Shown here: positions 1-64,000 of the stretch, one piece after another
How positions within the stretch are numbered: the stretch's first letter is position 1
Layout: each line of letters starts with the position of its first letter
Origin: an uncultured bacterium
GTDB lineage: Bacteria; Hydrothermota; UBA3073; NMUJ01; CBEVQO01
Length of the DNA stretch: 64,000 nucleotides
Direction of reading: 5' to 3'
Assembly: GCA_965552055.1 (NCBI GenBank)
Contig: CBEVQO010000001.1
Coordinates: 192,001 to 256,000, forward strand
Notes under the pieces: generated by a model
Database searches by the model: none
Seen by the model: the letters and a program-made list of their open reading frames with translations, nothing else
What the model was told of the DNA's origin: nothing
Position numbers and translations under genes: made by a program

Positions 1-500
1 AAGCCATCAGGCGGATTCTCCATTATCTTCTCATATTCTTCAATGGGAATCAATTCTCCCTTTTTGAAATCAGATTCCCCGGGTTCTATAACGACATAAG
101 AATTGTAATAGATTATTTGTTCGAGCTTTGATAACGGCATATCCAGCAAAACACCTATTCTTGATGGTTGTACCTTATAAAACCATATATGGACAACGGG
201 TGCAGCAAGCTCAATATGACCCATCCTTTTCCTTCTTACATCAGCAGTCGTAACCTCCACACCGCATCTCTCACAAACAACACCTTTATATTTCGGTCCC
301 CTATACTTTCCACAATTACACTCATAATCTTTAACCGGACCGAAAATCCTCTCACAGAAAAGACCATCTCTCTCGGGTTTTTGTGTCTTATAGTTTATCG
401 TATCTGCTTTTTTTACTTCACCATGCGACCAGCTTCTTATCGTCTCCGGGGATGCTAATTTTACTCTAATGCCTTTTAAATCAAGAAGATTTAGTTCCAT
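1..500 (-). CDS. rpoC: RNA polymerase beta' subunit, N-terminal part (runs off window start)
   Basis: Manual translation [66 protein letters not shown]...CERCGVEV (beta' zipper and Zn finger); overlaps rpoB stop by 20 nt; missing from ORF track. Confidence 0.97.
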
Positions 501-3500
501 CTTCTTCCTCCCTATCTCTTATTATCTCGGGGTCAAGACAAAGACCCCTCAATTCACTTAGTAAAACACCCAGGGATGTGGGAACCCCGGGTTCCGGTAA
601 TTTCTCACCTTTTAAAAGTGCTTCATATGTTTTCTTCCTTCCAACGATATCATCCGATTTTACGGTTATCATCTCCTGCAAAGTATACGCTGCACCATAT
701 GCCTCGAGTGCCCATACCTCCATCTCTCCGAACCTCTGACCGCCTGCACGAGCTTTACCACCAAGTGGCTGCTGGGTTATCAAAGAGTATCTGCCAATAG
801 CTCTCGCATGTATCTTATCTTCTGCCATATGTATTAGTTTTAGCATATACATGTATCCCACAGTCACTTTCTCCTTAAAGGGCTTTCCTGTTCTACCATC
901 GTATAACTTTACCTTTCCATCTTCTGGAATTTTTGCTTCCTTCATCGCTTCTTTTATCTCTTTAATAGAAGCTCCGGAAAAAACAGGGGTTATTGCTCTA
1001 AACTTTAATTTGGCTGCTGCCCAGCCAAGATGTGTCTCGAGAATTTGACCAACATTCATTCTCGATGGAACACCCAGAGGATTTAGCACCATATCAACAG
1101 GCGTACCATCTTCAAGGTAAGGCATATCCTCTTCCGGAACTATTTTGGCTATAGTACCTTTATTCCCGTGTCTTCCCGATAATTTATCTCCAAGTGTAAG
1201 ATTCCTCTTCTGTGCAACAAATACTCTTACTGCTTTTAAAACACCGGGGTCAAGTGGGTCTCCTTCTTCTGCTTTTATCATCTCCTCTTGCTCCTTTTCT
1301 TTCAACTCTTCTATTTTCTCCCTATACAAACCGAGTAATTCTTTTTCTTTTTGCTTATCTTTGCAATCTTTCAAAAGGTTATTCAATTCTTCTTTTAATC
1401 TTTTTCTCATCTTCGAATATTTCTTTTTGATCTTCTCCTGTCTCCTTTCTACTTCTCTCCAGAAGATAGGGTCATCGCTTTTCCTTGATAACACCTGAAC
1501 ATCAACAACAACCCCTCTGAAACCCGGTGGCACCCTCAAAGATGTATTCTTTACATCTGTGGACTTCTCTGCAAATATCGCTCTCAACAAACGCTCCTCA
1601 GGAGCAAGTTCTTTTTCTCCCCTCGGAGTAATTTTACCAACAAGAATATCACCTTCATCAACATAAGCACCAATTCTTACAATACCAAATTCATCGAGAT
1701 TTGCAAGGTCTTCTTCGGGTACATCGGGCAATTCCCTTGTTATCTGCTCGGGACCCAATTTCGTATCTCTAACTTCGACATAAAATTCTTTTATCGTGAC
1801 AGATGTGTAAATATCATCTTTCACAAGCCTTTCACTTATCACAATGGCATCCTCATAATTATATCCCCTCCATGGCATAAATGCAACGAGCACATTCTTA
1901 CCAAGAGCAAGTTCACCCTGAGATGTAGCAGGACCATCCGCTATAACTTCTCCAGCCTTTACTTTTTGACCTACTTTAACTATTGGTCTCTGATTTATAA
2001 CTGTATCCTGATTTGTTCTCAAAAATTTCTTCAAAGGATAATAATCGAACTCAAGAATAGCATCATCGGGTTTTATAACAATTTCATCGGAAGAGACCGA
2101 CACAACTGTTCCCGCTCTTTTCGCCAGCACAACATAAGCACTATCTCTTGCTATCCTCTTCTCCATACCAGTTGCTATTAACGGTGGCTCAGTATAAAGC
2201 AGTGGCACAGCTTGACGCTGCATGTTAGAACCCATCAAAGCTCTATTAGCATCGTCATGCTCAAGAAACGGAATTAAAGAACTGGATAAACTTACAAGTT
2301 GCTTCGGCGAAACATCCATGTAATCAACTTCGTCAACCTTTACAAGAGGATATTCTCCTTTCCTTCGAGCAAGTACAAGCGGACCTTTTAATCTACCATT
2401 TTCATCTACAGGTGCATTTGCCTGAGCAATGGTATGTTTGTCTTCTTCATCTGGTGACATATAAACTATCTCATCCGTAACTTTGCCCTTAACTACTTTC
2501 CTGTAAGGCGTCCTTATAAATCCCATCTCATCTATCCTCGCATAAACCGCAAGTGAATTTATAACACCGATATTTGGACCCTCAGGCGTCTCAATCGGAC
2601 ATATTTTACCGTAATGTGAATAATGAACATCCCTCTGCTCAAGACCAGCTGTCTCCCTGGTTAAACCTCCCGGACCCATCTTCGATAATCTTCTCTTATG
2701 CGTCAGCTCCGATAAAGGATTCGTCTGTTCAAGAAACTGAGAAAGAGGATTCGTAGCAAAGAAACTTTCAATCACACTTTGAACAATTTTAACATTTATC
2801 AAACTCTGAGGCGTTATTTTCCTATCACGGGGTGATAAAAGTGTCATCTTCTCTTTTATACCAATTACAAGTCTCCTCAATGCTATTCTATATTGCTCTT
2901 CCAGTAATTCACAAACTCTTCTTACTCTTTTATTTGAAATGTGTTCTTCATCATCCGGCAAAATCTCCGCTCGTGATAGTTTTAAAATACCTTTCACAAC
3001 ATCAATTATATCCTGAGGAGTTAAACAAAATGCTTTTATATCCCTCCCGAATCTTCTGTTCATTTTGTATCTTCCCATCTCACCTAGATAAAAGCGGTCA
3101 GGATTAAAGTAATTTGTATTAAGTAAGTCTTCTGCAAGCTTAACATTTTGAGGTTCTGTGCCTCTTAATACACGATGAATCTTCTTCAAAGCACCTATCC
3201 TTGTTGATGTCTTATCAGCCTGCAAAGTTTTTATTATATAAACATTTTCCTTATCCCCTATCACTTCGATCTCTTCTTTCTCTCCCTTTTCGAGTAATGC
3301 ATCAACATGCTCTTTTGTAATCTCCTCACCTACTTTTATAAACACCTCGTTATTTATCTTTACTTCTTCAGCCGAAATTTCACCCACAGCATCTTTTACT
3401 TTAACTTTTTTAATCTTATGAAACTCCTCCACCATTTGCCTATCGGTATATCCAAGGGCTCTCAAAAATGTTGTTATCGGTACTTTACGATGCCTGTCAA

Positions 3501-4086
3501 GATAAATTACCATCCTATCATTGCCTGTTGTCTGTATCTTTATCCATGCACCCCTTTCCGGGATTATCTCACCTATATAAATCCTTCTGCCTTCTTTTTC
3601 TACTTCTTCCTTGAAATAAACACCAGGACCTTTCCTTATCTGCATCACAAGTGTTCTTTCCACACCATTTATTATGAAACTACCCGTGGGTGTCATAAGC
3701 GGTATCTCACCGAGATATGTCCATTGCTCCTGGGTGCCTTTCAATTTTCCATCTTCCATAAAGTGAAGCCTGAATTTAACTCGCAAAGGCGCACCATAAG
3801 TTATGCCTTTCTCAAGCGCCTCCTCAGGAGTGTATTTGGGCTCACCAACCTGATACTCCACAAACTCAAGACGAAATCTACCATGTTGGTCCTCCACAGG
3901 AAATTCCTCATTAAAGACCTTCTGCAAGCCCCTGTTCTTCCTTTCGGAAGGCTTTACCTCTTTTTGCAGAAACATCTTAAAAGATTCCAGCTGAGGCTCT
4001 ATGAGAAAAGGAGGCTCTGTAACATCTTTTATCTTGGAATAGTCTCTAATAGTAAATTCCTCTATTTTTAAATCTTTCCTATACAT
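481..4086 (-). CDS. rpoB: RNA polymerase beta subunit
   Basis: Motifs [50 protein letters not shown]. Confidence 0.99.
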
Positions 4087-4103
4087 GGTTTTTACTTAAA
4101 ATT

Positions 4104-4487
4104 TTATTTAATTTCACAAACTGCGCCTGCGCCCTCTAATTTTTTCTTTATCGATTCGGCTTCCTCTTTCGATACTTTCTCCTTAACAGCTTTTGGCGCT
4201 CCATCAACCAGTGCTTTCGCTTCTTTCAAACCGAGTCCCGTTATCTCTCTTACAGCTTTTATAACAGCAATCTTATTATCTCCCACTTCCTTAAGTATTA
4301 CATCGAATTCCGTCTTCTCAGCTGCTTCTTCTTTTGCAGCAGGTGCAGCCCCGGGAGCAGCAACAGCAACAGGAGCAGCTTTCACACCAAAACGCTCCTC
4401 TAACTCCTTCACAAGCTCGGCAAGCTCCATCACCGACATGTTTTCTATTAACTCAATCACCTTTTCTTTTGCTGTTTTTTCAGCCAT
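4104..4487 (-). CDS. rplL: 50S ribosomal protein L7/L12
   Basis: [29 protein letters not shown]; operon position. Confidence 0.99.
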
Positions 4488-4490
4488 TTT

Positions 4491-5033
4491 TCACCCCTCT
4501 TTTTCTTTCTTCTCTTTTATTTGATTTAAAACCAAAACAAAGTTCTGTAAAACACCCCTCAATGTAAAAATAAGCCCCGATAAGGGAGAAGCAATCCCTG
4601 CAACTACCTTTGCTATTAACTCATCACGCGAAGGTAACCTCGACAATTCATTTATAGCTCTCGCATCATAAACTTTGCCCTCTATAATCCCTCCTTTTAT
4701 TTTCAATTTACCCGTATCACTCGCTATTTTTGTTAACAATTTCGAAGCAGAAACAGGGTCATCTCCAAAGCAAATACCAGTTGGTCCCTTCACAAATTCC
4801 TTCATCTGCTCCCAGCCAAGTTTATCAAAAATTCTTTTTATTATCGTATTCTTCAAAACCTTATACTGCAATCGCTGTTCCTTTATCTTTTTTCGCATAT
4901 CCATCATCTCATTGGCTGTAAGCCCAGTGAAATCCGTAAGTATTACCGATGCAGAATTTCTAAATTTCTCACTGAATTCTTCCACCATCTTTGCTTTTTG
5001 CTCCTTCTTTATTATCTTCTTCTTAGGAGGCAC
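4491..5033 (-). CDS. rplJ: 50S ribosomal protein L10
   Basis: KVLKNT, KGPTG, LSRLPSRDELIAK; GGAGGTG SD before GTG. Confidence 0.97.
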   Translation of the reverse strand: MPPKKKIIKKEQKAKMVEEFSEKFRNSASVILTDFTGLTANEMMDMRKKIKEQRLQYKVLKNTIIKRIFDKLGWEQMKEFVKGPTGICFGDDPVSASKLLTKIASDTGKLKIKGGIIEGKVYDARAINELSRLPSRDELIAKVVAGIASPLSGLIFTLRGVLQNFVLVLNQIKEKKEKEG

Positions 5034-5724
5034 TATGCACCTCCTTCATTAACTTCAGCAAATCTAGTTTAACACTCGGACTCATAGTCGTTGATAGATG
5101 AACACTCTGAATATATGTTCCTTTAAAATCACCGGGTTTTGCATCAAGTATTGCCCTCATAAATTCTTTAACATTCTCACACAAATGCTCGGTAGGAAAA
5201 TTTACTTTTCCAACAGGTCCATGAATGCATCCTGTTTTATCAATTTTGAAATCTATTTTACCTTTCTTTGCCTGAGAAACTGCTTCTTTCACATTATCCG
5301 TCACTGTGCCGGTTTTCGGGGAAGGCATTAAGCCCCTTGGACCCAGTATCTTACCGAGTTTCGCTACCTTCCTCATTATATCAGGTGTTGCTATAACATA
5401 ATCAAATTCTAACCAGCCTTTTTCAATCTTTGAGATATATTCATCGCCTCCAACATAATCAGCACCAGCTTCCTGGGCATCTTTCACCTTAGACTCAGTC
5501 AAAACAAGGACTTTCTTCTCCTTACCAGTACCATAGGGCAGAACAACCGAACCCCTCACGGAATATCTCCTTGGGTCTACACCTAATTTCACCGAAAGCT
5601 CAACTGTTTCAACAAATTTCGCACTCTGCAAACCTTTTAATGTCTCAATTGCTTCCCTTAATTCATATAGCTTTGTTCTGTCAACTTTTTCCAGCAATGC
5701 CCTATATCTTTTGCCACGCTTCAT
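5023..5724 (-). CDS. rplA: 50S ribosomal protein L1
   Basis: [27 protein letters not shown]. Confidence 0.99.
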
Positions 5725-6152
5725 TATCCCTCCACTACTTCAATCCCCATACTTCTAGCTGTACCCTCAATTATTTTTATCGCTTTTTCAAGATCAGTTG
5801 TATTCAAATCTTTCATCTTCATCTTCGCAATTTCCTCAACCTGTTTTCTTGTCACTTTCCCAACCATTTTCCTTTTAGCCTCACCAGAACCCTTTGCAAG
5901 ACCGGCAGCGCGCTTCAGAAGAACAGAAGCAGGAGGTGATTTCAAGGTTATATCAAAACTCCTATCCTCATAAATCGTAACGATGACAGGAATAATAAGG
6001 TCTTCCTGACCCTTTGTCTTTTCATTAAATTCTTTACAGAATTGCATTATGTTTATGCCATGAGGTCCAAGAGATGTACCAACAGGCGGAGCAGGAGTGG
6101 CATTACCCCCCTGTATCTGCAACTTAACAACTGCTTTTACTCTTTTAGCCAT
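5724..6152 (-). CDS. rplK: 50S ribosomal protein L11
   Basis: [27 protein letters not shown]. Confidence 0.99.
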
Positions 6153-6685
6153 CAGTAAACTGGCTCAACCTGCCAGAAATTTACTTCAACAGGAGTCTTC
6201 CTGCCAAACACAGTAATAACCACCCTCAACCTCTGCCTGTCTCTGTAAACCGCCTCTATCTCGCCACAAAAATCAGCAAAAGGCCCATCAATTATCCTGA
6301 CAGAATCACCTTCTTTAAAAGGTACCTCTGCAACAGGCGCTCCCTCTTTCTCCTTGCCAGACAAACTCAAAACAACAGCCATCTCTTCGTCCTTAACAGG
6401 TTGAGGACCCCTGCCTTTACCAGCAAAATATAAAACACCTCTTACACCAGAAATTACCTTCATAAGCTCTTCTTTATCTTCCATCTTAATCCATATATAC
6501 CCCGGATATAAACGCTTGTCAACGGTAACTTTGCCCTTTTTGCTCATTTTCGCAACTTTCTTTGTGGGAATAAAAACTTCATCAACATATTCATCTAGCC
6601 CATGAGCAGATATCTCTTCCTCTATCAATTTTTTAATAATATGCTCCCTGCCTGTCTGAACCCTAACCACAAACCACTTTTTCAT
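6152..6685 (-). CDS. nusG: Transcription elongation factor NusG
   Basis: Start placed at [14 protein letters not shown] (ATGA overlap with secE stop); [23 protein letters not shown]. Confidence 0.97.
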
Positions 6686-6870
6686 CTTAAAATACCTCTC
6701 ATTAAAAATGCAAAGAGGTTGTCCATTAAACCAATGATAATAGCAAAGATAATAGAAAGTACAATAACTATCCATGTAGATGTCCAGACACTTTCCCTTG
6801 AAGGCCAATCCATCCTCTTTAATTCGGTCACCATCTCCCTGAAAAATATTTTCACTTTATCCCACTTCAT
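6682..6870 (-). CDS. secE: Preprotein translocase subunit SecE
   Basis: ELKRMDWPSR motif plus one TM helix; between tRNA-Trp and nusG. Confidence 0.95.
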   Translation of the reverse strand: MKWDKVKIFFREMVTELKRMDWPSRESVWTSTWIVIVLSIIFAIIIGLMDNLFAFLMRGILR

Positions 6871-6876
6871 AATAAA

Positions 6877-6949
6877 CAGGCCCGGGAGGATTTGAACCCC
6901 CAGCCTTCGGATTTGGAGTCCGACGCTCTGCCACTTGAGCTACGGGCCC
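6877..6949 (-). tRNA. tRNA-Trp(CCA)
   Basis: GGGCCCGTAGCTCAAGTGGCAGAGCGTCGGACTCCAAATCCGAAGGCTGGGGGTTCAAATCCTCCCGGGCCTG; 3' CCA not encoded. Confidence 0.95.
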
Positions 6950-7101
6950 TAAACCTTAACCTCCTGATGAACAGTATGCTTCCTGCATACAGGACAATAC
7001 TTCCTGAATTGCAACTTCTTTTGCCTCATCTCCTTCTTCTTCGTAGTAGTGTAATTCCTGCTCTTACACTCCTTACACTGTAATGCCACTATAATCCTCA
7101 T
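6949..7101 (-). CDS. rpmG: 50S ribosomal protein L33 (Zn-ribbon form)
   Basis: Manual translation [50 protein letters not shown], 50 aa, two CxxC; missing from ORF track. Confidence 0.97.
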
Positions 7102-7111
7102 CACATCCCCC

Positions 7112-7184
7112 AGCCCATGGCCGGATTCGAACCGGCGACCTCTGCCTTACCAAGGCAGCGCTCTAACCCCTGAGCTACATGGGC
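7112..7184 (-). tRNA. tRNA-Thr(GGT)
   Basis: GCCCATGTAGCTCAG...CTTGGTAA...GGTTCGAATCCGGCCATGGGCT cloverleaf. Confidence 0.95.
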
Positions 7185-7257
7185 AGCGGGCGACGGGGCT
7201 CGAACCCGCGACCTCCGGCTTGGAAGGCCGGTGCTCTACCAGCTGAGCTACGCCCGC
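7185..7257 (-). tRNA. tRNA-Gly(TCC)
   Basis: GCGGGCGTAGCTCAGCTGGTAGAGC...CTTCCAA...GGTTCGAGCCCCGTCGCCCGCT. Confidence 0.95.
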
Positions 7258-7258
7258 A

Positions 7259-7342
7259 TGGGGAGGGAAGGATTCGAACCTTCGAAGGCACTCGGCCAGC
7301 AGATTTACAGTCTGCCCCCTTTGTCCACTCGGGCACCTCCCC
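7259..7342 (-). tRNA. tRNA-Tyr(GTA)
   Basis: GGGGAGGTGCCCGAGTGG...CTGTAAA, long variable arm, GGTTCGAATCCTTCCCTCCCCA. Confidence 0.95.
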
Positions 7343-7343
7343 A

Positions 7344-7415
7344 AGCCACCGGTGGGACTCGAACCCACAACCTGCTGATTACAAATCAGCCGCTCTTCCA
7401 TTGAGCTACGGCGGC
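7344..7415 (-). tRNA. tRNA-Thr(TGT)
   Basis: GCCGCCGTAGCTCAATGG...TTTGTAA...GGTTCGAGTCCCACCGGTGGCT. Confidence 0.95.
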
Positions 7416-7428
7416 CTTTCCAATCCTA

Positions 7429-7455
7429 TTTATATCCAAAATGCTAATTTGTCAA
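7429..7455 (-). promoter_or_regulatory. Putative promoter of the tRNA/r-protein/rpoBC operon
   Basis: TTGACA-N15-TATAAA, 13 nt upstream of first tRNA. Confidence 0.6.
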
Positions 7456-7511
7456 GCTAAAATTTTAAAAATTTTTAATTGACAAAAATGAATTTAAGGA
7501 TATTAATTATG

Positions 7512-7832
7512 ATGAACTTTGTCGAAAAAATAAAAAAGTTGGGAGGCGATAAACTCCTCCTAAAATTCGGCGAATCTTTTGACTTAAGTGAAGACATCGT
7601 ATTTGTCGTTAAAACCGATAGGGGATGCGAAGTTCTATTATCTCCCGAAAGAATCCGCAAAATAATTGTAACGGGAATCCCTTATTTTAACCCAAAATAC
7701 GGATGGGTAAGAGAAAAAGAATGTGCAGATGCATTGCTAAACTGGAGGATAAAAAGGTTACAGGGACCAACTGCAATGGAGCCAGTTGAAAGAAAACATG
7801 GTATGGCTAAGAATAAAAATAAAAGTAGGTGA
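7512..7832 (+). CDS. Hypothetical protein
   Basis: Open frame; likely start ATG 7512, 5 nt after TTGACA-N16-TATTAA; no recognisable family. Confidence 0.55.
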   Translation: MNFVEKIKKLGGDKLLLKFGESFDLSEDIVFVVKTDRGCEVLLSPERIRKIIVTGIPYFNPKYGWVREKECADALLNWRIKRLQGPTAMEPVERKHGMAKNKNKSR

Positions 7833-7911
7833 AAAAGAAATTGAAACATCCGCTATCGAACATCCCAAACTTCGTGAAAGTGCATCAGAGGAATACTGGT
7901 AAAATTTTTGA

Positions 7912-7938
7912 TTGACATATCCATACTTTCATTATCTT
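7912..7938 (+). promoter_or_regulatory. Putative leaderless promoter of murA operon
   Basis: TTGACA-N15-TATCTT, GTG 5 nt downstream, no SD. Confidence 0.55.
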
Positions 7939-7943
7939 ATTAT

Positions 7944-9197
7944 GTGGAAAAATTCGTAATCGAAGGAGGTCACAAATTAAAAGGCAAAATCAAAATATCA
8001 GGCTCTAAAAATGCAACCCTCCCCATAATGGCAGCTTCCCTCCTATGCTCAGACGAAATAATATTGCATAATGTGCCTCATCTTCGTGATGTAAAAACGA
8101 TGTCAAAAATATTACAGAAAATAGGAGCAAAAGTTCAATTTGATGAAAACACTTTAATCATAAACTCAAAAGATGCAAACCTGCCTGAGGCACCTTATGA
8201 ACTCGTCTCTCAAATGAGGGCATCCTTCCTTGTAGCAGGTCCTCTCATCGCCCGCTTCGGATACGCCAAAGTATCAAGACCGGGAGGATGTGTAATCGGT
8301 GCAAGACCGATTGATGAACATCTGCACGGGCTCAAAGCACTTGGAGCAGATATAAAAGAAGAGCACGGTTACTTAATCTTCAGAACAAATTCCTTAAAAG
8401 GTGCAAAAATTTACATGAACGAAAAATCGGTTACAGCAACAGAAAATATAATAATGGCAGCAGTGAAGGCAAAAGGAAAAACCGAAATAATAAATCCTGC
8501 AATAGAACCCCATGTACAGGAATTGATAAAATTCTTAAATAAAATGGGTGCAAAAATTCATTTTGATACTGAAAAAATCGAAATCGAGGGAGTTGAAAAA
8601 TTAAATCCAGTTGAATTTACAATAACTTCGGATTACATTGAAGCAGGCACTTTTATGATGGCAACAGCTATAACACAGGGAGATGTGTTCCTTGATGGCG
8701 CTATTTATGAGCATTCCATTGCAGAAATAACGAAATTGCAGGAAATGGGAGTCGAAATCAAAAAAGAGAGTACAGGAATTAGAGTGAAATGCACAAAAAG
8801 GGTTAAACCTGTAAATGTTAAAACTGCACCTTTCCCGGGTTTCCCGACAGACCTTCAACCCCAAATATGCGCTTTATTAACATGTGCAGATGGAGTAAGT
8901 ATAGTTGAAGAAGCTATGTACGAAAACAGATTCAGTCATATACCAGAATTACAAAGGATGGGTGCAAAAATTGAATTAGCGGAAAGGAAAATAATAATTG
9001 AAGGTGTAAAAAGGTTATCGGGTGCAAAGGTCATGGCATCGGATATAAGAGCAGGAGCTGCCCTCACAATAGCAGGCTTGCAGGCAGAAGGCGAAACAGA
9101 AGTTTTGAGAGTTTATCACATTGACAGAGGATATGAAAAATTAGATGAAAAATTAAAATCACTTGGTGCAAAGATAAGAAGGGAGCATTATGACTAA
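7944..9197 (+). CDS. murA: UDP-N-acetylglucosamine 1-carboxyvinyltransferase
   Basis: SGSKNATLP, MRAS, PGGCVIGARP (active-site Cys), FPGFPTDLQ, HIDRGYE; start moved to GTG 7944. Confidence 0.98.
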   Translation: MEKFVIEGGHKLKGKIKISGSKNATLPIMAASLLCSDEIILHNVPHLRDVKTMSKILQKIGAKVQFDENTLIINSKDANLPEAPYELVSQMRASFLVAGPLIARFGYAKVSRPGGCVIGARPIDEHLHGLKALGADIKEEHGYLIFRTNSLKGAKIYMNEKSVTATENIIMAAVKAKGKTEIINPAIEPHVQELIKFLNKMGAKIHFDTEKIEIEGVEKLNPVEFTITSDYIEAGTFMMATAITQGDVFLDGAIYEHSIAEITKLQEMGVEIKKESTGIRVKCTKRVKPVNVKTAPFPGFPTDLQPQICALLTCADGVSIVEEAMYENRFSHIPELQRMGAKIELAERKIIIEGVKRLSGAKVMASDIRAGAALTIAGLQAEGETEVLRVYHIDRGYEKLDEKLKSLGAKIRREHYD

Positions 9198-10224
9198 AAA
9201 AGTAAAAATAGGAAATGTGGTAATCGGAGGCGGAGAAAGGATAAAAATACAATCCATGACAAAATCATTAACACAGGATAAAGAAGAAACTTTAAAACAA
9301 ATCAAAAATCTCGAAAGAGCGGGATGTGATATTTGCAGGATAGCAATTCCCGATGAGGAATCGGCCAGATTGATAAAATATTATAAAGAAAGGACTACTC
9401 TTCCAATAGTGGCAGATATACATTTTGACTATAGATTGGCGATTTTATCGATAAAAGAAGGCGCCGATAAAGTAAGGATAAATCCCGGAAATATTTCAAA
9501 GGATAAGATAAAGGAAATAATAAAATGTGCAAAGGATTATGGAATACCAATAAGGATAGGAGTAAATGCGGGCTCACTTGAGAAGGATATTTTGGAGAAG
9601 TATGGCAAACCAACGCCCGATGCACTTTTTGAGAGCATCAAAAGGAATGTTGAATTTTTCCTTGAAAATGATTTTGATAATCTTGTGCTATCTGCAAAAT
9701 CCTCAAATGTTCTTGATACTATTAAAGTTTACAGGAAGATACATAAACATTTTGATTTCCCGTTGCATATAGGAGTCACTGAGGCAGGTCCTTCTTATAT
9801 TGGAGTTACGAAATCTGCAATAGGTATTTCTTCTCTTTTGATGGAAGGAATAGGAGACACGATAAGGGTTTCGCTTTCTGCCCCACCTGAAGAAGAGGTT
9901 TATGTTGCAAAGGAGATTTTGAAAGCAGTTGGTTTACTCAAAGGTCCTGAAATTATATCATGTCCAATGTGCGGTAGAGCAGAATTCGACGTTGAGCGAG
10001 TAGCAAAAGAATTAATGGAGCGACTTATTAACTTTGAAAAGCAGGTAAAGATAGCTATTATGGGATGTGTTGTGAATGGACCTGGTGAAGCCAAAGAGGC
10101 AGATGTCGGGGTTACAGGAAGCAAAGGAGTTGGTGTAATCTTTAAACATGGCAAAATAATAAAAAGAGTGAGAGAAAAAGATTTATTAGATGAATTAATA
10201 AAAATAATATGCGAGGAATTGTGA
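9190..10224 (+). CDS. ispG: (E)-4-hydroxy-3-methylbut-2-enyl-diphosphate synthase
   Basis: IQSMT, VADIHFD, RINPGN, HIGVTEAG, SCPMCGR, MGCVVNGPGEA. Confidence 0.98.
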   Translation: MTKKVKIGNVVIGGGERIKIQSMTKSLTQDKEETLKQIKNLERAGCDICRIAIPDEESARLIKYYKERTTLPIVADIHFDYRLAILSIKEGADKVRINPGNISKDKIKEIIKCAKDYGIPIRIGVNAGSLEKDILEKYGKPTPDALFESIKRNVEFFLENDFDNLVLSAKSSNVLDTIKVYRKIHKHFDFPLHIGVTEAGPSYIGVTKSAIGISSLLMEGIGDTIRVSLSAPPEEEVYVAKEILKAVGLLKGPEIISCPMCGRAEFDVERVAKELMERLINFEKQVKIAIMGCVVNGPGEAKEADVGVTGSKGVGVIFKHGKIIKRVREKDLLDELIKIICEEL

Positions 10225-11354
10225 TTACAAAAATAGAGATAGAAAATTTTAAAAGCATCGAAAAGGCAGTAATTAATCTTTCAAATCTTAATATTTTGAT
10301 AGGACCAAATGGTGCGGGTAAAAGTAATCTTATAGATTGCTTTAGATTTTTGAAAGAAATCCTTATTTACAGTGAATTCAAAAGGAGATTTGACGAAATC
10401 GTGTTCAACTCCGAAATTAAACGGAAAGTTAAAATTCATCTTTACGGCAAGTATAATGATAAGCCATGGGAATATTTAATACAAATTAAGGGCGATGAAA
10501 GAAGAGAATGTATTCTTGCGAAAGAGGAATTAAAATATGATAACGAAAATTACATCATTTATCCCGCAGAAAATAATACAGCTGAAATAAAGACCCAGTC
10601 AGGAAAACCTAAAATGAGTTATCAAGGCACTTTATTTTTATACTTCGCAAAACACGAATATTGGGAATTCTCATGGATTTTACATCAATTTATAAAAAAC
10701 TGGCTCATTTTCTTTTTATATCCTGAATCTTTGAAGAAAATATCGGAAATTAAAAAAATTGACCACTTCAAAGAAAAAGGAGACTTATTCTCATCTTATA
10801 TTCATCACCTATTTACACGATATCCTGAACATTTTAAAGAACTTCTTGATTACATGAAAGAAGTTTTCACAGAAATTGAAAATATAAAAATTGAAATCAT
10901 TGAAGGTAAGCCTGCTCTTTGCTATCTTTTATTTAAAGAAAAAGAGATAGAAAACGAAATCCCACAATGGAATTATTCTGATGGCATTTTAGCCTTCTTC
11001 GCATTTGCTTCTTTATTATATTCGCCATTTGAACACCCATTGATATTGATTGAAGAGCCTGAAAATTATATCCATCACTCAAAATGGACCCACCTTGCTG
11101 ATATTTTTATGAACCTTGCGGAAAAATCTCAACTTATCATAACTACACATTCACCTTATTTCTTGAATCATTTTTCGCCCGAAAATGTATTTGTTGTTAA
11201 AAAATACAAAGGCAGGACAAAGTTTATAAAAGCAAGCGATATTAAAGGAATAAGAAAAGCCCTAAAAGAATTTAGACTCGGGGAAATATGGTACTCAAAG
11301 GAACTGGAGGTTGAAGATGAAAAAGAGGGAAATAGCCATGATTGTGGAAGATAA
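10221..11354 (+). CDS. AAA_15/AAA_21-type ABC-like ATPase
   Basis: IENFKS, Walker A GPNGAGKSN, YSDG signature, LIEEPENYIH, ITTHSPY; GTG overlaps ispG stop. Confidence 0.9.
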   Translation: MITKIEIENFKSIEKAVINLSNLNILIGPNGAGKSNLIDCFRFLKEILIYSEFKRRFDEIVFNSEIKRKVKIHLYGKYNDKPWEYLIQIKGDERRECILAKEELKYDNENYIIYPAENNTAEIKTQSGKPKMSYQGTLFLYFAKHEYWEFSWILHQFIKNWLIFFLYPESLKKISEIKKIDHFKEKGDLFSSYIHHLFTRYPEHFKELLDYMKEVFTEIENIKIEIIEGKPALCYLLFKEKEIENEIPQWNYSDGILAFFAFASLLYSPFEHPLILIEEPENYIHHSKWTHLADIFMNLAEKSQLIITTHSPYFLNHFSPENVFVVKKYKGRTKFIKASDIKGIRKALKEFRLGEIWYSKELEVEDEKEGNSHDCGR

Positions 11355-11832
11355 AAATAATGAACCTTTTAAAATAATAGCACAAAAAATAAAACCACAT
11401 ATTTCAATAATTGTGAGAAATCTTCCGCGAGGAGATTTGCAAAAAGAAGAAAAAGTCGTAAGTTTTATAAAAAATATCCTCAACAAATACCGTGTTAAAA
11501 AAATTATTATTTGCATAGATTCGGAATGCTATAATTATAATCTACGCCTAAAAATAAATAACATTTTGAGAAGGTTAAGAAAAACATTTAAAAAACAGGT
11601 TATCCATTATATTATAATACAGTGTGCTTTTGAAAGCTGGATTTACGAAATCATCACAAATAAAACCGCTCCACAAGTGAATTCAGCTAAATTGAAAAAC
11701 GAGATAAGAAAACTCAAAAGGAGATACGATATTAAAGTTGTAAGGGAGATTATTGAAAATATGAACATCTCAATGCTTCGGCAAATTAATCATAGTTTTG
11801 ATGATTTTGTGAAAGCAGTGAGGGACCCATGA
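11311..11832 (+). CDS. DUF4276/TOPRIM-like partner of the ATPase
   Basis: Acidic motifs IVED, CIDSE, FESW; overlaps ATPase 3' end. Confidence 0.6.
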   Translation: MKMKKREIAMIVEDKNNEPFKIIAQKIKPHISIIVRNLPRGDLQKEEKVVSFIKNILNKYRVKKIIICIDSECYNYNLRLKINNILRRLRKTFKKQVIHYIIIQCAFESWIYEIITNKTAPQVNSAKLKNEIRKLKRRYDIKVVREIIENMNISMLRQINHSFDDFVKAVRDP

Positions 11833-12167
11833 AAAAATACCTAAAATCCAAAATTCATGGAATTAAGGTTACAGCTAAAAAAATAGATTATGAAGGTTCA
11901 ATTGTAATAGACAACAAAATCATGGATGAAGCCGAGATTGAGCCCTATGAAATTGTCTATGTCGTTGATGTATGTAATGGTGAGCGCTTTGAGACCTATG
12001 CTTTACCTGGTGAAGAAGGTGAATGCACGCTACTTGGCGGTGCTGCACGCAGAGTAGAAATCGGCGATAAACTCCTCGTATTCTCTTACATTTATGCAGA
12101 AAAAAGAGAAAAAACAAAAATCCTGATAATCGAAGATAACAAAATAAAAGAGATAAAATGTCTTTAG
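11829..12167 (+). CDS. panD: Aspartate 1-decarboxylase
   Basis: LKSKIH, YEG/SI cleavage site, NGERFETY, GGAAR. Confidence 0.96.
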   Translation: MKKYLKSKIHGIKVTAKKIDYEGSIVIDNKIMDEAEIEPYEIVYVVDVCNGERFETYALPGEEGECTLLGGAARRVEIGDKLLVFSYIYAEKREKTKILIIEDNKIKEIKCL

Positions 12168-13132
12168 ATTATTTAATACTGGCTGCTGGACTCGGAACAA
12201 GGATGAAGTCAGAGATACCAAAAGTGTTACATAAAATACTTGGCAAACCCATGCTTTATTATCTTTTGAAAACGATAGATAAATTACGAAAGGAAATGAA
12301 TGGCAGAAAAATAGTTGTCATAGGTTATAAAGGCGAACTTGTTAAAAAGGAATTTGAAAATGAAGGTTTGATTTTTGTTGAACAAAATCCTCCTCTTGGC
12401 ACGGGTCATGCCGTTATGTGTGCGAAAGATGTCTTGAAAAATGGTGCAGAAAACACAATGGTGCTCGTGGGAGATGCACCGCTTTTATCCCATGAAACCC
12501 TTAAAAACCTCTATGAATTGCATAAAAAAGAAAAAGCAAGTTGCACAATTTTGACAGCAGAATTTGAAAATCCAGGAAGATATGGAAGAATAGTAAGAGA
12601 AGGTAAAAATGTAAAAAAAATAGTAGAAGCAGTAGATGCATCACCTGAAGAACTTAAAATAAAAGAGATAAACTCTGGAATTTATGTATTCAATACGAAA
12701 AAATTACTTGAAAATCTCACCAAAATAAAGCCCGACAATGTCAAAAAAGAATATTATTTAACGGATGTTGTGGAAATTTTGACAGAAAAAGGCGAAAAGG
12801 TTTGTGCATATAAAACCGAAAATCCAGAAGAGATAATCGGAATAAACGACAGAAAGACACTATCAAATGTTGAGAAAATAATTTTAAAGAAAATAGTTGA
12901 AAAATTTCAATTAGAAGGTGTTACTTTTGAAAATCCAGAAACCGTTTATATTGAGCCGGATGTTAAAATAGGCGAAGACACTTTTATTGGACAGGGAGTG
13001 CGTTTACTTGGTAACACCGAGATAGGTAAAGGATGCAAGATTGGTGCTTTTACGACGATAAAAGATTCAAAAATTTCGGATAATTCTGAAATAGGTTCAT
13101 TTTGCTATATTGAGAATGCTGAATTACTTTGA
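12158..13132 (+). CDS. glmU: GlmU-like UDP-GlcNAc pyrophosphorylase with short beta-helix (acetyltransferase domain incomplete)
   Basis: LAAGLGTRMKS, LGTGHAV, YGRIVR, EINSGIY, EYYLTD, GINDR; only 324 aa. Confidence 0.85.
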   Translation: MSLDYLILAAGLGTRMKSEIPKVLHKILGKPMLYYLLKTIDKLRKEMNGRKIVVIGYKGELVKKEFENEGLIFVEQNPPLGTGHAVMCAKDVLKNGAENTMVLVGDAPLLSHETLKNLYELHKKEKASCTILTAEFENPGRYGRIVREGKNVKKIVEAVDASPEELKIKEINSGIYVFNTKKLLENLTKIKPDNVKKEYYLTDVVEILTEKGEKVCAYKTENPEEIIGINDRKTLSNVEKIILKKIVEKFQLEGVTFENPETVYIEPDVKIGEDTFIGQGVRLLGNTEIGKGCKIGAFTTIKDSKISDNSEIGSFCYIENAELL

Positions 13133-13135
13133 GAT

Positions 13136-13522
13136 ATGAAAAGAGGACTTATTTCTTTTGGAATATTGGTCCTTTTAATTTTTGCAATACTTTTTGCTGT
13201 ATCGACTTTTAAAAACATTTATGACCTAAAAAAGCGTGTCAAAACGATAAGGGTGGAGGTCCTGAATGGCACATCCCGTCAGGGTCTTGCTTTTAGAGTA
13301 TCGGAATATCTGAGAAAACGGGGATTCGATGTCCTTTATTACGGAAATGCGGATTCTTCGCTTCAGAAAACCGTTATATTTGACAGAACAGACAGGGATT
13401 GTAGAAACGCCAGGATAATAAAAAAATATTTAAAATGCGGGATAATAGCTTATGAACCTCATCCTGCAAAGATAGTAGATGTGAGCGTAATCCTTGGATA
13501 TGATTTTCCTGAAAAATGGTAG
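13136..13522 (+). CDS. LytR C-terminal domain membrane-anchored protein
   Basis: N-terminal TM helix; VEVLNGT..GLA, GNAD, DVSVILGYD. Confidence 0.85.
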   Translation: MKRGLISFGILVLLIFAILFAVSTFKNIYDLKKRVKTIRVEVLNGTSRQGLAFRVSEYLRKRGFDVLYYGNADSSLQKTVIFDRTDRDCRNARIIKKYLKCGIIAYEPHPAKIVDVSVILGYDFPEKW

Positions 13523-13857
13523 AGATTGTTAAATTCTTATGTGATATTTTATACGACAAAAAGGCAGAAGACATAGTTATACTTGATTTGCGCGAACTTA
13601 CAGATTTTACGAGTTATTTTATCATTTGCACAGCACTTTCTGACATTCATGCGAAAGCAGTAGCAGATGCTGTTATCGAAAAGATGAAAAAGGAAAAGGG
13701 ACAATTACCTTCTTCTCTTGAAGGATATGACTTTGGACACTGGGTGCTTATTGATTATAGCGATGTGATAGTCCACATTTTCCTTGAAAAAGAAAGAGAA
13801 TATTATAACCTCGAATTACTGTGGGCTGATGCCAAGAAAGAGAATTATAAAAAATAA
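13516..13857 (+). CDS. rsfS: Ribosome silencing factor
   Basis: DKKAEDI, WVLIDYSDVIVHIF, REYYNLELLW. Confidence 0.96.
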   Translation: MVEIVKFLCDILYDKKAEDIVILDLRELTDFTSYFIICTALSDIHAKAVADAVIEKMKKEKGQLPSSLEGYDFGHWVLIDYSDVIVHIFLEKEREYYNLELLWADAKKENYKK

Positions 13858-13944
13858 AATTACATCTTTATGAGATATCGAGAGTGACAGTTGAACTTTC
13901 TTTGGGATTCAATAATCTGCGCTCCGCCCTTCCAGCGATTTTTA

Positions 13945-14835
13945 TTATTTCATCTTGAACAGAAAGTCAAGTTTGTGAGTGTTTTTGAACTCCGGATGTG
14001 TTGAGTAGGCATAGTTTATGCCGAAATTCCTGTAATTAAGCCCAAGACCGCAGGTAAATTTGCCATTATCGAGTCCAAATCTCAACTTCGCTTCTTTAAT
14101 CATGCTCCACTCGATGCCAGTGTGAAATGTAAAGGGATAACCTGAAGAAAGTATCCTCGATGTCTGCAATGACAAAATCAACACATCGTATCCTTTCCAG
14201 TAAGAGAGAGCTAATCCCACATCTGCAGAAGGTTTGAGTTTATCCGTATATCCTGTGTTCCACTTTATCCTTGTGAAAATGTCAGAAATCCTTATTCCCG
14301 TATAAATTCGCAGAGCAGAAGCAAGTAAATGTATTTTTGGCGCAGAATAGAAAATGCCAAAGTTAAAACCAGCTCCCCAGCCTTTTGACTTATGTAATTC
14401 CATTCTGTAAAATTTAAAAGTGATTCCCGCAGAAAAATCTTTAATCTTGTGTCCAAAACTTAGGCTATATTCCTCTGTTAAAAACTTTGCAGTACCAAGA
14501 TAGACAATCTCCGGGTAGTTTGTTCCGGGTAAGGTATCGCCAGATGTGGTCTGCTGCCATTCTGTGCTTACCCTTATTAGTCCAAATCCCATAGGTATAT
14601 TTTTAAATCTTTTACAGATAGCGATATAATCATATTTTGTCTGTGCAGGAAGCTCTGTATGCATGTAAAGTATTTCTCCGTGATAAAGTTGAGTTAATGC
14701 GGATGGATTGAAGATTACGGAGTTTACATCATAAAGTGCACAGAATGCATTGCCGAGTGCCGAAGGTCTTGCTCCTGTCCCCACATTCAAATAATCAAAA
14801 TTTGTTCCCCATGCTATCAAAAATATCAATAACAT
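13945..14835 (-). CDS. PorV/PorQ (UPF0164)-like outer-membrane beta-barrel
   Basis: GTGARPSALGNAF...SVIFNPSAL N-terminal motif; alternating beta-strands, INYAY near C-terminus. Confidence 0.8.
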   Translation of the reverse strand: MLLIFLIAWGTNFDYLNVGTGARPSALGNAFCALYDVNSVIFNPSALTQLYHGEILYMHTELPAQTKYDYIAICKRFKNIPMGFGLIRVSTEWQQTTSGDTLPGTNYPEIVYLGTAKFLTEEYSLSFGHKIKDFSAGITFKFYRMELHKSKGWGAGFNFGIFYSAPKIHLLASALRIYTGIRISDIFTRIKWNTGYTDKLKPSADVGLALSYWKGYDVLILSLQTSRILSSGYPFTFHTGIEWSMIKEAKLRFGLDNGKFTCGLGLNYRNFGINYAYSTHPEFKNTHKLDFLFKMK

Positions 14836-14844
14836 ATCACCTCC

Positions 14845-17800
14845 TTACTTTATAACCGCTATCTTCCAGATTGATTCTGCACTTTCCTCCTCTGTCTTCG
14901 CTATCACTTTACAGATGTAAACTCCATTGAGCACGATGTCGCCAGCAAAGTTCCTGCCATCCCATGTAATATCCAGCCTGCCACTTAATACGGGTATTTC
15001 CTCGCTCCATATGAGATTGCCTGCAAGTGTATAAATCTTAACTTTCACCTCTGCTGGCTTATTCACCTTCACCGCTATTTTGGCTGTATTTCTCAATGGA
15101 TTGAATGGATTTGGATAACTCGCAACTTCAACATTCAAAGGCTCATCCACTGTGAATATAGAAATCGGCATTTTTACAGCTCCAAATTCAGGTAATTTGA
15201 AGCGCTGAACCCTGTCATTGTTTCTGTCTGCTACATAAATCTCTTTTACAACATCACCTTCATAGCAAAGCGAAATGCCACAGGGTTTGTTGAATCGCCC
15301 CGGTTCTTTTCCAAATTCTCCAAATATCAGTAACCTGTTTCCAAATCTATCGCACATAACAATTCTATCCGCATTCCTTTCGCAAATCCATATATTCTTA
15401 TGTCTTGAGATTTCAACATCTGCGGGATAATCAAAATTCTCTATCTCCATAACCCTGAACGCCGTATCAAATAAGTTCACATAGTATTTAACGACTTTGC
15501 CACTGCAGACAAGGCATGTGAAGATGTAAGGGCTGTCAACTCCAATACCTTCACATTTATGTGCAGGAATCGTAAATACGATATTTGCAGAGTCGTCAAG
15601 GAATGTTAGCCTATCCCAATTTCTTTCTGCCACAACTATGTAATCACCATAAAAGTTTATTCCTTTTGGATGATTTAGTCCCGTTGCTGAATAAACTTCA
15701 TTCCCCGATAAATCAAATCCAAGCACAGTAAGATGCGTATGACCCCACCACAATGTCGTATAAATTATTTCTCCATTGAACCTTACAGCATTTGGATGAT
15801 GCAAACCTGTTATTTCTCCAACAAAATTACCCCAGTAATCAAAGTATGCAATCCTCTTATTGTTTCTGTCTGCTACATAAATCCATGAGTTTCCATCTGG
15901 TAAAATGTGCACACCTTCAGGTTTATGCAGACCTGTTATTGCGAGGTCAAATTGTGGCTCACAGCGAAAGATTATCCTTCGAAATTCAGAAGTGTTTAAC
16001 ACAACATCCTGTGCTGTTAATCTCAAAACATAAATTCCGTCGGATAAATCTTTTGCATTGAACCAGCCAAGGATTGTATCTATCATCTGCTTTTTGCCTT
16101 CGGAGATGGTTATCCAGTCAGATGGTGAAATTCCTTCTCCATACTCTAATTTCCACCATCCAAAGTGAACATCCCTTACCCTTCCATAAACAGGCACATT
16201 CTGATTTACCATGCAGGATTCTGTCGGTGAGATTATGAAGCATTCAGGTGGAGTGTCATCAAGTATAAATTCATGAGATTTAACATCTTCTTTATTTTCC
16301 ACATTATCAATTGCATAATGGGAGATTGTGTGCATGCCATCCTGTCCTTGCAAGCCCCAATCTTCCAGAGTGAATACAAAGTGAGTATCAGGTATTTCCT
16401 GCCATGGCATGGAATCCACTCTATAAACTATTTTCTGCACGCCCGATGCTACTCCTGCGGATAATGGGTCTTCTGCTCTCAATGTGAAATCTGTATGCGA
16501 TGTGATAATCGTTGAATCTCCGTAACTATAAGAAGGTGTGCCAGTTATCAGTTCAGAAACAGGTTTTGTATCATCGACTGCGAGTAATTTTTCTTTTGTG
16601 GGTTCACGATTGCCAAGCTTATCAACTCCATAATAGTAAAGTGTATGCAAGCCTTCTCCCCATTCGGCGAGTGTAAATGTGGTCTCTGCAACATAAATCC
16701 TCTTTTGAGAAGCATCACACCACCAGTAGCCAGTATCTACTCCACATCCTTCGTCTGTTATTGTGAGAGTTAAATCCGTATGTGATGTTATATACATTGG
16801 ATTATCACTGTATTTGGGTTCGCCGATTGTCAGTTGGCTTACAGGCGGTGTGTTATCGAGGTAAACCGTGATTATTTTGTGTCCTTCTTCATTTCCAATG
16901 TTATCAATTGCCCAGTATTCAATTGTGTATTCTCCATCTTCTCCTGTTATTGTGAATGCCACGCTATCGCCTGAAATTACATTTTCCAAACCATTTATCA
17001 TGTAGTGAATTTCTTTTACTCCGCTGGATGCATAACTTATCACTGGGTCTTCCGCTTTAAGTGTTATTTTAGTGCTTGATGTTAGCCACAGTTTACCTTC
17101 CTCATCCTGATATTTTGGTTCACCGAATGTGATTTGTGTTTGTGGTGGTGTGTTATCGACATAAATCGTTTCACATTTCTGTGGCTCTGTGTTTCCGAGA
17201 TTATCCACAGCATAGTATTTTACATTGTAAACTCCATCTGATGGTAGGGTGAATTCTCCTCCCTCTACCCAGTACCCTGCAAAGTTGTAGTATCTGCTTT
17301 TTACTCCGCAACCTTCATCTATTGAGAAAATCATAATTAGTGAATTAGAAGTCACAAATCTTTTACCATCAATCAAAATAGTAGGTGGCTCGAAAGTAAG
17401 ATGTGAAGAGGGTGGTGTATTGTCGAGGTAAACAATGGTATCAATGGTTAAACTTCTATGTCCGAGATTGTCGAAAGTCCAACAAATTATTGAATACTTG
17501 CCGTCTTTCCTTGCAATAATGTTATAAACAATGCTATCAGAAAATGTTGAATCAGCATCAATCTTTGTCGTATTATAATAAACTTCGTAATTAATTTCTT
17601 TTACACCGCTTGCAATTCCATTTATAATGAGGTCTTCCGCTTTCATGATAATATCTGTTTGAGAAGTAATCCACATTTTATCGCTTACATATTTTGGCAA
17701 GGTTATTGTGATTTGTGCAACAGGAGAAGTATTGTCAATCCTTACAATTTGTGATTTTATATCTTCTCTGTTTTTCGCTCTATCAACGCTATTGTAATAA

Positions 17801-20800
17801 ATTGTGTATTCCCCATCAGGATATTGTAATTTGAAGGAATAAGGCAACAAATCAGTGGTAAGTGCATGAGTTATGCCATTTATCTTGTAGTATGTTGTAT
17901 CAACTCCGCTTTTATCATCCCATGCGGAAATTGTTATTTGAGTCGTAGAGTCTATATAAGGTGGTGAGCCGTAATTTGGTGTGCCAATGGATATCTCCGT
18001 AACAGGTGGAACAGTATCTTCTATTATTTCAATTGAGAATGCAATTGTTTGATAATTTTCTGCATAATCCCTGGCTGTAATGTGGCACATGTAAATCCCT
18101 GCTGGTAAAACCTTTCCAGAAAAATCTTTACCATCCCAGATTTCGGTATAGCTGCCTTCTTTTAGATCAAAATAAGATTTATGATAAACACCTGCTCCTA
18201 TCGGGTTCTCAATCATAATTTCTACAATTTTACATGATTCGGATAAAGTGAAATGGATATAGGTTTCTTCTCCTGTTGAAGGCATAAAAGTAGTGGGTTC
18301 TGCATAAGCAGTTATTTGAGGAGGCACCCTATCCACCAGCCAGTAGCCTGTCACTTCATTTGACTTATTGCCGAGAGAATCAATTAAGAATGATATGAAT
18401 CGATAGTAACCATCGGGTAACAACCTTCCAGCATCATCGTATTTTTCCCACACGAAACAAATTGTGTCAGCCTTAAATACCTTTTTCTTAGTAAATTTAT
18501 CTGTTACCTGATAATAAAGCATTCCTGCAGTAAAAGAGAATATTCGTAATGTCTCCTCATAAGTTTTGTTCACAATTAACAGAGTTTTTTCTGCTTCTAA
18601 TTTAGGCACTGATAATTTCCTCCATCCTACAGGTGCATTCTTTATTGCTGGTTCTGTTGGCTCTGGTGGTTCCGGTGGCTCCTCTGGTGGCTCTTCACGA
18701 GGTTCTTGCCAGCCTGCTATTGCAGAGATTGATGAAGATGAAGTCATTATTTTCTTCTTTAAGTTCTCAAAAGCTTCTAATTTTGTAACAAAGATTACTA
18801 TTTCTCCTGGCTTCACTTTTATCAAATGACTGAATTTACCTTCTGCATCGGTAGCCACTCGATAAATACCGATTAATTCGCTTTCGTCATTTATATCAAA
18901 TTTTCGTGCAGATAATGTTAAAGTAGAAGTGGGATTATAATTAGCAACAACTTCTCTTGCAACTTCATATATGTTCCTAAGAGGATTTGTAACTGCGATA
19001 ATAAGAGAATCCAATGGTTTAGCGTGTCCTTTAATTTTTGCTGTGGTATCGTTTATAGTAATGAAAGAGTCAATAACAGGCTTCACTGTTTCCGTTTCTG
19101 TGTAATATAAAGGTGCAAATACTGGGAAATCACCACCTGGAAAGGAGTCAAGCGCTGCTTCTATTGTAAGAATTCCATCCGCTTCAGGCTGACAGGGAAA
19201 TGTTGTTAAATCAACTATATCTCCAGAAGGTGAGATACCATATAATTTCAACTTTGAAGTATCTATGTTGCATTTTTCAATATCCCGGGGCGTATAATGG
19301 AATTTTAAAGTTGGTCTTTTTGTAGTATCGAACTTAGCACCTGCTGGCTGCATCAATAACACAGGTCCATAGTTGCCCGTTATTATGGGAGTGCCATACC
19401 CTAACCCAGCATCTTCTATTAGAACAGGTGAAATTTTAGCAATCGTATCAGTTGGGAACGCTCCTTCTTTAAAAATTATCTCTGCTCTACAATAAGGAGA
19501 GTGCGCCTCCGATACATTATCATGTGAGATAAAATCACCTACATAAATGTCTTTGTAATAAACTTTCACAGGAGTTTTCGAACTTTTGCTTTCAAACAAT
19601 TTAAGCATTAATCTGTATTTTCCATAAGCGTGTATTGAGTTCCAGTAGCAAAGTGTTTGGAAGCCTCCAACAGGTGTTTTCCTTTTTGTCAACTGATAGA
19701 GATTCTTTCCGTCATATGCCCATAATTCGTAATAATGACCTTCAGGGTCTCCCTGAATTTCTATAAATGCTTTTGGCAAACTATCTAAATTAAGAGTATG
19801 AACAGGAATAAAGGAATCTAAGGCACTGTAACCAAATAAAGAATCGTGATAGCTGATAACAAGTGTATCGAGGTCATAATTATTTTGGTCGTTAATGTAT
19901 TTTAGATTAATATTCCAGTTTGTGATTTTGAGGTAAGGGTTTGAGTTATTATCCCAAAAAGTAGCGGTATAATCGTTCTGCTGGGCAACAACCTCTGCCG
20001 TTGCATTAAATTCAATCGGATTTATTACTTTACATGTTGATATTATGCCACTCTTAGAAAGGAAATTAACAGAAGTGGTTAGTTTAACACCTCCTGTAAT
20101 TAAAGAAACTGCCATCCAATTGACATATGCGCCAATTTCTTTTGCGACGATTTTATCGCCTACTTTTAATTTGCAGATACATTTAGTGACATCATAATCT
20201 GGAGGTACATTGACATTCCAACTAGTAAATCCAAATGTGGATTTTTCCGTTAAATAAAGTTCCTTTTGAGTAGAAAAGGTATCCGTTACATACAAAGTAC
20301 AAAGTCTTGGACGACCATCAATACCGGGATCTTCTTCCTCTATAATCATTTTTTGAGCAACAAAACTTGCTTCAAATGTAACTTTCCTTTTAAGAGAGTT
20401 AGAGTACCAGTCTATGAAACCAACCTGTTCACCTTTCCCATAAGGCTTAAATTCGTCTTTTGTAAATATGATGGGCATAGAGAATATTTTTCCCTGTTTA
20501 AGGTTTGTATCCATAGTTGTTTGCCATGCTAAAGTTTCAGCCACTACTCGTATAGAGTCCTCCCAAGGTGGAATTAATCTCACATTTTCTCCTGCTATTA
20601 AATGTGGTGTTTGGTATCCACCAATTTGCACTACTTTTGGATTGACAGGAAATAGCTCATCGTAAGATATAATGTCCGTATAATAAACGGTATCAGAATG
20701 TAATTTTATTAATAAGGTATCAAAAATTGACTTGAGGTCATTCGAAGGCACACTAATAATTTTGCCACTTTGAATGCGTGAATAAAGAGTACTATAAGTA

Positions 20801-23800
20801 AAAAACTTAAAAGTCACTCCTCCAATAGATATACTGTCGTAACATCCACCGCTGGAAATTTTTGAAGAATCTTTAAATTCGACTTTGTAGCTTATATTTT
20901 GTATTTCTACACTATCCAAAGTATCCCCAAAACTAATCGTCCAAATTAGAGTGTCATTAAAAATTCCTATTCTATTAACGAAAGATTTTGTTGAATAAAG
21001 TGTCGCGTCTAGATAAATGGCATAGACAGTTCGATAACTTCCGGTGCCCAAAAACCAAGTAGTAACATCATCACTGCCTTTAGCTTTAACTAAGTACCAG
21101 TTACCGTTACTGCAATGTTGCCAATACGCATAATCTCTTTCCAATAAAATACTAATACTGCTAGGTCCGCCTGAATAGGGATTATTCACGACAGCCCATG
21201 TTGGGTCGCCAGCCCAATAAAAGTCAGGAGTGGCGAATATCGGAAAATCTTCATAATCTTCCACCTTCGCCTGTATTGTGACGCTAACCAAAGGTTTACC
21301 TCCTTTACCGATTGCGGTATCAACCAATGTATAAGGTTGAGGCGGGCAATACTCCCCCTCTGCACTTGCTTCAAATTTAAATTCTGCAAGTTCTTTATAA
21401 ACAGTATCTCCCAAAACTCCTACTTTATATCTATCTGGTATCACAATATTTCCATAAACTACAGAAAATGCGCCTGTATCTGCTTTAAATGTTTCACTTC
21501 TCGTGGTATCATAATCTTTCCCATCCAGTGAAGTCGCCTTTATCACAAAATAATATTCTCCTGTATCTGCTCCCGTGCCCTCCCATGTGTAATATGTTTG
21601 CCAGTTGCCCGCTGCAAAAAGATTTGTAACCAGAGTTTTTAAATATGCATCTTCATGATATAGATCAATTTGAACATTCGCATCTCTGTTTACTTTGAAA
21701 CTCAAAGTCACAAGTCTCTGCACGCTATCTTCATGGAAAGGATAAAAGACATCGGGACTAACATTGACATCCGTGATTTCAAATTTTGTCTTTACATTCA
21801 CAAATGCACTATCAATTGCTATGCCTTTGTAATCCTCTGCAATCGCCATCAATAGCACTTTATACCTGTCACTGCCTACATCTTCGCCTTCATTATTCTT
21901 TCCAAACCATAACACTTCTTTTATAGTATCTCCAAGGTCTATGACACACGGATTCTGGCACAATAAAGTATCTTTTCCAAGCCACAATCTATCTGTAAGT
22001 ACATCATTTTCATAAAAGGCAAATTCAAGTCTTCTGCTTTCTGACTTAAATGACAAATATTTTGTCCCGGTGTCCGCCATATAAATCATTCCAATTAATG
22101 AATCTTCGTAATTTTGGATAAAGAAATCAGTTGGATAAACTGTAAAGCCAGGTTCACTTTGCGCTCTTATGATGCACTTAGCAACCGTTACTCCATTTTC
22201 GTTCCTGAAAGCAATCTTCCATGTATCTTCTATCATATAAAGATAAAAGCCATGATGCAGTATGGCAGGCACACCTTTATATGGATAAATCACTCCGAGA
22301 TCTATATCATTAATATTTTTGCCATTCTCATCAAGGATATTTATTCTAATATGGGAAACTTTACCCTGAACCAGATAATTGATTTTCAATGTATCTCTTT
22401 CTCCCTGAATATTTAATGTGTCATCTTCTCCTGTTAATTGTGTTAAAAGTGTAACCTTAGGCAAAACACCTGTAAACGGCTTAACATAAACTGTCTCAAT
22501 ATCACAAAGATAATTTCCATTTTTCTCATAACTTATTAGTTTCAATTCACAGGTGTTATCTGCAAGTCCAGATACATCCCAGTATGCCAACATGTCAGGA
22601 GTTTCTACCTGTTTTATTCCAATATTTGCAGAATCACCTCGAAGCTCCGGTAATACTTCAATTCCTGTTTTTTGCCATATTCCTCCAGTTGTTCTCCACC
22701 ATATTTCAAATCTGTCAAATCCAGATGTGTTTCGCATATCAGGGTCAGATGCCCTCCCGAATATTGCTACTCTTACAGCCTCTACTGTATCTTTTGGATA
22801 AACGATTTCTGCACCAAATGTGCGTTTCAAAACCTGATCTTGCTTCCAGCTTACATTGCCCCATTTGTCCTTTAAAACAAGTTTAACATTATGGCAGCCG
22901 TTTGGTAAAGGAGTTAAATCTATTAATGCCTTGCCAGAAACTACGGAGCTACCAGGCTTAACTACAGTATCAAGTTGCAACAAAGTATCCACATAAATTT
23001 TAAGCGTACAAATACCTCTATTTTGTGCGATGTCTTTTCTTTCGGATACTTTGAAATAAACTTCCGCTGTGTCATTTATCGGAATAAGTGGCAATACATA
23101 AAGGTCAATTATTTCTGGTGCTGTTCTATCCACTCGCAATGTCTCTCCACCGAGGGGTTCTGGTACAATCGCTTCATTACCTGCTTTATCCCGTGCTATT
23201 ATCTCTGCTTTATAAAGACCATCGGGTAAATATTCGCCAAACCAATTTTTACCCCAATATATGATGTTTGTATCTTCTTTTTCACCTGTGTAATATCTCT
23301 TCTCGGTATAACCACTGACATAATCTGTAAAAGTAACTTCCATCTCTGTCCATTCATCTGTTAAGTATTTCATTATAATTGCAGTATCTTTTGATGTGAA
23401 AATAAGTGGCGTAAATGTTTGTGTAATCTCTATTTGCGGAGGCTTTGTATCAACTATGAAATAACCAGTATCACTCGAAACATTCCCTGCCTTATCCTTT
23501 ACAAATACTTTTACGATGTATTTGCCACCAGAAAGAGTATCCACATACCCGTATCTTCTTATACTTTCAAAATAGCAGAATTTAATAGTGTCGTGCACAA
23601 CTGTATCTCTCAATGAGTCATAAACCTCGAACCATACTGATTTTGGTACAAATAACATGTTTTCGAGGTTATCGGATGGTTTAAATATTATATTTAATGC
23701 AGGATGTGCTTTCCATGACCATAAAGTGGAATCGGGCTGATAAACTTCTACAACAGGAGGTGTGGTATCCCTATAGAAAAACCAATCATATTTTTCAGAA

Positions 23801-26757
23801 TTTTTGACACGCACTTTGTCAACGAGTTTTGCAAGAATTATGTATCTGCCTTCAGGGAGAGGTAAGTAAATTGTGTCAATTATAAAATCAGTTGCCAGAG
23901 GTTCATAGTCTCCATCGGTTTCTATAGTTTCGATTTTCATTTTATAAAAAGGAAAACTAACTTCGATCATATTTGTATCTTTACCGCATATAAAGATGGT
24001 ATCTGTATCCGGGGTTATAACCCAGAGAGAGCAACATTTCACACCTGACCTGTCAACTCCTTTAAATTTGATTTTGACGGTATCTTTGTTTGTAGCGAAA
24101 TTAGGCTTAGGTTCTATAATCACAATTTCAGGAGGTTCGAAATCCGGAATTCCAGGTGAAATTGACGCTATTCCTTCACCCCAATGCCTTCTTCGCTCAC
24201 ATATTTTCTTAAAACCACTATTGGTTTTTACTCCAAAATACGTCCACTGATCGTTTTCTTTTATCCTAATTTCTCCATCTTCTTCAGGTTTAAATACATT
24301 GGATTTCAATAAATTCGCAATAGAATCTCGTACTTCTCGCGCTTCCAGATCGTAAGGGGACAATCCTCCCACTCCATCACCACAAATGCCTATCAAAACG
24401 GTATCACCTACGGATAATGATTTTAGGTAATTGTATAAACGGTCGGCTTCTATTTTTCCTGAATCGGGGAATTGAGGATTATAATAAGTTCTAAATCTTT
24501 CGGTATCTACAGGTATTCCATTTCTTATGACGACTACCCAGATGCCAGGTTTATCTTCAAAGTTTATCACATTTCCAGCTGCAAGGAACTTTATGTAGTT
24601 TCCATCTTTGCTTCCTGCTGATTCTATTGCATTTAAATACCCTCGACCTGCAGCTAAAATCGGTCTTTTAACTTGATATTCTCTCGGGAAGCGCCAAGAT
24701 TGACCTATTGCGTGATCGGGAACAAAGCTATTATAAGTATTATATAAAGTATCCATATGGATTCTGCATCCTTTGATCCCTTTTATTTTTACGCTTTCTA
24801 TACCTTTAACCAAAAAAGGTTCAAATGAAGTGGTGTAAAATTTAGAACCATTGCAGTCTAACTGTAAATGAAAACCATAAAAATTGGTATCCAATGGGAA
24901 AGGTATGGTATAACTTTTTCTACCTTTTTCAATTAGGCTTTTTAAACCCATTTCTTTTAAATTACAGGTTATTGTTGTCTCCTTAACTATGGGTTTATTA
25001 AAATAATTTAAATACGGATCATCTCCTATTATTTTAATTTTTAAAGTTAACTTTTTATCAAAATTATAGGTAGGAGATAGCAGAAATACTTTCACACTAC
25101 AGGGAGCTCCTTGAAAGAAGAATGAATCAGGAAAAAACCACTTTACTTGTTGCACTAATAATTCATAAGGTTGAGAGGAAAAATCTCCGCATTCGCTCAA
25201 ACTATGTATAACGGCGTTCGTCCTCGTAATATTTAATGTCTTGTCCCATAATTCTTTCATTGTATTACAAAAATCTAAGTTTCCGTCCCCGTTAAGGAAA
25301 TTAAATATTTTTTTATTACAAAGAAGAAGCATTTTTTTAAGTACTTCAAAATTCCAGTGCGTGAAAGGTTCCTTTGACTCCCAAAATTCCGATGCAAATG
25401 TATAGTTTTTTAACAATCTTTCTTTCATTATGCAGTATTCTATATTTGTTCTTAACTCATAAGGCATTTGAGCTTCTAAGGGAGGGGCTTCTGCTGCTTC
25501 ATCGTACAAAGGTTCTGTGAAATTAAGCCATTCATTGGATAACAACAAATTTGCATATACGATAGCATCCATATCACTTTTAATTGGAAGCGAACATACT
25601 TTTTTTATGTGTTTAATGGTGAAATATATCCACCTTGTTGTTATTTCTGCTTCCATTTTATTTTCTTCCCAGTTCGCATAAACTCTGCAATCAGCAGGCA
25701 ATAAATAAAACCATACAGGTATTACCGCTAATAAAAAGCGTGAACCGCCATCTCTTCTCTTTGCAAAATAAGAATAAATCATCCTATATATCAACGCTCT
25801 TAAATATTTTTTATTTGATGTCAATATATCTCCGATTTTACAATTTGCAATTACTATTTTAGCAAGAGTTTTTATTAAACCTTCTTTCCAATTATTTGGT
25901 TTGCTCTTTTCTATTTCTTTTCCTATGTTTTCTTTAACCATAACTTCAAACAATTCTGAAAAATCATCTAAACTTTTATATGCTCGCGAATATTTAACAA
26001 ATAAAAAGAATTCTTCATAGCTCTTTCTAATCTCATCAGCAGGTATACTTGAGTCTATTGAGTGAATAAAATTTGCTAAATCGAAATGCACTATCAAAGG
26101 AGGGACTTCAAATAATAAACCTCCGTCGTTCCGCACAATCATTCTAAAAATATGGGCTGCATCTAAAATAATCCTTGCGGATGGTAATAGATACAGTGGC
26201 GGTAAAGGAGCGAATTTATCAAGGAATGCCTCTACGAACCATTCTAATTGTTTAAACCTTTCTTTTTCAATGTGAGGAAACCCGATATCGCCTACCTTTA
26301 AGTATTTACACAAAAATGGCAAAAGAATATTATCAATGTGAAAATCCATAAGGAAATGATTTAAGTATCCCAAAGCAAAGCAAACTTTTTCTATTGAAGG
26401 ATCATTTTTATAAGTTATAAAATCTTCATAAGCCTTTTCAAGTAATTGAACAGCGAATTCTGGGCTATGTAAAGATATCAGCGAAGGGTTCACTGAACGA
26501 ACATCTGGTGCGATGCATCCTGCTATAAAGGCGTTTCTGAATCTTAAATATCGCATATATTTATGAGTATCGCTAACACTGGGAATCACAATAGGAGGTT
26601 TTTCTCCTAAATCTACTCCGAACTGTCCCTCTATTTGATTCTTTAAACTATCCCATATTACAAAACCCATCCTTCCATGAGTTATTGGACCATATCCTAA
26701 AAGTGTATTTGCAAGTATTATTAAAATACCCACAGCTATTACTTTATCCCCCTTCAT
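14845..26757 (-). CDS. Giant secreted multidomain protein (B2): Zn-dependent phospholipase C-like N-terminus, ILEI/GG lectin-like domain, Ig/FlgD and OmpL47-like repeats, NHL propeller, T9SS-like C-terminal domain
   Basis: Signal peptide; YGPITH, GCIAPD, GYLNHFLMD; SAGSKDGN..GIWVVVI; many DxTPP and WDGK..G..L..G.Y; YVADRNN repeats; YPNPFNP...WKIAVIK. Confidence 0.85.
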   Translation of the reverse strand: MKGDKVIAVGILIILANTLLGYGPITHGRMGFVIWDSLKNQIEGQFGVDLGEKPPIVIPSVSDTHKYMRYLRFRNAFIAGCIAPDVRSVNPSLISLHSPEFAVQLLEKAYEDFITYKNDPSIEKVCFALGYLNHFLMDFHIDNILLPFLCKYLKVGDIGFPHIEKERFKQLEWFVEAFLDKFAPLPPLYLLPSARIILDAAHIFRMIVRNDGGLLFEVPPLIVHFDLANFIHSIDSSIPADEIRKSYEEFFLFVKYSRAYKSLDDFSELFEVMVKENIGKEIEKSKPNNWKEGLIKTLAKIVIANCKIGDILTSNKKYLRALIYRMIYSYFAKRRDGGSRFLLAVIPVWFYLLPADCRVYANWEENKMEAEITTRWIYFTIKHIKKVCSLPIKSDMDAIVYANLLLSNEWLNFTEPLYDEAAEAPPLEAQMPYELRTNIEYCIMKERLLKNYTFASEFWESKEPFTHWNFEVLKKMLLLCNKKIFNFLNGDGNLDFCNTMKELWDKTLNITRTNAVIHSLSECGDFSSQPYELLVQQVKWFFPDSFFFQGAPCSVKVFLLSPTYNFDKKLTLKIKIIGDDPYLNYFNKPIVKETTITCNLKEMGLKSLIEKGRKSYTIPFPLDTNFYGFHLQLDCNGSKFYTTSFEPFLVKGIESVKIKGIKGCRIHMDTLYNTYNSFVPDHAIGQSWRFPREYQVKRPILAAGRGYLNAIESAGSKDGNYIKFLAAGNVINFEDKPGIWVVVIRNGIPVDTERFRTYYNPQFPDSGKIEADRLYNYLKSLSVGDTVLIGICGDGVGGLSPYDLEAREVRDSIANLLKSNVFKPEEDGEIRIKENDQWTYFGVKTNSGFKKICERRRHWGEGIASISPGIPDFEPPEIVIIEPKPNFATNKDTVKIKFKGVDRSGVKCCSLWVITPDTDTIFICGKDTNMIEVSFPFYKMKIETIETDGDYEPLATDFIIDTIYLPLPEGRYIILAKLVDKVRVKNSEKYDWFFYRDTTPPVVEVYQPDSTLWSWKAHPALNIIFKPSDNLENMLFVPKSVWFEVYDSLRDTVVHDTIKFCYFESIRRYGYVDTLSGGKYIVKVFVKDKAGNVSSDTGYFIVDTKPPQIEITQTFTPLIFTSKDTAIIMKYLTDEWTEMEVTFTDYVSGYTEKRYYTGEKEDTNIIYWGKNWFGEYLPDGLYKAEIIARDKAGNEAIVPEPLGGETLRVDRTAPEIIDLYVLPLIPINDTAEVYFKVSERKDIAQNRGICTLKIYVDTLLQLDTVVKPGSSVVSGKALIDLTPLPNGCHNVKLVLKDKWGNVSWKQDQVLKRTFGAEIVYPKDTVEAVRVAIFGRASDPDMRNTSGFDRFEIWWRTTGGIWQKTGIEVLPELRGDSANIGIKQVETPDMLAYWDVSGLADNTCELKLISYEKNGNYLCDIETVYVKPFTGVLPKVTLLTQLTGEDDTLNIQGERDTLKINYLVQGKVSHIRINILDENGKNINDIDLGVIYPYKGVPAILHHGFYLYMIEDTWKIAFRNENGVTVAKCIIRAQSEPGFTVYPTDFFIQNYEDSLIGMIYMADTGTKYLSFKSESRRLEFAFYENDVLTDRLWLGKDTLLCQNPCVIDLGDTIKEVLWFGKNNEGEDVGSDRYKVLLMAIAEDYKGIAIDSAFVNVKTKFEITDVNVSPDVFYPFHEDSVQRLVTLSFKVNRDANVQIDLYHEDAYLKTLVTNLFAAGNWQTYYTWEGTGADTGEYYFVIKATSLDGKDYDTTRSETFKADTGAFSVVYGNIVIPDRYKVGVLGDTVYKELAEFKFEASAEGEYCPPQPYTLVDTAIGKGGKPLVSVTIQAKVEDYEDFPIFATPDFYWAGDPTWAVVNNPYSGGPSSISILLERDYAYWQHCSNGNWYLVKAKGSDDVTTWFLGTGSYRTVYAIYLDATLYSTKSFVNRIGIFNDTLIWTISFGDTLDSVEIQNISYKVEFKDSSKISSGGCYDSISIGGVTFKFFTYSTLYSRIQSGKIISVPSNDLKSIFDTLLIKLHSDTVYYTDIISYDELFPVNPKVVQIGGYQTPHLIAGENVRLIPPWEDSIRVVAETLAWQTTMDTNLKQGKIFSMPIIFTKDEFKPYGKGEQVGFIDWYSNSLKRKVTFEASFVAQKMIIEEEDPGIDGRPRLCTLYVTDTFSTQKELYLTEKSTFGFTSWNVNVPPDYDVTKCICKLKVGDKIVAKEIGAYVNWMAVSLITGGVKLTTSVNFLSKSGIISTCKVINPIEFNATAEVVAQQNDYTATFWDNNSNPYLKITNWNINLKYINDQNNYDLDTLVISYHDSLFGYSALDSFIPVHTLNLDSLPKAFIEIQGDPEGHYYELWAYDGKNLYQLTKRKTPVGGFQTLCYWNSIHAYGKYRLMLKLFESKSSKTPVKVYYKDIYVGDFISHDNVSEAHSPYCRAEIIFKEGAFPTDTIAKISPVLIEDAGLGYGTPIITGNYGPVLLMQPAGAKFDTTKRPTLKFHYTPRDIEKCNIDTSKLKLYGISPSGDIVDLTTFPCQPEADGILTIEAALDSFPGGDFPVFAPLYYTETETVKPVIDSFITINDTTAKIKGHAKPLDSLIIAVTNPLRNIYEVAREVVANYNPTSTLTLSARKFDINDESELIGIYRVATDAEGKFSHLIKVKPGEIVIFVTKLEAFENLKKKIMTSSSSISAIAGWQEPREEPPEEPPEPPEPTEPAIKNAPVGWRKLSVPKLEAEKTLLIVNKTYEETLRIFSFTAGMLYYQVTDKFTKKKVFKADTICFVWEKYDDAGRLLPDGYYRFISFLIDSLGNKSNEVTGYWLVDRVPPQITAYAEPTTFMPSTGEETYIHFTLSESCKIVEIMIENPIGAGVYHKSYFDLKEGSYTEIWDGKDFSGKVLPAGIYMCHITARDYAENYQTIAFSIEIIEDTVPPVTEISIGTPNYGSPPYIDSTTQITISAWDDKSGVDTTYYKINGITHALTTDLLPYSFKLQYPDGEYTIYYNSVDRAKNREDIKSQIVRIDNTSPVAQITITLPKYVSDKMWITSQTDIIMKAEDLIINGIASGVKEINYEVYYNTTKIDADSTFSDSIVYNIIARKDGKYSIICWTFDNLGHRSLTIDTIVYLDNTPPSSHLTFEPPTILIDGKRFVTSNSLIMIFSIDEGCGVKSRYYNFAGYWVEGGEFTLPSDGVYNVKYYAVDNLGNTEPQKCETIYVDNTPPQTQITFGEPKYQDEEGKLWLTSSTKITLKAEDPVISYASSGVKEIHYMINGLENVISGDSVAFTITGEDGEYTIEYWAIDNIGNEEGHKIITVYLDNTPPVSQLTIGEPKYSDNPMYITSHTDLTLTITDEGCGVDTGYWWCDASQKRIYVAETTFTLAEWGEGLHTLYYYGVDKLGNREPTKEKLLAVDDTKPVSELITGTPSYSYGDSTIITSHTDFTLRAEDPLSAGVASGVQKIVYRVDSMPWQEIPDTHFVFTLEDWGLQGQDGMHTISHYAIDNVENKEDVKSHEFILDDTPPECFIISPTESCMVNQNVPVYGRVRDVHFGWWKLEYGEGISPSDWITISEGKKQMIDTILGWFNAKDLSDGIYVLRLTAQDVVLNTSEFRRIIFRCEPQFDLAITGLHKPEGVHILPDGNSWIYVADRNNKRIAYFDYWGNFVGEITGLHHPNAVRFNGEIIYTTLWWGHTHLTVLGFDLSGNEVYSATGLNHPKGINFYGDYIVVAERNWDRLTFLDDSANIVFTIPAHKCEGIGVDSPYIFTCLVCSGKVVKYYVNLFDTAFRVMEIENFDYPADVEISRHKNIWICERNADRIVMCDRFGNRLLIFGEFGKEPGRFNKPCGISLCYEGDVVKEIYVADRNNDRVQRFKLPEFGAVKMPISIFTVDEPLNVEVASYPNPFNPLRNTAKIAVKVNKPAEVKVKIYTLAGNLIWSEEIPVLSGRLDITWDGRNFAGDIVLNGVYICKVIAKTEEESAESIWKIAVIK
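23219..24107. repeat. Direct repeat R (about 889 bp), copy inside the giant gene
   Basis: Reads identical by eye to 28231-29119 (offset 5012); flanks similar with scattered substitutions. Confidence 0.9.
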
Positions 26758-26758
26758 T

Positions 26759-28012
26759 TTAACCTCCTATTTTGCATATTTTTTTCTTAAAAAATTTTTC
26801 TCCTCTTTTTACTACCAAAAAATATATTCCTTTAGATAATCCCGAAAAGTCTATTTGAAAATTCTGCCTGCCTGTGCCTATCAGGCGAAGTATTCTCTTT
26901 ATCCTCAATCTCCCCATTACATCATAAACCCTTACATCAACATCTTCGTCTCCAATAGCTATTAATTGCAGATTTATAAAACCTCTGCATGGATTGGGAT
27001 AGACAACAAAATGCTCCCTGCACGCCTGAACATCCCAAACTATCCTGCCAAATATCCTGCTACTTTGCCAATCAGATGAAATTCTGCGTGTATAAACGAT
27101 CAAAAATTGACCTTGAGAACCGCTTATTTGATATCCATAACGGATAGGAATTTCTATTTCGGCTATTCTTGTGCCTGTTTCGTCTATTATTACGGCATGT
27201 CCTGACCAGATTATCATATAATTATTTCCGTTAAATGCGCAGGGAGGCGATAAGCCTATCTCGTCAGTTAATAAAATTTTAGTAATAAAATTACCCTCAT
27301 TTGAATAAATTTTAGCTACTATTGACTGTGCAAGAGTGGCGTAAGATACACAAAAAGTGTTATTTCCTTTTACACTATACTCCCCTTTCATCGTCCCTTC
27401 GGAAATGCTCGGATCATCAGCTATCGCAAATGACTTTATTTTTTCCAATTGTTCGTTTAACTCAATTCCGTAAAGATTTGACTCATAATATCCTTCGATC
27501 CCATAAACTATAAAATACCTTTCATTGACACATACAATGGCAGGCCCACACAAAATGTACCCTGTCCTCACAAGCACTTTTGGCTCTCCGAGGACTTTGC
27601 CTTCAGGCGATACCTTCACTACTCTCAACTCATCACCTGACCCCCTCTTGCAAATCCAGCAAACAACAAAATTTTCACCATCGAAAGTACAAGCTGCTGG
27701 ACCTATTGTGGTATCTATTATAGTTTCATTTGATAATTTTTTACCTTCGGATGTAAACCATAACCCCATTGTTTTATGTTTTTTTGCAATGACGACCAAG
27801 AATAAAGAATCCCCATAACAAACTGCATAAAGTCCTCCTGTATCAACAGAAATCGGTTCCATATCTAATAATACGCCTTGAGGCGTTACTCTTGCTCCTT
27901 TTATGTAAGCTCCATTTTCTGTCCACAATACAAAATAAATTCCATCTCCATATGCTACTTTTGGACCAGTTTGAAGATTTTCACTCAACCCAATTCTAAA
28001 CTCGTCCCCCAC
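26759..28012 (-). CDS. T9SS-like CTD-containing beta-repeat protein (partner A2)
   Basis: P.VAY.G..YFVLW-type repeats; C-terminal VYPNP...YDVMGR...LSKGIYFL...KKICK. Confidence 0.8.
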   Translation of the reverse strand: MGDEFRIGLSENLQTGPKVAYGDGIYFVLWTENGAYIKGARVTPQGVLLDMEPISVDTGGLYAVCYGDSLFLVVIAKKHKTMGLWFTSEGKKLSNETIIDTTIGPAACTFDGENFVVCWICKRGSGDELRVVKVSPEGKVLGEPKVLVRTGYILCGPAIVCVNERYFIVYGIEGYYESNLYGIELNEQLEKIKSFAIADDPSISEGTMKGEYSVKGNNTFCVSYATLAQSIVAKIYSNEGNFITKILLTDEIGLSPPCAFNGNNYMIIWSGHAVIIDETGTRIAEIEIPIRYGYQISGSQGQFLIVYTRRISSDWQSSRIFGRIVWDVQACREHFVVYPNPCRGFINLQLIAIGDEDVDVRVYDVMGRLRIKRILRLIGTGRQNFQIDFSGLSKGIYFLVVKRGEKFFKKKICKIGG

Positions 28013-28103
28013 TATTATTTTTGCTGTATCAGTGAAGAAAATTAGTGCTAAAACTACCCCATCGTAAATTTTAATCCAATTATCGGAGTGTCAAGAAAAA
28101 ATT
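27981..28103. repeat. 123-bp direct repeat P (promoter plus 5' end of partner gene)
   Basis: Identical to 33134-33256; contains minus-strand TTGACA-N15-TAAAAT. Confidence 0.92.
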
Positions 28104-31100
28104 CAAAACATAAAGGTCAACTATTTCTGGTGCTGTTCTATCCACTCGCAATGTCTCTCCACCAAGGGGCTCTGGTACAATCGCTTCGTTACCTGCTTTA
28201 TCTCTTGCTATTATCTTTGCTTTATAAAGGCCATCGGGTAAATATTCGCCAAACCAATTTTTACCCCAATATATGATGTTTGTATCTTCTTTTTCACCTG
28301 TGTAATATCTCTTCTCGGTATAACCACTGACATAATCTGTAAAAGTAACTTCCATCTCTGTCCATTCATCTGTTAAGTATTTCATTATAATTGCAGTATC
28401 TTTTGATGTGAAAATAAGTGGCGTAAATGTTTGTGTAATCTCTATTTGCGGAGGCTTTGTATCAACTATGAAATAACCAGTATCACTCGAAACATTCCCT
28501 GCCTTATCCTTTACAAATACTTTTACGATGTATTTGCCACCAGAAAGAGTATCCACATACCCGTATCTTCTTATACTTTCAAAATAGCAGAATTTAATAG
28601 TGTCGTGCACAACTGTATCTCTCAATGAGTCATAAACCTCGAACCATACTGATTTTGGTACAAATAACATGTTTTCGAGGTTATCGGATGGTTTAAATAT
28701 TATATTTAATGCAGGATGTGCTTTCCATGACCATAAAGTGGAATCGGGCTGATAAACTTCTACAACAGGAGGTGTGGTATCCCTATAGAAAAACCAATCA
28801 TATTTTTCAGAATTTTTGACACGCACTTTGTCAACGAGTTTTGCAAGAATTATGTATCTGCCTTCAGGGAGAGGTAAGTAAATTGTGTCAATTATAAAAT
28901 CAGTTGCCAGAGGTTCATAGTCTCCATCGGTTTCTATAGTTTCGATTTTCATTTTATAAAAAGGAAAACTAACTTCGATCATATTTGTATCTTTACCGCA
29001 TATAAAGATGGTATCTGTATCCGGGGTTATAACCCAGAGAGAGCAACATTTCACACCTGACCTGTCAACTCCTTTAAATTTGATTTTGACGGTATCTTTG
29101 TTTGTAGCGAAATTAGGCTCTGGTTCTATAATCACGATTTCAGGTGGCTCATAGTCAGGAGGAGTGGTGGGCAGAGCAATCGCAACACCTTCTCCCCAGT
29201 GCCTTCTCTGCTCATAAATCTTCTTAAAACCACTATTAGTCCTTACACCTAAATATGACCATGAATCGTTAAGCTTAATTCGTATCTCTCCCTCCGCTAT
29301 GGGCATTAGACAATCACTACTTAGCAAATTACCTAATTTTTTTCGTATATTTCTAGCATCTGGGTCCTCTGATTTTAATCCTCCCACTCCATCACCACAA
29401 ATACCTATCAAAACGGTATCACCTGTAGATAATGATTTTAGATAATTGTATAAACATTTGGCTTCTTCTATTGGATCAATCCCTCCGGGCGGATTTTTAT
29501 AAGTGTGAAATCTTTCGGTATCTACTGGGGTTCCATTTCTTATCACGACTACCCAGATGCCTGGCTTATCTTCAAAGTTTATCACATTTCCAGCTGCAAG
29601 GAACTTTATGTAGTTTCCATCTTTGCTTCCTGCTGACTCTATTGCGTGGGGATACGCTGCTGAGCCTAATGGAAGTTTACGCCCTCTATTTAAATCAATA
29701 TTTCTAAAAGAATGCACTACATCATCATAAGTGGTATAAAGTGTATCCATATGTTCTCTTGTATAATATCTGCCTCTGAAAAATACTCTCTCTATCGCTT
29801 TTGTGCGCACTGGCTCTAAATCCGTCGTAAAGAAAAGTTTATCACTATTCCAGCATACCGCTATATGATAGCCATAATATTGAGTATCAATTTCAAAAGA
29901 TACAGGTATTTTTATTCTCTTTCCTTGATTGTTTTCAATTAAACTTTTCATTGAAATTGAACTTAAATTCATTGCAATAGAAGTGTCTTTTACGACACTA
30001 TCTTCTCTCCATGAAGAATAAGGTTTGTCTCCCATTATTTTTACTTTCAAAGTTCCTTCTTCATCCGGCAATGTCCAGTAAGGAGAATAAACTTCAAGAG
30101 TGCAGATATTACTTTCATAGAATGTAGGAATAGTTAAAACTTTGTGATCAATGCGAAATGAACCCTTTAAAATTTTTAACATGGATTTTTTGATTGCAAT
30201 ATCGTAGATTTTTTGATTTTCAGACCAATAATTCTCATTTAGCCATTTATTAGAAATATTCCCAGTCTCACAATAATTGATAGCATCAGATAAGCACCGT
30301 AATATAAATTCTTTTTGAGTATTTGCATTTATGGGCAGAGTGTTTTCCCAGAAGCCTTTAAACAAATTGGAATATGGATTAAGTAAGTCGTTTCCTCCAA
30401 ATTTGTGAAATTCTGGATTATTTTTAAAATATTTTTCAAAGTTTGTCCTGGGTTTAAGGAAACTCAGGATAACTATATTTTCAAAAACTCCCAACGGTAT
30501 TTCTACGGTATCTACTTCGAAATAAGTCACTGTTTCATAGCCAAACGCCGGTATAATCGGCTCGATCACTTCTTTTGTTTTAGTAGTACAGACTATTCCC
30601 GGAAGTGTATAATCTGCCCAAATTTTGCAAGAATAATGAATGCTTCCCAAGAGTCTTAATGCGGTTCCTACCCCCGCAAAAGCCAAGCCTATAAAAGAGA
30701 GAAGTGCATTTTGAGATACCACACCTATGAAAGTAAGCCAGTAACCTACCTCCATAAGTATAATACCCCATTCCTCAGCCGGAAAATCAACGCTTATTGT
30801 CAATATATGTTTCCGAGGGTTATCCCCAAAATAATATTCCAATACTCCTTCACTATATCTTTTAATCACTCCTGCAGTGAAAGAAAGTAAAAATCGCTTT
30901 AAATCCTCGTCAAGATTATGAAAATATAATTCACAATATTCTTTTTCTTTAAAATGATTATATGCTCCCAATATTTGTTTTAGCGTTGGTGCTAATTTCA
31001 TTACTACCATTGGAACGAAGAAATAATTTCTCGTTATCATTAATAGAGTAATATCGGGGAAAAGGGAAACAAATGTTTCGTTAAAACCCCAATTTGTAAT

Positions 31101-31823
31101 GTCTCCAGCTGTAATTTTCTCCTTATCAATTGGAGTAACTTCGCGTAATCTATCAAATATATCCACCACAATTGGGGCAACGCATAATCTCTTACTTACT
31201 TCTTGTTTTTCCTCCTCATCGTCCTCTATAATGTTAATCCCTATATTGTCAGCTAGAAATTTTCCTAAAATCTCTGCTGTATCGAATGTTATTTGCATAT
31301 CAGATGCAACTTCAGTATTTGGATAAGCTTTGCAATAATAAAAATCTGTAATCCATCCGATGTTATCAAGCATTTTGTTGGACAAAGCTGATATAGCAGG
31401 GAGTGAAGGATTCCCTACACACGCATACTCACACAGCCAAGGTCTTATCAAAATATCTAAATACCTGTCTTGTAAAATATGAGTTAAATATCCACAGGAA
31501 AAACATAGTTTCATTAAATTTTCCTGAGAAGGAGAATTTTCGCAAGCATCCCATGCAGATTTAATTAATGCCAATGCTCTAGGTCTTTCATGTAATGTAT
31601 TATGAACTTCTTCATCGTCATGATATAAATCAGGAGCAATGCAACCTAATAAGAAACTCTGTTTATAGACATCATTATTTAATGCCACATTTAATTTCTT
31701 TTCAAGTGTATCTTTAAAGCTTTCCCAAATCATTTTTCCATGCCCAATATGCGTTACGAAGCCGTATCCAAATAAAGTTTTATGAAAGAACAAACCCATT
31801 ATCAAAAAGAAAAACCTTTTCAT
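28080..31823 (-). CDS. Truncated paralog of the giant protein (B1) with a divergent Zn-phospholipase-C-like N-terminus; lacks C-terminal sorting domain
   Basis: YGFVTH, GCIAPD, GYLTHILQD; ILEI-like domain; about 340 aa nearly identical to B2, then ends inside repeat P. Confidence 0.85.
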   Translation of the reverse strand: MKRFFFLIMGLFFHKTLFGYGFVTHIGHGKMIWESFKDTLEKKLNVALNNDVYKQSFLLGCIAPDLYHDDEEVHNTLHERPRALALIKSAWDACENSPSQENLMKLCFSCGYLTHILQDRYLDILIRPWLCEYACVGNPSLPAISALSNKMLDNIGWITDFYYCKAYPNTEVASDMQITFDTAEILGKFLADNIGINIIEDDEEEKQEVSKRLCVAPIVVDIFDRLREVTPIDKEKITAGDITNWGFNETFVSLFPDITLLMITRNYFFVPMVVMKLAPTLKQILGAYNHFKEKEYCELYFHNLDEDLKRFLLSFTAGVIKRYSEGVLEYYFGDNPRKHILTISVDFPAEEWGIILMEVGYWLTFIGVVSQNALLSFIGLAFAGVGTALRLLGSIHYSCKIWADYTLPGIVCTTKTKEVIEPIIPAFGYETVTYFEVDTVEIPLGVFENIVILSFLKPRTNFEKYFKNNPEFHKFGGNDLLNPYSNLFKGFWENTLPINANTQKEFILRCLSDAINYCETGNISNKWLNENYWSENQKIYDIAIKKSMLKILKGSFRIDHKVLTIPTFYESNICTLEVYSPYWTLPDEEGTLKVKIMGDKPYSSWREDSVVKDTSIAMNLSSISMKSLIENNQGKRIKIPVSFEIDTQYYGYHIAVCWNSDKLFFTTDLEPVRTKAIERVFFRGRYYTREHMDTLYTTYDDVVHSFRNIDLNRGRKLPLGSAAYPHAIESAGSKDGNYIKFLAAGNVINFEDKPGIWVVVIRNGTPVDTERFHTYKNPPGGIDPIEEAKCLYNYLKSLSTGDTVLIGICGDGVGGLKSEDPDARNIRKKLGNLLSSDCLMPIAEGEIRIKLNDSWSYLGVRTNSGFKKIYEQRRHWGEGVAIALPTTPPDYEPPEIVIIEPEPNFATNKDTVKIKFKGVDRSGVKCCSLWVITPDTDTIFICGKDTNMIEVSFPFYKMKIETIETDGDYEPLATDFIIDTIYLPLPEGRYIILAKLVDKVRVKNSEKYDWFFYRDTTPPVVEVYQPDSTLWSWKAHPALNIIFKPSDNLENMLFVPKSVWFEVYDSLRDTVVHDTIKFCYFESIRRYGYVDTLSGGKYIVKVFVKDKAGNVSSDTGYFIVDTKPPQIEITQTFTPLIFTSKDTAIIMKYLTDEWTEMEVTFTDYVSGYTEKRYYTGEKEDTNIIYWGKNWFGEYLPDGLYKAKIIARDKAGNEAIVPEPLGGETLRVDRTAPEIVDLYVLNFFLTLR
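28231..29119. repeat. Direct repeat R, copy inside the truncated gene
   Basis: Identical by eye to 23219-24107; shadow ORFs 23419-23616 and 28431-28628 have identical translations. Confidence 0.9.
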
Positions 31824-31824
31824 T

Positions 31825-33165
31825 TTACCCTCCTATTTTACATATCTTTTTCTTAAAGAGTTTCTCTCCTCTTTTTACTATCAAAAAATATATTCCCTCC
31901 GATAATCCGGAGAAATTTATTCGAAAATTCTGCCTCCCTGTGCCTACCAGCTGAAATATCTTCTTCATTCTCAGTCTCCCCATTACATCATAAAGTTTTA
32001 CTTCAACTTCCTCGTCTCCAACTGCTATTAATTGCAGATTTATAAAATCTCTACATGGATTGGGATAAGCAACAAAATGCTCCCTACACGCCTCAACATC
32101 CCAAACTATCCTACCAAATATTCTATCACTTTGCCAATTTGTGGTATCGATTTCCTTTGCATAAACTACAAGAAACTGACCCGATGAAGCACATATTTCT
32201 TCTCCACTTATATCAAGATAACTTACCGGAACAATGTCCATTCGATATTTTATTTCTCCACTGTTGCCAATCAAAACACCTTTTACTCCCATTGGATAAT
32301 TATCGCTATCTAAGAAATATCCCATCACAACCAAAAAGTTGCGTCCATCATACGCAATTTGTGGACCACCAATATAACCTTCTACTTTTCCTAATAGTGA
32401 ATTTTGTCCCAAAGACCCTAAATAGGTGCCCCAAACACACTCTCTTGCACAATATGCAATATAACTAATGTTATCCCCACAAGCAATAGCTTGTCCTCCA
32501 GAAGTGCCTTCCAAAATATTGGGATCCGTGGCTACATTAAACTCTTTTAAAACCTGCAAATCTCTATTTAATTTCAAACAGTAAATATCTTCATCATAAT
32601 ACTCATCTAACGCGAATAAAACTAAGATGTTATTGCCATCAAATGCTACTTCTGGAGGCCAGCAAATCACATACCAATGTCTTTTTAACACCTTTGGTTC
32701 TCCGAGGACTTTGCCTTCGGGCGATACCTTCACCACTCTTAACTCATCCCCTGACTCCGTCTTACAAATCCAGCACACAACAAAATTTTCACCATCAAAG
32801 ACACAAGATGCGTCACCAAAAGTAGTATCTATCTTGATTCTTTCTGCATTTAAATCTTTCAAAGAAGTGTCGAATATAGCACAATATAAGCCTGTATCTG
32901 GTAAGTAGCCACTCCAAATAACTAAATAAACATCTTTACCGTAAGCCACCGCAGGATGGCATCCTCCGGTACCAAAATACTTAATTAAAGTAATAGGAGT
33001 ATCTACAAGTGTCCCCATAGTTGTGACATGTACTCCGTTAATCAAATAATATCGCGTATTTTCTTCTTTTTCACGCCAAATTACAAAATATTTTTCTCCA
33101 TTATAAACAACTTGAGGGTACTTCTGTGTTCTATCACTCAACCCAATTCTAAACTCGTCCCCCAC
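31825..33165 (-). CDS. T9SS-like CTD-containing beta-repeat protein (partner A1), paralog of 26759-28012
   Basis: Shared blocks GDEFRIGLS, FDGENFVVCWICK, SGDELRVVKVSPEGKVLGEPKVL and near-identical CTD. Confidence 0.8.
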   Translation of the reverse strand: MGDEFRIGLSDRTQKYPQVVYNGEKYFVIWREKEENTRYYLINGVHVTTMGTLVDTPITLIKYFGTGGCHPAVAYGKDVYLVIWSGYLPDTGLYCAIFDTSLKDLNAERIKIDTTFGDASCVFDGENFVVCWICKTESGDELRVVKVSPEGKVLGEPKVLKRHWYVICWPPEVAFDGNNILVLFALDEYYDEDIYCLKLNRDLQVLKEFNVATDPNILEGTSGGQAIACGDNISYIAYCARECVWGTYLGSLGQNSLLGKVEGYIGGPQIAYDGRNFLVVMGYFLDSDNYPMGVKGVLIGNSGEIKYRMDIVPVSYLDISGEEICASSGQFLVVYAKEIDTTNWQSDRIFGRIVWDVEACREHFVAYPNPCRDFINLQLIAVGDEEVEVKLYDVMGRLRMKKIFQLVGTGRQNFRINFSGLSEGIYFLIVKRGEKLFKKKICKIGG

Positions 33166-33256
33166 TATTATTTTTGCTGTATCAGTGAAGAAAATTAGTG
33201 CTAAAACTACCCCATCGTAAATTTTAATCCAATTATCGGAGTGTCAAGAAAAAATT
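33134..33256. repeat. 123-bp direct repeat P, upstream copy
   Basis: Identical to 27981-28103. Confidence 0.92.
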
Positions 33257-35627
33257 AAATTGTCAAATCTACTTTCAAATCTGCTCTTAGTTCGAGTGTT
33301 TTATAAACTGGGCGGGAAGATTTTGCGTATCTACCCTTTAAATTCAAATTTATTCTCCTAATCTTTGATGTAATCTTTATCTGGGTCTCTTCCAGTGTTC
33401 GCTGTAAGCTTCCCGTTGAGTAACAGTAAGAATGCGATAACTCAAAGTTAACTCCTTTAAAATTTGCCTTTATACCTGGTGTAATCTTTAAATTATACCA
33501 GACTGCCACTGTATCTTTCTGCAATAGAAAAGGGTCTTGCCCTTCTGTCCTGTCAAAACTAAAAACTGCCTGCGTGTTCAGGAAATCTGTAATTTTCCTC
33601 ATCACCTCAAAATTTATCCCATGAGACCTCGTCTTCGTTGGTGCAGAATCCGGCAACTGCCAGAAATACCCAAAATAGTCATAATATGACCTTATTGTCA
33701 GAAATTCACCTCTATAAACAACTCCTGATTTTACCTCAAATCTTTTTTCTGTCTTATAAAGTTCGACTGTATCTCCCGGTATCCCAGGCGCTACTGCAAA
33801 TCTAAACAAACCCTGTTTCCTCAAAGAATCCACCTGTAACTCAAATCCCCACCTTTCACCAAAACCATAATTGAAAAGAATTTGCCTCTGTATAACATAA
33901 TTATCATAAAGTTTGCGATTGGGATTTAATTCATCAAATCTCAATGCCCTTTGATTGAAATGCAGAAAGGATAACTTTGAATTTTTGAAAGGACTTAAAT
34001 TTACAAAAATCCTCAATCCAGATAAATCTTTAACTCTATTTCCAGCGGATATTGTATAGGAAAATGTAGGTATTGCCTGTAGAGATATAACCCTGTGCGG
34101 TTTTACGGATGTTATCCATCTGTTTGTAAACTCCTCTGAACCGCCATACAATGTCTGGGTCTTTGCCGTGTGATTTCCGTCCACCTTTATCCATTTTGCA
34201 GGTAAAATTTTGTATTGAAGTGAAAAACTAATCTGGCGTTTTTCTGATTGAAGTAAACTTCCTGTCAGACGCAATTTCCAGAAAGAAAGATTGAGAAAAG
34301 CACTTGCACTGTAAACATCATATAAAATATCGTGCCTGTAAGAGAAATCAAAATTAAAGAGTTTGAGATTCAGTGAAAATCCCGCATTGTAAACCGTTTG
34401 TGAGCGAACACTATCCCTTATTAGCCATTTTTTACCTATGCCTGCAGAAATTTTATAAAATTTGTGAGAAAGCGAAAAATTTGCAGAATGCTCTTTTTCT
34501 TCCTGATGGATAGAATCCGAACTTTGCTTAATCCATATATTTTTCTGCAATATTTTAATCTTTTTGAAGTCAAAATCCTCTGATAAAGTTTGCTGATAGA
34601 TATCCATATCTTCCTTTTCTTCTTTTGACCATTTATGTGAAATTGTCAAGAAATTGAAGGGAAGGAATTGCGTTGATAGTTCAAGTTTTCTTGAATTGGG
34701 AAATATCCCCGTGCCGATTGGTGAAAAGCCAGATTCTACTTTTTGATAACTACCTGATAATTTGAATTTCCAGAAATTTATGTTTGTCATCGTATTGTAT
34801 GCTCTGGCTGATTCTGATTGTGCGATTGAAAAGTTGAAATTTAAGGGCTTAAAATTAAAGCCAATATCTACGCCAGCAACTCTTTTCCCCTTTAATGTAT
34901 CTTTTTCTTGTGCAACAGCACCTGCTATTTTGAGAAATTTGTATTGTGATTCGAGCATCAAGCCCTGCAATCTGCTTCCCGCCACTGGCTGATATTCATA
35001 TTCAACTTCGATTAATTCATCCTCTGTAATTATTCTTTGGAATGTAATCCATCCTCTTTCGTAATTAATAGTATAATCTTTGCCACGCTCTAATTTTTTC
35101 AGGTTAAGTCCCTTGCCAACTCGCACCTTTTCGGAGTTATAGACCACATTTTGATGCCGTAATTCATAAGGACCCACGGAATTTTTACCCCATATTCTTT
35201 CAAAAGCAGGGATGCCCTTTGTTATTGATTTTATCACTTTCGCTGAAAATTTGCCATCTTTTCGAGGGAATTCACCTGTTGCTATTATTCCCATTATTGA
35301 TTTTGATGAAAGAACAAGTGGAATCAAACTTGCTTCACAATCTCCCAATTCTGCTTTGAAATTTTGCTTTTGAACTAAAAGGTAGTAGCGATTGAGATAA
35401 GGGAAAGCAGACCTTTGACTTACATTTCCCGCTATTTTTATCCCGTGCAACTCGCCGTCTATTGTTAGCAGGAGGGCATCTGCTCTTGCACTGTGAGGGT
35501 AAAATTCAGGAGGCATCTCACCTTCAAGCAAATACTTTGCACTGTAAGATACGGATTTATATCCCTGAACCTTCAAATAAGAGGTGTCAGAATCTGAAAG
35601 ATTTGTGAGTATCAAAAATATCAGCAC
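33255..35627 (-). CDS. Large outer-membrane beta-barrel-like protein
   Basis: Short hydrophobic N-terminus; NSEKVRV...LERGKDYTINYERGWITF motif (as in SprA-N-like domains), then long amphipathic beta-strand region. Confidence 0.65.
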   Translation of the reverse strand: MLIFLILTNLSDSDTSYLKVQGYKSVSYSAKYLLEGEMPPEFYPHSARADALLLTIDGELHGIKIAGNVSQRSAFPYLNRYYLLVQKQNFKAELGDCEASLIPLVLSSKSIMGIIATGEFPRKDGKFSAKVIKSITKGIPAFERIWGKNSVGPYELRHQNVVYNSEKVRVGKGLNLKKLERGKDYTINYERGWITFQRIITEDELIEVEYEYQPVAGSRLQGLMLESQYKFLKIAGAVAQEKDTLKGKRVAGVDIGFNFKPLNFNFSIAQSESARAYNTMTNINFWKFKLSGSYQKVESGFSPIGTGIFPNSRKLELSTQFLPFNFLTISHKWSKEEKEDMDIYQQTLSEDFDFKKIKILQKNIWIKQSSDSIHQEEKEHSANFSLSHKFYKISAGIGKKWLIRDSVRSQTVYNAGFSLNLKLFNFDFSYRHDILYDVYSASAFLNLSFWKLRLTGSLLQSEKRQISFSLQYKILPAKWIKVDGNHTAKTQTLYGGSEEFTNRWITSVKPHRVISLQAIPTFSYTISAGNRVKDLSGLRIFVNLSPFKNSKLSFLHFNQRALRFDELNPNRKLYDNYVIQRQILFNYGFGERWGFELQVDSLRKQGLFRFAVAPGIPGDTVELYKTEKRFEVKSGVVYRGEFLTIRSYYDYFGYFWQLPDSAPTKTRSHGINFEVMRKITDFLNTQAVFSFDRTEGQDPFLLQKDTVAVWYNLKITPGIKANFKGVNFELSHSYCYSTGSLQRTLEETQIKITSKIRRINLNLKGRYAKSSRPVYKTLELRADLKVDLTI

Positions 35628-36319
35628 TTAATAAAATGAACAACGATTCAGAATGTCAAGAAAAAGTAAGATTAAAGAGCGTACATCAGTATGGGATATT
35701 GTGAATTTTTTATCCAGAGCTAAACTTAGACCGAGGAATTATTGATAAAGCAATTGCATCGTTGAGAGAAATGGTTACACAAGCAAGCTTGGAATGACCT
35801 CCTTAGAATCACAACAAAAGGCATTCAAAGGATTAAAGAGATGGTGGAAAAATATCACTTTTAAACATAATTTTATGGGGAGATAAATTTAAAACAGATT
35901 TGGGTTATAGAGTTTCATTTGTTATATCTCCGTTTCGAAAAACAATAGATGCTATAAGGAATATTGGCGTCATCTTATTATCACAATTTTTCCTCTTATC
36001 TCCGACTTGTAAAAAATAAACTCCTGAAGGTAAATTTACAATTAGTTTGCCGTGACCAACTTTTACTAACCTTCCTTGCATATCGTATATTTTTACATTT
36101 TCGTTTGTCTTTATAATTATTTTGCCTTGAGAAGGATTCGGGAAAAATAAATTTCATAATCATTTCCATTAAACTTTTGCCAGCACATATGCCATAAGAT
36201 GCGAGATTTTGATAAAGGTAAAGGTGCCCAAATAATAAAAGGATTAAGGTCATCAAATCCATCTTCAGTTAAAGTGTCAATAATAAATCCATCTATCCAG
36301 CACTACTATTACAAATATT

Positions 36320-37423
36320 TTATTCTTGACCCACATATTTCAAAATAAAACCTCTTTGTTGAGAATCACTCCAATAATCACCCACTATCCAAATATAGTT
36401 TTTATCCAAAGCATGAATACCCCTGTAAATGCAGTAATTTCCCCCAAAAATTGAATCTACTTCCGTTATGGGATACCATTCATCACCATCATATTTCTCA
36501 AAAAGCGCTGGACCTACAAACCAAATATCATTTGATGAAAAAACATGCATATCAAATATTGTCGTAGTGTAAATTATATTCCACTTTTTGCCATCCCAGT
36601 ATAATATATCACATGGATAACATATTGCATAACCTTCATCTTCATTCAAGAAGAAGATTCGAACAGGCCATGCTAACTCTTCTTTTAATTCATTGGGTAA
36701 ATCTACCCATTCCCATTTACCATCTTTATAATGTAACATACAGGGCTTCATTCCTGTCGTTTCACCTCCACTCACTATCTCTATGTCTCCAACTCCAACC
36801 CATATCTCCTTTTCATTGCACCAAACTGCATGGACTCTACCGGGTTTTTCCAAGAGTATTTTCTCTATTTCTTGAGGAAATTTAAATTCACTCCATTTCT
36901 CGCCATCCCAGTGTAACATTAATGGACGCTCATTTCGAGGTGCACTGCTATCAAACACGCTACCTAAGGCAGCATACCCATTATCGGGAGAAGAAAAATA
37001 AATGTCCCACCAACTTGGATTTTTAATGAGATAAGAGGAACAAATATAAGATTTATTTCCATCAGAATATTTGTTTTCTAACTTCCATGATATTTTCCAT
37101 TCATTCCCGTCCCAATGGAGTATAGCCGCTTTTAATTCACCGTATCCTGTGCAAAGTGCCCATCCTTCATTTTCTGATAAAAAGAAAAATTTAAAAATTA
37201 ATGATATTCTGTCTTTATCAAAATCAGTAATATTCCATGTTTTACCTCCGTCAACGGTGTAGTATATTTTACTTCCAGAGGAAACCCAGCCTTTTTCTTT
37301 TGATATAAACCAACAATCCGTATAAGTTTTTGCAGGTTTCTGCGGAGTAATATCAATCCAGCCTGTTAATTTTTGTTTTTTGAAACAAACAATAAGAAAG
37401 CAAACCAATATCAATACTCTCAT
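36320..37423 (-). CDS. Exported beta-propeller (YCF48/BNR-like) protein
   Basis: Start MRVLILVCFLIVC; YTVDGGKTW, repeated LHWDGxxW and FFLSENEGW. Confidence 0.75.
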   Translation of the reverse strand: MRVLILVCFLIVCFKKQKLTGWIDITPQKPAKTYTDCWFISKEKGWVSSGSKIYYTVDGGKTWNITDFDKDRISLIFKFFFLSENEGWALCTGYGELKAAILHWDGNEWKISWKLENKYSDGNKSYICSSYLIKNPSWWDIYFSSPDNGYAALGSVFDSSAPRNERPLMLHWDGEKWSEFKFPQEIEKILLEKPGRVHAVWCNEKEIWVGVGDIEIVSGGETTGMKPCMLHYKDGKWEWVDLPNELKEELAWPVRIFFLNEDEGYAICYPCDILYWDGKKWNIIYTTTIFDMHVFSSNDIWFVGPALFEKYDGDEWYPITEVDSIFGGNYCIYRGIHALDKNYIWIVGDYWSDSQQRGFILKYVGQE

Positions 37424-37457
37424 AGGTATATTGAAATTTGATGCCAAAACTACCCCA

Positions 37458-37781
37458 TCATAAACCTTTATCTAAAAACTCAAAACAGATTTGGGTTATG
37501 GAAGTTTCATCTGCTATATCTCCGTAAAATTTTTTCATCGCCCTTTTTAGTGCTTTTTTTGATTTATAGCCATCTTCGCGTATCTCTTTCTCACCCACTT
37601 CTTTCCACTTCAAATATCTTATTTTTGTTATTCTTGCGAGTCCTATATTTTCGTCGCCTGCACGAATCATAACAACTTCACCTTCTTTGAAATCTTTTCT
37701 TATACCAAGTCGCAATGTTGCACGCTTCTCTCCTTTTTTCAATTTATCTTTATATTTCGCATCAAAATTAAGACACTTCAT
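37458..37781 (-). CDS. ASCH domain protein
   Basis: GEKRATLR (GxKxxTxR), EDGY, FYG; starts immediately after tmcA stop. Confidence 0.88.
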   Translation of the reverse strand: MKCLNFDAKYKDKLKKGEKRATLRLGIRKDFKEGEVVMIRAGDENIGLARITKIRYLKWKEVGEKEIREDGYKSKKALKRAMKKFYGDIADETSITQICFEFLDKGL

Positions 37782-40064
37782 TTAATCTAATTTCCCCTGT
37801 ATTTCTTTACGGAGTTCGAAAACCTCATCCGACCAGTCCCCATATTCTTTTATCAATTCTTTGAGTAAATCACGCATCCTGCGGGTACACCAGCCAACAG
37901 GCTTCTGAACGATTGCAGAGGTCTCTTCCCAGCTCCTACCTTCTAGCACCTTCGCTATCAATAACTCTTCATCTATCGGCTCAAGGAATGCAGTATCAAA
38001 TGTTTTCTCCGCAAAATAGGCATAAACAAGCTTATAAATCGCATCTCTCGTTAATTCATAAGTAGCAATTCCATAAGCATAATCGATTGCCCTTCGCCAT
38101 TGTGTAACAGTAAGGTCGAGTGTGCAATCTTTTCTCCACGATAAAAGACAGAGACGCAAAACAGATGGCTCAAGGTCGCGCAAAGGGTCAGATACAGCAT
38201 AAATAACCCTATCTATAAAATCATCCGCATATTGATACATAAGCTCGTGCATCCTCTGTGATATTGGCTTTACAACAAGCAAAGAATATTCTGCACTTAC
38301 GGGATTTCTCTGTGGTGAAATATGCATTGGCTTAAAACCATTTTTCAACCAGAAATTTAAAAGCTGAGGTGTAGCACCAAAAACTGCTCCAAGCCAGTCG
38401 ATCTCATCTTTGAATTCAGATTCAAGCTCTTTTAACAATTTTGTGCCGATACCTCTATCCATAAAAGAGGGATGGGTTGCGATACGCACAATCCTTATGC
38501 CTTTCAGTTTGCCAAATCTCTTTTCCCTGAAATGTTTTATCAATCTATCAGGAATTATATTTCCTGTGATGTTAAAACCTGCATAAGCTGTATCTATCAC
38601 ATTTTGAGGTAAGTTACCTTCAAGTGCAAACTGCAGTGAACAAACTATATGTCCGTCATATTCAAGAGCCCTTACTCTTTGATTTGGTATATCGCACAGC
38701 AACAAAAAGTCATTTGGATTATTCTTATAATGCGCCATAATCAAAATTCCAAAAAATTCTCGCAATTTCCTCTCGTCTTTTATAAAATCTTCAATTTCAC
38801 ATTTTAAATAATTCGTCTCTTTCAATTTAATTTCCTTCAAAGGTGCAGGTTCTGCATCTAAAATCAATGTTTTAAAAAGCCAATCTTCAATGGGGTCATT
38901 TTCCGAATATCTTATTGGTTCTTTCATTTCATATTTTGTTACACAAACATCTTCAAGTTTTTCCAATCTTTTTAAAAATCTTATAGAAAAACTTCTTCCT
39001 GCGCCTTCATATCCATGTATCGTGGAAGAATAGATAAGTTTATCTCCCTGTTGCAAAATCTGGAAAAGAGTAGGTGCTGGAATTGCTGCTGCTTCATCGC
39101 ACACTATCAGCTCTGTCTCCGCCCTTGTGGCATCGAGAGGGGTTAAATATCGCACTTTATAAGTATCTGTTTCAAGTATTTTACCTTCTTCATACTCTTT
39201 TATTTTAACTCCGAGTTTTTCCAATCCAATTTTTATAAATTTGAAAAGTTCATAAACATTTGAAGGTTCGGGTGATGTTACTATTATCTCTTTTTCTGTC
39301 AATAAATCCCTTTGTATGCAACCTGCAAGTGCTATCCCTATACCGCTTGATTTTCCTCTTCCTCTATTCGCAGTAAGCACAAATGCACACTTTAAATAAG
39401 GCGATTTCATCATAGCTTCGATAACACGCACAACCTCCAGCTGGTCTTTTGTTTTGCAAATATTATATAACTCTTTATCAAATTCACCTTCAGCAGGTAT
39501 TTCAAATTTTTCGCTTTCTTTAAAATTCTGCGGGATGCAACTTCCATCTTTTATAAGTTTACCTCTATCAAAGATAGCAATTCCTGGCGATGTTTTTAAT
39601 TTTTCAATATACCATTTAATGAAATTGTTTCTCACATCTTTCGGAGTATAGGGTGGTGTTAGTAATCTCAAATGATATTTATTTACTGCATTTATCCATT
39701 CATCCAGTGGCGGGCAAATCATAAAAAGCAGTCCTCCTCCCCGCACAATGCCCGTTAATGCACCATCATCAACAGGCTCAAGCGATTTATAGTGGTCAAG
39801 GATCAAAAGGTCATAAGTAGCGCCCAATAATTTTTGCTTATCCTTGTAAGCACATATTTCAATCCATTCCGGCAATTTAAACTCGAGTAAATCTTCGGGA
39901 TAGGGGGTCGCGATTACTGCTTTCTTTTTGCCGAGCAAATGTAAAGCATCTATTACTTTTTCAATAGCATCTTCATAAACATCTGCAAAAACAATCATCC
40001 TCCTTTGATTGTAGCGCTCGGCTTCTGCTTTTAGAGACAAAATATGCTCCCTTATTCCCTGCAT
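37782..40064 (-). CDS. tmcA: RNA cytidine N4-acetyltransferase TmcA/Nat10 family (helicase + GNAT)
   Basis: LTANRGRGKS, DEAAAIP, STIHGYEGAGRSF, EPIRY..DPIE, AHYKNNPND, RIVRIATHP, RGIG. Confidence 0.93.
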   Translation of the reverse strand: MQGIREHILSLKAEAERYNQRRMIVFADVYEDAIEKVIDALHLLGKKKAVIATPYPEDLLEFKLPEWIEICAYKDKQKLLGATYDLLILDHYKSLEPVDDGALTGIVRGGGLLFMICPPLDEWINAVNKYHLRLLTPPYTPKDVRNNFIKWYIEKLKTSPGIAIFDRGKLIKDGSCIPQNFKESEKFEIPAEGEFDKELYNICKTKDQLEVVRVIEAMMKSPYLKCAFVLTANRGRGKSSGIGIALAGCIQRDLLTEKEIIVTSPEPSNVYELFKFIKIGLEKLGVKIKEYEEGKILETDTYKVRYLTPLDATRAETELIVCDEAAAIPAPTLFQILQQGDKLIYSSTIHGYEGAGRSFSIRFLKRLEKLEDVCVTKYEMKEPIRYSENDPIEDWLFKTLILDAEPAPLKEIKLKETNYLKCEIEDFIKDERKLREFFGILIMAHYKNNPNDFLLLCDIPNQRVRALEYDGHIVCSLQFALEGNLPQNVIDTAYAGFNITGNIIPDRLIKHFREKRFGKLKGIRIVRIATHPSFMDRGIGTKLLKELESEFKDEIDWLGAVFGATPQLLNFWLKNGFKPMHISPQRNPVSAEYSLLVVKPISQRMHELMYQYADDFIDRVIYAVSDPLRDLEPSVLRLCLLSWRKDCTLDLTVTQWRRAIDYAYGIATYELTRDAIYKLVYAYFAEKTFDTAFLEPIDEELLIAKVLEGRSWEETSAIVQKPVGWCTRRMRDLLKELIKEYGDWSDEVFELRKEIQGKLD

Positions 40065-40070
40065 ACTTAA

Positions 40071-40134
40071 AATTTAATGAAAATTTAAAAAAGTCAAATA
40101 AGAAAGCTTGACATCTACAATTTTTATTTAAAAT
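40071..40134. promoter_or_regulatory. Divergent leaderless promoters for tmcA (-) and the GT4 gene (+)
   Basis: Minus: TTGACT-N15-TAAATT-6nt-ATG; plus: TTGACA-N15-TAAAAT-5nt-GTG. Confidence 0.65.
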
Positions 40135-40139
40135 ATTGT

Positions 40140-41258
40140 GTGAAAATTTGTATAGTTACAGATATTTATCGTCCTTTTCCCGGAGGTGTTGCGGAACATG
40201 CTTATAACCTCTGTCATGCTCTAAGAAAACTGGGTCATGATGTAAAAGTTTTGACTTCCTTATTTGATAAAAAGGTAAAAAATTTCCCTGAAGTTTACCC
40301 TGTTGGAAGATGCTTAAAAATTAAATCAAATGCCACCATTGTAACATTTGGCGGAATACATCCTGCAACTCCTTTTCTTGTTTCACGCTTCTTTAAGCAT
40401 CATTCTTTTGATATTGTGCACATCGAAGGACCTGCAATGGGTTTCAACATGGGATACTGGGCACTCGTAACCTCTCCTTATCCGTGTGTCGCATCGATTC
40501 ACACCGTTTATTATGGATACAATTATTATTCTCTCGCAAGATTCTTATTCTCGGGTACTTTCAAAAAATTAAAGGCAGTTTTGCCTGTGTCAGAATCGGC
40601 AAAAAAAGAAATCGAAAAATATTTTAAGGCAAATTACAAAATAATACCAAATGGAATAGATATTGAAAAATTCAATCCCAATGTAAAGCCCCATCCCAAA
40701 ATGTCCGGTGATTTTAAGAAAATTTTATATGTTGGCAGACTGGAAGAAAGGAAAGGTCTGGAATATTTGCTCCGCGCTTTTCCTCTAATTAAAAAAGAGA
40801 TAAAAGATGCGAAACTTTTTGTTGTTGGTAAAGGACATCTTGAAGATTATTTTAAAAAACTTGCTTCGAAATTTGGAAGCGATGTTGAATTTGTAGGATA
40901 TGTTCCTTTTGAAGAACTACCTTCTTTTTATGCTGGGTGCGATGTTTATTGCTCACCTGCTACAGGCGGAGAAGCATTCGGTATAGTTTTGCTAGAAGCT
41001 ATGGCTACGGGAAAACCTGTCTGCGCATCAAGGATTGAAGGTTATTCTGAAGTAATAAAAGATGGGGAAAATGGATTACTTTTTGAACCAAAAAATCCAC
41101 AGGATATAGCAGATAAAATTATAAAAATTTTAAAAGATGAGAATTTGAGGAAAAAGTTGATAGAAAATGGCTTGAAATTTGCTCGAAATTTATCGTGGGA
41201 AAATATAGCGAAAAAGCATCTTGAAATTTATGAAGATGTAATAAAGGGGAGGGTATGA
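40140..41258 (+). CDS. GT4 glycosyltransferase (PimA-like)
   Basis: PGGVAEH, IPNGID, VGRLEERKG, GEAFGIVLLEAMA. Confidence 0.92.
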   Translation: MKICIVTDIYRPFPGGVAEHAYNLCHALRKLGHDVKVLTSLFDKKVKNFPEVYPVGRCLKIKSNATIVTFGGIHPATPFLVSRFFKHHSFDIVHIEGPAMGFNMGYWALVTSPYPCVASIHTVYYGYNYYSLARFLFSGTFKKLKAVLPVSESAKKEIEKYFKANYKIIPNGIDIEKFNPNVKPHPKMSGDFKKILYVGRLEERKGLEYLLRAFPLIKKEIKDAKLFVVGKGHLEDYFKKLASKFGSDVEFVGYVPFEELPSFYAGCDVYCSPATGGEAFGIVLLEAMATGKPVCASRIEGYSEVIKDGENGLLFEPKNPQDIADKIIKILKDENLRKKLIENGLKFARNLSWENIAKKHLEIYEDVIKGRV

Positions 41259-42046
41259 TGAAGCGTGTGTTGATTGCGTTTATTATTCTGTATATAGTAG
41301 GCGGATGCGGTAAGAAGGAAGAAGGAGTATCCACCGAAGATGCAAAGGGTATTGCGCAATCCGTTGCGTCATTCACACAGGATATGGCGGGTAAGGCATC
41401 AGAACCTGCAAACTTCACACCATCTTCTCCTATAAAGGGTGGAATAACAACACAGGGCAACATGACAGACCAAGATAAAGATGGAATAACAGTCAGCGGA
41501 AAATGGATTTTTGATATCGATACAACGCTCTTAGGAGTGCATTATCTTATGAAAGGTGAAATCACACACGATGACTCAATCCTGGGAGATGACTCCGACC
41601 CATTCAAATGGCACATTATAATCGGTAACGGAAATTATTTTATAATGGAAACAATGGGTTACAAAATCAGGATGAAAGGCGAAGTTATAGCATCTCATCA
41701 GAATAATACTTACACTTTACAATTTAAGGATTTCTGCTACGATTTCACACTGGATACACTTCAAGCAGCTATTTCATATAACTTGACTTATTCAATAACA
41801 CCCAAAAATGTAAACTGGCAACCAGGTAATGCATTAACAGAAGCAAATATATCAATATCTGGCGAAATGTCATATCCAAATATAAATTATGCAATAACAA
41901 TAGAAACCACTAAAGAACTTCATTACAACTCAGGTAAAATTGACGATGGAATAATCGAAATAACGATAAATAACACTAAAGTAACGATAGAGTATCAATC
42001 GGATGGTAATTATGTAATTAAATTAAATGGCAAAATAATTTCATAA
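41255..42046 (+). CDS. Hypothetical lipoprotein
   Basis: Signal peptide with lipobox-like VGGC; beta-rich. Confidence 0.75.
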   Translation: MMKRVLIAFIILYIVGGCGKKEEGVSTEDAKGIAQSVASFTQDMAGKASEPANFTPSSPIKGGITTQGNMTDQDKDGITVSGKWIFDIDTTLLGVHYLMKGEITHDDSILGDDSDPFKWHIIIGNGNYFIMETMGYKIRMKGEVIASHQNNTYTLQFKDFCYDFTLDTLQAAISYNLTYSITPKNVNWQPGNALTEANISISGEMSYPNINYAITIETTKELHYNSGKIDDGIIEITINNTKVTIEYQSDGNYVIKLNGKIIS

Positions 42047-42055
42047 GGAGGTGGT

Positions 42056-43417
42056 ATGAAAGTAAATCCTTTCATTTTCAGGAGCTATGACATTAGGGGA
42101 GTAGCTGATGCCGACCTTACTGATGAGGTTTGTTATGCTATCGGCAGGGCTTATGGCACACTACTCAGGCGCGAAAACCTTAAAAAAATAACCCTAGGTA
42201 GAGATGTAAGATTATCATCTCCTCGCATACATGATGCACTGCTTAAAGGACTTCTTGATGCTGGACTCCATGTTATAGATGTAGGAATGGTGCCTACCCC
42301 CCTTCTTTACTTTTCTATCTTTCATCTTGATACCGATGGCGGAATACAGATAACAGGTAGCCATAATCCCGCAGAATACAATGGATTCAAAATATGCAAA
42401 GGAAAAGAAACGATGCATGGAGAAGAAATTCAGGAGTTAAGGAAAATCATTGAGCAAGAAAAATTTGTCAAAGGCAAAGGCAAAGTAGAAGAAAGGGATA
42501 TCGTTGAAGATTACATAACTGAGATTAAGCGAAGGATAAGGGTTAAGCGTGCACAAAAAGTTGTTATAGACCCTGGGAACGGCACATGCGGACCCATTGC
42601 CAAGCGTCTTTTCGAAGAATTTGGATGCGAAGTAGAATGCATGAACTGCGAGCCCGATGGAAATTTCCCTGCACATTTGCCCGACCCCACAATCGTCGAA
42701 TTTATAAAAGATTTGCAGAAAAGAGTGGTTGATGGTGGATTTGACTTTGGAATAGGATATGATGGTGATGGCGATAGAATAGGTGTCATTGATGACAAGG
42801 GGAATATCATCTGGGGTGATAGATTGCTTGCACTTTATTCGCGTAAAGTTTTAAAGGAAAATCCAGGTGCACCTATAATTTTCGAAGTGAAATGCTCTGA
42901 AGCCCTTGTTGAATATATACAGAAACTCGGAGGCAAACCTGTTATGTGGAAAACAGGGCATTCGTGGATAAAAGCGAAGATGAAAGAGTTAAATGCACCT
43001 CTTGCTGGCGAAATGTCAGGTCACATGTTTTTCGCAGATAATTACTATGGATTTGACGATGCCATATTTGCTTCGATGAGATTACTTGAAATCGTATCAC
43101 AGGAAGGAAAACCTTTATCCGAGCTTGTTTCGGAAATACCTTACTATCATTCAACTCCCGAAATAAGAATAGATTCATCTGATGAGAAAAAGTTTGAAAT
43201 AGTTGAAAGATTGAAAAAGTTGTATAAAGAAAAAGGTTTTGACACAATAGATATAGATGGTGTGAGAATAAAATTTCCATCTGGATGGGGGCTTGTGCGT
43301 GCATCAAACACTCAACCCGTACTTGTGCTGCGATTCGAAGGCAAAACAGAGGAAGATTTGAAAAAAATCAGAGAAGAAGTAGAGGGAAATCTCAAAAAAA
43401 TAATGCAAGAAATTTAA
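42056..43417 (+). CDS. Phosphomannomutase/phosphoglucomutase (AlgC-like)
   Basis: IFRSYDIRG, TGSHNP, DGDGDR, GEMSGH, VRASNTQP. Confidence 0.96.
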   Translation: MKVNPFIFRSYDIRGVADADLTDEVCYAIGRAYGTLLRRENLKKITLGRDVRLSSPRIHDALLKGLLDAGLHVIDVGMVPTPLLYFSIFHLDTDGGIQITGSHNPAEYNGFKICKGKETMHGEEIQELRKIIEQEKFVKGKGKVEERDIVEDYITEIKRRIRVKRAQKVVIDPGNGTCGPIAKRLFEEFGCEVECMNCEPDGNFPAHLPDPTIVEFIKDLQKRVVDGGFDFGIGYDGDGDRIGVIDDKGNIIWGDRLLALYSRKVLKENPGAPIIFEVKCSEALVEYIQKLGGKPVMWKTGHSWIKAKMKELNAPLAGEMSGHMFFADNYYGFDDAIFASMRLLEIVSQEGKPLSELVSEIPYYHSTPEIRIDSSDEKKFEIVERLKKLYKEKGFDTIDIDGVRIKFPSGWGLVRASNTQPVLVLRFEGKTEEDLKKIREEVEGNLKKIMQEI

Positions 43418-43444
43418 GGAGGTTGTAATAAGAGTGAGGCAGGC

Positions 43445-44206
43445 ATGAGAAAATTTACAGGACTTGTAGTATTTGCTTTTATAATTTCTCTCTTTATAAA
43501 ATGTGGAGCACCTGTTAAAATCTCTTTATCATGTGCTGATTCCGTGGTATCCGGTATTTGCACCGTCTGGGTTGATGTAACCTTCACAGAAGATGTGACC
43601 GATGCTTATTTTTATGTTGATAATCAAATTGCTGGACAAAAATCCGGCTATTACCTCGACTTTCCCCTTGCTTTCGAATGGAACACCATTTATTTTGCAG
43701 ACGGAGAACATTCATTAAAGGTTTCTGTAACATATTACACTGATGGAACAGAGGAAGAAAGATTTTCAAATGTTTTGAAAGTTACGACGAAAAACAGCCC
43801 AAAAATTGATTCAAATTTAATTGAAAATTCAAGTTTTGAGAATGGAGATATAGGATGGGATATATTCAATGCAAGGGTAATTTCACAAAATCCCCATTCA
43901 GGTAATAGATGTCTTTTCATTGAACCGGAAGAAGATGCAGAAGCTTATCAGGATAAGAAAATTCATGCAGAAAAATCACACAAATATTTGGTTTCTTTAT
44001 GGTATAAAGGCAACGGTGCAAAAGTATGTATATACTTTGAGACGGGAAGTCCCATAGAAAAATCCCTTTCCATAAGCGATACCTGGACTTTTTATGATTT
44101 TACATTTTCTCCATCAAAAGATGTAGATGTGATTTACAAATTTGGAATAGAAGGCTGGGGCGACACATGCTACATTGACGATATCCAGTTTAAAAGGATA
44201 AAGTAA
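43445..44206 (+). CDS. Exported protein with Ig-like and CBM4/9-like domains
   Basis: Signal peptide ending IKC; WNT..FADGEHSL; NLIENSSFE...YIDDI. Confidence 0.7.
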   Translation: MRKFTGLVVFAFIISLFIKCGAPVKISLSCADSVVSGICTVWVDVTFTEDVTDAYFYVDNQIAGQKSGYYLDFPLAFEWNTIYFADGEHSLKVSVTYYTDGTEEERFSNVLKVTTKNSPKIDSNLIENSSFENGDIGWDIFNARVISQNPHSGNRCLFIEPEEDAEAYQDKKIHAEKSHKYLVSLWYKGNGAKVCIYFETGSPIEKSLSISDTWTFYDFTFSPSKDVDVIYKFGIEGWGDTCYIDDIQFKRIK

Positions 44207-44234
44207 ATTTATACCCATTCTGCTGCATAAAAAT

Positions 44235-45128
44235 TTAATAAACTTCACCCCAGCCGTAGCCCACCATCCGCTTTGCACCTATACCCAACTCCTCTAACGC
44301 TTTTTTAACCAATAACGCCGCTTTTTCTAACAAATTATTATCATTTGATAAGAGAAATATTTTGAAAATAGAACCTTCTTCGACACAGAGAAAAGGAATA
44401 GGTACAGGTGTTTGCCAATCAGCAGGAGGCTCATTTGAAGAATAATACATAGGAAAATGTGGTGTCATTACATCAATACCTATTTTTAGATTTTCTGGAT
44501 AAGCATCTAAAAAAATGATTTTTCCTTCCTCTTTTTGTGTACCAAAGATTTGTTTGGCTTCTTTTGCGGTTATTCTTTTCCCTATATTTTCCTCTATCTT
44601 ATAATTTTCTATTTTCTTTTTTAATTCTTCGTTTCTCTTTAATTCTTCATTATCTTCTAAAAATTTTTTTATATTATTCACATCTTCTCGATTTTCAGTA
44701 GCAAATTCCAAAATAGTAAAATTCCTGGTAACCCCTTTTACTGCGCTTCCGGGCAAGTAGGGTATCCCGTAGATATGATGCAACAAAATCGAAGTCTCCT
44801 CAGGATGAGATGCCCCCAATCCTATTACCATCCTGGATTTCAGAACAAATTTTAATGACTTTTGTCTATAAGTTAACTTTCCTAATTTTTCAATAATTTC
44901 TTTTCGTTTTTTTATTAACGCCTCTTTTTTCTCATTCTTAAAATAAGTTTCTATATTCTCTTTAACTTTGTTAAGATGTTCCCTTTTCTGCTTTTTTCTC
45001 ACATCAAACATATATCTTGAAAACAGAAGCGAAGGATTTACATATTTTTTTGAATCATGCCATTTTTTTATAATTTCATTCTCTATAATTCTCGCCGTGT
45101 CTTTTGGAAGGGTAAATTTATTTGGCAT
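44235..45128 (-). CDS. cmr6: Type III-B RAMP Cmr6
   Basis: GLG, YGIPYLPGSAVKG, IFGT, DVMTPH, GIGAKRMVGYG; start moved to MPNKF (overlaps cmr5 stop). Confidence 0.95.
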   Translation of the reverse strand: MPNKFTLPKDTARIIENEIIKKWHDSKKYVNPSLLFSRYMFDVRKKQKREHLNKVKENIETYFKNEKKEALIKKRKEIIEKLGKLTYRQKSLKFVLKSRMVIGLGASHPEETSILLHHIYGIPYLPGSAVKGVTRNFTILEFATENREDVNNIKKFLEDNEELKRNEELKKKIENYKIEENIGKRITAKEAKQIFGTQKEEGKIIFLDAYPENLKIGIDVMTPHFPMYYSSNEPPADWQTPVPIPFLCVEEGSIFKIFLLSNDNNLLEKAALLVKKALEELGIGAKRMVGYGWGEVY

Positions 45129-45529
45129 TATTCCTCCTTCTTTAGCATCCCTTCTGCGAATCTTTTTAACCACCAAAGAAATGCCATAATCTCGGATGTA
45201 ATAATTCTATATTCAGTAGAATCAGAGCTGATTATCCAATCTATTAATTCCTTATTATTGGGGCATTTTTTACTTATAGCTTGTTGTTTCATATATTCTG
45301 ATAGATGTTCATAAAGTCTCTTATAAACCCTTTTCTCGAGTGAATCTTCGCCTTTCTTTGAGCAAACAAAAGCAATAGCGTTACCGAGTCCGCAACTCAA
45401 AATTAAAGGAGGCAATTTTTCAACATAGCTCCTATATTTAGATTGAAAAGAAGCACTTTCTTTTGTGATTTCTTTAACTTTCTCGTATGCAAATTTTGCC
45501 CTCCCTTCTTCAATACCTTTTACACTCAT
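45128..45529 (-). CDS. cmr5: Type III-B small subunit Cmr5
   Basis: RAKFAY, YRSYVEKLPPLILSCGLG, WLKRFAEG. Confidence 0.93.
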   Translation of the reverse strand: MSVKGIEEGRAKFAYEKVKEITKESASFQSKYRSYVEKLPPLILSCGLGNAIAFVCSKKGEDSLEKRVYKRLYEHLSEYMKQQAISKKCPNNKELIDWIISSDSTEYRIITSEIMAFLWWLKRFAEGMLKKEE

Positions 45530-46539
45530 TTTCCCCCCTCTTTAAACCATTCAATCCTTACTATACCCTTTCCTATAGTTTGATTCCCTCCTATCTGTAA
45601 AATTTCGGGCATACCTTGCTTAATAAACTTTTCTATATTTTCAACTTCCTTTCCCGGCTCGCTCTCTCTTAGACATTCAAATTTCTCCTCCTTTTCTTTC
45701 TCTTCTTCTTTCTTTTTAGAAATCATTAAAGGTGAGTACAGTGCAATAGAATAAAGAATGGTATTTTCGGGTAAATATTCCTCATACCATGGCCCTTCTT
45801 CCACTGTGCCTTTTTCTGGCGAAACTTTTATTCTTGTGATTATTTCAGTAGATTCTTTAACAAAATGTTTAAACTCATCCCTATCGATTATAATAATATC
45901 TTTTTTCATTTTTTCTCTTATATATTGATAAGCTGTATTCGGGAATATTTGCTCTGAGAAAAACTCAGATAAACTTTTCACATCATCATTTTTATTCACA
46001 TTTAAAGTAAATTCTTCTAAAATTATTTTATTATCTTCTACCATTAAATCACATTCCGTGGAGACTGTGTTTTTTAGTAAATTCCAGTCCTTATTAAGCT
46101 CATCAGGGCAATTTCCTTTTATCACCTTCAAATCTTTTTTGAACCTCTCCAGCACATAGGGGCAAGTAATCCATGCAAAAATTCCCTTTAGTGATTTTAC
46201 GGGGAAAAACAAAATCCTTGCTTCTGTAAATGCTACTGCACTCGCATGATCAGGATTTTCCCAAGGTCCAAATATTAAATCTATGCACTTTTCCCAGTTT
46301 CCTTCATTTATGCAATTAAACTTTTCTTTTACTTTATTTAAGGGACTATTTGAACCTTTTAATTTCAAAAACGCCTCTCTAATAGCGCCCTTTAAAGTAG
46401 AGGACTCAATCTTCGGAAAATCTGTTGTCTTTTCTCTCTGAATAGGAAGGTCGACTACTCCGACTTCTGTCCCAGCTCCCGCATGCAAAGGCGTCTCCAC
46501 TATTATAAAGAAAATATCACCCTTTAAAAACATCCTCAC
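45526..46539 (-). CDS. cmr4: Type III-B RAMP Cmr4
   Basis: ETPLHAGAG..VDLPIQRE, SSTLKGAIR, WYEEYLP, QIGGNQTIGKG. Confidence 0.96.
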   Translation of the reverse strand: MRMFLKGDIFFIIVETPLHAGAGTEVGVVDLPIQREKTTDFPKIESSTLKGAIREAFLKLKGSNSPLNKVKEKFNCINEGNWEKCIDLIFGPWENPDHASAVAFTEARILFFPVKSLKGIFAWITCPYVLERFKKDLKVIKGNCPDELNKDWNLLKNTVSTECDLMVEDNKIILEEFTLNVNKNDDVKSLSEFFSEQIFPNTAYQYIREKMKKDIIIIDRDEFKHFVKESTEIITRIKVSPEKGTVEEGPWYEEYLPENTILYSIALYSPLMISKKKEEEKEKEEKFECLRESEPGKEVENIEKFIKQGMPEILQIGGNQTIGKGIVRIEWFKEGGK

Positions 46540-47786
46540 CTCCTTCTAATTCGAGGAAATTTAACTGCCTCAAAATCAAGTTTTCCTAATTTACTGCCAT
46601 ATTCTTTAACTTTTTGCGATGCGTTTTCGTAGCTTTCTTTATCTACAGGGATAAAACCGTGTGCCAAAATTGAATAGTTCCTCTTTTGCAATATCATTTT
46701 TATCTTCTTATCGTTACAAAATTCTGTGGCTATGTCTTCTCCTAAATCTTTAAGGAGCTCAAATAAATTCTGCAATCCTAATATAATCCTTCCATTTTTC
46801 TCGTATTTTTCATACTTTTTTATTATATTCGAAGGAATTTTGCTTTTGTCAATTTCAACTCTGCCATTTTGTTTATCGATTTTTAATATGGAGTGCTGAT
46901 AAGCCAATATCTGTGCAATGTATTCAAGAGCGCGATAGAGACGAGCCATGGCATCATCATATTTACCTTTATTTGCCCTTCTTTCAGCATTTTCCAATAA
47001 ATCTGCCAATCTCTCTATGCAAAAAGGTTCTTTTTTCTCTTTCTCCAAAACCGAAATATTTTTTTGGCGACGCTTTTTAATACCCCATTTATGTAAGATG
47101 TTTTCATCGATTTCCGATGAAGTTAGTTCCCTGTATGCTTTTTCAAAATCAAATCTATCCCATGCTGAGTAACCTTCGGCTAATTTTTTCAAAATCCTAA
47201 TTTCTTTCAATATTTCTTCTTCTTTTATGATTTCTTCCACTTCTTCGCATAATCTTTTACACTCCTCATAATTACATGAATTAAATGCTTCTTTCGCTTT
47301 TTCTAATAGTTCATCTGCATAAATTTTATTAGGTGTAAGTGTGTACATCCTTTCTGTGCCCGACTTTACTCTTCCATGTTCTTTATCTCTTTCTCCTGTT
47401 ACATATATAAGTGCATCTACTTTCTCTTTTATCCCAGCCCATACTGCACCTGCTGACATCGCTTTCGTACCACTTGTAAAATCAATCGTCACCGTATTAT
47501 AACCTTCTTTGTTTTTATTGATTATTTCCCTGATTTTTTCTGCTATTTTTTCTACATCATCTTCCTTTTCTAACTTTTCTTCTTTGTATTCATACTCATT
47601 TTCTATTTCTCGCACAATTTCTTCCAATTTTTTCTTGCTTTCCTCTGTTATCAAGAAAACGATGAAATCAGGGCTTGATTGACGAATTGAGTATACAATA
47701 CCATGTTCTATTCCCCTGCCCGTCCCTACAGTAATAAACATTATTTTTTTCTTTTTTACTTCATTTTTATTTTTCCCATTAGACAT
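46536..47786 (-). CDS. CARF-HEPN effector (TIGR02710-like)
   Basis: FITVGTG, DFTSGTKAMSAG (CARF); YDDAMARLYRALE; C-terminal RNYSILAHG. Confidence 0.88.
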   Translation of the reverse strand: MSNGKNKNEVKKKKIMFITVGTGRGIEHGIVYSIRQSSPDFIVFLITEESKKKLEEIVREIENEYEYKEEKLEKEDDVEKIAEKIREIINKNKEGYNTVTIDFTSGTKAMSAGAVWAGIKEKVDALIYVTGERDKEHGRVKSGTERMYTLTPNKIYADELLEKAKEAFNSCNYEECKRLCEEVEEIIKEEEILKEIRILKKLAEGYSAWDRFDFEKAYRELTSSEIDENILHKWGIKKRRQKNISVLEKEKKEPFCIERLADLLENAERRANKGKYDDAMARLYRALEYIAQILAYQHSILKIDKQNGRVEIDKSKIPSNIIKKYEKYEKNGRIILGLQNLFELLKDLGEDIATEFCNDKKIKMILQKRNYSILAHGFIPVDKESYENASQKVKEYGSKLGKLDFEAVKFPRIRRR

Positions 47787-48883
47787 AGCCCAAATCCTTC
47801 TTTTTCAAATTTGTCAGAAATGCATCTTAAATTTAACTCTTTCTTTATATCCGATATATTCCCTCTTTTTATTTTAAAGTATAATACGCTACCAGCAGGT
47901 ATTGCTTTATAAATTGCAGATGAATGCACTCGCCCTGCTTTCAAACGCAAACGCGGAACATTTATCGGCTTACCTATTACTCCTCCTATAAATTGAATTT
48001 CCATGCCTTTTTCTCTTAAACTTTTCATAAATCTCGATTCTTCAGAAGACCAGCCTTTTTCAAAAATTCCCGGAGTGATAAAATATAATTTAAAATATTC
48101 CTCATCGCCCTCAAATTGTACACATTCATCTAATTCTTTGAAAATATCTTTATCGATCACTTCGATCACTTTATAAAAACACGCTTTGGACTCTCCACCC
48201 AGTTTTAAAAATCCTTTATTATTCTCAAATTTTTCTAACCCCTCTATTTTTACCACATATTTTGTATTTTCCTTCAATCTTATGTATTCTATTCTGTAAA
48301 GCATGCCTTCTTTTGCTGTTAAAGTTTCAACATCTCTGGCTATGCCTATCTTCGGTTCTTTTTCATAAAATTCTTCTAATTTCTTTACATCAATTTCATC
48401 TCCTTCCAGGTTTAAATAATTTACTAAATTCTCTTTCGATATAAAACCCACAGGTTCTTTTATCCATTCTCTCCCCTTAAATACCCCCGTATATTTTTCC
48501 TTAATGCTTTCCTCTGTTTCAAACCATTTGCTTATTTTCTCTATTTCAGCAAAATAAAAAACCTTTTCTACTTTTTCTTTTTGATACAAATCTAAAGGAA
48601 CAGGGAAATAATAATCCTTTTCTTTCTTTATCACAGGACCTTTTATCTCCATTGTGCCGTATCCTCCTGGGTCACCTAAATCTTTATCAAATTTGAAACC
48701 CGGATTTTGAGCTGCTCTTAGACCTGCTCTTTGATTAATTATCGCCATTTTTATAGCACCATAGAAGGTTGAAGGGAGTGGCAAAATACTTTCACTCCAG
48801 TTAACATAAGAACCCCTCTCAAATCTCCTGCCAGAACCAAAGAAAAGAGTGTCAAAAGGCATTATCTCAATCACTATATCCAT
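47756..48883 (-). CDS. cmr3: Type III-B RAMP Cmr3
   Basis: PFDTLFFGSGRRF, PLPSTFYGA, KIGIAR, KLGGE, AIPAGSVLY, GFG. Confidence 0.93.
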   Translation of the reverse strand: MDIVIEIMPFDTLFFGSGRRFERGSYVNWSESILPLPSTFYGAIKMAIINQRAGLRAAQNPGFKFDKDLGDPGGYGTMEIKGPVIKKEKDYYFPVPLDLYQKEKVEKVFYFAEIEKISKWFETEESIKEKYTGVFKGREWIKEPVGFISKENLVNYLNLEGDEIDVKKLEEFYEKEPKIGIARDVETLTAKEGMLYRIEYIRLKENTKYVVKIEGLEKFENNKGFLKLGGESKACFYKVIEVIDKDIFKELDECVQFEGDEEYFKLYFITPGIFEKGWSSEESRFMKSLREKGMEIQFIGGVIGKPINVPRLRLKAGRVHSSAIYKAIPAGSVLYFKIKRGNISDIKKELNLRCISDKFEKEGFGLCLMGKIKMK

Positions 48884-51494
48884 AGCTTCTCCTTTCAGCA
48901 ACCTCTACTATCACCCTCAATAAATTAATAAATTCTTCGAAATTTCTCATATAATCGTATAATTTAAACAATTCTTTAATTTTATTTTTATCCTCCTTCG
49001 CTTCTTCTTTCAAATGACGCTTCACCATTCGCTCTAATAAAGTTCCGAGCAACTCTTTATCTTTTATATCTTTTATCTGTTTCGTCTCCTCCGCAAGTTG
49101 ATAAATAAAGCGCTTCGATATTTCCCCTTCTTTAAATATCTCTGTCACATCTTTTATTATCTCCATAGCATCAAAATTTATTTTCGCTTTTTCTTCGTTT
49201 ATTTCTGTTTCTAAAAATTTAAACCTCGTTATTCTTATACTGCCCGAATGCTTCATTAGTGCAATAGCACATGCATTTTTCCCTTCTAACTCCTTAGCAT
49301 AATCGAGCATCTGTGTCGCTTGAGATATTACCAATTTTAAAGGTGTTTTATAATGAGCAATAACTGCACCGCATGACAGAGTGGATGTCGGACCCATGGT
49401 TAAAATAAGCTTCTCCTCTTTCTCATCTTCCACATATCCATCCGTTTCTTTTGTGAGTTCTATTTCTCCATTACCATTGATTTCACAGAAACCTGAAAAA
49501 GAAAGTCGCAACTTATGGATTACATCAAATAAATCCCTCAGATTTACAAATGCAAGCAGGTCATCGCCCCCGGCATAAACAACTTTGCCAAGGTGCTCCT
49601 TTTCAATTATCTTTATAACAAATTCAATTGCGAAATTTCTTAAAGCAGTAGAAATAGCAGAATGTATTGCTGGAGTTAGCAATCTTTTACCATTGCCAAT
49701 TTTCTTAAATGCCTCGGGATACTCCCAGCCAATTTCTCTAAATTGATTTAGTATATCCGGATGATACACCTTTAAAACATCGGGCAATTTCTCACCGGAA
49801 AGCCATTTTTTCATGTCATCTGCATCCATTTTTATAAGAGCATAATAAGGGGTTGGTAGCATTCCCGCTTTTTCACGCAAGTTTTTTAAACTTTCCCTTA
49901 ATCTTGTAATTTCCTCTTTCTTTACTTCTCTGCCTGTTTCTTCCTCTAATCTCCTATCATTCAAATTTTCCTCGTAAAAGAACTCCATATTAACGCAATT
50001 TTTCCCTTTTATCCTTGGAAGATACCTGTCCGTATCTGCTTTAACCCCCAATTTTTTAAGCTGTTGCACATAATTTTGAAATTCTGGTTTCCCTTCTACT
50101 TTTTCAATAAAATCAGCAGCGGCTACAGAAGCAGTAGAAGGAAAAGCAATTCCCTTATTTCTGGCGTAATTCCTCTTAAAATAGCATAGCCAGCATAATT
50201 CCTCGTCCCCCTCTGCTTTTCTTTCGCCACAAACTATGCAAGTTTTATTTTTATATGTATCTTCTTTTTGAAAATCAAAATTCCTCAATTGTTTCCTCAT
50301 TCCCATTCCTTTTTCAGCTGCGGTATAAAGGAGAGGATAAAGAACTCCGGTATTGGGTGGGAATTGTGCATTACTTAGTATCCAGTTCAGAAAAGTTTCC
50401 CAATCTTTAAGATAATCTTCATCGAATAAGCACGATAATTTTCCAATTTGATCATGGAGTTCTTTTATCTTTTCTTTTTCCTCTTTTTTAAAAGTTATTA
50501 ACTTTATTGGCAAAGCAATCCAATAAACTTCGGGATAATTTTTTAATTCAATCTCCCTTTCTACACATTTCTTAATTTCTTCTTTTAAAAAGTCCTCTAA
50601 CTTTTTCTCAATATTTTTTATTTCACTCAATCCATCTGATGGTATTAATGCAACGAATCTATTTGGAATCGTAGGAATATCCCAATACTCCCTCATTTCT
50701 GCTTCCTCTGCACGAATTACACCTCCTATTCCCTCTTCACGGCTATATAAATATCTCTCCATTAAAGGTTGATCTTTCAAATCCGGATAAATTATGCATT
50801 GGGGACCATATTTTTCAATTATAGGTTTCATTGCTTCAAAAGTTAACCTTGATATTAAATAACTGCTTGCGTAAAAGTCAATGGTTTTGCGTGATTGTTG
50901 AATAAAGGATTGTACAGGACCTATTGCTACTATCACTAAATACATTTCAGGACAAGTAAGAGCAGAAGTTGCCTTTAAATGATGCCATATACTATGGTCA
51001 GGAACCCTTGTATCAGCCGGTAAAACCTCCCAATATTCTTTCATATTTCCGCCTATTTCCCTCAACTTTTTCTCATAATACCACCACAGATATAAAAATG
51101 CAAAACGAGGGTCTTTTTGAGTTCCTATTATTCCTCTTATTTCTTGGACAATTTGATTTAAAGCATTTTGAAGTGTTTGTTGTAAATTTTGCAAATTAAC
51201 ATTACTTAAGAGAAGGCTTTTCTTAATACCCGAAAGAGGATGAACTATTATATATCTTTGCTGAAAATGTACAGCTGTATTTGGTGGCAATAATCCTCTT
51301 TCCATTGCAGAAGCAATTTGATCTTCACAGTCATACCTCAATTCAAAACCCTGTTGATGACCCGGTGGATTTTGCAAAAACTGTGCTAAATTTTGAAAAT
51401 ATTGAAATGCACGCTGCCTGTGGCCCGGTATCTGAAAACATTTATCTACAGGGTCATGCATATATTTTATTATGACTTCGTCAAAGAAGTCCAT
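48867..51494 (-). CDS. cas10: Cas10/Cmr2 with intact GGDD cyclase palm
   Basis: HDPVDK, PADTRVPDHSIWHHL, IGPVQSFI, CIVC..CWLC, MDADDM, VVYAGGDDLL. Confidence 0.96.
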   Translation of the reverse strand: MDFFDEVIIKYMHDPVDKCFQIPGHRQRAFQYFQNLAQFLQNPPGHQQGFELRYDCEDQIASAMERGLLPPNTAVHFQQRYIIVHPLSGIKKSLLLSNVNLQNLQQTLQNALNQIVQEIRGIIGTQKDPRFAFLYLWWYYEKKLREIGGNMKEYWEVLPADTRVPDHSIWHHLKATSALTCPEMYLVIVAIGPVQSFIQQSRKTIDFYASSYLISRLTFEAMKPIIEKYGPQCIIYPDLKDQPLMERYLYSREEGIGGVIRAEEAEMREYWDIPTIPNRFVALIPSDGLSEIKNIEKKLEDFLKEEIKKCVEREIELKNYPEVYWIALPIKLITFKKEEKEKIKELHDQIGKLSCLFDEDYLKDWETFLNWILSNAQFPPNTGVLYPLLYTAAEKGMGMRKQLRNFDFQKEDTYKNKTCIVCGERKAEGDEELCWLCYFKRNYARNKGIAFPSTASVAAADFIEKVEGKPEFQNYVQQLKKLGVKADTDRYLPRIKGKNCVNMEFFYEENLNDRRLEEETGREVKKEEITRLRESLKNLREKAGMLPTPYYALIKMDADDMKKWLSGEKLPDVLKVYHPDILNQFREIGWEYPEAFKKIGNGKRLLTPAIHSAISTALRNFAIEFVIKIIEKEHLGKVVYAGGDDLLAFVNLRDLFDVIHKLRLSFSGFCEINGNGEIELTKETDGYVEDEKEEKLILTMGPTSTLSCGAVIAHYKTPLKLVISQATQMLDYAKELEGKNACAIALMKHSGSIRITRFKFLETEINEEKAKINFDAMEIIKDVTEIFKEGEISKRFIYQLAEETKQIKDIKDKELLGTLLERMVKRHLKEEAKEDKNKIKELFKLYDYMRNFEEFINLLRVIVEVAERRSYGYSD

Positions 51495-51504
51495 TAAGAC
51501 CCCC

Positions 51505-52386
51505 CTAACGCAACCTCCTTACAAAATTATTTAACTGGCTATAATTAACTCTTGGGTAATTACGAGGATACCTCGGTAATAGTTTCACAATTACTATATG
51601 GTGATCATCTCCGATACGCTTTATCGAGACCCAAACAGGTGAAGCCATACGAGGACTACCTGAACCAAGAGAGGGATCACGATAAGTACTCGAAGCTCCG
51701 CCAATATGTCTTAACAAATTATGCCAGTTACCTCTTCTGCCTATCAATACTTCTTCTATCACAGGAAAATTACATCCACATTTGTGGCTTTTTAATTTTT
51801 TATTTATTATCCTTCCGTCCTTAATTTCATAGCAATTCGGTGCTAATTTATTTAAAAGTTCCATTACAGCTTTTAAGAAATTTTGAGGAGTGTTAATACT
51901 TATAACATCATTTATAATTTTTCTATCTCCGTCTTTTATCCAAAGTGACCCAAATCCCCTCCTTGCGCGTTTCCCAAAACTTCCGAGCAAAACAGATATT
52001 TTAAATGCAGTCAAAATTTCGTCTTTATTTGTGGTATCATAAAATTCAAATTCAAGATTTATTGATTGTGTTGGCTTAAAACTTTCTAAAGAAACTCTTC
52101 TGTCTTCTCGGTGGGGGAGTAATGGATATCTTACTTTTTGCAATCCTTTGCCATTATTTATTACTTTTAATTTATATTTGGCACCTGCTTTAGTGCCCCC
52201 AAATATCTCTTCTTCTTTCTTTTTCATTCTATTAATATCTCCACAAAAATAACACCCCTTAGCAGCCCTCCACCAGTAGCGAATAAGACCTTTTATGGAA
52301 GGGGGACGGATTTCAGGTGTCCGTTGATCCGCCCCATACATGAATAGCGGAGTTATGGTTTCTAATTGAAAAGTCACCTTAATCAC
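51505..52386 (-). CDS. cmr1: Type III-B RAMP Cmr1
   Basis: ETITPLFMYGA, EIRPPSIKGLIRYWWRA, GSFGKRARRGFGS, RMASP. Confidence 0.95.
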   Translation of the reverse strand: MIKVTFQLETITPLFMYGADQRTPEIRPPSIKGLIRYWWRAAKGCYFCGDINRMKKKEEEIFGGTKAGAKYKLKVINNGKGLQKVRYPLLPHREDRRVSLESFKPTQSINLEFEFYDTTNKDEILTAFKISVLLGSFGKRARRGFGSLWIKDGDRKIINDVISINTPQNFLKAVMELLNKLAPNCYEIKDGRIINKKLKSHKCGCNFPVIEEVLIGRRGNWHNLLRHIGGASSTYRDPSLGSGSPRMASPVWVSIKRIGDDHHIVIVKLLPRYPRNYPRVNYSQLNNFVRRLR

Positions 52387-52404
52387 ATTACCTCCTTTTT
52401 AAAG

Positions 52405-52431
52405 ATTTTAACATATATATGATTATGTCAA
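52405..52431 (-). promoter_or_regulatory. Promoter of cmr operon
   Basis: TTGACA-N15-TAAAAT with extended TGn; AGGAGGT SD follows. Confidence 0.7.
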
Positions 52432-52499
52432 GAGTTTTTAGAAAAAATTTTTTCTTGCCGATAATATTTTAAGGCTGCGAAAAGAGATAGAAAAAATAG

Positions 52500-52688
52500 T
52501 TGACAAAGAGCGAGATAGTGTTATAATATATGTGATGGATGAAAGCTCAAAAATCATAAAAGATGTTATCAGCGGTGAAGACAAAACCTCTAATATATTG
52601 TGAGTTCTTTGAAAATAGAATCAGAGGTTTGACAAAAATTTTAATAAAAATAATTCGTAAATTAAAAAATAATAACAAATTTTTTGCG
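52500..52688 (+). promoter_or_regulatory. CRISPR leader with promoter
   Basis: AT-rich; TTGACA(52500)-N16-TATAAT(52522) with extended TGn, pointing into the array. Confidence 0.75.
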
Positions 52689-54950
52689 GTTTCAATGCAC
52701 CAAAGAGGAGTTCAAACTTTTATGTCTTTGCTTGCAATTTCAATTCTGCTGTTAGGTTTCAATGCACCAAAGAGGAGTTCAAACAATTCAGGGTCGCCTC
52801 CTAGTGTCAATTTTACTGCGTTTCAATGCACCAAAGAGGAGTTCAAACTCAAAAGCAGGAGGTATCTGGTTGCAGGAGAATATGAGCGTTTCAATGCACC
52901 AAAGAGGAGTTCAAACCTTTCCTGGATTTCCGAATATAATATTGTGGTAGGTGGTTTCAATGCACCAAAGAGGAGTTCAAACTACAACTCCTAAATGTGT
53001 GCCTCCTTCAACCGTTACGTTTCAATGCACCAAAGAGGAGTTCAAACTCCAACGTCAACCCTGCGTTCGGGTTTCCTTCGAGGAGTTTCAATGCACCAAA
53101 GAGGAGTTCAAACTTCCTGACACTGGTTCGATAATAACGCACGGTTTCGGTTTCAATGCACCAAAGAGGAGTTCAAACCTTTATAAAATTCGATTATATA
53201 CTCGCAATGGAATTATGTTTCAATGCACCAAAGAGGAGTTCAAACTCGCCTTCTGCATGGAGTAATTCTGCGTCTTTCAATAAGTTTCAATGCACCAAAG
53301 AGGAGTTCAAACACATACACTACTTTAAAAAATTGTTTACGCATCTTTCGTTTCAATGCACCAAAGAGGAGTTCAAACTTTCTCAATTAAATACCACCAG
53401 GCAAGCCAGCAATCTGTTTCAATGCACCAAAGAGGAGTTCAAACTCGTTCTGTCTCCATTTTGTTCCACATCTCCAACAACGTTTCAATGCACCAAAGAG
53501 GAGTTCAAACTAGTCAAATCTGTAGTATCTTTCCCCCATTACTTTAGTTTCAATGCACCAAAGAGGAGTTCAAACTTCTCTATCGCTCTCAAAATGAGTG
53601 CATCTGTATCAGTTTCAATGCACCAAAGAGGAGTTCAAACTGAAAGGTCCCATACCATATGCACGAAAAGTAATGACTGTTTCAATGCACCAAAGAGGAG
53701 TTCAAACATGAGTTTCAATGCATACTTCAATGCTTTACGGTACGGTTTCAATGCACCAAAGAGGAGTTCAAACTCTATCTTATTCTCGTCAATCGACAAC
53801 CTCTGCTCTGGTTTCAATGCACCAAAGAGGAGTTCAAACTTAAAATATTAAAATCAATTAAACCCCAACCTAAAGGTTTCAATGCACCAAAGAGGAGTTC
53901 AAACATACTCTTACGAAGATAATCCCCCAATCCCAGCCACAGGTTTCAATGCACCAAAGAGGAGTTCAAACTTATCCGTCTTTTGAGGTAATCTTTCCTC
54001 AGGCAATTTGTTTCAATGCACCAAAGAGGAGTTCAAACTACACCCCGGCGGGCACTTTCTTAGGAAAGATACCCAGGTTTCAATGCACCAAAGAGGAGTT
54101 CAAACATTTTAAAATCTTCTTCGCATTCTTTGAAAATTATTGTTTCAATGCACCAAAGAGGAGTTCAAACTCTACCTTTTTTATTCTGGCTTTTGAGTGC
54201 AAAATGGAAAGGTTTCAATGCACCAAAGAGGAGTTCAAACAGGATGAGCTCCTTTAAGGCGATGACCTTCTTTTTACCAAGTTTCAATGCACCAAAGAGG
54301 AGTTCAAACTAGCATGCAAGGCTTTTGCATCCAACGATCCGACCCTGTTTCAATGCACCAAAGAGGAGTTCAAACCTACTCTATGTAAATTGGGTCTAAC
54401 AAAGTTGTCGGGTTTCAATGCACCAAAGAGGAGTTCAAACATAAGGAAGTCCCTCAAACCCCTCCAATCCGCATACGTTTCAATGCACCAAAGAGGAGTT
54501 CAAACTCTGTAGCTGTGTCAGCATTCTGTGTGTATGAAGAAGTTTCAATGCACCAAAGAGGAGTTCAAACTACTCTCCGTATGCTATTCGTTTTAAAGTT
54601 GATGCGGGTTTCAATGCACCAAAGAGGAGTTCAAACATCCTTTTGAGGTATCGTATGCTGGGGCTGTTGGTGATTTCAATGCACCAAAGAGGAGTTCAAA
54701 CCTGTCCCCAACACCATCAACGCACTCTTCCCATCACGTTTCAATGCACCAAAGAGGAGTTCAAACTCCCGTGCTTGGTTCAATAACCGGTACCGGCTTT
54801 GTGTTTCAATGCACCAAAGAGGAGTTCACAACTTTCTTTTGTAGTAACATGACAGTTTCAATGCACTGAAGTGGAGTTCAAACGAAATAAAAAATCAAAC
54901 AGAAGTCAAAATTTGTTTTAGTTTTTAATGCACAGAGAAGGGGTTCAAAC
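52689..54950 (+). CRISPR. CRISPR array: 35 repeats (29-nt GTTTCAATGCACCAAAGAGGAGTTCAAAC), 34 spacers mostly 35-41 nt
   Basis: Counted manually; repeats at 54673, 54803, 54855 and 54921 deviate, one 22-nt spacer near the end; last repeat overlaps cas6 stop. Confidence 0.98.
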
Positions 54951-55724
54951 TTCCAAGATTAATTTCAAGTATCCGAAGCCCTGTCCTGTGCGCACTCCCA
55001 TCCCGTAGTCATATATAAACTGCAAAGAATCAGGAGCACCCCTGAGCCAAAAAACACCTTTAAAACCTTTTATAAAACCCCCATAATGCTTTATCATCAA
55101 TTTCGTAATAGGGCTTCCTATCTTCAAAAAAGTACATTCACTTTTGCTGGGAAGCACCAGCTCTAACGATGAAAACGGAGATTTCTTCTTCAATGTTTTG
55201 TATTTTTGATAAAACCTTTTATTCAAAACTTCATTAAACTTTTCTAAATCATCCAATGGCGTTATAAACCATTTATCAATGTCCCTCGCATCCTCCTCCG
55301 GATTCGTCATTATAACAGGACTCTCTGTTTTTAAAAGAATTTTATCGCCCTTTATTTTCTTCATCTTCGTTATCTTTATTTCTCTTAATTTAAAAAAGTT
55401 CCTATCTAGAAATATCCCTCCTTCTTTTTCTTCTTTCATTTTAATAAGACAATTATAAAATCTAACAAAAAGAGATGTCTCTCCTGTTGAAAATTTAAAA
55501 ACAATAGGGGAAGTAAAGCGTATTTTCTCATCCGTTCCTATTTCAAAATCTCTGAATTTAATGGCAAATGTAAAAGGCTTCCATTTCTTCTTCTTGTAAA
55601 ACTCATCATAAAGACCAACCCTTGAAAAAATATTTTTAATAAAAGATATAAATTTCCTTCTGTAATCTACATTAGCCACAAAGTATTTTTCAGTCGGCTC
55701 CCCAAAAATACATTCCAAACGCAT
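54945..55724 (-). CDS. cas6: CRISPR pre-crRNA endoribonuclease Cas6
   Basis: KPFTFA, TESP, C-terminal Gly loop YDYGMGVRTGQGFG; TTGACA-N16-TATAAT 5 nt before ATG. Confidence 0.95.
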   Translation of the reverse strand: MRLECIFGEPTEKYFVANVDYRRKFISFIKNIFSRVGLYDEFYKKKKWKPFTFAIKFRDFEIGTDEKIRFTSPIVFKFSTGETSLFVRFYNCLIKMKEEKEGGIFLDRNFFKLREIKITKMKKIKGDKILLKTESPVIMTNPEEDARDIDKWFITPLDDLEKFNEVLNKRFYQKYKTLKKKSPFSSLELVLPSKSECTFLKIGSPITKLMIKHYGGFIKGFKGVFWLRGAPDSLQFIYDYGMGVRTGQGFGYLKLILEV

Positions 55725-55772
55725 CAAAAATTATAGCTCTTAACTAAAAAATGTCAAGTTAAAACTTCCTCA

Positions 55773-57167
55773 TTAAGATAATTTCCTTTTCAAATCGGGA
55801 TATTTCTCCAGAATCGTCTTTATTCTCCGATGGAAAGCATACCTGCTTGAGTATCCGAGGAGCTTCCAAGCTTCTGTTTTTTTGCCAGCCAATTGTAATG
55901 CCTTCCTTATATATTCCAGTTCAATCTCCGCTAATTTTCTTTTTATATCAACTGGAAAATGAACATCAAAATTTGTATTCACTTCCATTATATCTCGCGG
56001 TAAATGCTCGGGAAGAAGAGTGTCTCCTTTTGCATCTCTCGCTCTAACTATTGCGAGCTCTATTACCTGTCGCAACTCCCTTACATTACCGGGCCAATCA
56101 TATTCCATCAATAATTTCATCGCCTCTTCAGAAATTTTCTTTATCGAAGTTCTGCCCTGTTTCCTGAAAATCTCAAGGAAATACTCAGCAAGCAAAGGGA
56201 TATCTTGCTTCCTTTCTCTCAAAGGCGGCAAATTAATGATTAACCCTCTTATTCTATAATAAAGGTCTTGCCTGAAAATTCCCTTTTTGACAAGATCTGT
56301 AAGATTTTTATGTGTCGCAGATACCAGCTGAAAATCCACTCTTATCGGCTTATTACTCCCCATCCTTGTAAATTCCCCTGTTTCTATTACACGCAAAAGC
56401 TTCACCTGGGCTTCTTCCGGAAGGTCTCCTATCTCATCAAGAAATAAAATTCCTTTGTGAGCTTCTTCAATAAATCCTATTCTCCTTGATATTGCACCTG
56501 TAAACGCCCCCTTCTCATGTCCAAACAGTTCACTTGTAAGCGTTTCTTTATTCAAAGCAGCTATGGATACAGGGACAAAAGGACCATCCTTTCTTACTCC
56601 CTGACGATGAATATTGCGTGCCACTAACTCCTTGCCTGTCCCGGTTTCACCGTAAATAAGCACAGTTATCTTTCCATCCGCTGCAGCCATCTTTATATGT
56701 TCCCTTACTTCCTGTATTTTCTTATCATTTCCTATTATCTGCCATGGTTCAATTTGTTCTATCCTTCGCTCAAGACCCTCCACTTTTCGCTTCAGTTTAG
56801 CAGTATTGAGCAAATTCTCAACAAGTATTCTGTAATTCTCATAACTAACTTTATCTTTCTGGATAAATTCTTCTGCTCCAAGTTTCAAACTTTCAACCGC
56901 AGTATCAATATCGCCGTATGCCGTCATTATGAGCACTGGCAGATCTTTTGATTGTCCTTTTATTTCTTTAAGAATCTCAAGCCCTGATTTATCCTTGCGC
57001 CTCTCATCAAGCCGTATATCAAGTAACACCACATCAAATTTATAAGGAGCAAAAATTTTTTCAAATTCTTCCCTAGAATATGCTACCTCTACTTCGTAAT
57101 CATAAAAATATTTTTTCAACTCCTCCGTAAATTTCTTATCGTCGTCAACAATCAACAATCTTTTCAT
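55773..57167 (-). CDS. NtrC-family sigma54-dependent response regulator
   Basis: Receiver (IVDDD, LLDI, MTAY), GETGTGKE, SELFGHEKGAFTGA, WPGNVREL. Confidence 0.95.
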   Translation of the reverse strand: MKRLLIVDDDKKFTEELKKYFYDYEVEVAYSREEFEKIFAPYKFDVVLLDIRLDERRKDKSGLEILKEIKGQSKDLPVLIMTAYGDIDTAVESLKLGAEEFIQKDKVSYENYRILVENLLNTAKLKRKVEGLERRIEQIEPWQIIGNDKKIQEVREHIKMAAADGKITVLIYGETGTGKELVARNIHRQGVRKDGPFVPVSIAALNKETLTSELFGHEKGAFTGAISRRIGFIEEAHKGILFLDEIGDLPEEAQVKLLRVIETGEFTRMGSNKPIRVDFQLVSATHKNLTDLVKKGIFRQDLYYRIRGLIINLPPLRERKQDIPLLAEYFLEIFRKQGRTSIKKISEEAMKLLMEYDWPGNVRELRQVIELAIVRARDAKGDTLLPEHLPRDIMEVNTNFDVHFPVDIKRKLAEIELEYIRKALQLAGKKTEAWKLLGYSSRYAFHRRIKTILEKYPDLKRKLS

Positions 57168-57850
57168 GATTCAAAAAATATCTTATCAAGGACATCTGTA
57201 CTTTTTATAACATCGGGATGCTCTTCTTTTACTATCTCTCCCATTTTCATCAAAATAACTTTGTCTGCTATTTTCAATCCTTCTTTAACATTCTGCTCTA
57301 CAAGAAGAATTCCAACATTATACTTTTGATTTATTTCCTTTATTTTCTCCATAATCTCTGATACGAGATTGGGAGCAAGACCTGCAGAAGGTTCATCCAG
57401 CAAAAGCAACTTCGGTTTTAAATTAAAACACATAGAAAGAGCAAGCTGATGCTTTAATCCGCCAGATAATAGCCCTGCTCTTTTTTTCTCATGGGGTTGA
57501 AGCTGGGGAAAAATTTTGTAAATCTCTGGAGAAAATTCACCAGTTAGTTCGATGTTTTCCCTTACAGTTAGCAATTTAAATATTTCACCTCCCTGCCAGA
57601 AATAAATGATACCATTTTTAGCACGCTCATGAGCAGATAAGCAGGAAATATCTTTGCCTTCAAATATTATTTCGCCTTTAAACGGTTTTATTATTCCTGC
57701 AATTGCTTTCAAAAATGTGGATTTGCCTGCACCATTTGGCCCTATTATAAGCACTATTTCGCCATTTTCCAGTGTAAAATCAATACCATGCAAGACCTCT
57801 TTCTTACCATAACCAGCGAATAAATTTTTTATTTCTAATTTTCTCATCAT
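57164..57850 (-). CDS. livF: Branched-chain amino acid-type ABC ATPase
   Basis: AGYG, GPNGAGKST, AGLLSGG, LDEPSAGLAP, LLVEQN. Confidence 0.88.
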   Translation of the reverse strand: MMRKLEIKNLFAGYGKKEVLHGIDFTLENGEIVLIIGPNGAGKSTFLKAIAGIIKPFKGEIIFEGKDISCLSAHERAKNGIIYFWQGGEIFKLLTVRENIELTGEFSPEIYKIFPQLQPHEKKRAGLLSGGLKHQLALSMCFNLKPKLLLLDEPSAGLAPNLVSEIMEKIKEINQKYNVGILLVEQNVKEGLKIADKVILMKMGEIVKEEHPDVIKSTDVLDKIFFES

Positions 57851-57887
57851 TTTTATTTTATACGAAAATCATAAATGTCAAGCATCA

Positions 57888-58661
57888 CTAAATACCGAGA
57901 TAAGCTTTTCGTACGGAAATATCTCCGAGTATTTCATCGGGTCTTCCAAATGCACTTACTTTCCCTTCATCAAGGAAAAATACCCAGTCTGCTATCTCGA
58001 GCACAACATTCATATTGTGTTCTATAAAAATAATGGTAACTCCGAGTTCCTTTACCATCTTTTTAAATAACTCCAATAAACTTTTTATCATCGCAGGATT
58101 TACTCCTGCTGTTGGTTCATCTAATAATAAAAGCTTATAATTGCCCATCAACAATCTTGCAATTGATAAAAGCTTTTGCTGACCGTAAGATAAATCTTCG
58201 GCATAAACATTTTCATATCCCGTCAAACCAACGAAATTTATCCATTTTTTCGCTTCTTCTCTTGTAATTTTATCTTCCATTATAACTTTCTTCCTTCTAA
58301 AAAATAAATTTGTTATAAATTCACCCGAGTGGTCGAGTTTACCGAGCATTACATTCTGCATCACTGTCAGCTTACGAAAAACCCTAACATCCTGAAACAA
58401 TCTCCCTATTCCTATTTTCGCAATCTCCCATGGTTTTTTACCGCTAATCAATTTATCTTCGAAATATATTTCACCTTCATCTGGAGGAATTAAGCCACTT
58501 ATCAAATTAAAAATCGTTGTCTTACCCGCGCCATTCGGTCCTATAAGCCCCGTTATCTTCCTTCGCCAGAAATCCATATTTACAGAATTAACCGCCTTTA
58601 TCCCTCCGAAAGATTTCGTCAAATTCTTTATCCGCAGTATATATTTATCTTCCTTCATCAT
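57888..58661 (-). CDS. livG: Branched-chain amino acid-type ABC ATPase
   Basis: KSFGGIKAV, GPNGAGKTT, LSYGQ, LDEPTAG, IEHNM, AYLG. Confidence 0.9.
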   Translation of the reverse strand: MMKEDKYILRIKNLTKSFGGIKAVNSVNMDFWRRKITGLIGPNGAGKTTIFNLISGLIPPDEGEIYFEDKLISGKKPWEIAKIGIGRLFQDVRVFRKLTVMQNVMLGKLDHSGEFITNLFFRRKKVIMEDKITREEAKKWINFVGLTGYENVYAEDLSYGQQKLLSIARLLMGNYKLLLLDEPTAGVNPAMIKSLLELFKKMVKELGVTIIFIEHNMNVVLEIADWVFFLDEGKVSAFGRPDEILGDISVRKAYLGI

Positions 58662-59527
58662 TCAAATTTATACTCACCTGCTATACCACTTGGTCTATAT
58701 CTCATCAAAATAATTAAAAGCACCCCGTAAATCATTTGCCTTACATTTGGAGCGATTGTATTGGGTAGCCCTATAAATCTCAAAATCTCCGGCAGTATGA
58801 CCATAAAAACCGCTCCAATCAACGGACCTCTTAAATTACCTGCGCCTCCTATCAACACTATCGACAAAATAAAAATCGATTCATCAAGTGTAAAACTCGT
58901 TGGGTCAATATAAGACATATAAGTAGCAAATAGACCGCCTGAAATTGCTGTTAGCCCACATGCAATAATGAAAGCATATATTTTTAACTTAAAAACATCT
59001 TTGCCAAGTACACTTGCAGCTATCTCATCTTCTCTTAAAGATTTCAGCGCCAGTCCAAACTGCGAATTATAAATAACACGAATAAAAAGATAAGTGAGTG
59101 CAGAGATTATGGCAGTGAAAACAAAAAATGAAGGCAAAGAATAAATCTCCTTACCAAATATTGTGGGACGGGGAATGCCAGGTATACCATAAGGACCTCT
59201 TGTTAAACTTATCCAGTTGTAGAGTATTGTGAAAATGATAAATTGAAAACCAAGAGTGGCAAGGACAAAATAATCTCCCTTTAATCTTAAAGAAGGATAG
59301 GCAACTATATAAGAAGCAATCCCGCAAAAGATTATGGCAACTATTAAAGCAAGGAAAAAATTGAGATGAAATTTCATCATTAAAAGAGTAACTGTATAAG
59401 CCCCTATTCCGTAAAATGCAGCATGGGCAAGTGTCAAAAGACCAGCAAAGCCAACAAGCAAATTGATACTCCATCCAAGTATCATGTAAATATTTATCAT
59501 TATAAGTATGTGCAAAATATAATTCAT
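58658..59527 (-). CDS. livM: Branched-chain amino acid-type ABC permease
   Basis: HAAFYGIGAY, LRLKGDYF, REDEIAA, YIDPTSF, RPSGIAG. Confidence 0.9.
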   Translation of the reverse strand: MNYILHILIMINIYMILGWSINLLVGFAGLLTLAHAAFYGIGAYTVTLLMMKFHLNFFLALIVAIIFCGIASYIVAYPSLRLKGDYFVLATLGFQFIIFTILYNWISLTRGPYGIPGIPRPTIFGKEIYSLPSFFVFTAIISALTYLFIRVIYNSQFGLALKSLREDEIAASVLGKDVFKLKIYAFIIACGLTAISGGLFATYMSYIDPTSFTLDESIFILSIVLIGGAGNLRGPLIGAVFMVILPEILRFIGLPNTIAPNVRQMIYGVLLIILMRYRPSGIAGEYKFE

Positions 59528-60052
59528 TGTATTAAATCAGATAAATCCATAATGGCAAATTCACATTCAGTTGCAACAAGCAGATAATTTTTGCCAATAA
59601 AAGCAGCACCTGGACAGTAAATGGGAGGACCCCATGTTTTCACAATCTTACCTCTTTTAAGGTCTATCAAAAGCATGATATCGTAATGATAATGTTCTCA
59701 TTATTTTACCTGTTCGTGTTTCCCATATTTTAATGCCTCTTCCTTCGCTCCCCGATGCAAAATATCTACCAGAAGTTTCGAAATCCCTTTTCTCAATCCT
59801 GGAACCACGAATTAAAAACAAAATTCTATCATCTAAAAGATCCACTTTCTCGTATTTATGTTTGCCAAAATGCAATCTTTTAACTTCTCTGCATGAAGGT
59901 ATTTCGAGTAACGAGAGTCCGCTATCATCAAGAATTAACAAATATTTTTGTGCAAGCGCAAAACTTCTGAAAGAACCTGTCTTCACAAATATGCAAGACT
60001 GAGCGAACGCCTGTCCACAACACATAAAGAAAATAAACATATATCTCCTCAT
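59524..60052 (-). pseudogene. Decayed exported WD40/beta-propeller gene
   Basis: 131-aa ORF with signal peptide and SGRYFASGSEGRGIKIWETRTG; a second frame continues LLIDLKRGKIVKTWG...MDLSDLIQ* whose stop overlaps the livM ATG. Confidence 0.55.
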
Positions 60053-60933
60053 ACTCCCTCCTTTTCTTCAACTCTTCCTTTTATCCCCAGAATGCCCTGT
60101 GGTCTGAAAAGCAAAAACAATATTAAAATGACAAAAACAACGGCTGGTTTCCATCTTGCCGAGAATTTCCACACAACAAGGTTTTCGAGCAATCCAAGTA
60201 ATAAGCCACCAAGCGCTGGAGCAATGAACCTACCATATCCACCGATTATAGCGGATACAGCTCCTGTTAAGAGAGCAGGCATACCAACATTTGGGTCTAT
60301 GCCAACATCTATTGCATTTAAGCAACTGGCAATGCCCACAAAAAATGAGCCTATAGCGAATATAACAACGCGAAGCCGTAAAACATCAGTACCAAGGGAT
60401 TCGAGCAACGAAGGGTTGTCCGATAAAGCCCTTATTAACTTGCCCAATTTAGTATATTTCAATATCAAAGCAAAAATCAAAATTATAATTGCTGAAACGA
60501 TTAATTCAATGAGCTGAATCTGGGTTACTATAATGTTTCCAAGTGAGTAAGTTTTTTGAATATAGGGGTAAGGAATTTTGGTTTCGCTTCCGTAAATCAA
60601 AGCAATTAAATTTACAACAAAAATGTAAGCTCCTATGGAACTTATCAGTGCCACTCCGGGATGTGCTTCCTTTTTGTAAAGTGGCTGATAGATGAGTATT
60701 TCAAATAGTATTCCGAGAAGCGTGCCCACAATCAATCCGATTAAAAAAGAGGGTAAAATTGGCATCCCTATTTGTCTATAAAAAGTATAAAAAACATAGG
60801 CAGATACGGTATAAACAGCACCATGTGCAATATGGAAGATACGCACAGTATAATAAATTAGACCAAAACTCACGCCTATGAGTGCATATAATGAACCTGT
60901 GATTATACCATTTACAAGGAATTGCGCTATCAT
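60049..60933 (-). CDS. livH: Branched-chain amino acid-type ABC permease
   Basis: NGIITGSLYAL, FHIAHGA, RALSDNP, LFRPQGILG. Confidence 0.9.
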   Translation of the reverse strand: MIAQFLVNGIITGSLYALIGVSFGLIYYTVRIFHIAHGAVYTVSAYVFYTFYRQIGMPILPSFLIGLIVGTLLGILFEILIYQPLYKKEAHPGVALISSIGAYIFVVNLIALIYGSETKIPYPYIQKTYSLGNIIVTQIQLIELIVSAIIILIFALILKYTKLGKLIRALSDNPSLLESLGTDVLRLRVVIFAIGSFFVGIASCLNAIDVGIDPNVGMPALLTGAVSAIIGGYGRFIAPALGGLLLGLLENLVVWKFSARWKPAVVFVILILFLLFRPQGILGIKGRVEEKEGV

Positions 60934-61304
60934 TTTTCTCCGAGTATTTCTTTTAATACACCTTTCAACTGAGGGATATTTATAGGTTTTTGCAGAAAAT
61001 ATTTTGCACCGAGATTCAAAGCATCTACTGCCAGTTCGAATTCACGATACATACTCATGACTATAGCGGGAATATCCGGGAAATTCATCCTTTGCCACTC
61101 CAAAAATATCAACCCATCTCTGTTTGTCATATCTGTTTGCGACAATCTTATATCAATTAGAGTTAGAGATATTGACTTATCCATTTTTTCTTTTGCTTCT
61201 TCAAGTGAGCGTGCCTTTACAATTTCATACTCATCTTTCAAAACATTTTCAAGTGAGTTCAAATATGCTTCGTCATCGTCTATTATCAAAATTTTGGGCT
61301 TCAT
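60930..61304 (-). CDS. Single-domain response regulator
   Basis: ILIIDDD, LIDIRL, VMSMY, QKP; GGAGGTG SD before ATG 61304. Confidence 0.9.
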   Translation of the reverse strand: MKPKILIIDDDEAYLNSLENVLKDEYEIVKARSLEEAKEKMDKSISLTLIDIRLSQTDMTNRDGLIFLEWQRMNFPDIPAIVMSMYREFELAVDALNLGAKYFLQKPINIPQLKGVLKEILGEK

Positions 61305-61305
61305 A

Positions 61306-61752
61306 TCACCTCCTGTGTCCATGATGGTCACTTACCTCTTTATAAACAAACATCTCATCTAACCTCTTTTCATCTTCTTCTGTCAATTTTATATCGCTTT
61401 CCTGTATGTTTTTGATTTTTTCTTTCAATTTATGAGTTTCTTCTGGCAATTTCAAAAGAAATTTTTTCAAATTTTCTGTGGGCTCTTTTTCTGCCTGTAT
61501 ATAAAACAAAAGGCACTTTTTCATCTTTGTAAATGTTTTAAAAATTTCAGCACCTCTATCTGTTATTTTACCGTTTCCTATTTTATAAGCTTCTACTATA
61601 AAAAAGTCAAAATCAAGAATATTTTGCGATATCATGATATCAAAATCGGTCAGTAATCTTTGCTCGAATATTTCGCCATTGAAAATATATTTCAAATACC
61701 TGATAAGAGATTTATTAATTTCGGCATTATTTGTTATAATATACCATTTCAT
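61306..61752 (-). CDS. Hypothetical protein, possibly a degenerate receiver fold
   Basis: ATGA overlap with porin stop; alpha/beta pattern WYIITNN...FDFFIVE...LKLP without canonical Asp residues. Confidence 0.55.
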   Translation of the reverse strand: MKWYIITNNAEINKSLIRYLKYIFNGEIFEQRLLTDFDIMISQNILDFDFFIVEAYKIGNGKITDRGAEIFKTFTKMKKCLLFYIQAEKEPTENLKKFLLKLPEETHKLKEKIKNIQESDIKLTEEDEKRLDEMFVYKEVSDHHGHRR

Positions 61753-62630
61753 AACATAATCTGAAAGAGAATTTTTGTAAATGTTTGCCAAGATTTTTCC
61801 CCTTTCTCCAATAAAATATAATTTCCCTGCAATCTCAAATTGTAACCTTTTATGTAGTAATTAAAACCGAAAGTTAATTTTTTCTCACTATCGCCTGTAT
61901 TCTCCCTATCAGGGTCATAGTATTCATATCTTATAACAGGTTCAAATCTTCTTATCCTGTATCCACATGAAACATAATAACCAAGCCCTTTTGTTTCATC
62001 GTCTCTTGTATATATAATCTCATTTCTTAAAGTAAAAGGAGACTTTATTTCAAACTGGAAATTATATCTCTCTTTTGGAACCGCTGTATCTTCTCCTGCT
62101 TTTCCATAGTAAATAGCAAAGCCCGCTCTTATGTATCTGTATCGGGGTACAAATCTCACAATTATATCTTTAAATTTATTGATTTCTTCTTTATTTAATC
62201 CTTCTCCATTTATCAATGCAAAATTAATTTCTGCCCATTTTAATTTGTAAAAGAGTCCCACTCCCATATCCCTTGCAGGCACTATTCCCGTTATTATTGC
62301 ATTATCAATAAAATCCCTTTTTGGAAAAGATATCAATCTTTCCATTGAAAAAGGAGGTTTAAACTGCCCGAACCTTATTTCTCCCTGTCTGAACCTGTAT
62401 CTCCCATAAACATCAAACGCAGAATATTTAAAATATTTGTCAAGAGAAATAAGAAAGCGATATCCGAATCCCTTAGCTATATCGCCATCTATACCCAGTG
62501 ATGTCTTGCCAAGAGAAAACTCATTAAAGGAGTCATGCAATGTGAATTTGGTTTGAAGCACTCCAAGTATCCTGTAATCCTGTGCCCACAAACTTTGTGC
62601 TACTAACAAAACAATGAGCCAGCGCCTCAT
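61749..62630 (-). CDS. OprO/OprP-like porin
   Basis: Signal peptide; RFGQFKPPFSME, RDMG, INGEG, RYEYYDPD, GFNYY. Confidence 0.8.
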   Translation of the reverse strand: MRRWLIVLLVAQSLWAQDYRILGVLQTKFTLHDSFNEFSLGKTSLGIDGDIAKGFGYRFLISLDKYFKYSAFDVYGRYRFRQGEIRFGQFKPPFSMERLISFPKRDFIDNAIITGIVPARDMGVGLFYKLKWAEINFALINGEGLNKEEINKFKDIIVRFVPRYRYIRAGFAIYYGKAGEDTAVPKERYNFQFEIKSPFTLRNEIIYTRDDETKGLGYYVSCGYRIRRFEPVIRYEYYDPDRENTGDSEKKLTFGFNYYIKGYNLRLQGNYILLEKGEKSWQTFTKILFQIML

Positions 62631-62672
62631 ACTCCCTCCTTTTATCATTTTCCTTCGTTTTTGTTATAAATT

Positions 62673-64000
62673 TTATGATACCTTTGCTTCATTTTTCAAG
62701 TCTTTCTCTATCTTTACTGCATGAAATTTATCTGTTTCATGCTTAAGTTTTACTGTAATATTGGAAAAGAAATCTTTCAGGTATCGCTTCACATCTTCTA
62801 TTTCTTTAAAAATGTAATTATTTTCGCCTATTAACCTTTCGTATATACTTTGCTCCTCACGCCCGCGTTCTCTTACTTTCTTTTCTTTTAACCATTTTTC
62901 GTCTCTATCGGTTATGAGAGTAATCAAAAGGTGCCCTTCTTTTATATACTTAAATTGCATTTCCTTCACACTTAAATGTAAGTCAAAATGGTCAGGTTGT
63001 AATGCTATAAATGCGGCATAGTCAACAAGAGCCTTGTAATTTTCTAATACCTCAGGTTCTCTTATTAATTCCTCTGATAATGGGAGTGAAGTAAGTTCAT
63101 TATTTTCAATTTTTTCAATCACATCGTTATAAAAGGATTTTACAAAGAGAGCGGATTCTGTTGGAGTTTTTGTATAGTGGTAAGATATGTTCTTTACTTC
63201 ACGAGCAAGTTTACGATATTGATATTCTTTATCGTTTTCGATAACTATCTTCTTAAGTTTGCTTTCAGTAATATCACCAACGCGGACTGTATGTATATCA
63301 ATACTGTCAACAAATCTGAAAAGTGCTGCAAGTTTTAAAAATGACCCTTTAATTTCTGGAGCTCTTTTTTTCAATATCTTTTCAAGAGTAAGAACATTTT
63401 CAGGTTTAGGCTCCTTATTCTTATAATAATCAACAGGTATCCTTCTATGAGAACCCCGAAGTTTTATATAACTTTCTTCATCTATAGGAGTATTGCTTTT
63501 ATGGTACATTACAAACAACGCAATCATCTCGCAAATGGTGAGTTTTTCTCTTTCTCTCCCATAAATAGCCTCAACAGCAGAAACATCCGAGAAGTCAAAC
63601 TTTTTGTAATAATCATCTTTACCTATAATATTAAAAACTTCAGGATATTTAAGTATTAACTCACCCGCTATATAACCATGATTGTCCCTTATGAGATGAG
63701 GCTCCCCATAATGTGAGGTACCTTTATGTCCTATGTCATGCAACCATATTGCCATGCAGAAGGAGTAAAGTAATTCGTCACTTAATTCTTTATTATCAGA
63801 ATCACAAAAGAAACCATCCTTACCTCGTCTCTTTAATAGCGGAATAATAATCTGATTTAAGTGATTCCAGTCGTTGAGTGTATGGTTAAATGCATGATCG
63901 ATCATATGATAGCATTTGTCACCGAACCATAATAGATTCTTTTTAAAATGCCAGTACCTTATATTTCCAAGCAAATTCCGGTAATATTCCTGTTTGTCAA
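62673..64000 (-). CDS. HD-superfamily phosphohydrolase domain protein (N-terminus outside window)
   Basis: DHAFNH, WLHDIGH, DNHG, YHK, RFVDSID; frame stays open to window end. Confidence 0.85.
   Translation of the reverse strand, partial: DKQEYYRNLLGNIRYWHFKKNLLWFGDKCYHMIDHAFNHTLNDWNHLNQIIIPLLKRRGKDGFFCDSDNKELSDELLYSFCMAIWLHDIGHKGTSHYGEPHLIRDNHGYIAGELILKYPEVFNIIGKDDYYKKFDFSDVSAVEAIYGREREKLTICEMIALFVMYHKSNTPIDEESYIKLRGSHRRIPVDYYKNKEPKPENVLTLEKILKKRAPEIKGSFLKLAALFRFVDSIDIHTVRVGDITESKLKKIVIENDKEYQYRKLAREVKNISYHYTKTPTESALFVKSFYNDVIEKIENNELTSLPLSEELIREPEVLENYKALVDYAAFIALQPDHFDLHLSVKEMQFKYIKEGHLLITLITDRDEKWLKEKKVRERGREEQSIYERLIGENNYIFKEIEDVKRYLKDFFSNITVKLKHETDKFHAVKIEKDLKNEAKVS

Follow-up and report, generated by a model that had tools for sequence, protein, structure and literature searches.

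A spacer of 17 bp between the -35 and -10 hexamers is regarded as nearly invariant in bacterial housekeeping transcription. The window analysed here, a stretch of 64,000 nucleotides from the genome of an uncultured, thermophilic WOR-3 bacterium, contains putative promoters with spacers of 15 or 16 bp (N15, N16), and raises the question of whether this lineage reads a shorter spacer and, if so, with which enzyme.

Promoter sites in the window

All eight N15 sites cited in the initial annotation were recovered at its positions, as were the second copy of the P repeat and three N16 sites (Table 1). Some hexamers were corrected: the -35 box of tmcA reads TTGACT, and the -10 boxes of the tRNA operon and of the 7512 ORF are TATAAA and TATTAA, both without the last T. 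A start codon close to the -10 box without a Shine-Dalgarno sequence (SD), which had been claimed for most sites, was found at 7 of the 10 protein-gene sites; the exceptions were cmr1 and both P repeats, the latter being leadered because the nearby ATG, 5 nt past the -10 box, opens just Met-Gly-stop. The 790-aa gene behind the promoter with the weak -10 box gave no Pfam match. The first two promoters of Table 1 stand back-to-back, as do those of tmcA and the GT4 glycosyltransferase.

Table 1. Putative promoters and the rpoB gene in the 64-kb window.
Feature	Position	Strand	-35 / -10	Downstream start and remarks
N15 promoter, Thr-Tyr-Gly-Thr tRNA cluster	7429..7455	-	TTGACA / TATAAA	
N16 promoter	7479..7506	+	TTGACA / TATTAA	ATG at 7512, five nt past -10
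N15 promoter, EPSP-synthase-family gene (initial annotation: murA)	7912..7938	+	TTGACA / TATCTT	leaderless-type GTG at 7944
N15 promoter, copy 1 of 126-nt direct repeat	28068..28094	-		leadered; near ATG gives Met-Gly-stop
N15 promoter, copy 2 of 126-nt direct repeat	33221..33247	-		leadered
N15 promoter, weak -10	35633..35659	-	-10 CATTTT	GTG at 35627, five nt downstream
N15 promoter, tmcA	40071..40097	-	TTGACT / TAAATT	ATG six nt downstream
N15 promoter, GT4 glycosyltransferase	40108..40134	+	TTGACA / TAAAAT	GTG at 40140
N15 promoter, RAMP/Cas10 operon (RAMP gene = cmr1 of the initial annotation)	52405..52431	-		SD-led start 18 nt past -10
N16 promoter	52500..52527	+	TTGACA / TATAAT	in the CRISPR leader of the initial annotation
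N16 promoter, cas6	55730..55757	-		ATG at 55724, five nt downstream
N15 promoter, ABC ATPase (initial annotation: livF)	57855..57881	-	TTGACA / TAAAAT	ATG at 4 and 7 nt
rpoB, RNA polymerase beta subunit	481..4086	-		flap without indel; 11 columns altered solely in this order, as candidate determinants

Spacer length across the genome

Genome-wide, the strict pattern TTGACA-Nn-TAWAAT gave 253 matches at N15, 47 at N16 and 17 at N17; all other spacings between 5 and 40 gave 1–14 matches each. The excess of 15-bp spacers is confirmed and lies far above chance; the mode is 15, not the 17 bp that had been named as the outcome contrary to a short spacer, nor within the 17 +/- 1 bp of primary sigma70-type promoters. 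Among non-coding TTGACA boxes, 421 of 663 have TA exactly 15 nt downstream. A second count, anchored solely on a -10 box plus start codon (n=378) and independent of the -35 box, found exact TTGACA upstream at N15/16/17 in 174/22/7 cases.

The consensus is C-TTGACA-N15-TAWAAT with an A/T tract upstream, C preceding TTGACA in 54% of the N15 sites and A occupying the fifth -10 position in 73%. The sites form one class, and no two-class split was seen. The TTGACA / TATAAT-like hexamers lie in non-coding DNA upstream of genes, N15 sites standing before stable-RNA and operon-leading genes; 25 of the 26 tRNA/tmRNA promoters that could be scored have N15, as do the two tandem promoters upstream of the 16S gene, an rRNA and tRNA use typical of primary sigma70-type promoters. 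The sites are likely sigma70-type promoters with a housekeeping role in this bacterium, and a basal preference for 15 bp at real promoters appears very probable.

A repeat family was rejected as their source, with 250 distinct spacers among the 253 N15 sites, and codon usage gave no sign that the N16 sites belong to foreign genes (p 0.31 for a difference). Viral contigs scanned for the N15 pattern gave at least 120 stretches, and the 80 listed matches were single, each on a different contig, which is uninformative.

Distribution among related genomes

The survey covered WOR-3 genomes, 272 in all, and each of the other 271 gave at most 16 strict N15 matches. With identical counting, family f4 comes out at N17, and G035 and G043 at N16; the counting is hence not biased to 15. 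Among the WOR-3 genomes searched, the 15-bp trait is confined to one order, represented by four genomes in two genera. When a looser -10 pattern is allowed, the sister family within this order likewise has its spacer peak at N15(16): in G001, a member of this family, 78 loose N15 matches were found versus 3 in the control, and a 351-kb sample gave N15/16/17 counts of 43/19/4. In the sister family, C precedes TTGACA in 11% and the fifth -10 position is T in 72%. The preceding C is no clean signature of RpoD, since it reaches just 13% in the N16 genome G043, although RpoD is kept by the other members of its family. A stress regulon was rejected for the N15 sites of relatives, 20 of which were inspected by eye and showed no evident theme.

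Leaderless-type starts

Where a protein gene follows an N15 site, the start is leaderless-type in 213 of 328 cases (~65%). Start codons form a sharp peak 5–6 nt past the -10 box (213/406 sites versus 11/1218 shifted controls), the commonest distance being 5 nt, and the transcription start site (TSS) should therefore lie at or before the sixth base after the box. The proposal of many leaderless mRNAs in the lineage is partly supported, leaderless-type starts being the majority.

Transcription would begin at a purine 5–6 nt past the -10 box, so that most mRNAs would be leaderless or carry one G before the AUG. When the start codon lies five nt past the -10 box, G stands just before it in 75 of 114 cases, versus 86 of 449 SD-led ATGs. 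At the 53 N15 sites without a nearby ATG or GTG, positions +5 and +6 are G in 15% and 25% and A in 66% and 64%; this absent G preference counts against the explanation favoured below.

Sigma factors and core polymerase

The genome keeps a long RpoD (P0001) with regions 1.1, 1.2, 2, 3 and 4, its gene lying after dnaG. The -35 contacts R584, E585 and Q589 and the -12 contact Q437 are intact, as is the equivalent of R451 (residue numbering from PMC3130263). Changes include T440M, V454P and E458N; in addition, the region-3 helix has lost one residue, and region 3.2 carries two insertions of one residue each. Inspection of the sigmaA regions, suggested by the initial annotation, thus found regions 2.4–3.2 altered and the -35-reading helix unchanged. 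The canonical TG at -15/-14 stands at 4%, a rarity that fits the loss of E458, and TG at -16/-15 at 27%; in G035, which has D458, the values are 5% and 49%.

Among 30 long sigmas, this RpoD is the most diverged (47% versus 52–65%), RpoB being no outlier. It scores below curated cut-offs (284.8 of 354 bits for TIGR02393, 369.7 of 555 for NF004208; this RpoD alone was scored). A search of a protein collection gave no close homologue, the next best reaching 35%, and a search of genome contigs gave four distant matches and nothing closer. Gene conversion by the short sigma described below was unsupported, with 14 short-like columns versus 15 in G029. An AlphaFold model of RpoD (pLDDT 83, pTM 0.52) has an ordinary layout with an unbroken region-3 helix and a low-confidence 3.2 linker, and is uninformative on spacing.

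Neither the beta flap nor the beta' zipper nor the zinc-binding region has an indel. Substitutions common to the order alone occupy 11 RpoB and 10 RpoC columns, and such substitutions would be expected from common descent by itself. Both points count against the explanation favoured below. Candidate determinants of the spacing are RpoB positions 447, 822 and 1113–1114 and, in RpoD, V454P, E458N and the region-3 indels.

Explanations of the short spacer

The explanation given somewhat better than even odds is that these are housekeeping promoters read by a holoenzyme whose fit to a 15-bp spacer goes back to the ancestor of the order. In that ancestor the RNA polymerase holoenzyme, probably including the core, would have been re-tuned, with sigma region 4, on the beta flap, some 2 bp nearer to region 2 than it is in E. 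coli, and the diverged long RpoD would be the reader in the present genome. If the 15-bp promoters are real, reading by RpoD on an order-wide re-tuned enzyme seems moderately probable. The RpoD-type marks on the N15 class, namely the preceding C and the fifth -10 A, would favour this explanation. Attribution of the short spacer to the primary sigma or RNA polymerase, as initially proposed, agrees with the diverged RpoD and the mode of 15; a cause in sigma alone is incomplete, because the sister family, in which RpoD was not found, shares the trait. The core polymerase may be involved for the same reason, the short spacer occurring there with a different sigma.

A possible but unlikely alternative is that a short Bacteroidota-type sigma, 265 aa here, runs housekeeping transcription order-wide and imposes N15, RpoD here being a drifting minor sigma nearing loss. 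This protein lacks region 1.1 and E458, has the -35-reading motif, is homologous to Bacteroidota primary sigmas and shares 41% with many proteins of 287–289 aa named from Bacteroidota. In the draft assemblies G001–G003 (99, 87 and 66% complete), RpoD was not found by PF04542, PF04545, PF03979, PF04539 or protein queries, leaving the short sigma as the sole sigma with region 3, and the only group 1/2-like sigma, found there; in the present genome RpoD occurs too. Also in keeping with this alternative, another gene directly follows dnaG in G001 and G002, unlike the dnaG-rpoD order of G000 and G016, the sister-family tRNA promoters are N15 or N16 with TAnnTT, the two short sigmas cluster in the tree (SH-aLRT 88, long branches), and RpoD here has the longest end branch of the long sigmas. 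All 5 strain differences of the short sigma in this genome are synonymous, a conservation that would count against reading by RpoD. However, rpoD is itself intact, with 5 of 7 strain differences synonymous, as are all 4 listed in regions 2–4, and the -10 box of the undivided N15 class is TAWAAT, not TAnnTT. The short sigma was moreover found in most WOR-3 genomes examined, yet TAnnTT sites in samples of G004, f4, G035 and G043 showed no N15 excess. Codon usage of the two sigmas gave no ranking.

It is improbable that an ordinary polymerase acts on relaxed or overwound DNA (reverse gyrase, ~70 C), where more twist per bp would select short spacers. Parts of PMC9303308 report that relaxed DNA favours short spacers in E. 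coli, and G000, G001 and G002 have reverse gyrase. The enzyme also occurs in G026 and G038 with an N17 mode (N15/16/17 of 2/1/20 and 0/2/28) and in G029 with N16 (2/44/26), and is hence an insufficient cause; the modes of G038 and of G014 are from strict counts. GyrA- and GyrB-like motifs were found in this genome too, at motif level, and by our own estimate 2 bp amount to ~70 degrees of twist, exceeding the physiological supercoiling change over 17 bp.

Equally improbable, in our view, is an accessory factor peculiar to the lineage that would remodel sigma region 4 or distort the spacer at almost every promoter, like MerR in reverse. Activators such as MerR can fit non-optimal spacers, and the spacer bases have a mild positional bias. 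Rotation of the sigma4/flap module is reported in parts of PMC10216364. Against such a factor stand the differing spacers, with no common operator, and the absence of a stand-alone CarD in 22 class genomes, PF02559 having matched just frames of 795–1098 aa in 18 of the 22.

That the -10 box is mis-registered, or that the sites are a binding motif, a repeat or an assembly artefact, is very improbable: 87 non-coding sites have a TAnnnT match at N17 as well, but most of these merely echo N15 boxes (as TAATTT or TAATAT), the N17 register would end 3 nt before the commonest start codon, an unbiased logo has its T and A maxima at offsets 15 and 16, spacers without a homopolymer run of 4 (109/253 at N15 versus 4/17 at N17) are still N15, contigs of independent runs have no indels save in low-depth pieces of one run, and the sister family shows the same short spacer.

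Extending the re-tuned-holoenzyme explanation, we tentatively suggest that the core may set a compact footprint, with 2 bp fewer from -35 to -10, 1–2 fewer from -10 to +1 and pppG-AUG mRNAs, and that one family re-tuned RpoD while the sister family swapped it for a Bacteroidota-type sigma, independently repeating the primary-sigma swap of Bacteroidota. If this is true, the phylum is a natural 15/16/17-bp series showing what measures promoter spacing.

Comparison with known systems

Textbook hexamers set 15 bp apart in one lineage imply that the 17-bp spacer can evolve. Together, relatives with 16- and 17-bp spacers and a sister family using another sigma permit swap experiments on what the ruler is: sigma, the beta flap or DNA twist. 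A 15-bp holoenzyme could find use as an orthogonal part for expression, and the promoters of such genomes would be misread by predictors tuned to 17 bp.

Promoters of sigma28 and sigma32, and long-spacer promoters of the MerR type, belong to small regulons and have other hexamers, or depend on an activator, unlike the consensus housekeeping hexamers found genome-wide here. They are similar in that, according to parts of PMC10216364, the spacer is set by the holoenzyme or an activator via the sigma4/beta-flap module.

In sections of PMC12641261 on 49 TSS-mapped species, spacers are mostly 16–18 bp with 17 predominant, the E. coli-trained model is limited to 15–19, and the TSS is centred 7 bp past the -10 box. 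The present sites resemble those canonical sigma70/SigA promoters in the TTGACA and TATAAT-like hexamers, upstream A/T tracts, C before the -35 box, a spacer T-tract followed by a G-rich region, and tRNA and rRNA use. They differ in the spacer mode (15, theirs 17), the position of TG (-16/-15, theirs -15/-14) and the start codon mode 5 nt past the -10 box, against a TSS at ~7 bp.

As in the leaderless-rich transcriptomes of Actinobacteria and Deinococcus-Thermus, as far as described in excerpts of PMC3160421, TAnnnT lies ~11–12 nt before the start codon of many operon-leading genes; the strong -35 box, the short spacer and the G preceding the start codon set the present sites apart.

Bacteroidota have a primary sigma without region 1.1 (parts of PMC12632263; PMC12641261, section 19). 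Their promoter pattern, -7 TANNTTTG / -33 TTTG, was not found here: in the sister family, which has TAnnTT, the -35 box stays TTGAC, no conserved TG follows the -10 hexamer and the spacer is 15–16 bp, and the present genome has kept RpoD. The likeness lies in the homologous short sigma and in the sister-family -10 box TAnnTT, which resembles the TATCTT of Bacteroides.

Spacer length in the window and genome

The eight promoters in the window that the initial annotation had read with a 15-nt spacer between the -35 and -10 hexamers (N15) were each confirmed as TTGAC(A/T)-N15-hexamer, and the N15 promoter of the second P repeat and three N16 sites proved equally real. Its suggestion that this lineage may read a shorter spacer agrees with the spacer histogram of the genome containing the window (G000; 2.23 Mb, 36% GC, 97% complete), where the mode was 15 and not 17. 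The strict pattern TTGACA-Nn-TAWAAT occurred 253 times at N15, 47 at N16, 17 at N17 and 1-14 times at each other n from 5 to 40. The strict N15 sites were spread over 13 of 15 contigs with 250 distinct spacers, and N15 was retained in spacers without a base run.

With no -10 assumed, TA lay exactly 15 nt downstream in 421 of 663 non-coding TTGACA; with no -35 assumed, exact TTGACA stood at N15/16/17 in 174/22/7 of 378 anchors (-10-like hexamers 5-7 nt upstream of a start codon). Among 47 tRNA/tmRNA genes, 26 were scorable (-35/-10 pair within 60 nt), and N15 fitted 25 of these. Two tandem promoters upstream of the 16S gene were both N15-compatible, the second having an alternative TATAAT at N18. 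For operon-leading genes, 826 by crude calling, the spacing of the best pair came out as N15 in 265, N16 in 52 and N17 in 24, with no pair in 352, many of the pairless genes having wrong starts from a home-made codon model.

The N15 class is real and strong, and would represent a form of the housekeeping promoter specific to this lineage, its function and mechanism being predicted from sequence. By their motifs these putative promoters are of known housekeeping type and differ in spacer, 15 nt against the 17 bp predominant over 49 species in PMC12641261, where the model was trained on E. coli and a per-species supplementary figure may bear on this. No report of a primary-sigma 15-bp mode or of WOR-3 promoters was found in the literature covered, which took in a minority of subscription papers.

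Promoter anatomy and start distance

The consensus of the G000 N15 sites was an A/T tract, C (54%), TTGACA, the 15-nt spacer (a T-tract, then G at -15 in 49%) and TAWAAT. An in-frame start lay 3-8 nt past the -10 in 201 of 406 non-coding sites, and in 12 more with a competing SD start (shifted controls, 11/1218); the others were 76 SD-led sites (distance peaking 17-18 nt past the -10), 39 leadered without SD, 19 tRNA/tmRNA and 59 unassigned. The commonest distance was 5 nt (114), then 6 nt (39) and 7 nt (19).

G stood directly 5' of the start codon in 75 of the 114 five-nt cases versus 86 of 449 SD-led ATGs (p 6e-21), and, by hand count, 19 of 25 stable-RNA promoters had it at the fifth or sixth base past the -10 (p 3e-5). 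At these bases 53 N15 sites without nearby ATG/GTG had mostly A, which counts against a general G rule. We infer that transcription would start at a purine 5-6 nt past the -10, one to two bases nearer than the 7 bp given in PMC12641261. The 5-nt gap is the rarest class in M. gallisepticum, according to PMC4245973.

Distribution among WOR-3 genomes

The spacer survey covered WOR-3 genomes. Strict N15 matches reached at most 16 in the other 271. Among 40 relatives, family f4 had a sharp N17 mode (146-265 versus 1-9 at N16), genome G035 an N16 mode (224 matches) and several others mixed 16/17 spacers. The strict pattern overlooks the sister family f2 (G001-G003, genus g2, same order), whose -10 is TAnnTT. 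G001 gave 43/19/4 at N15/16/17 in a 351-kb sample of about 1.4 Mb, and TA..TT in f2 gave 53/29/2 in a 667-kb sample from three genomes, partly orthologous and hence not independent. With TAWHWT, N15 matches in 188 genomes at least 90% complete numbered 368 in G000 (control 13) and 78 in G001 (control 3), followed by 40 in the 3.3-Mb relative G004 (control 22). Because G000 and f2 (G001) both show the excess, the short spacer is, judging by two genera, an order-level trait within WOR-3.

Host and DNA topology

Proteins of a same-order relative carry the name 'candidate division WOR-3 bacterium', and several sequencing runs containing G000 bear the label hydrothermal vent. The organism looks thermophilic by 16S GC (62%), the presence of reverse gyrase and an IVYWREL fraction of 0.431, which we take, by formula, to correspond to about 69 C. 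DNA topology could contribute to the short spacer, as reverse gyrase occurs in three of four order genomes and short spacers are favoured on relaxed DNA (PMC9303308), but the enzyme coexists with N17 in relatives G026 and G038 and with N16 in G029.

Sigma factors

Besides a long RpoD (575 aa, after dnaG, region 1.1 doubled), G000 encodes a 265-aa short sigma, one that is FliA-like and two further small sigmas. The initial annotation had suggested inspecting regions 3-4 of sigmaA. Compared with 29 relatives, RpoD has lost one residue from the region-3 helix and carries two insertions of one residue each in 3.2, and the -35 helix is kept together with Q437/R451; T440M, V454P and E458N are substituted (numbering and roles after PMC3130263). 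In G035 the residue equivalent to E458 is Asp, and TG stands at -16/-15.

Among the long sigmas that of G000 has diverged furthest (47% versus 52-65%), while the RpoB of this genome is ordinary (54%, range 49-61%). Strain differences in rpoD, among the matches listed (40 of 67) and with one row from high-depth foreign contigs left out, were five synonymous and two nonsynonymous, the latter outside regions 2-4; those in the short sigma were 5/5 synonymous.

Of the 108 genomes with a completeness of 95% or more, RpoD was found in 101, those without a match being G001, two with diverged long sigmas and four others. RpoD was not found in G001-G003 by four Pfam families or protein queries, and dnaG directly adjoins another gene in G001 and G002, with no rpoD between. 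Homologues of the short sigma include the primary sigmas of Bacteroidota, which are without region 1.1 and recognise TANNTTTG (PMC12632263). Given this homology, and with no RpoD found, N15/16 promoters in f2 are probably read by the short sigma. In g2 (G001:C89, G002:C20, G001:C15) this Bacteroidota-type protein is the sole sigma with region 3 that was found; an independent primary-sigma replacement there is possible.

That the short sigma took over housekeeping transcription in both families is a less likely reading, since the G000 N15 sites form one class, TAWAAT with C before the -35, resembling the sets of RpoD type in f4 and G035, and samples from other WOR-3 genomes have no N15 excess among their TAnnTT sites.

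Core polymerase

That one short spacer goes with two different sigmas suggests a cause common to the order. In the core subunits, the flap and the beta' N-terminus are free of indels. RpoB substitutions confined to the order include K822R, QF to RA at 1113-1114 and Q447P, which we assign, presumptively and respectively, to the flap (beside its tip), switch-3 and rifampicin pocket; as putative spacing determinants such core changes are leads only. No stand-alone CarD was found in class genomes. In g2 no rpoC follows rpoB, the two genes lying on separate contigs, unlike in G000.

Other features

Back-to-back promoter pairs are common throughout G000: the 80 nt upstream of the 416 N15 sites contain 131 -35 boxes in inverted orientation, of which 107 are followed by a TA of their own at N15. 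The gaps form clusters at 8-11, 15 and 24 nt. The two genes downstream of the duplicated leaders encode T9SS-type C-terminal domains. The run leading to rpoD, its first gene names assigned by eye, has as sole upstream site an N16 with imperfect -10.

Positions of features in the window and in other stretches
Feature	Stretch	Position	Description
rpoB	window	481-4086	changes specific to the order in columns conserved elsewhere, among them the stretch forming the rifampicin pocket in other bacteria
Back-to-back promoter pairs	window	7449-7485; 40091-40113	
3970-aa protein	window	14845-26757	last 1051 residues: Ig-like, NHL, FlgD-like matches
Duplicated 126-nt promoter and leader (P repeats)	window	27981-28106; 33134-33259	99% alike, Met-Gly-stop mini-frame
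rpoD, long	L215	5374-7101	
g2 rpoB	L043; L254-L256	1462-5730 (L043)	
grpE/dnaK/dnaJ-like through dnaG to rpoD	G000:C7	48850-59100

Follow-up and report, generated by a model that had tools for sequence, protein, structure and literature searches.

Tandem partner and enzyme cassettes in front of a giant type IX-tailed stalk: a probable polymorphic toxin system of inverted layout in an uncultured Hydrothermota bacterium

Our data suggest that the minus strand of the window (the whole stretch of 64,000 nucleotides that was analysed) carries what is probably an inverted polymorphic toxin system, in which an envelope-attacking head is N-terminal, immunity is encoded upstream, the type IX tail is fixed and the arrays grow by displacement. 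To a more specific reading we give about an even chance: an undescribed contact-dependent killing system built back to front, with type IX-exported stalks accompanied by their own PorV-like and SprA-related genes, swappable N-terminal warheads (lipase, phospholipase-like, M23 or amidase), upstream beta-propeller immunity, and arrays growing at a promoter-like block. By analogy with known toxin systems, it is likely that the heads would kill rivals and that the partners would protect against them.

The array reads P-A1-N1-R-(stop), then P-A2-N2-R-C, all on the minus strand. The two copies of the 5′ block P (33134..33256 and 27981..28103, as located by sequence comparison) are exact over 123 bp at an offset of 5153, the first one beginning within the stop codon of the neighbouring gene T and comprising a TTGACA box, a leader and the first codons of A1. 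The two copies of R (28231..29119 and 23219..24107) are exact over 889 bp at an offset of 5012, and homology exceeds R, extending over 28104-29645 and 23092-24630 at 91% identity, ILEI domain included; the distal 127 bp beside R hold 9 differences. The partner gene A1 (31825..33165, 446 aa) is followed by B1 (28080..31823), a 1247-aa stub with a signal-like N-terminus, the PF00882 head N1, Ig-like and ILEI domains and the first stalk repeats, the reading frame of which leaves R, enters the second P and stops there (VLNFFLTLR*), with no sorting tail. The partner gene A2 (26759..28012, 417 aa) is followed by C (14845..26757), a giant of 3970 aa comprising the head N2, an ILEI domain, an Ig/FlgD/OmpL47-type stalk, an NHL propeller and a type A sorting domain. 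The order of the array, the identity of both repeats and the abrupt end of B1 inside P had been stated in a preliminary description of this DNA, and the open reading frames and repeat coordinates confirm them. Its reading of P as a promoter is putative, a TTGACA/TAAAAT pair being present with a spacing of 15 nt but not among the pairs listed by the sigma-70 scan. The pattern of the 5′ block has six matches in the genome (G000), which are the starts of the six cassettes of this locus, of a second locus and of an orphan third cassette, A3-N3.

The heads N1 and N2 are likely Zn-phospholipase C-like, with a putative activity and a putative phospholipid substrate, as judged from profile matches and motifs. 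Both exceed the PF00882 cut-off of 26.8 bits (34.7 and 27.2 bits, respectively), as the preliminary description had led us to expect, and N3 scores 23.2 bits, below this cut-off; the nearest Atlas clusters to the heads are also PF00882 (score 0.95). The metal-binding cores, Zn-phospholipase C/S1-P1-like, lie at 31224..31766 in N1 and 26158..26697 in N2 (minus strand), and five metal-ligand positions are kept, with conserved TH, PD, H and H-x3-D. The later histidine ligands known from PLC of B. cereus and from S1/P1 are, by eye, not conserved. The high divergence claimed earlier for N1 and N2 is limited to the first ~550 aa (21% identity) and does not extend to the homologous segment that surrounds R. 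Several searches for more distant relatives gave little: the head profile had no significant match among PDB sequences, the head alignment retained 0 of 3587 candidates in a word-index search of proteins of 1401-4000 aa (weak evidence), and a hydrophobicity scan of nine heads, with four segments above 1.7 in three of them, revealed no consistent pore-forming region. An AlphaFold2 model of the N2 head built from five sequences was of low confidence (mean pLDDT 44.5), and Foldseek and VIA-align matched only its Ig-like domain (aa 529-677), which is uninformative on the enzyme fold.

The preliminary description overlooked that a partner gene travels with each head. A1 and A2 are not mere spacers, since each encodes a beta-propeller that ends in a type IX sorting tail; in A2 the propeller spans aa 1-334 and the tail matches TIGR04183 with 45.4 bits (cut-off 23), and A1 is assigned by homology to A2, with which it shares two blocks of DNA at 85-87%. 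It is likely that A1 and A2 are the immunity proteins, or the chaperones, of N1 and N2, respectively. The sorting tail of A1-A3 would direct them to the outside, but they show neither a clear signal peptide nor a clear ribosome-binding site; a signal-like stretch, GVVLALIFF, is encoded in frame ahead of the GTG, and the sole nearby ATG is out of frame in all three copies. The A propeller module occurs in 143 of the 272 genomes of the phylum, often in frames of ~900 aa, and A is therefore not a dedicated immunity family. An adjacent upstream partner is found at all 12 loci of relatives where the upstream gene is visible and in 7 pairs of G000, and across the stalk loci the partner family changes together with the head family. 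The correlation is higher between partner and head (rho 0.74) than between partner and stalk (0.52), but this co-variation is weak evidence, because the 45 pairs are non-independent and one relative, G047, supplies counter-examples (heads that are 51% alike have partners that are 80% alike, and heads that are 59% alike have partners at 30%). At the hydrolase loci, a crude lipobox pattern fits 11 of the 13 partners. In PMC13133936, consulted for a TolB-like lipase immunity protein, TolB serves as a control only.

Export of the carrier by the type IX route is predicted. The C-terminal sorting domain of C (14848..15117, minus strand) matches TIGR04183 with 23.6 bits (cut-off 23). On the same strand, V (13945..14835, 296 aa) is PorV/PorQ-like, with 80.4 bits to NF033709, below the cut-off of 90, and T (33255..35627, 790 aa) is a predicted outer-membrane protein with one short SprA-like segment (aa 154-231; TIGR04189 21 bits, cut-off 200). 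T has a 92% DNA copy at C2:56850-59140 on another contig of G000, and in relatives homologues of T lie beside the giant gene. Among the type IX components of G000, PorU exceeds its cut-off and a 1768-aa SprA-like frame lies below its own; a protease that would process the protein between head and stalk was not found. The stalk-bearing giants span 3,000-7,600 aa.

Further head alleles occur on the same stalk, as the preliminary description had foreseen. The orphan cassette A3-N3 (G000:C1:389667-393533) is phospholipase-C-like; a metagenome contig, L032, is 99.8% identical to it and then reads on, in the same frame, into an R allele of its own, which is 97% identical and 87 bp shorter. In run X1, one contig links the tail of N3 to a long R allele carrying the linker variants of L032, which are also present in runs X3 and X6. 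The vent population is polymorphic at the array locus. When the loose ends of X3 were compared with the three partner starts and head starts of G000, none matched. The second locus of G000 (C2:39171-59140) has the same T and V, and the end of the stalk with V (13963..18352, minus strand, in the window) is 95-98% identical in DNA to C2:39189-43893. It bears three cassettes of a propeller-like partner with an M23 peptidase, two of which are stubs that extend, like B1, into the 5′ block of the following cassette and share with the full head a common block of only 101 bp at 83%.

In the phylum, the stalk is present in 19 of 272 genomes. Wide flanks were fetched for 21 of the 24 places outside G000, and 12 show both the head and the upstream gene; short matches outside the system (G256, G056:C190, G108) and places cut by contig ends (G147, G052, G249, G267, G046:C97, G047:C151) were left out. 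All 12 visible loci bear an alpha/beta-hydrolase (lipase-type) head behind a propeller-type partner, two of them (L021, L080) with an extra upstream partner and enzyme stub, and the nucleophile elbow is kept in 14 of the 15 heads or stubs examined. In G004, the stalks of two loci are 78% identical, whereas heads and partners are each at 45%. Among 35 heads from a library search, 19 group with the hydrolases, and others are M23-like (P0019, one ORF of 4053 aa), Amidase_6 (P0038) or S8 (P0153); the head of P0073, PLC-like by eye, was not counted, being without hhalign or Pfam support, and that of P0035 has no family assignment. One stalk family thus carries three PF00882 alleles, M23, alpha/beta-hydrolase, Amidase_6 and S8 heads. 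These alleles and the TIGR04183 match support the expected design, a fixed stalk that ends in a type IX-type tail and varies in its N-terminal enzyme, and relatives do not share the invariant N-terminus that had been named as the finding to speak against it.

We propose that C would be exported by Sec plus the type IX machinery, with V as its dedicated shuttle and T as its outer-membrane partner, and that the stalk would present the head to an adjacent cell. Since the sorting tail would have to stay C-terminal, variation would be forced to the front, and since lipase, phospholipase-like, M23 and amidase heads would act on lipid or peptidoglycan, entry into the cytoplasm would be unneeded. The beta-propeller gene directly upstream of each enzyme would encode its immunity protein. 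Incoming DNA made of a 5′ block, partner, head and stalk would undergo (i) homologous recombination in the stalk and (ii) illegitimate joining at the 5′ block, so that the newest cassette would be full length and the older ones would lie upstream, each reduced to a stub but still with its whole partner and that partner's 5′ block; this direction of displacement is inferred. As B1 kept R, one crossover could possibly restore N1 to the stalk, with the loss of A2-N2. The S8 heads, and several heads without family assignment, may not require a toxin role.

A first alternative, which we regard as rather unlikely, is an enzyme for foraging or predation on a surface stalk, the heads digesting lipids, walls and proteins of dead or prey cells, with the propeller as chaperone, substrate-binding subunit or co-exported partner and with a diversity that broadens substrates or evades phage. 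The S8 protease head, the adhesin-like Ig/OmpL47-type stalk and the derivation of A, sorting tail included, from a common surface module would suit it, as would the related PF00882 heads of G006 and G015, which sit on tail-bearing proteins of ordinary type that lack the R stalk (the gene upstream in G015 is not A-like). It leaves unexplained, however, the whole partners behind truncated heads in four arrays, the 5′ block owned by each partner, and the lipobox of the hydrolase partners, which diverge as much as the heads.

A switch within the chromosome, in which upstream cassettes act as donors and the head on display is exchanged by crossing over at R or P (as phase or antigenic variation), appears improbable. 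It is feasible, as the preliminary description had proposed: in a scripted simulation, a crossover in P deletes 5153 bp and one in R deletes 5012 bp and leaves an open, in-frame ORF of 3988 aa. Rhs orphan fusion is known (PMC3967940, in its accessible part), and the 889 bp without any difference next to the 9 differences of the distal 127 bp suggest recent exchange in R. But such a deletion could not be undone and would cost the cell A2, and neither N1-R-C molecules nor circles of 5012 or 5153 bp were found among the short-read contigs, which cannot span the 889-bp R. A joint in run X2 that goes back 5012, considered as a swap, was rejected, as it is the native R2-N2 join. The upstream stubs of the C2 locus, G006 and G047 (114-256 aa; 114-180 aa outside C2) are without stalk homology, and their partner genes are whole, with which displacement with a retained partner fits better than a switch among donor cassettes.

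Insertions without selective effect that copy their target site (a long target duplication of P) and are kept alike by gene conversion seem very improbable; they would account for P as an exact flanking direct repeat but not for R, and the pattern of partner plus stub recurs with three enzyme families in three genomes, although a target-duplicating insertion could explain how cassettes integrate, if not what they do. Hardly credible is the other finding that had been named as speaking against the array, a stitching of two strain haplotypes by the assembler, for which the polymorphism at the locus and the lack of a single contig that spans the whole array (with R1-N1 not bridged as one piece) could be cited, since the R|P junction (28103..28104, minus strand) shares no more than about 2 bases and so offers no usable overlap, contigs of runs X3 (27981-28163) and X6 (27910-28162) from two studies bridge it, which shows that it is not an assembly seam, and the same logic recurs in C2 and two other genomes.

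The toxin reading finds its closest parallels in polymorphic toxins. With Rhs/CDI systems, as far as the available text of PMC3482391 and PMC3967940 goes, the array shares a long conserved carrier, a variable enzymatic tip, a linked partner and standalone cassettes homologous to the main gene, which supports the mirror-image analogy drawn earlier, whereas polarity is reversed here, with an N-terminal variable domain and with partner and orphans upstream, and the orphans each retain a 5′ block and a signal-like N-terminus of their own. Relative to the features listed by Zhang 2012, a conserved carrier with a variable enzyme and an adjacent, cognate, rapidly diverging partner (upstream) are found, but the C-terminus is a conserved sorting domain and not the toxin. 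As to standalone cassettes, B1 has the 889-bp identity and an in-frame product, the other stubs are without stalk homology, and an N3-R fusion occurs in other samples. The X-Tfe/X-Tfi of the Xanthomonadales T4SS, in the part of PMC6536674 available, likewise have variable N-terminal envelope-targeting enzymes with a conserved C-terminal secretion signal, and their immunity genes are usually upstream and often encode lipoproteins (Sgro et al. 2019, PMC6536674). The combination of N-terminal variable enzyme and upstream exported partner is found at the hydrolase loci, export being putative for A1-A3; in contrast to X-Tfe, the signal here is a type IX sorting domain (TIGR04183 match) and not XVIPCD, the carrier is an Ig stalk of 3,000-7,600 aa, and the tandem arrays of upstream stubs have no counterpart in that part of PMC6536674. 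The V. cholerae T6SS displacement arrays (Kirchberger et al. 2017, PMC5361080, in its accessible part) share the homology anchor on one side, the illegitimate join on the other and the retention of old immunity, but here the anchor is downstream (stalk), the array grows upstream and there is no T6SS. N1 and N2 match by Pfam the Zn-phospholipase C/S1-P1 nuclease/Het-C superfamily (PF00882; on Het-C, the available text of PMC3482391), within which no solved relative was found by sequence.

No description of the inverted layout was found in the literature covered, with supplements and most subscription papers outside the scope; examples may be present in the architecture tables of PMC3482391 and PMC12419801. 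Searches for polymorphic toxins look for a variable C-terminus followed by an immunity gene, and so would consistently overlook a class with the opposite order. Its enzyme-inhibitor pairs would be small and testable: three cognate/non-cognate phospholipase-like pairs, thermophile-derived lipases and peptidoglycan hydrolases. If the proposed system is real, it would be a direct case of type IX secretion in interbacterial attack, which the available parts of PMC7073777 (TANFOR) and PMC8125069 (Apibacter Rhs) only hypothesise; these also propose type IX as an export route for antibacterial toxins, for C-terminal toxins with the sorting domain on neighbouring genes, whereas the giant here bears the sorting domain itself next to its own PorV-like and SprA-related neighbours. 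B1 is without the C-terminal sorting domain of type A cargo, which both C and A2 carry.

Comparison of the window with itself recovered an exact 123-bp repeat of the 5' block P (offset 5153) and an exact 889-bp repeat of the coding block R (offset 5012), and the tandem cassette layout proposed in the preliminary description is real. The minus-strand order is T (790 aa), P1, the partner gene A1 (446 aa), the stub B1 bearing the head N1 (1247 aa), P2, the partner gene A2 (417 aa), the N2-headed giant C (3970 aa) and V (296 aa). V is PorV/PorQ-like and T contains one SprA-like segment, both below the family cut-off; the genome (G000) also encodes PorU, over the cut-off, and a 1768-aa SprA-like frame. 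The frame of B1 runs out of R, into P2 and then stops, as claimed, and the system is more extensive than first described. N1 and N2 both exceed the PF00882 cut-off in the profile search proposed there, and in each an Ig-like domain and ILEI come next; beyond ILEI, C carries Ig/FlgD/OmpL47-type repeats, an NHL propeller and a type A sorting domain. The Atlas clusters nearest N2 are PF00882. Five metal-ligand positions are invariant across the five heads compared, which seem to be without the later histidines of the B. cereus PLC and S1/P1 ligand sets. The high divergence claimed for the heads of about 700 aa holds for the first ~550 residues (21–26% identity among the three heads of G000) but not around R, where ~1.5 kb, more than the exact block, is alike at 91%.

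A third cassette, P-A3-N3 (C1:389642-393530), ends after ILEI. The metagenome contig L032, 99.8% identical to A3-N3 over 3867 bp, runs on in frame into an R allele (97% identical, 87 bp shorter), an additional N-terminal allele of the kind that had been sought. In sequencing run X1, a contig connects the N3 tail with a long R allele that has the linker variants of L032; these variants also occur in X3 and X6, and the records of these runs may not be independent of L032. X3 has two loose ends that correspond to no partner start or head start of the three G000 cassettes, which points to further alleles. Loose ends in X2 at window 28070 and 28104 suggest that a further cassette type exists in the population, in which the P-type 5' block follows the end of a different T-like gene and precedes a gene with a GGAGGT site.

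The propeller parts of A1–A3 are 38–45% identical, and A2 is predicted to fold as a beta-propeller plus tail (mean pLDDT 79; best structural match Z 33.7, rmsd 2.6, 316 aligned). The propeller module is common, occurring in 143 of 272 phylum genomes. Neither a clear signal peptide nor a ribosome-binding site was found at A1–A3. A signal-like GVVLALIFF lies in frame 5' of the GTG in all three (window 27981-28103 and 33134-33256; L035:7446-7530), the sole nearby ATG being out of frame with a stop two codons later.

The surroundings of the window array recur at a second locus (C2:39171-59140), with T at 92% and V and the stalk end at 95–98% identity. Between these flanks, three propeller-like partners (382, 381 and 276 aa) each precede an M23-type head. 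Two of them, of 248 and 256 aa and over the Pfam M23 cut-off, are stubs whose frames extend into the 5' block that comes next. The third has 676 aa and no Pfam match, shares 34% identity with the stubs and lies in one frame with a 3323-aa giant, from which a single TAA divides it. This 4045-codon frame (G000:C2:40071-52208) has its lone TAA at codon 677, and a hydrolase head in G071 (L077:14030-14241) has a stop directly after the signal; such stops may often turn heads off. The library protein P0019 is an unbroken 4053-aa stalk protein, so that an M23-like head (weak match, E 0.003) and stalk exist as one ORF. A seventh pair, a propeller-like gene and M23-type head, is cut by the start of the contig (C2:1-1643), and any stalk that belongs to it falls outside the assembly. 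The 5'-block pattern matches six places in G000, the six cassette heads; looser relatives of P precede two unrelated genes (window 37433-37475; C6:16698-16757).

The stalk profile (E<=1e-10) matches 19 of the 272 genomes. Wide flanks were fetched for 21 of 24 places outside G000, and, leaving out three unrelated short matches and six cut by contig ends, all 12 remaining loci have an alpha/beta-hydrolase head behind a propeller-type partner; most of these partners have a lipobox-like cysteine. In many cases a LolA-like gene lies ahead, V and T homologues lie downstream in five fetched loci, and G006 and G047 each have one extra upstream partner with a head stub (180 and 114 aa). From the best 150 library matches, 40 were chosen by eye for long matches and 35 kept (>150 residues before the stalk): 19 heads fall in the hydrolase cluster, one is B1 itself, one each is M23-like, Amidase_6 and S8, and the remainder are partial or without assignment. 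A named record with the stalk bears the label Candidatus Cloacimonadota. Partner identity follows head identity (rho 0.74) somewhat more closely than stalk identity (0.52), the pairs being kin; some pairs in G047 run counter to this tracking. The locus in G249 (L073:10620-16350) is a rearranged form: its stalk ORF stops prematurely, and behind it lie a LolA-like gene, genes for an LVIVD tail protein and a partner-like lipoprotein, and then T. In G006 (L023:3130-8112), a 1660-aa protein has a PF00882 head and ILEI as in N1–N3 and a short tail-bearing body without R, the upstream gene lying off the contig; such proteins are a possible source pool of heads.

Our data show one stalk family with several envelope-type enzyme heads, a partner family that changes with the head, and partners that are whole behind broken heads in four arrays. 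The most likely predicted function is an inverted toxin-immunity array. The giant would be exported via its C-terminal tail, which would force variation to the N-terminus, the stalk would present the head to a neighbour and the partner would inhibit it. The main alternative, in which the head serves foraging and its partner is chaperone-like, seems rather improbable. The toxin-immunity array would grow by (i) homology in the stalk and (ii) illegitimate joining at the 5' block, making the full-length cassette the newest, and mirroring the displacement model described, in the sections consulted, for V. cholerae (PMC5361080). All three stub junctions lie within about 12 bases of a TTGACA box, and the R|P junction is without useful microhomology (R2 goes on CCACTT, P starts AATTTT). 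The swap in place by crossover proposed in the preliminary description has a precedent in Salmonella rhs, according to part of PMC3967940, and a script-simulated crossover in R deletes the expected 5012 bp and leaves an open 3988-aa frame; however, the swap was not observed, and it would require a stub that has retained R, which is the case in the window. An assembly artefact is unlikely. Parts of the window are present in 11 runs from eight studies. No contig of the five aligned runs (X1–X4, X6) spans the whole array, and one run may be the window's source; X3 and X6, which come from two studies, have contigs that cross the R|P junction and extend 59 bases or more to either side of it. Beyond the junction, the X3 contig leaves R for different sequence, so at least two alleles contain this junction.

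By definition, classical polymorphic toxins carry the toxin at the C-terminus (PMC3482391). The system in the window lacks this feature and would thus resemble them in action while standing outside the class. Reversed polarity is by itself not new, since X-T4SS effectors are described in the portion seen of PMC6536674 as N-terminal enzymes with an upstream lipoprotein as immunity. Type IX-linked toxins were proposed earlier, with C-terminal toxins (excerpts of PMC7073777 and PMC8125069), and T9SS is among the delivery hallmarks in the available text of PMC12419801; that of PMC9424270 holds nothing relevant. The literature searches returned no system that combines a giant tail-bearing stalk with PorV-like and SprA-related genes at its flanks and with stub arrays upstream.

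Elsewhere in the window, a 50-bp repeat (88%; 35885-35933 and 37476-37525) lies on either side of a 375-aa gene (36320-37447), whose leader (37433-37475) resembles part of P. A low-GC stretch after ispG (10209-11832) holds an AAA_21 ATPase gene and a 173-aa gene without a Pfam match; the two possibly form a defence or toxin-antitoxin pair. A type III-B CRISPR-Cas system (44235-55727) comprises Cas10/Cmr2, Cmr3, RAMPs, a Csm6-like HEPN protein and Cas6, with a CRISPR array of about 35 repeats at 52.7–54.9 kb.
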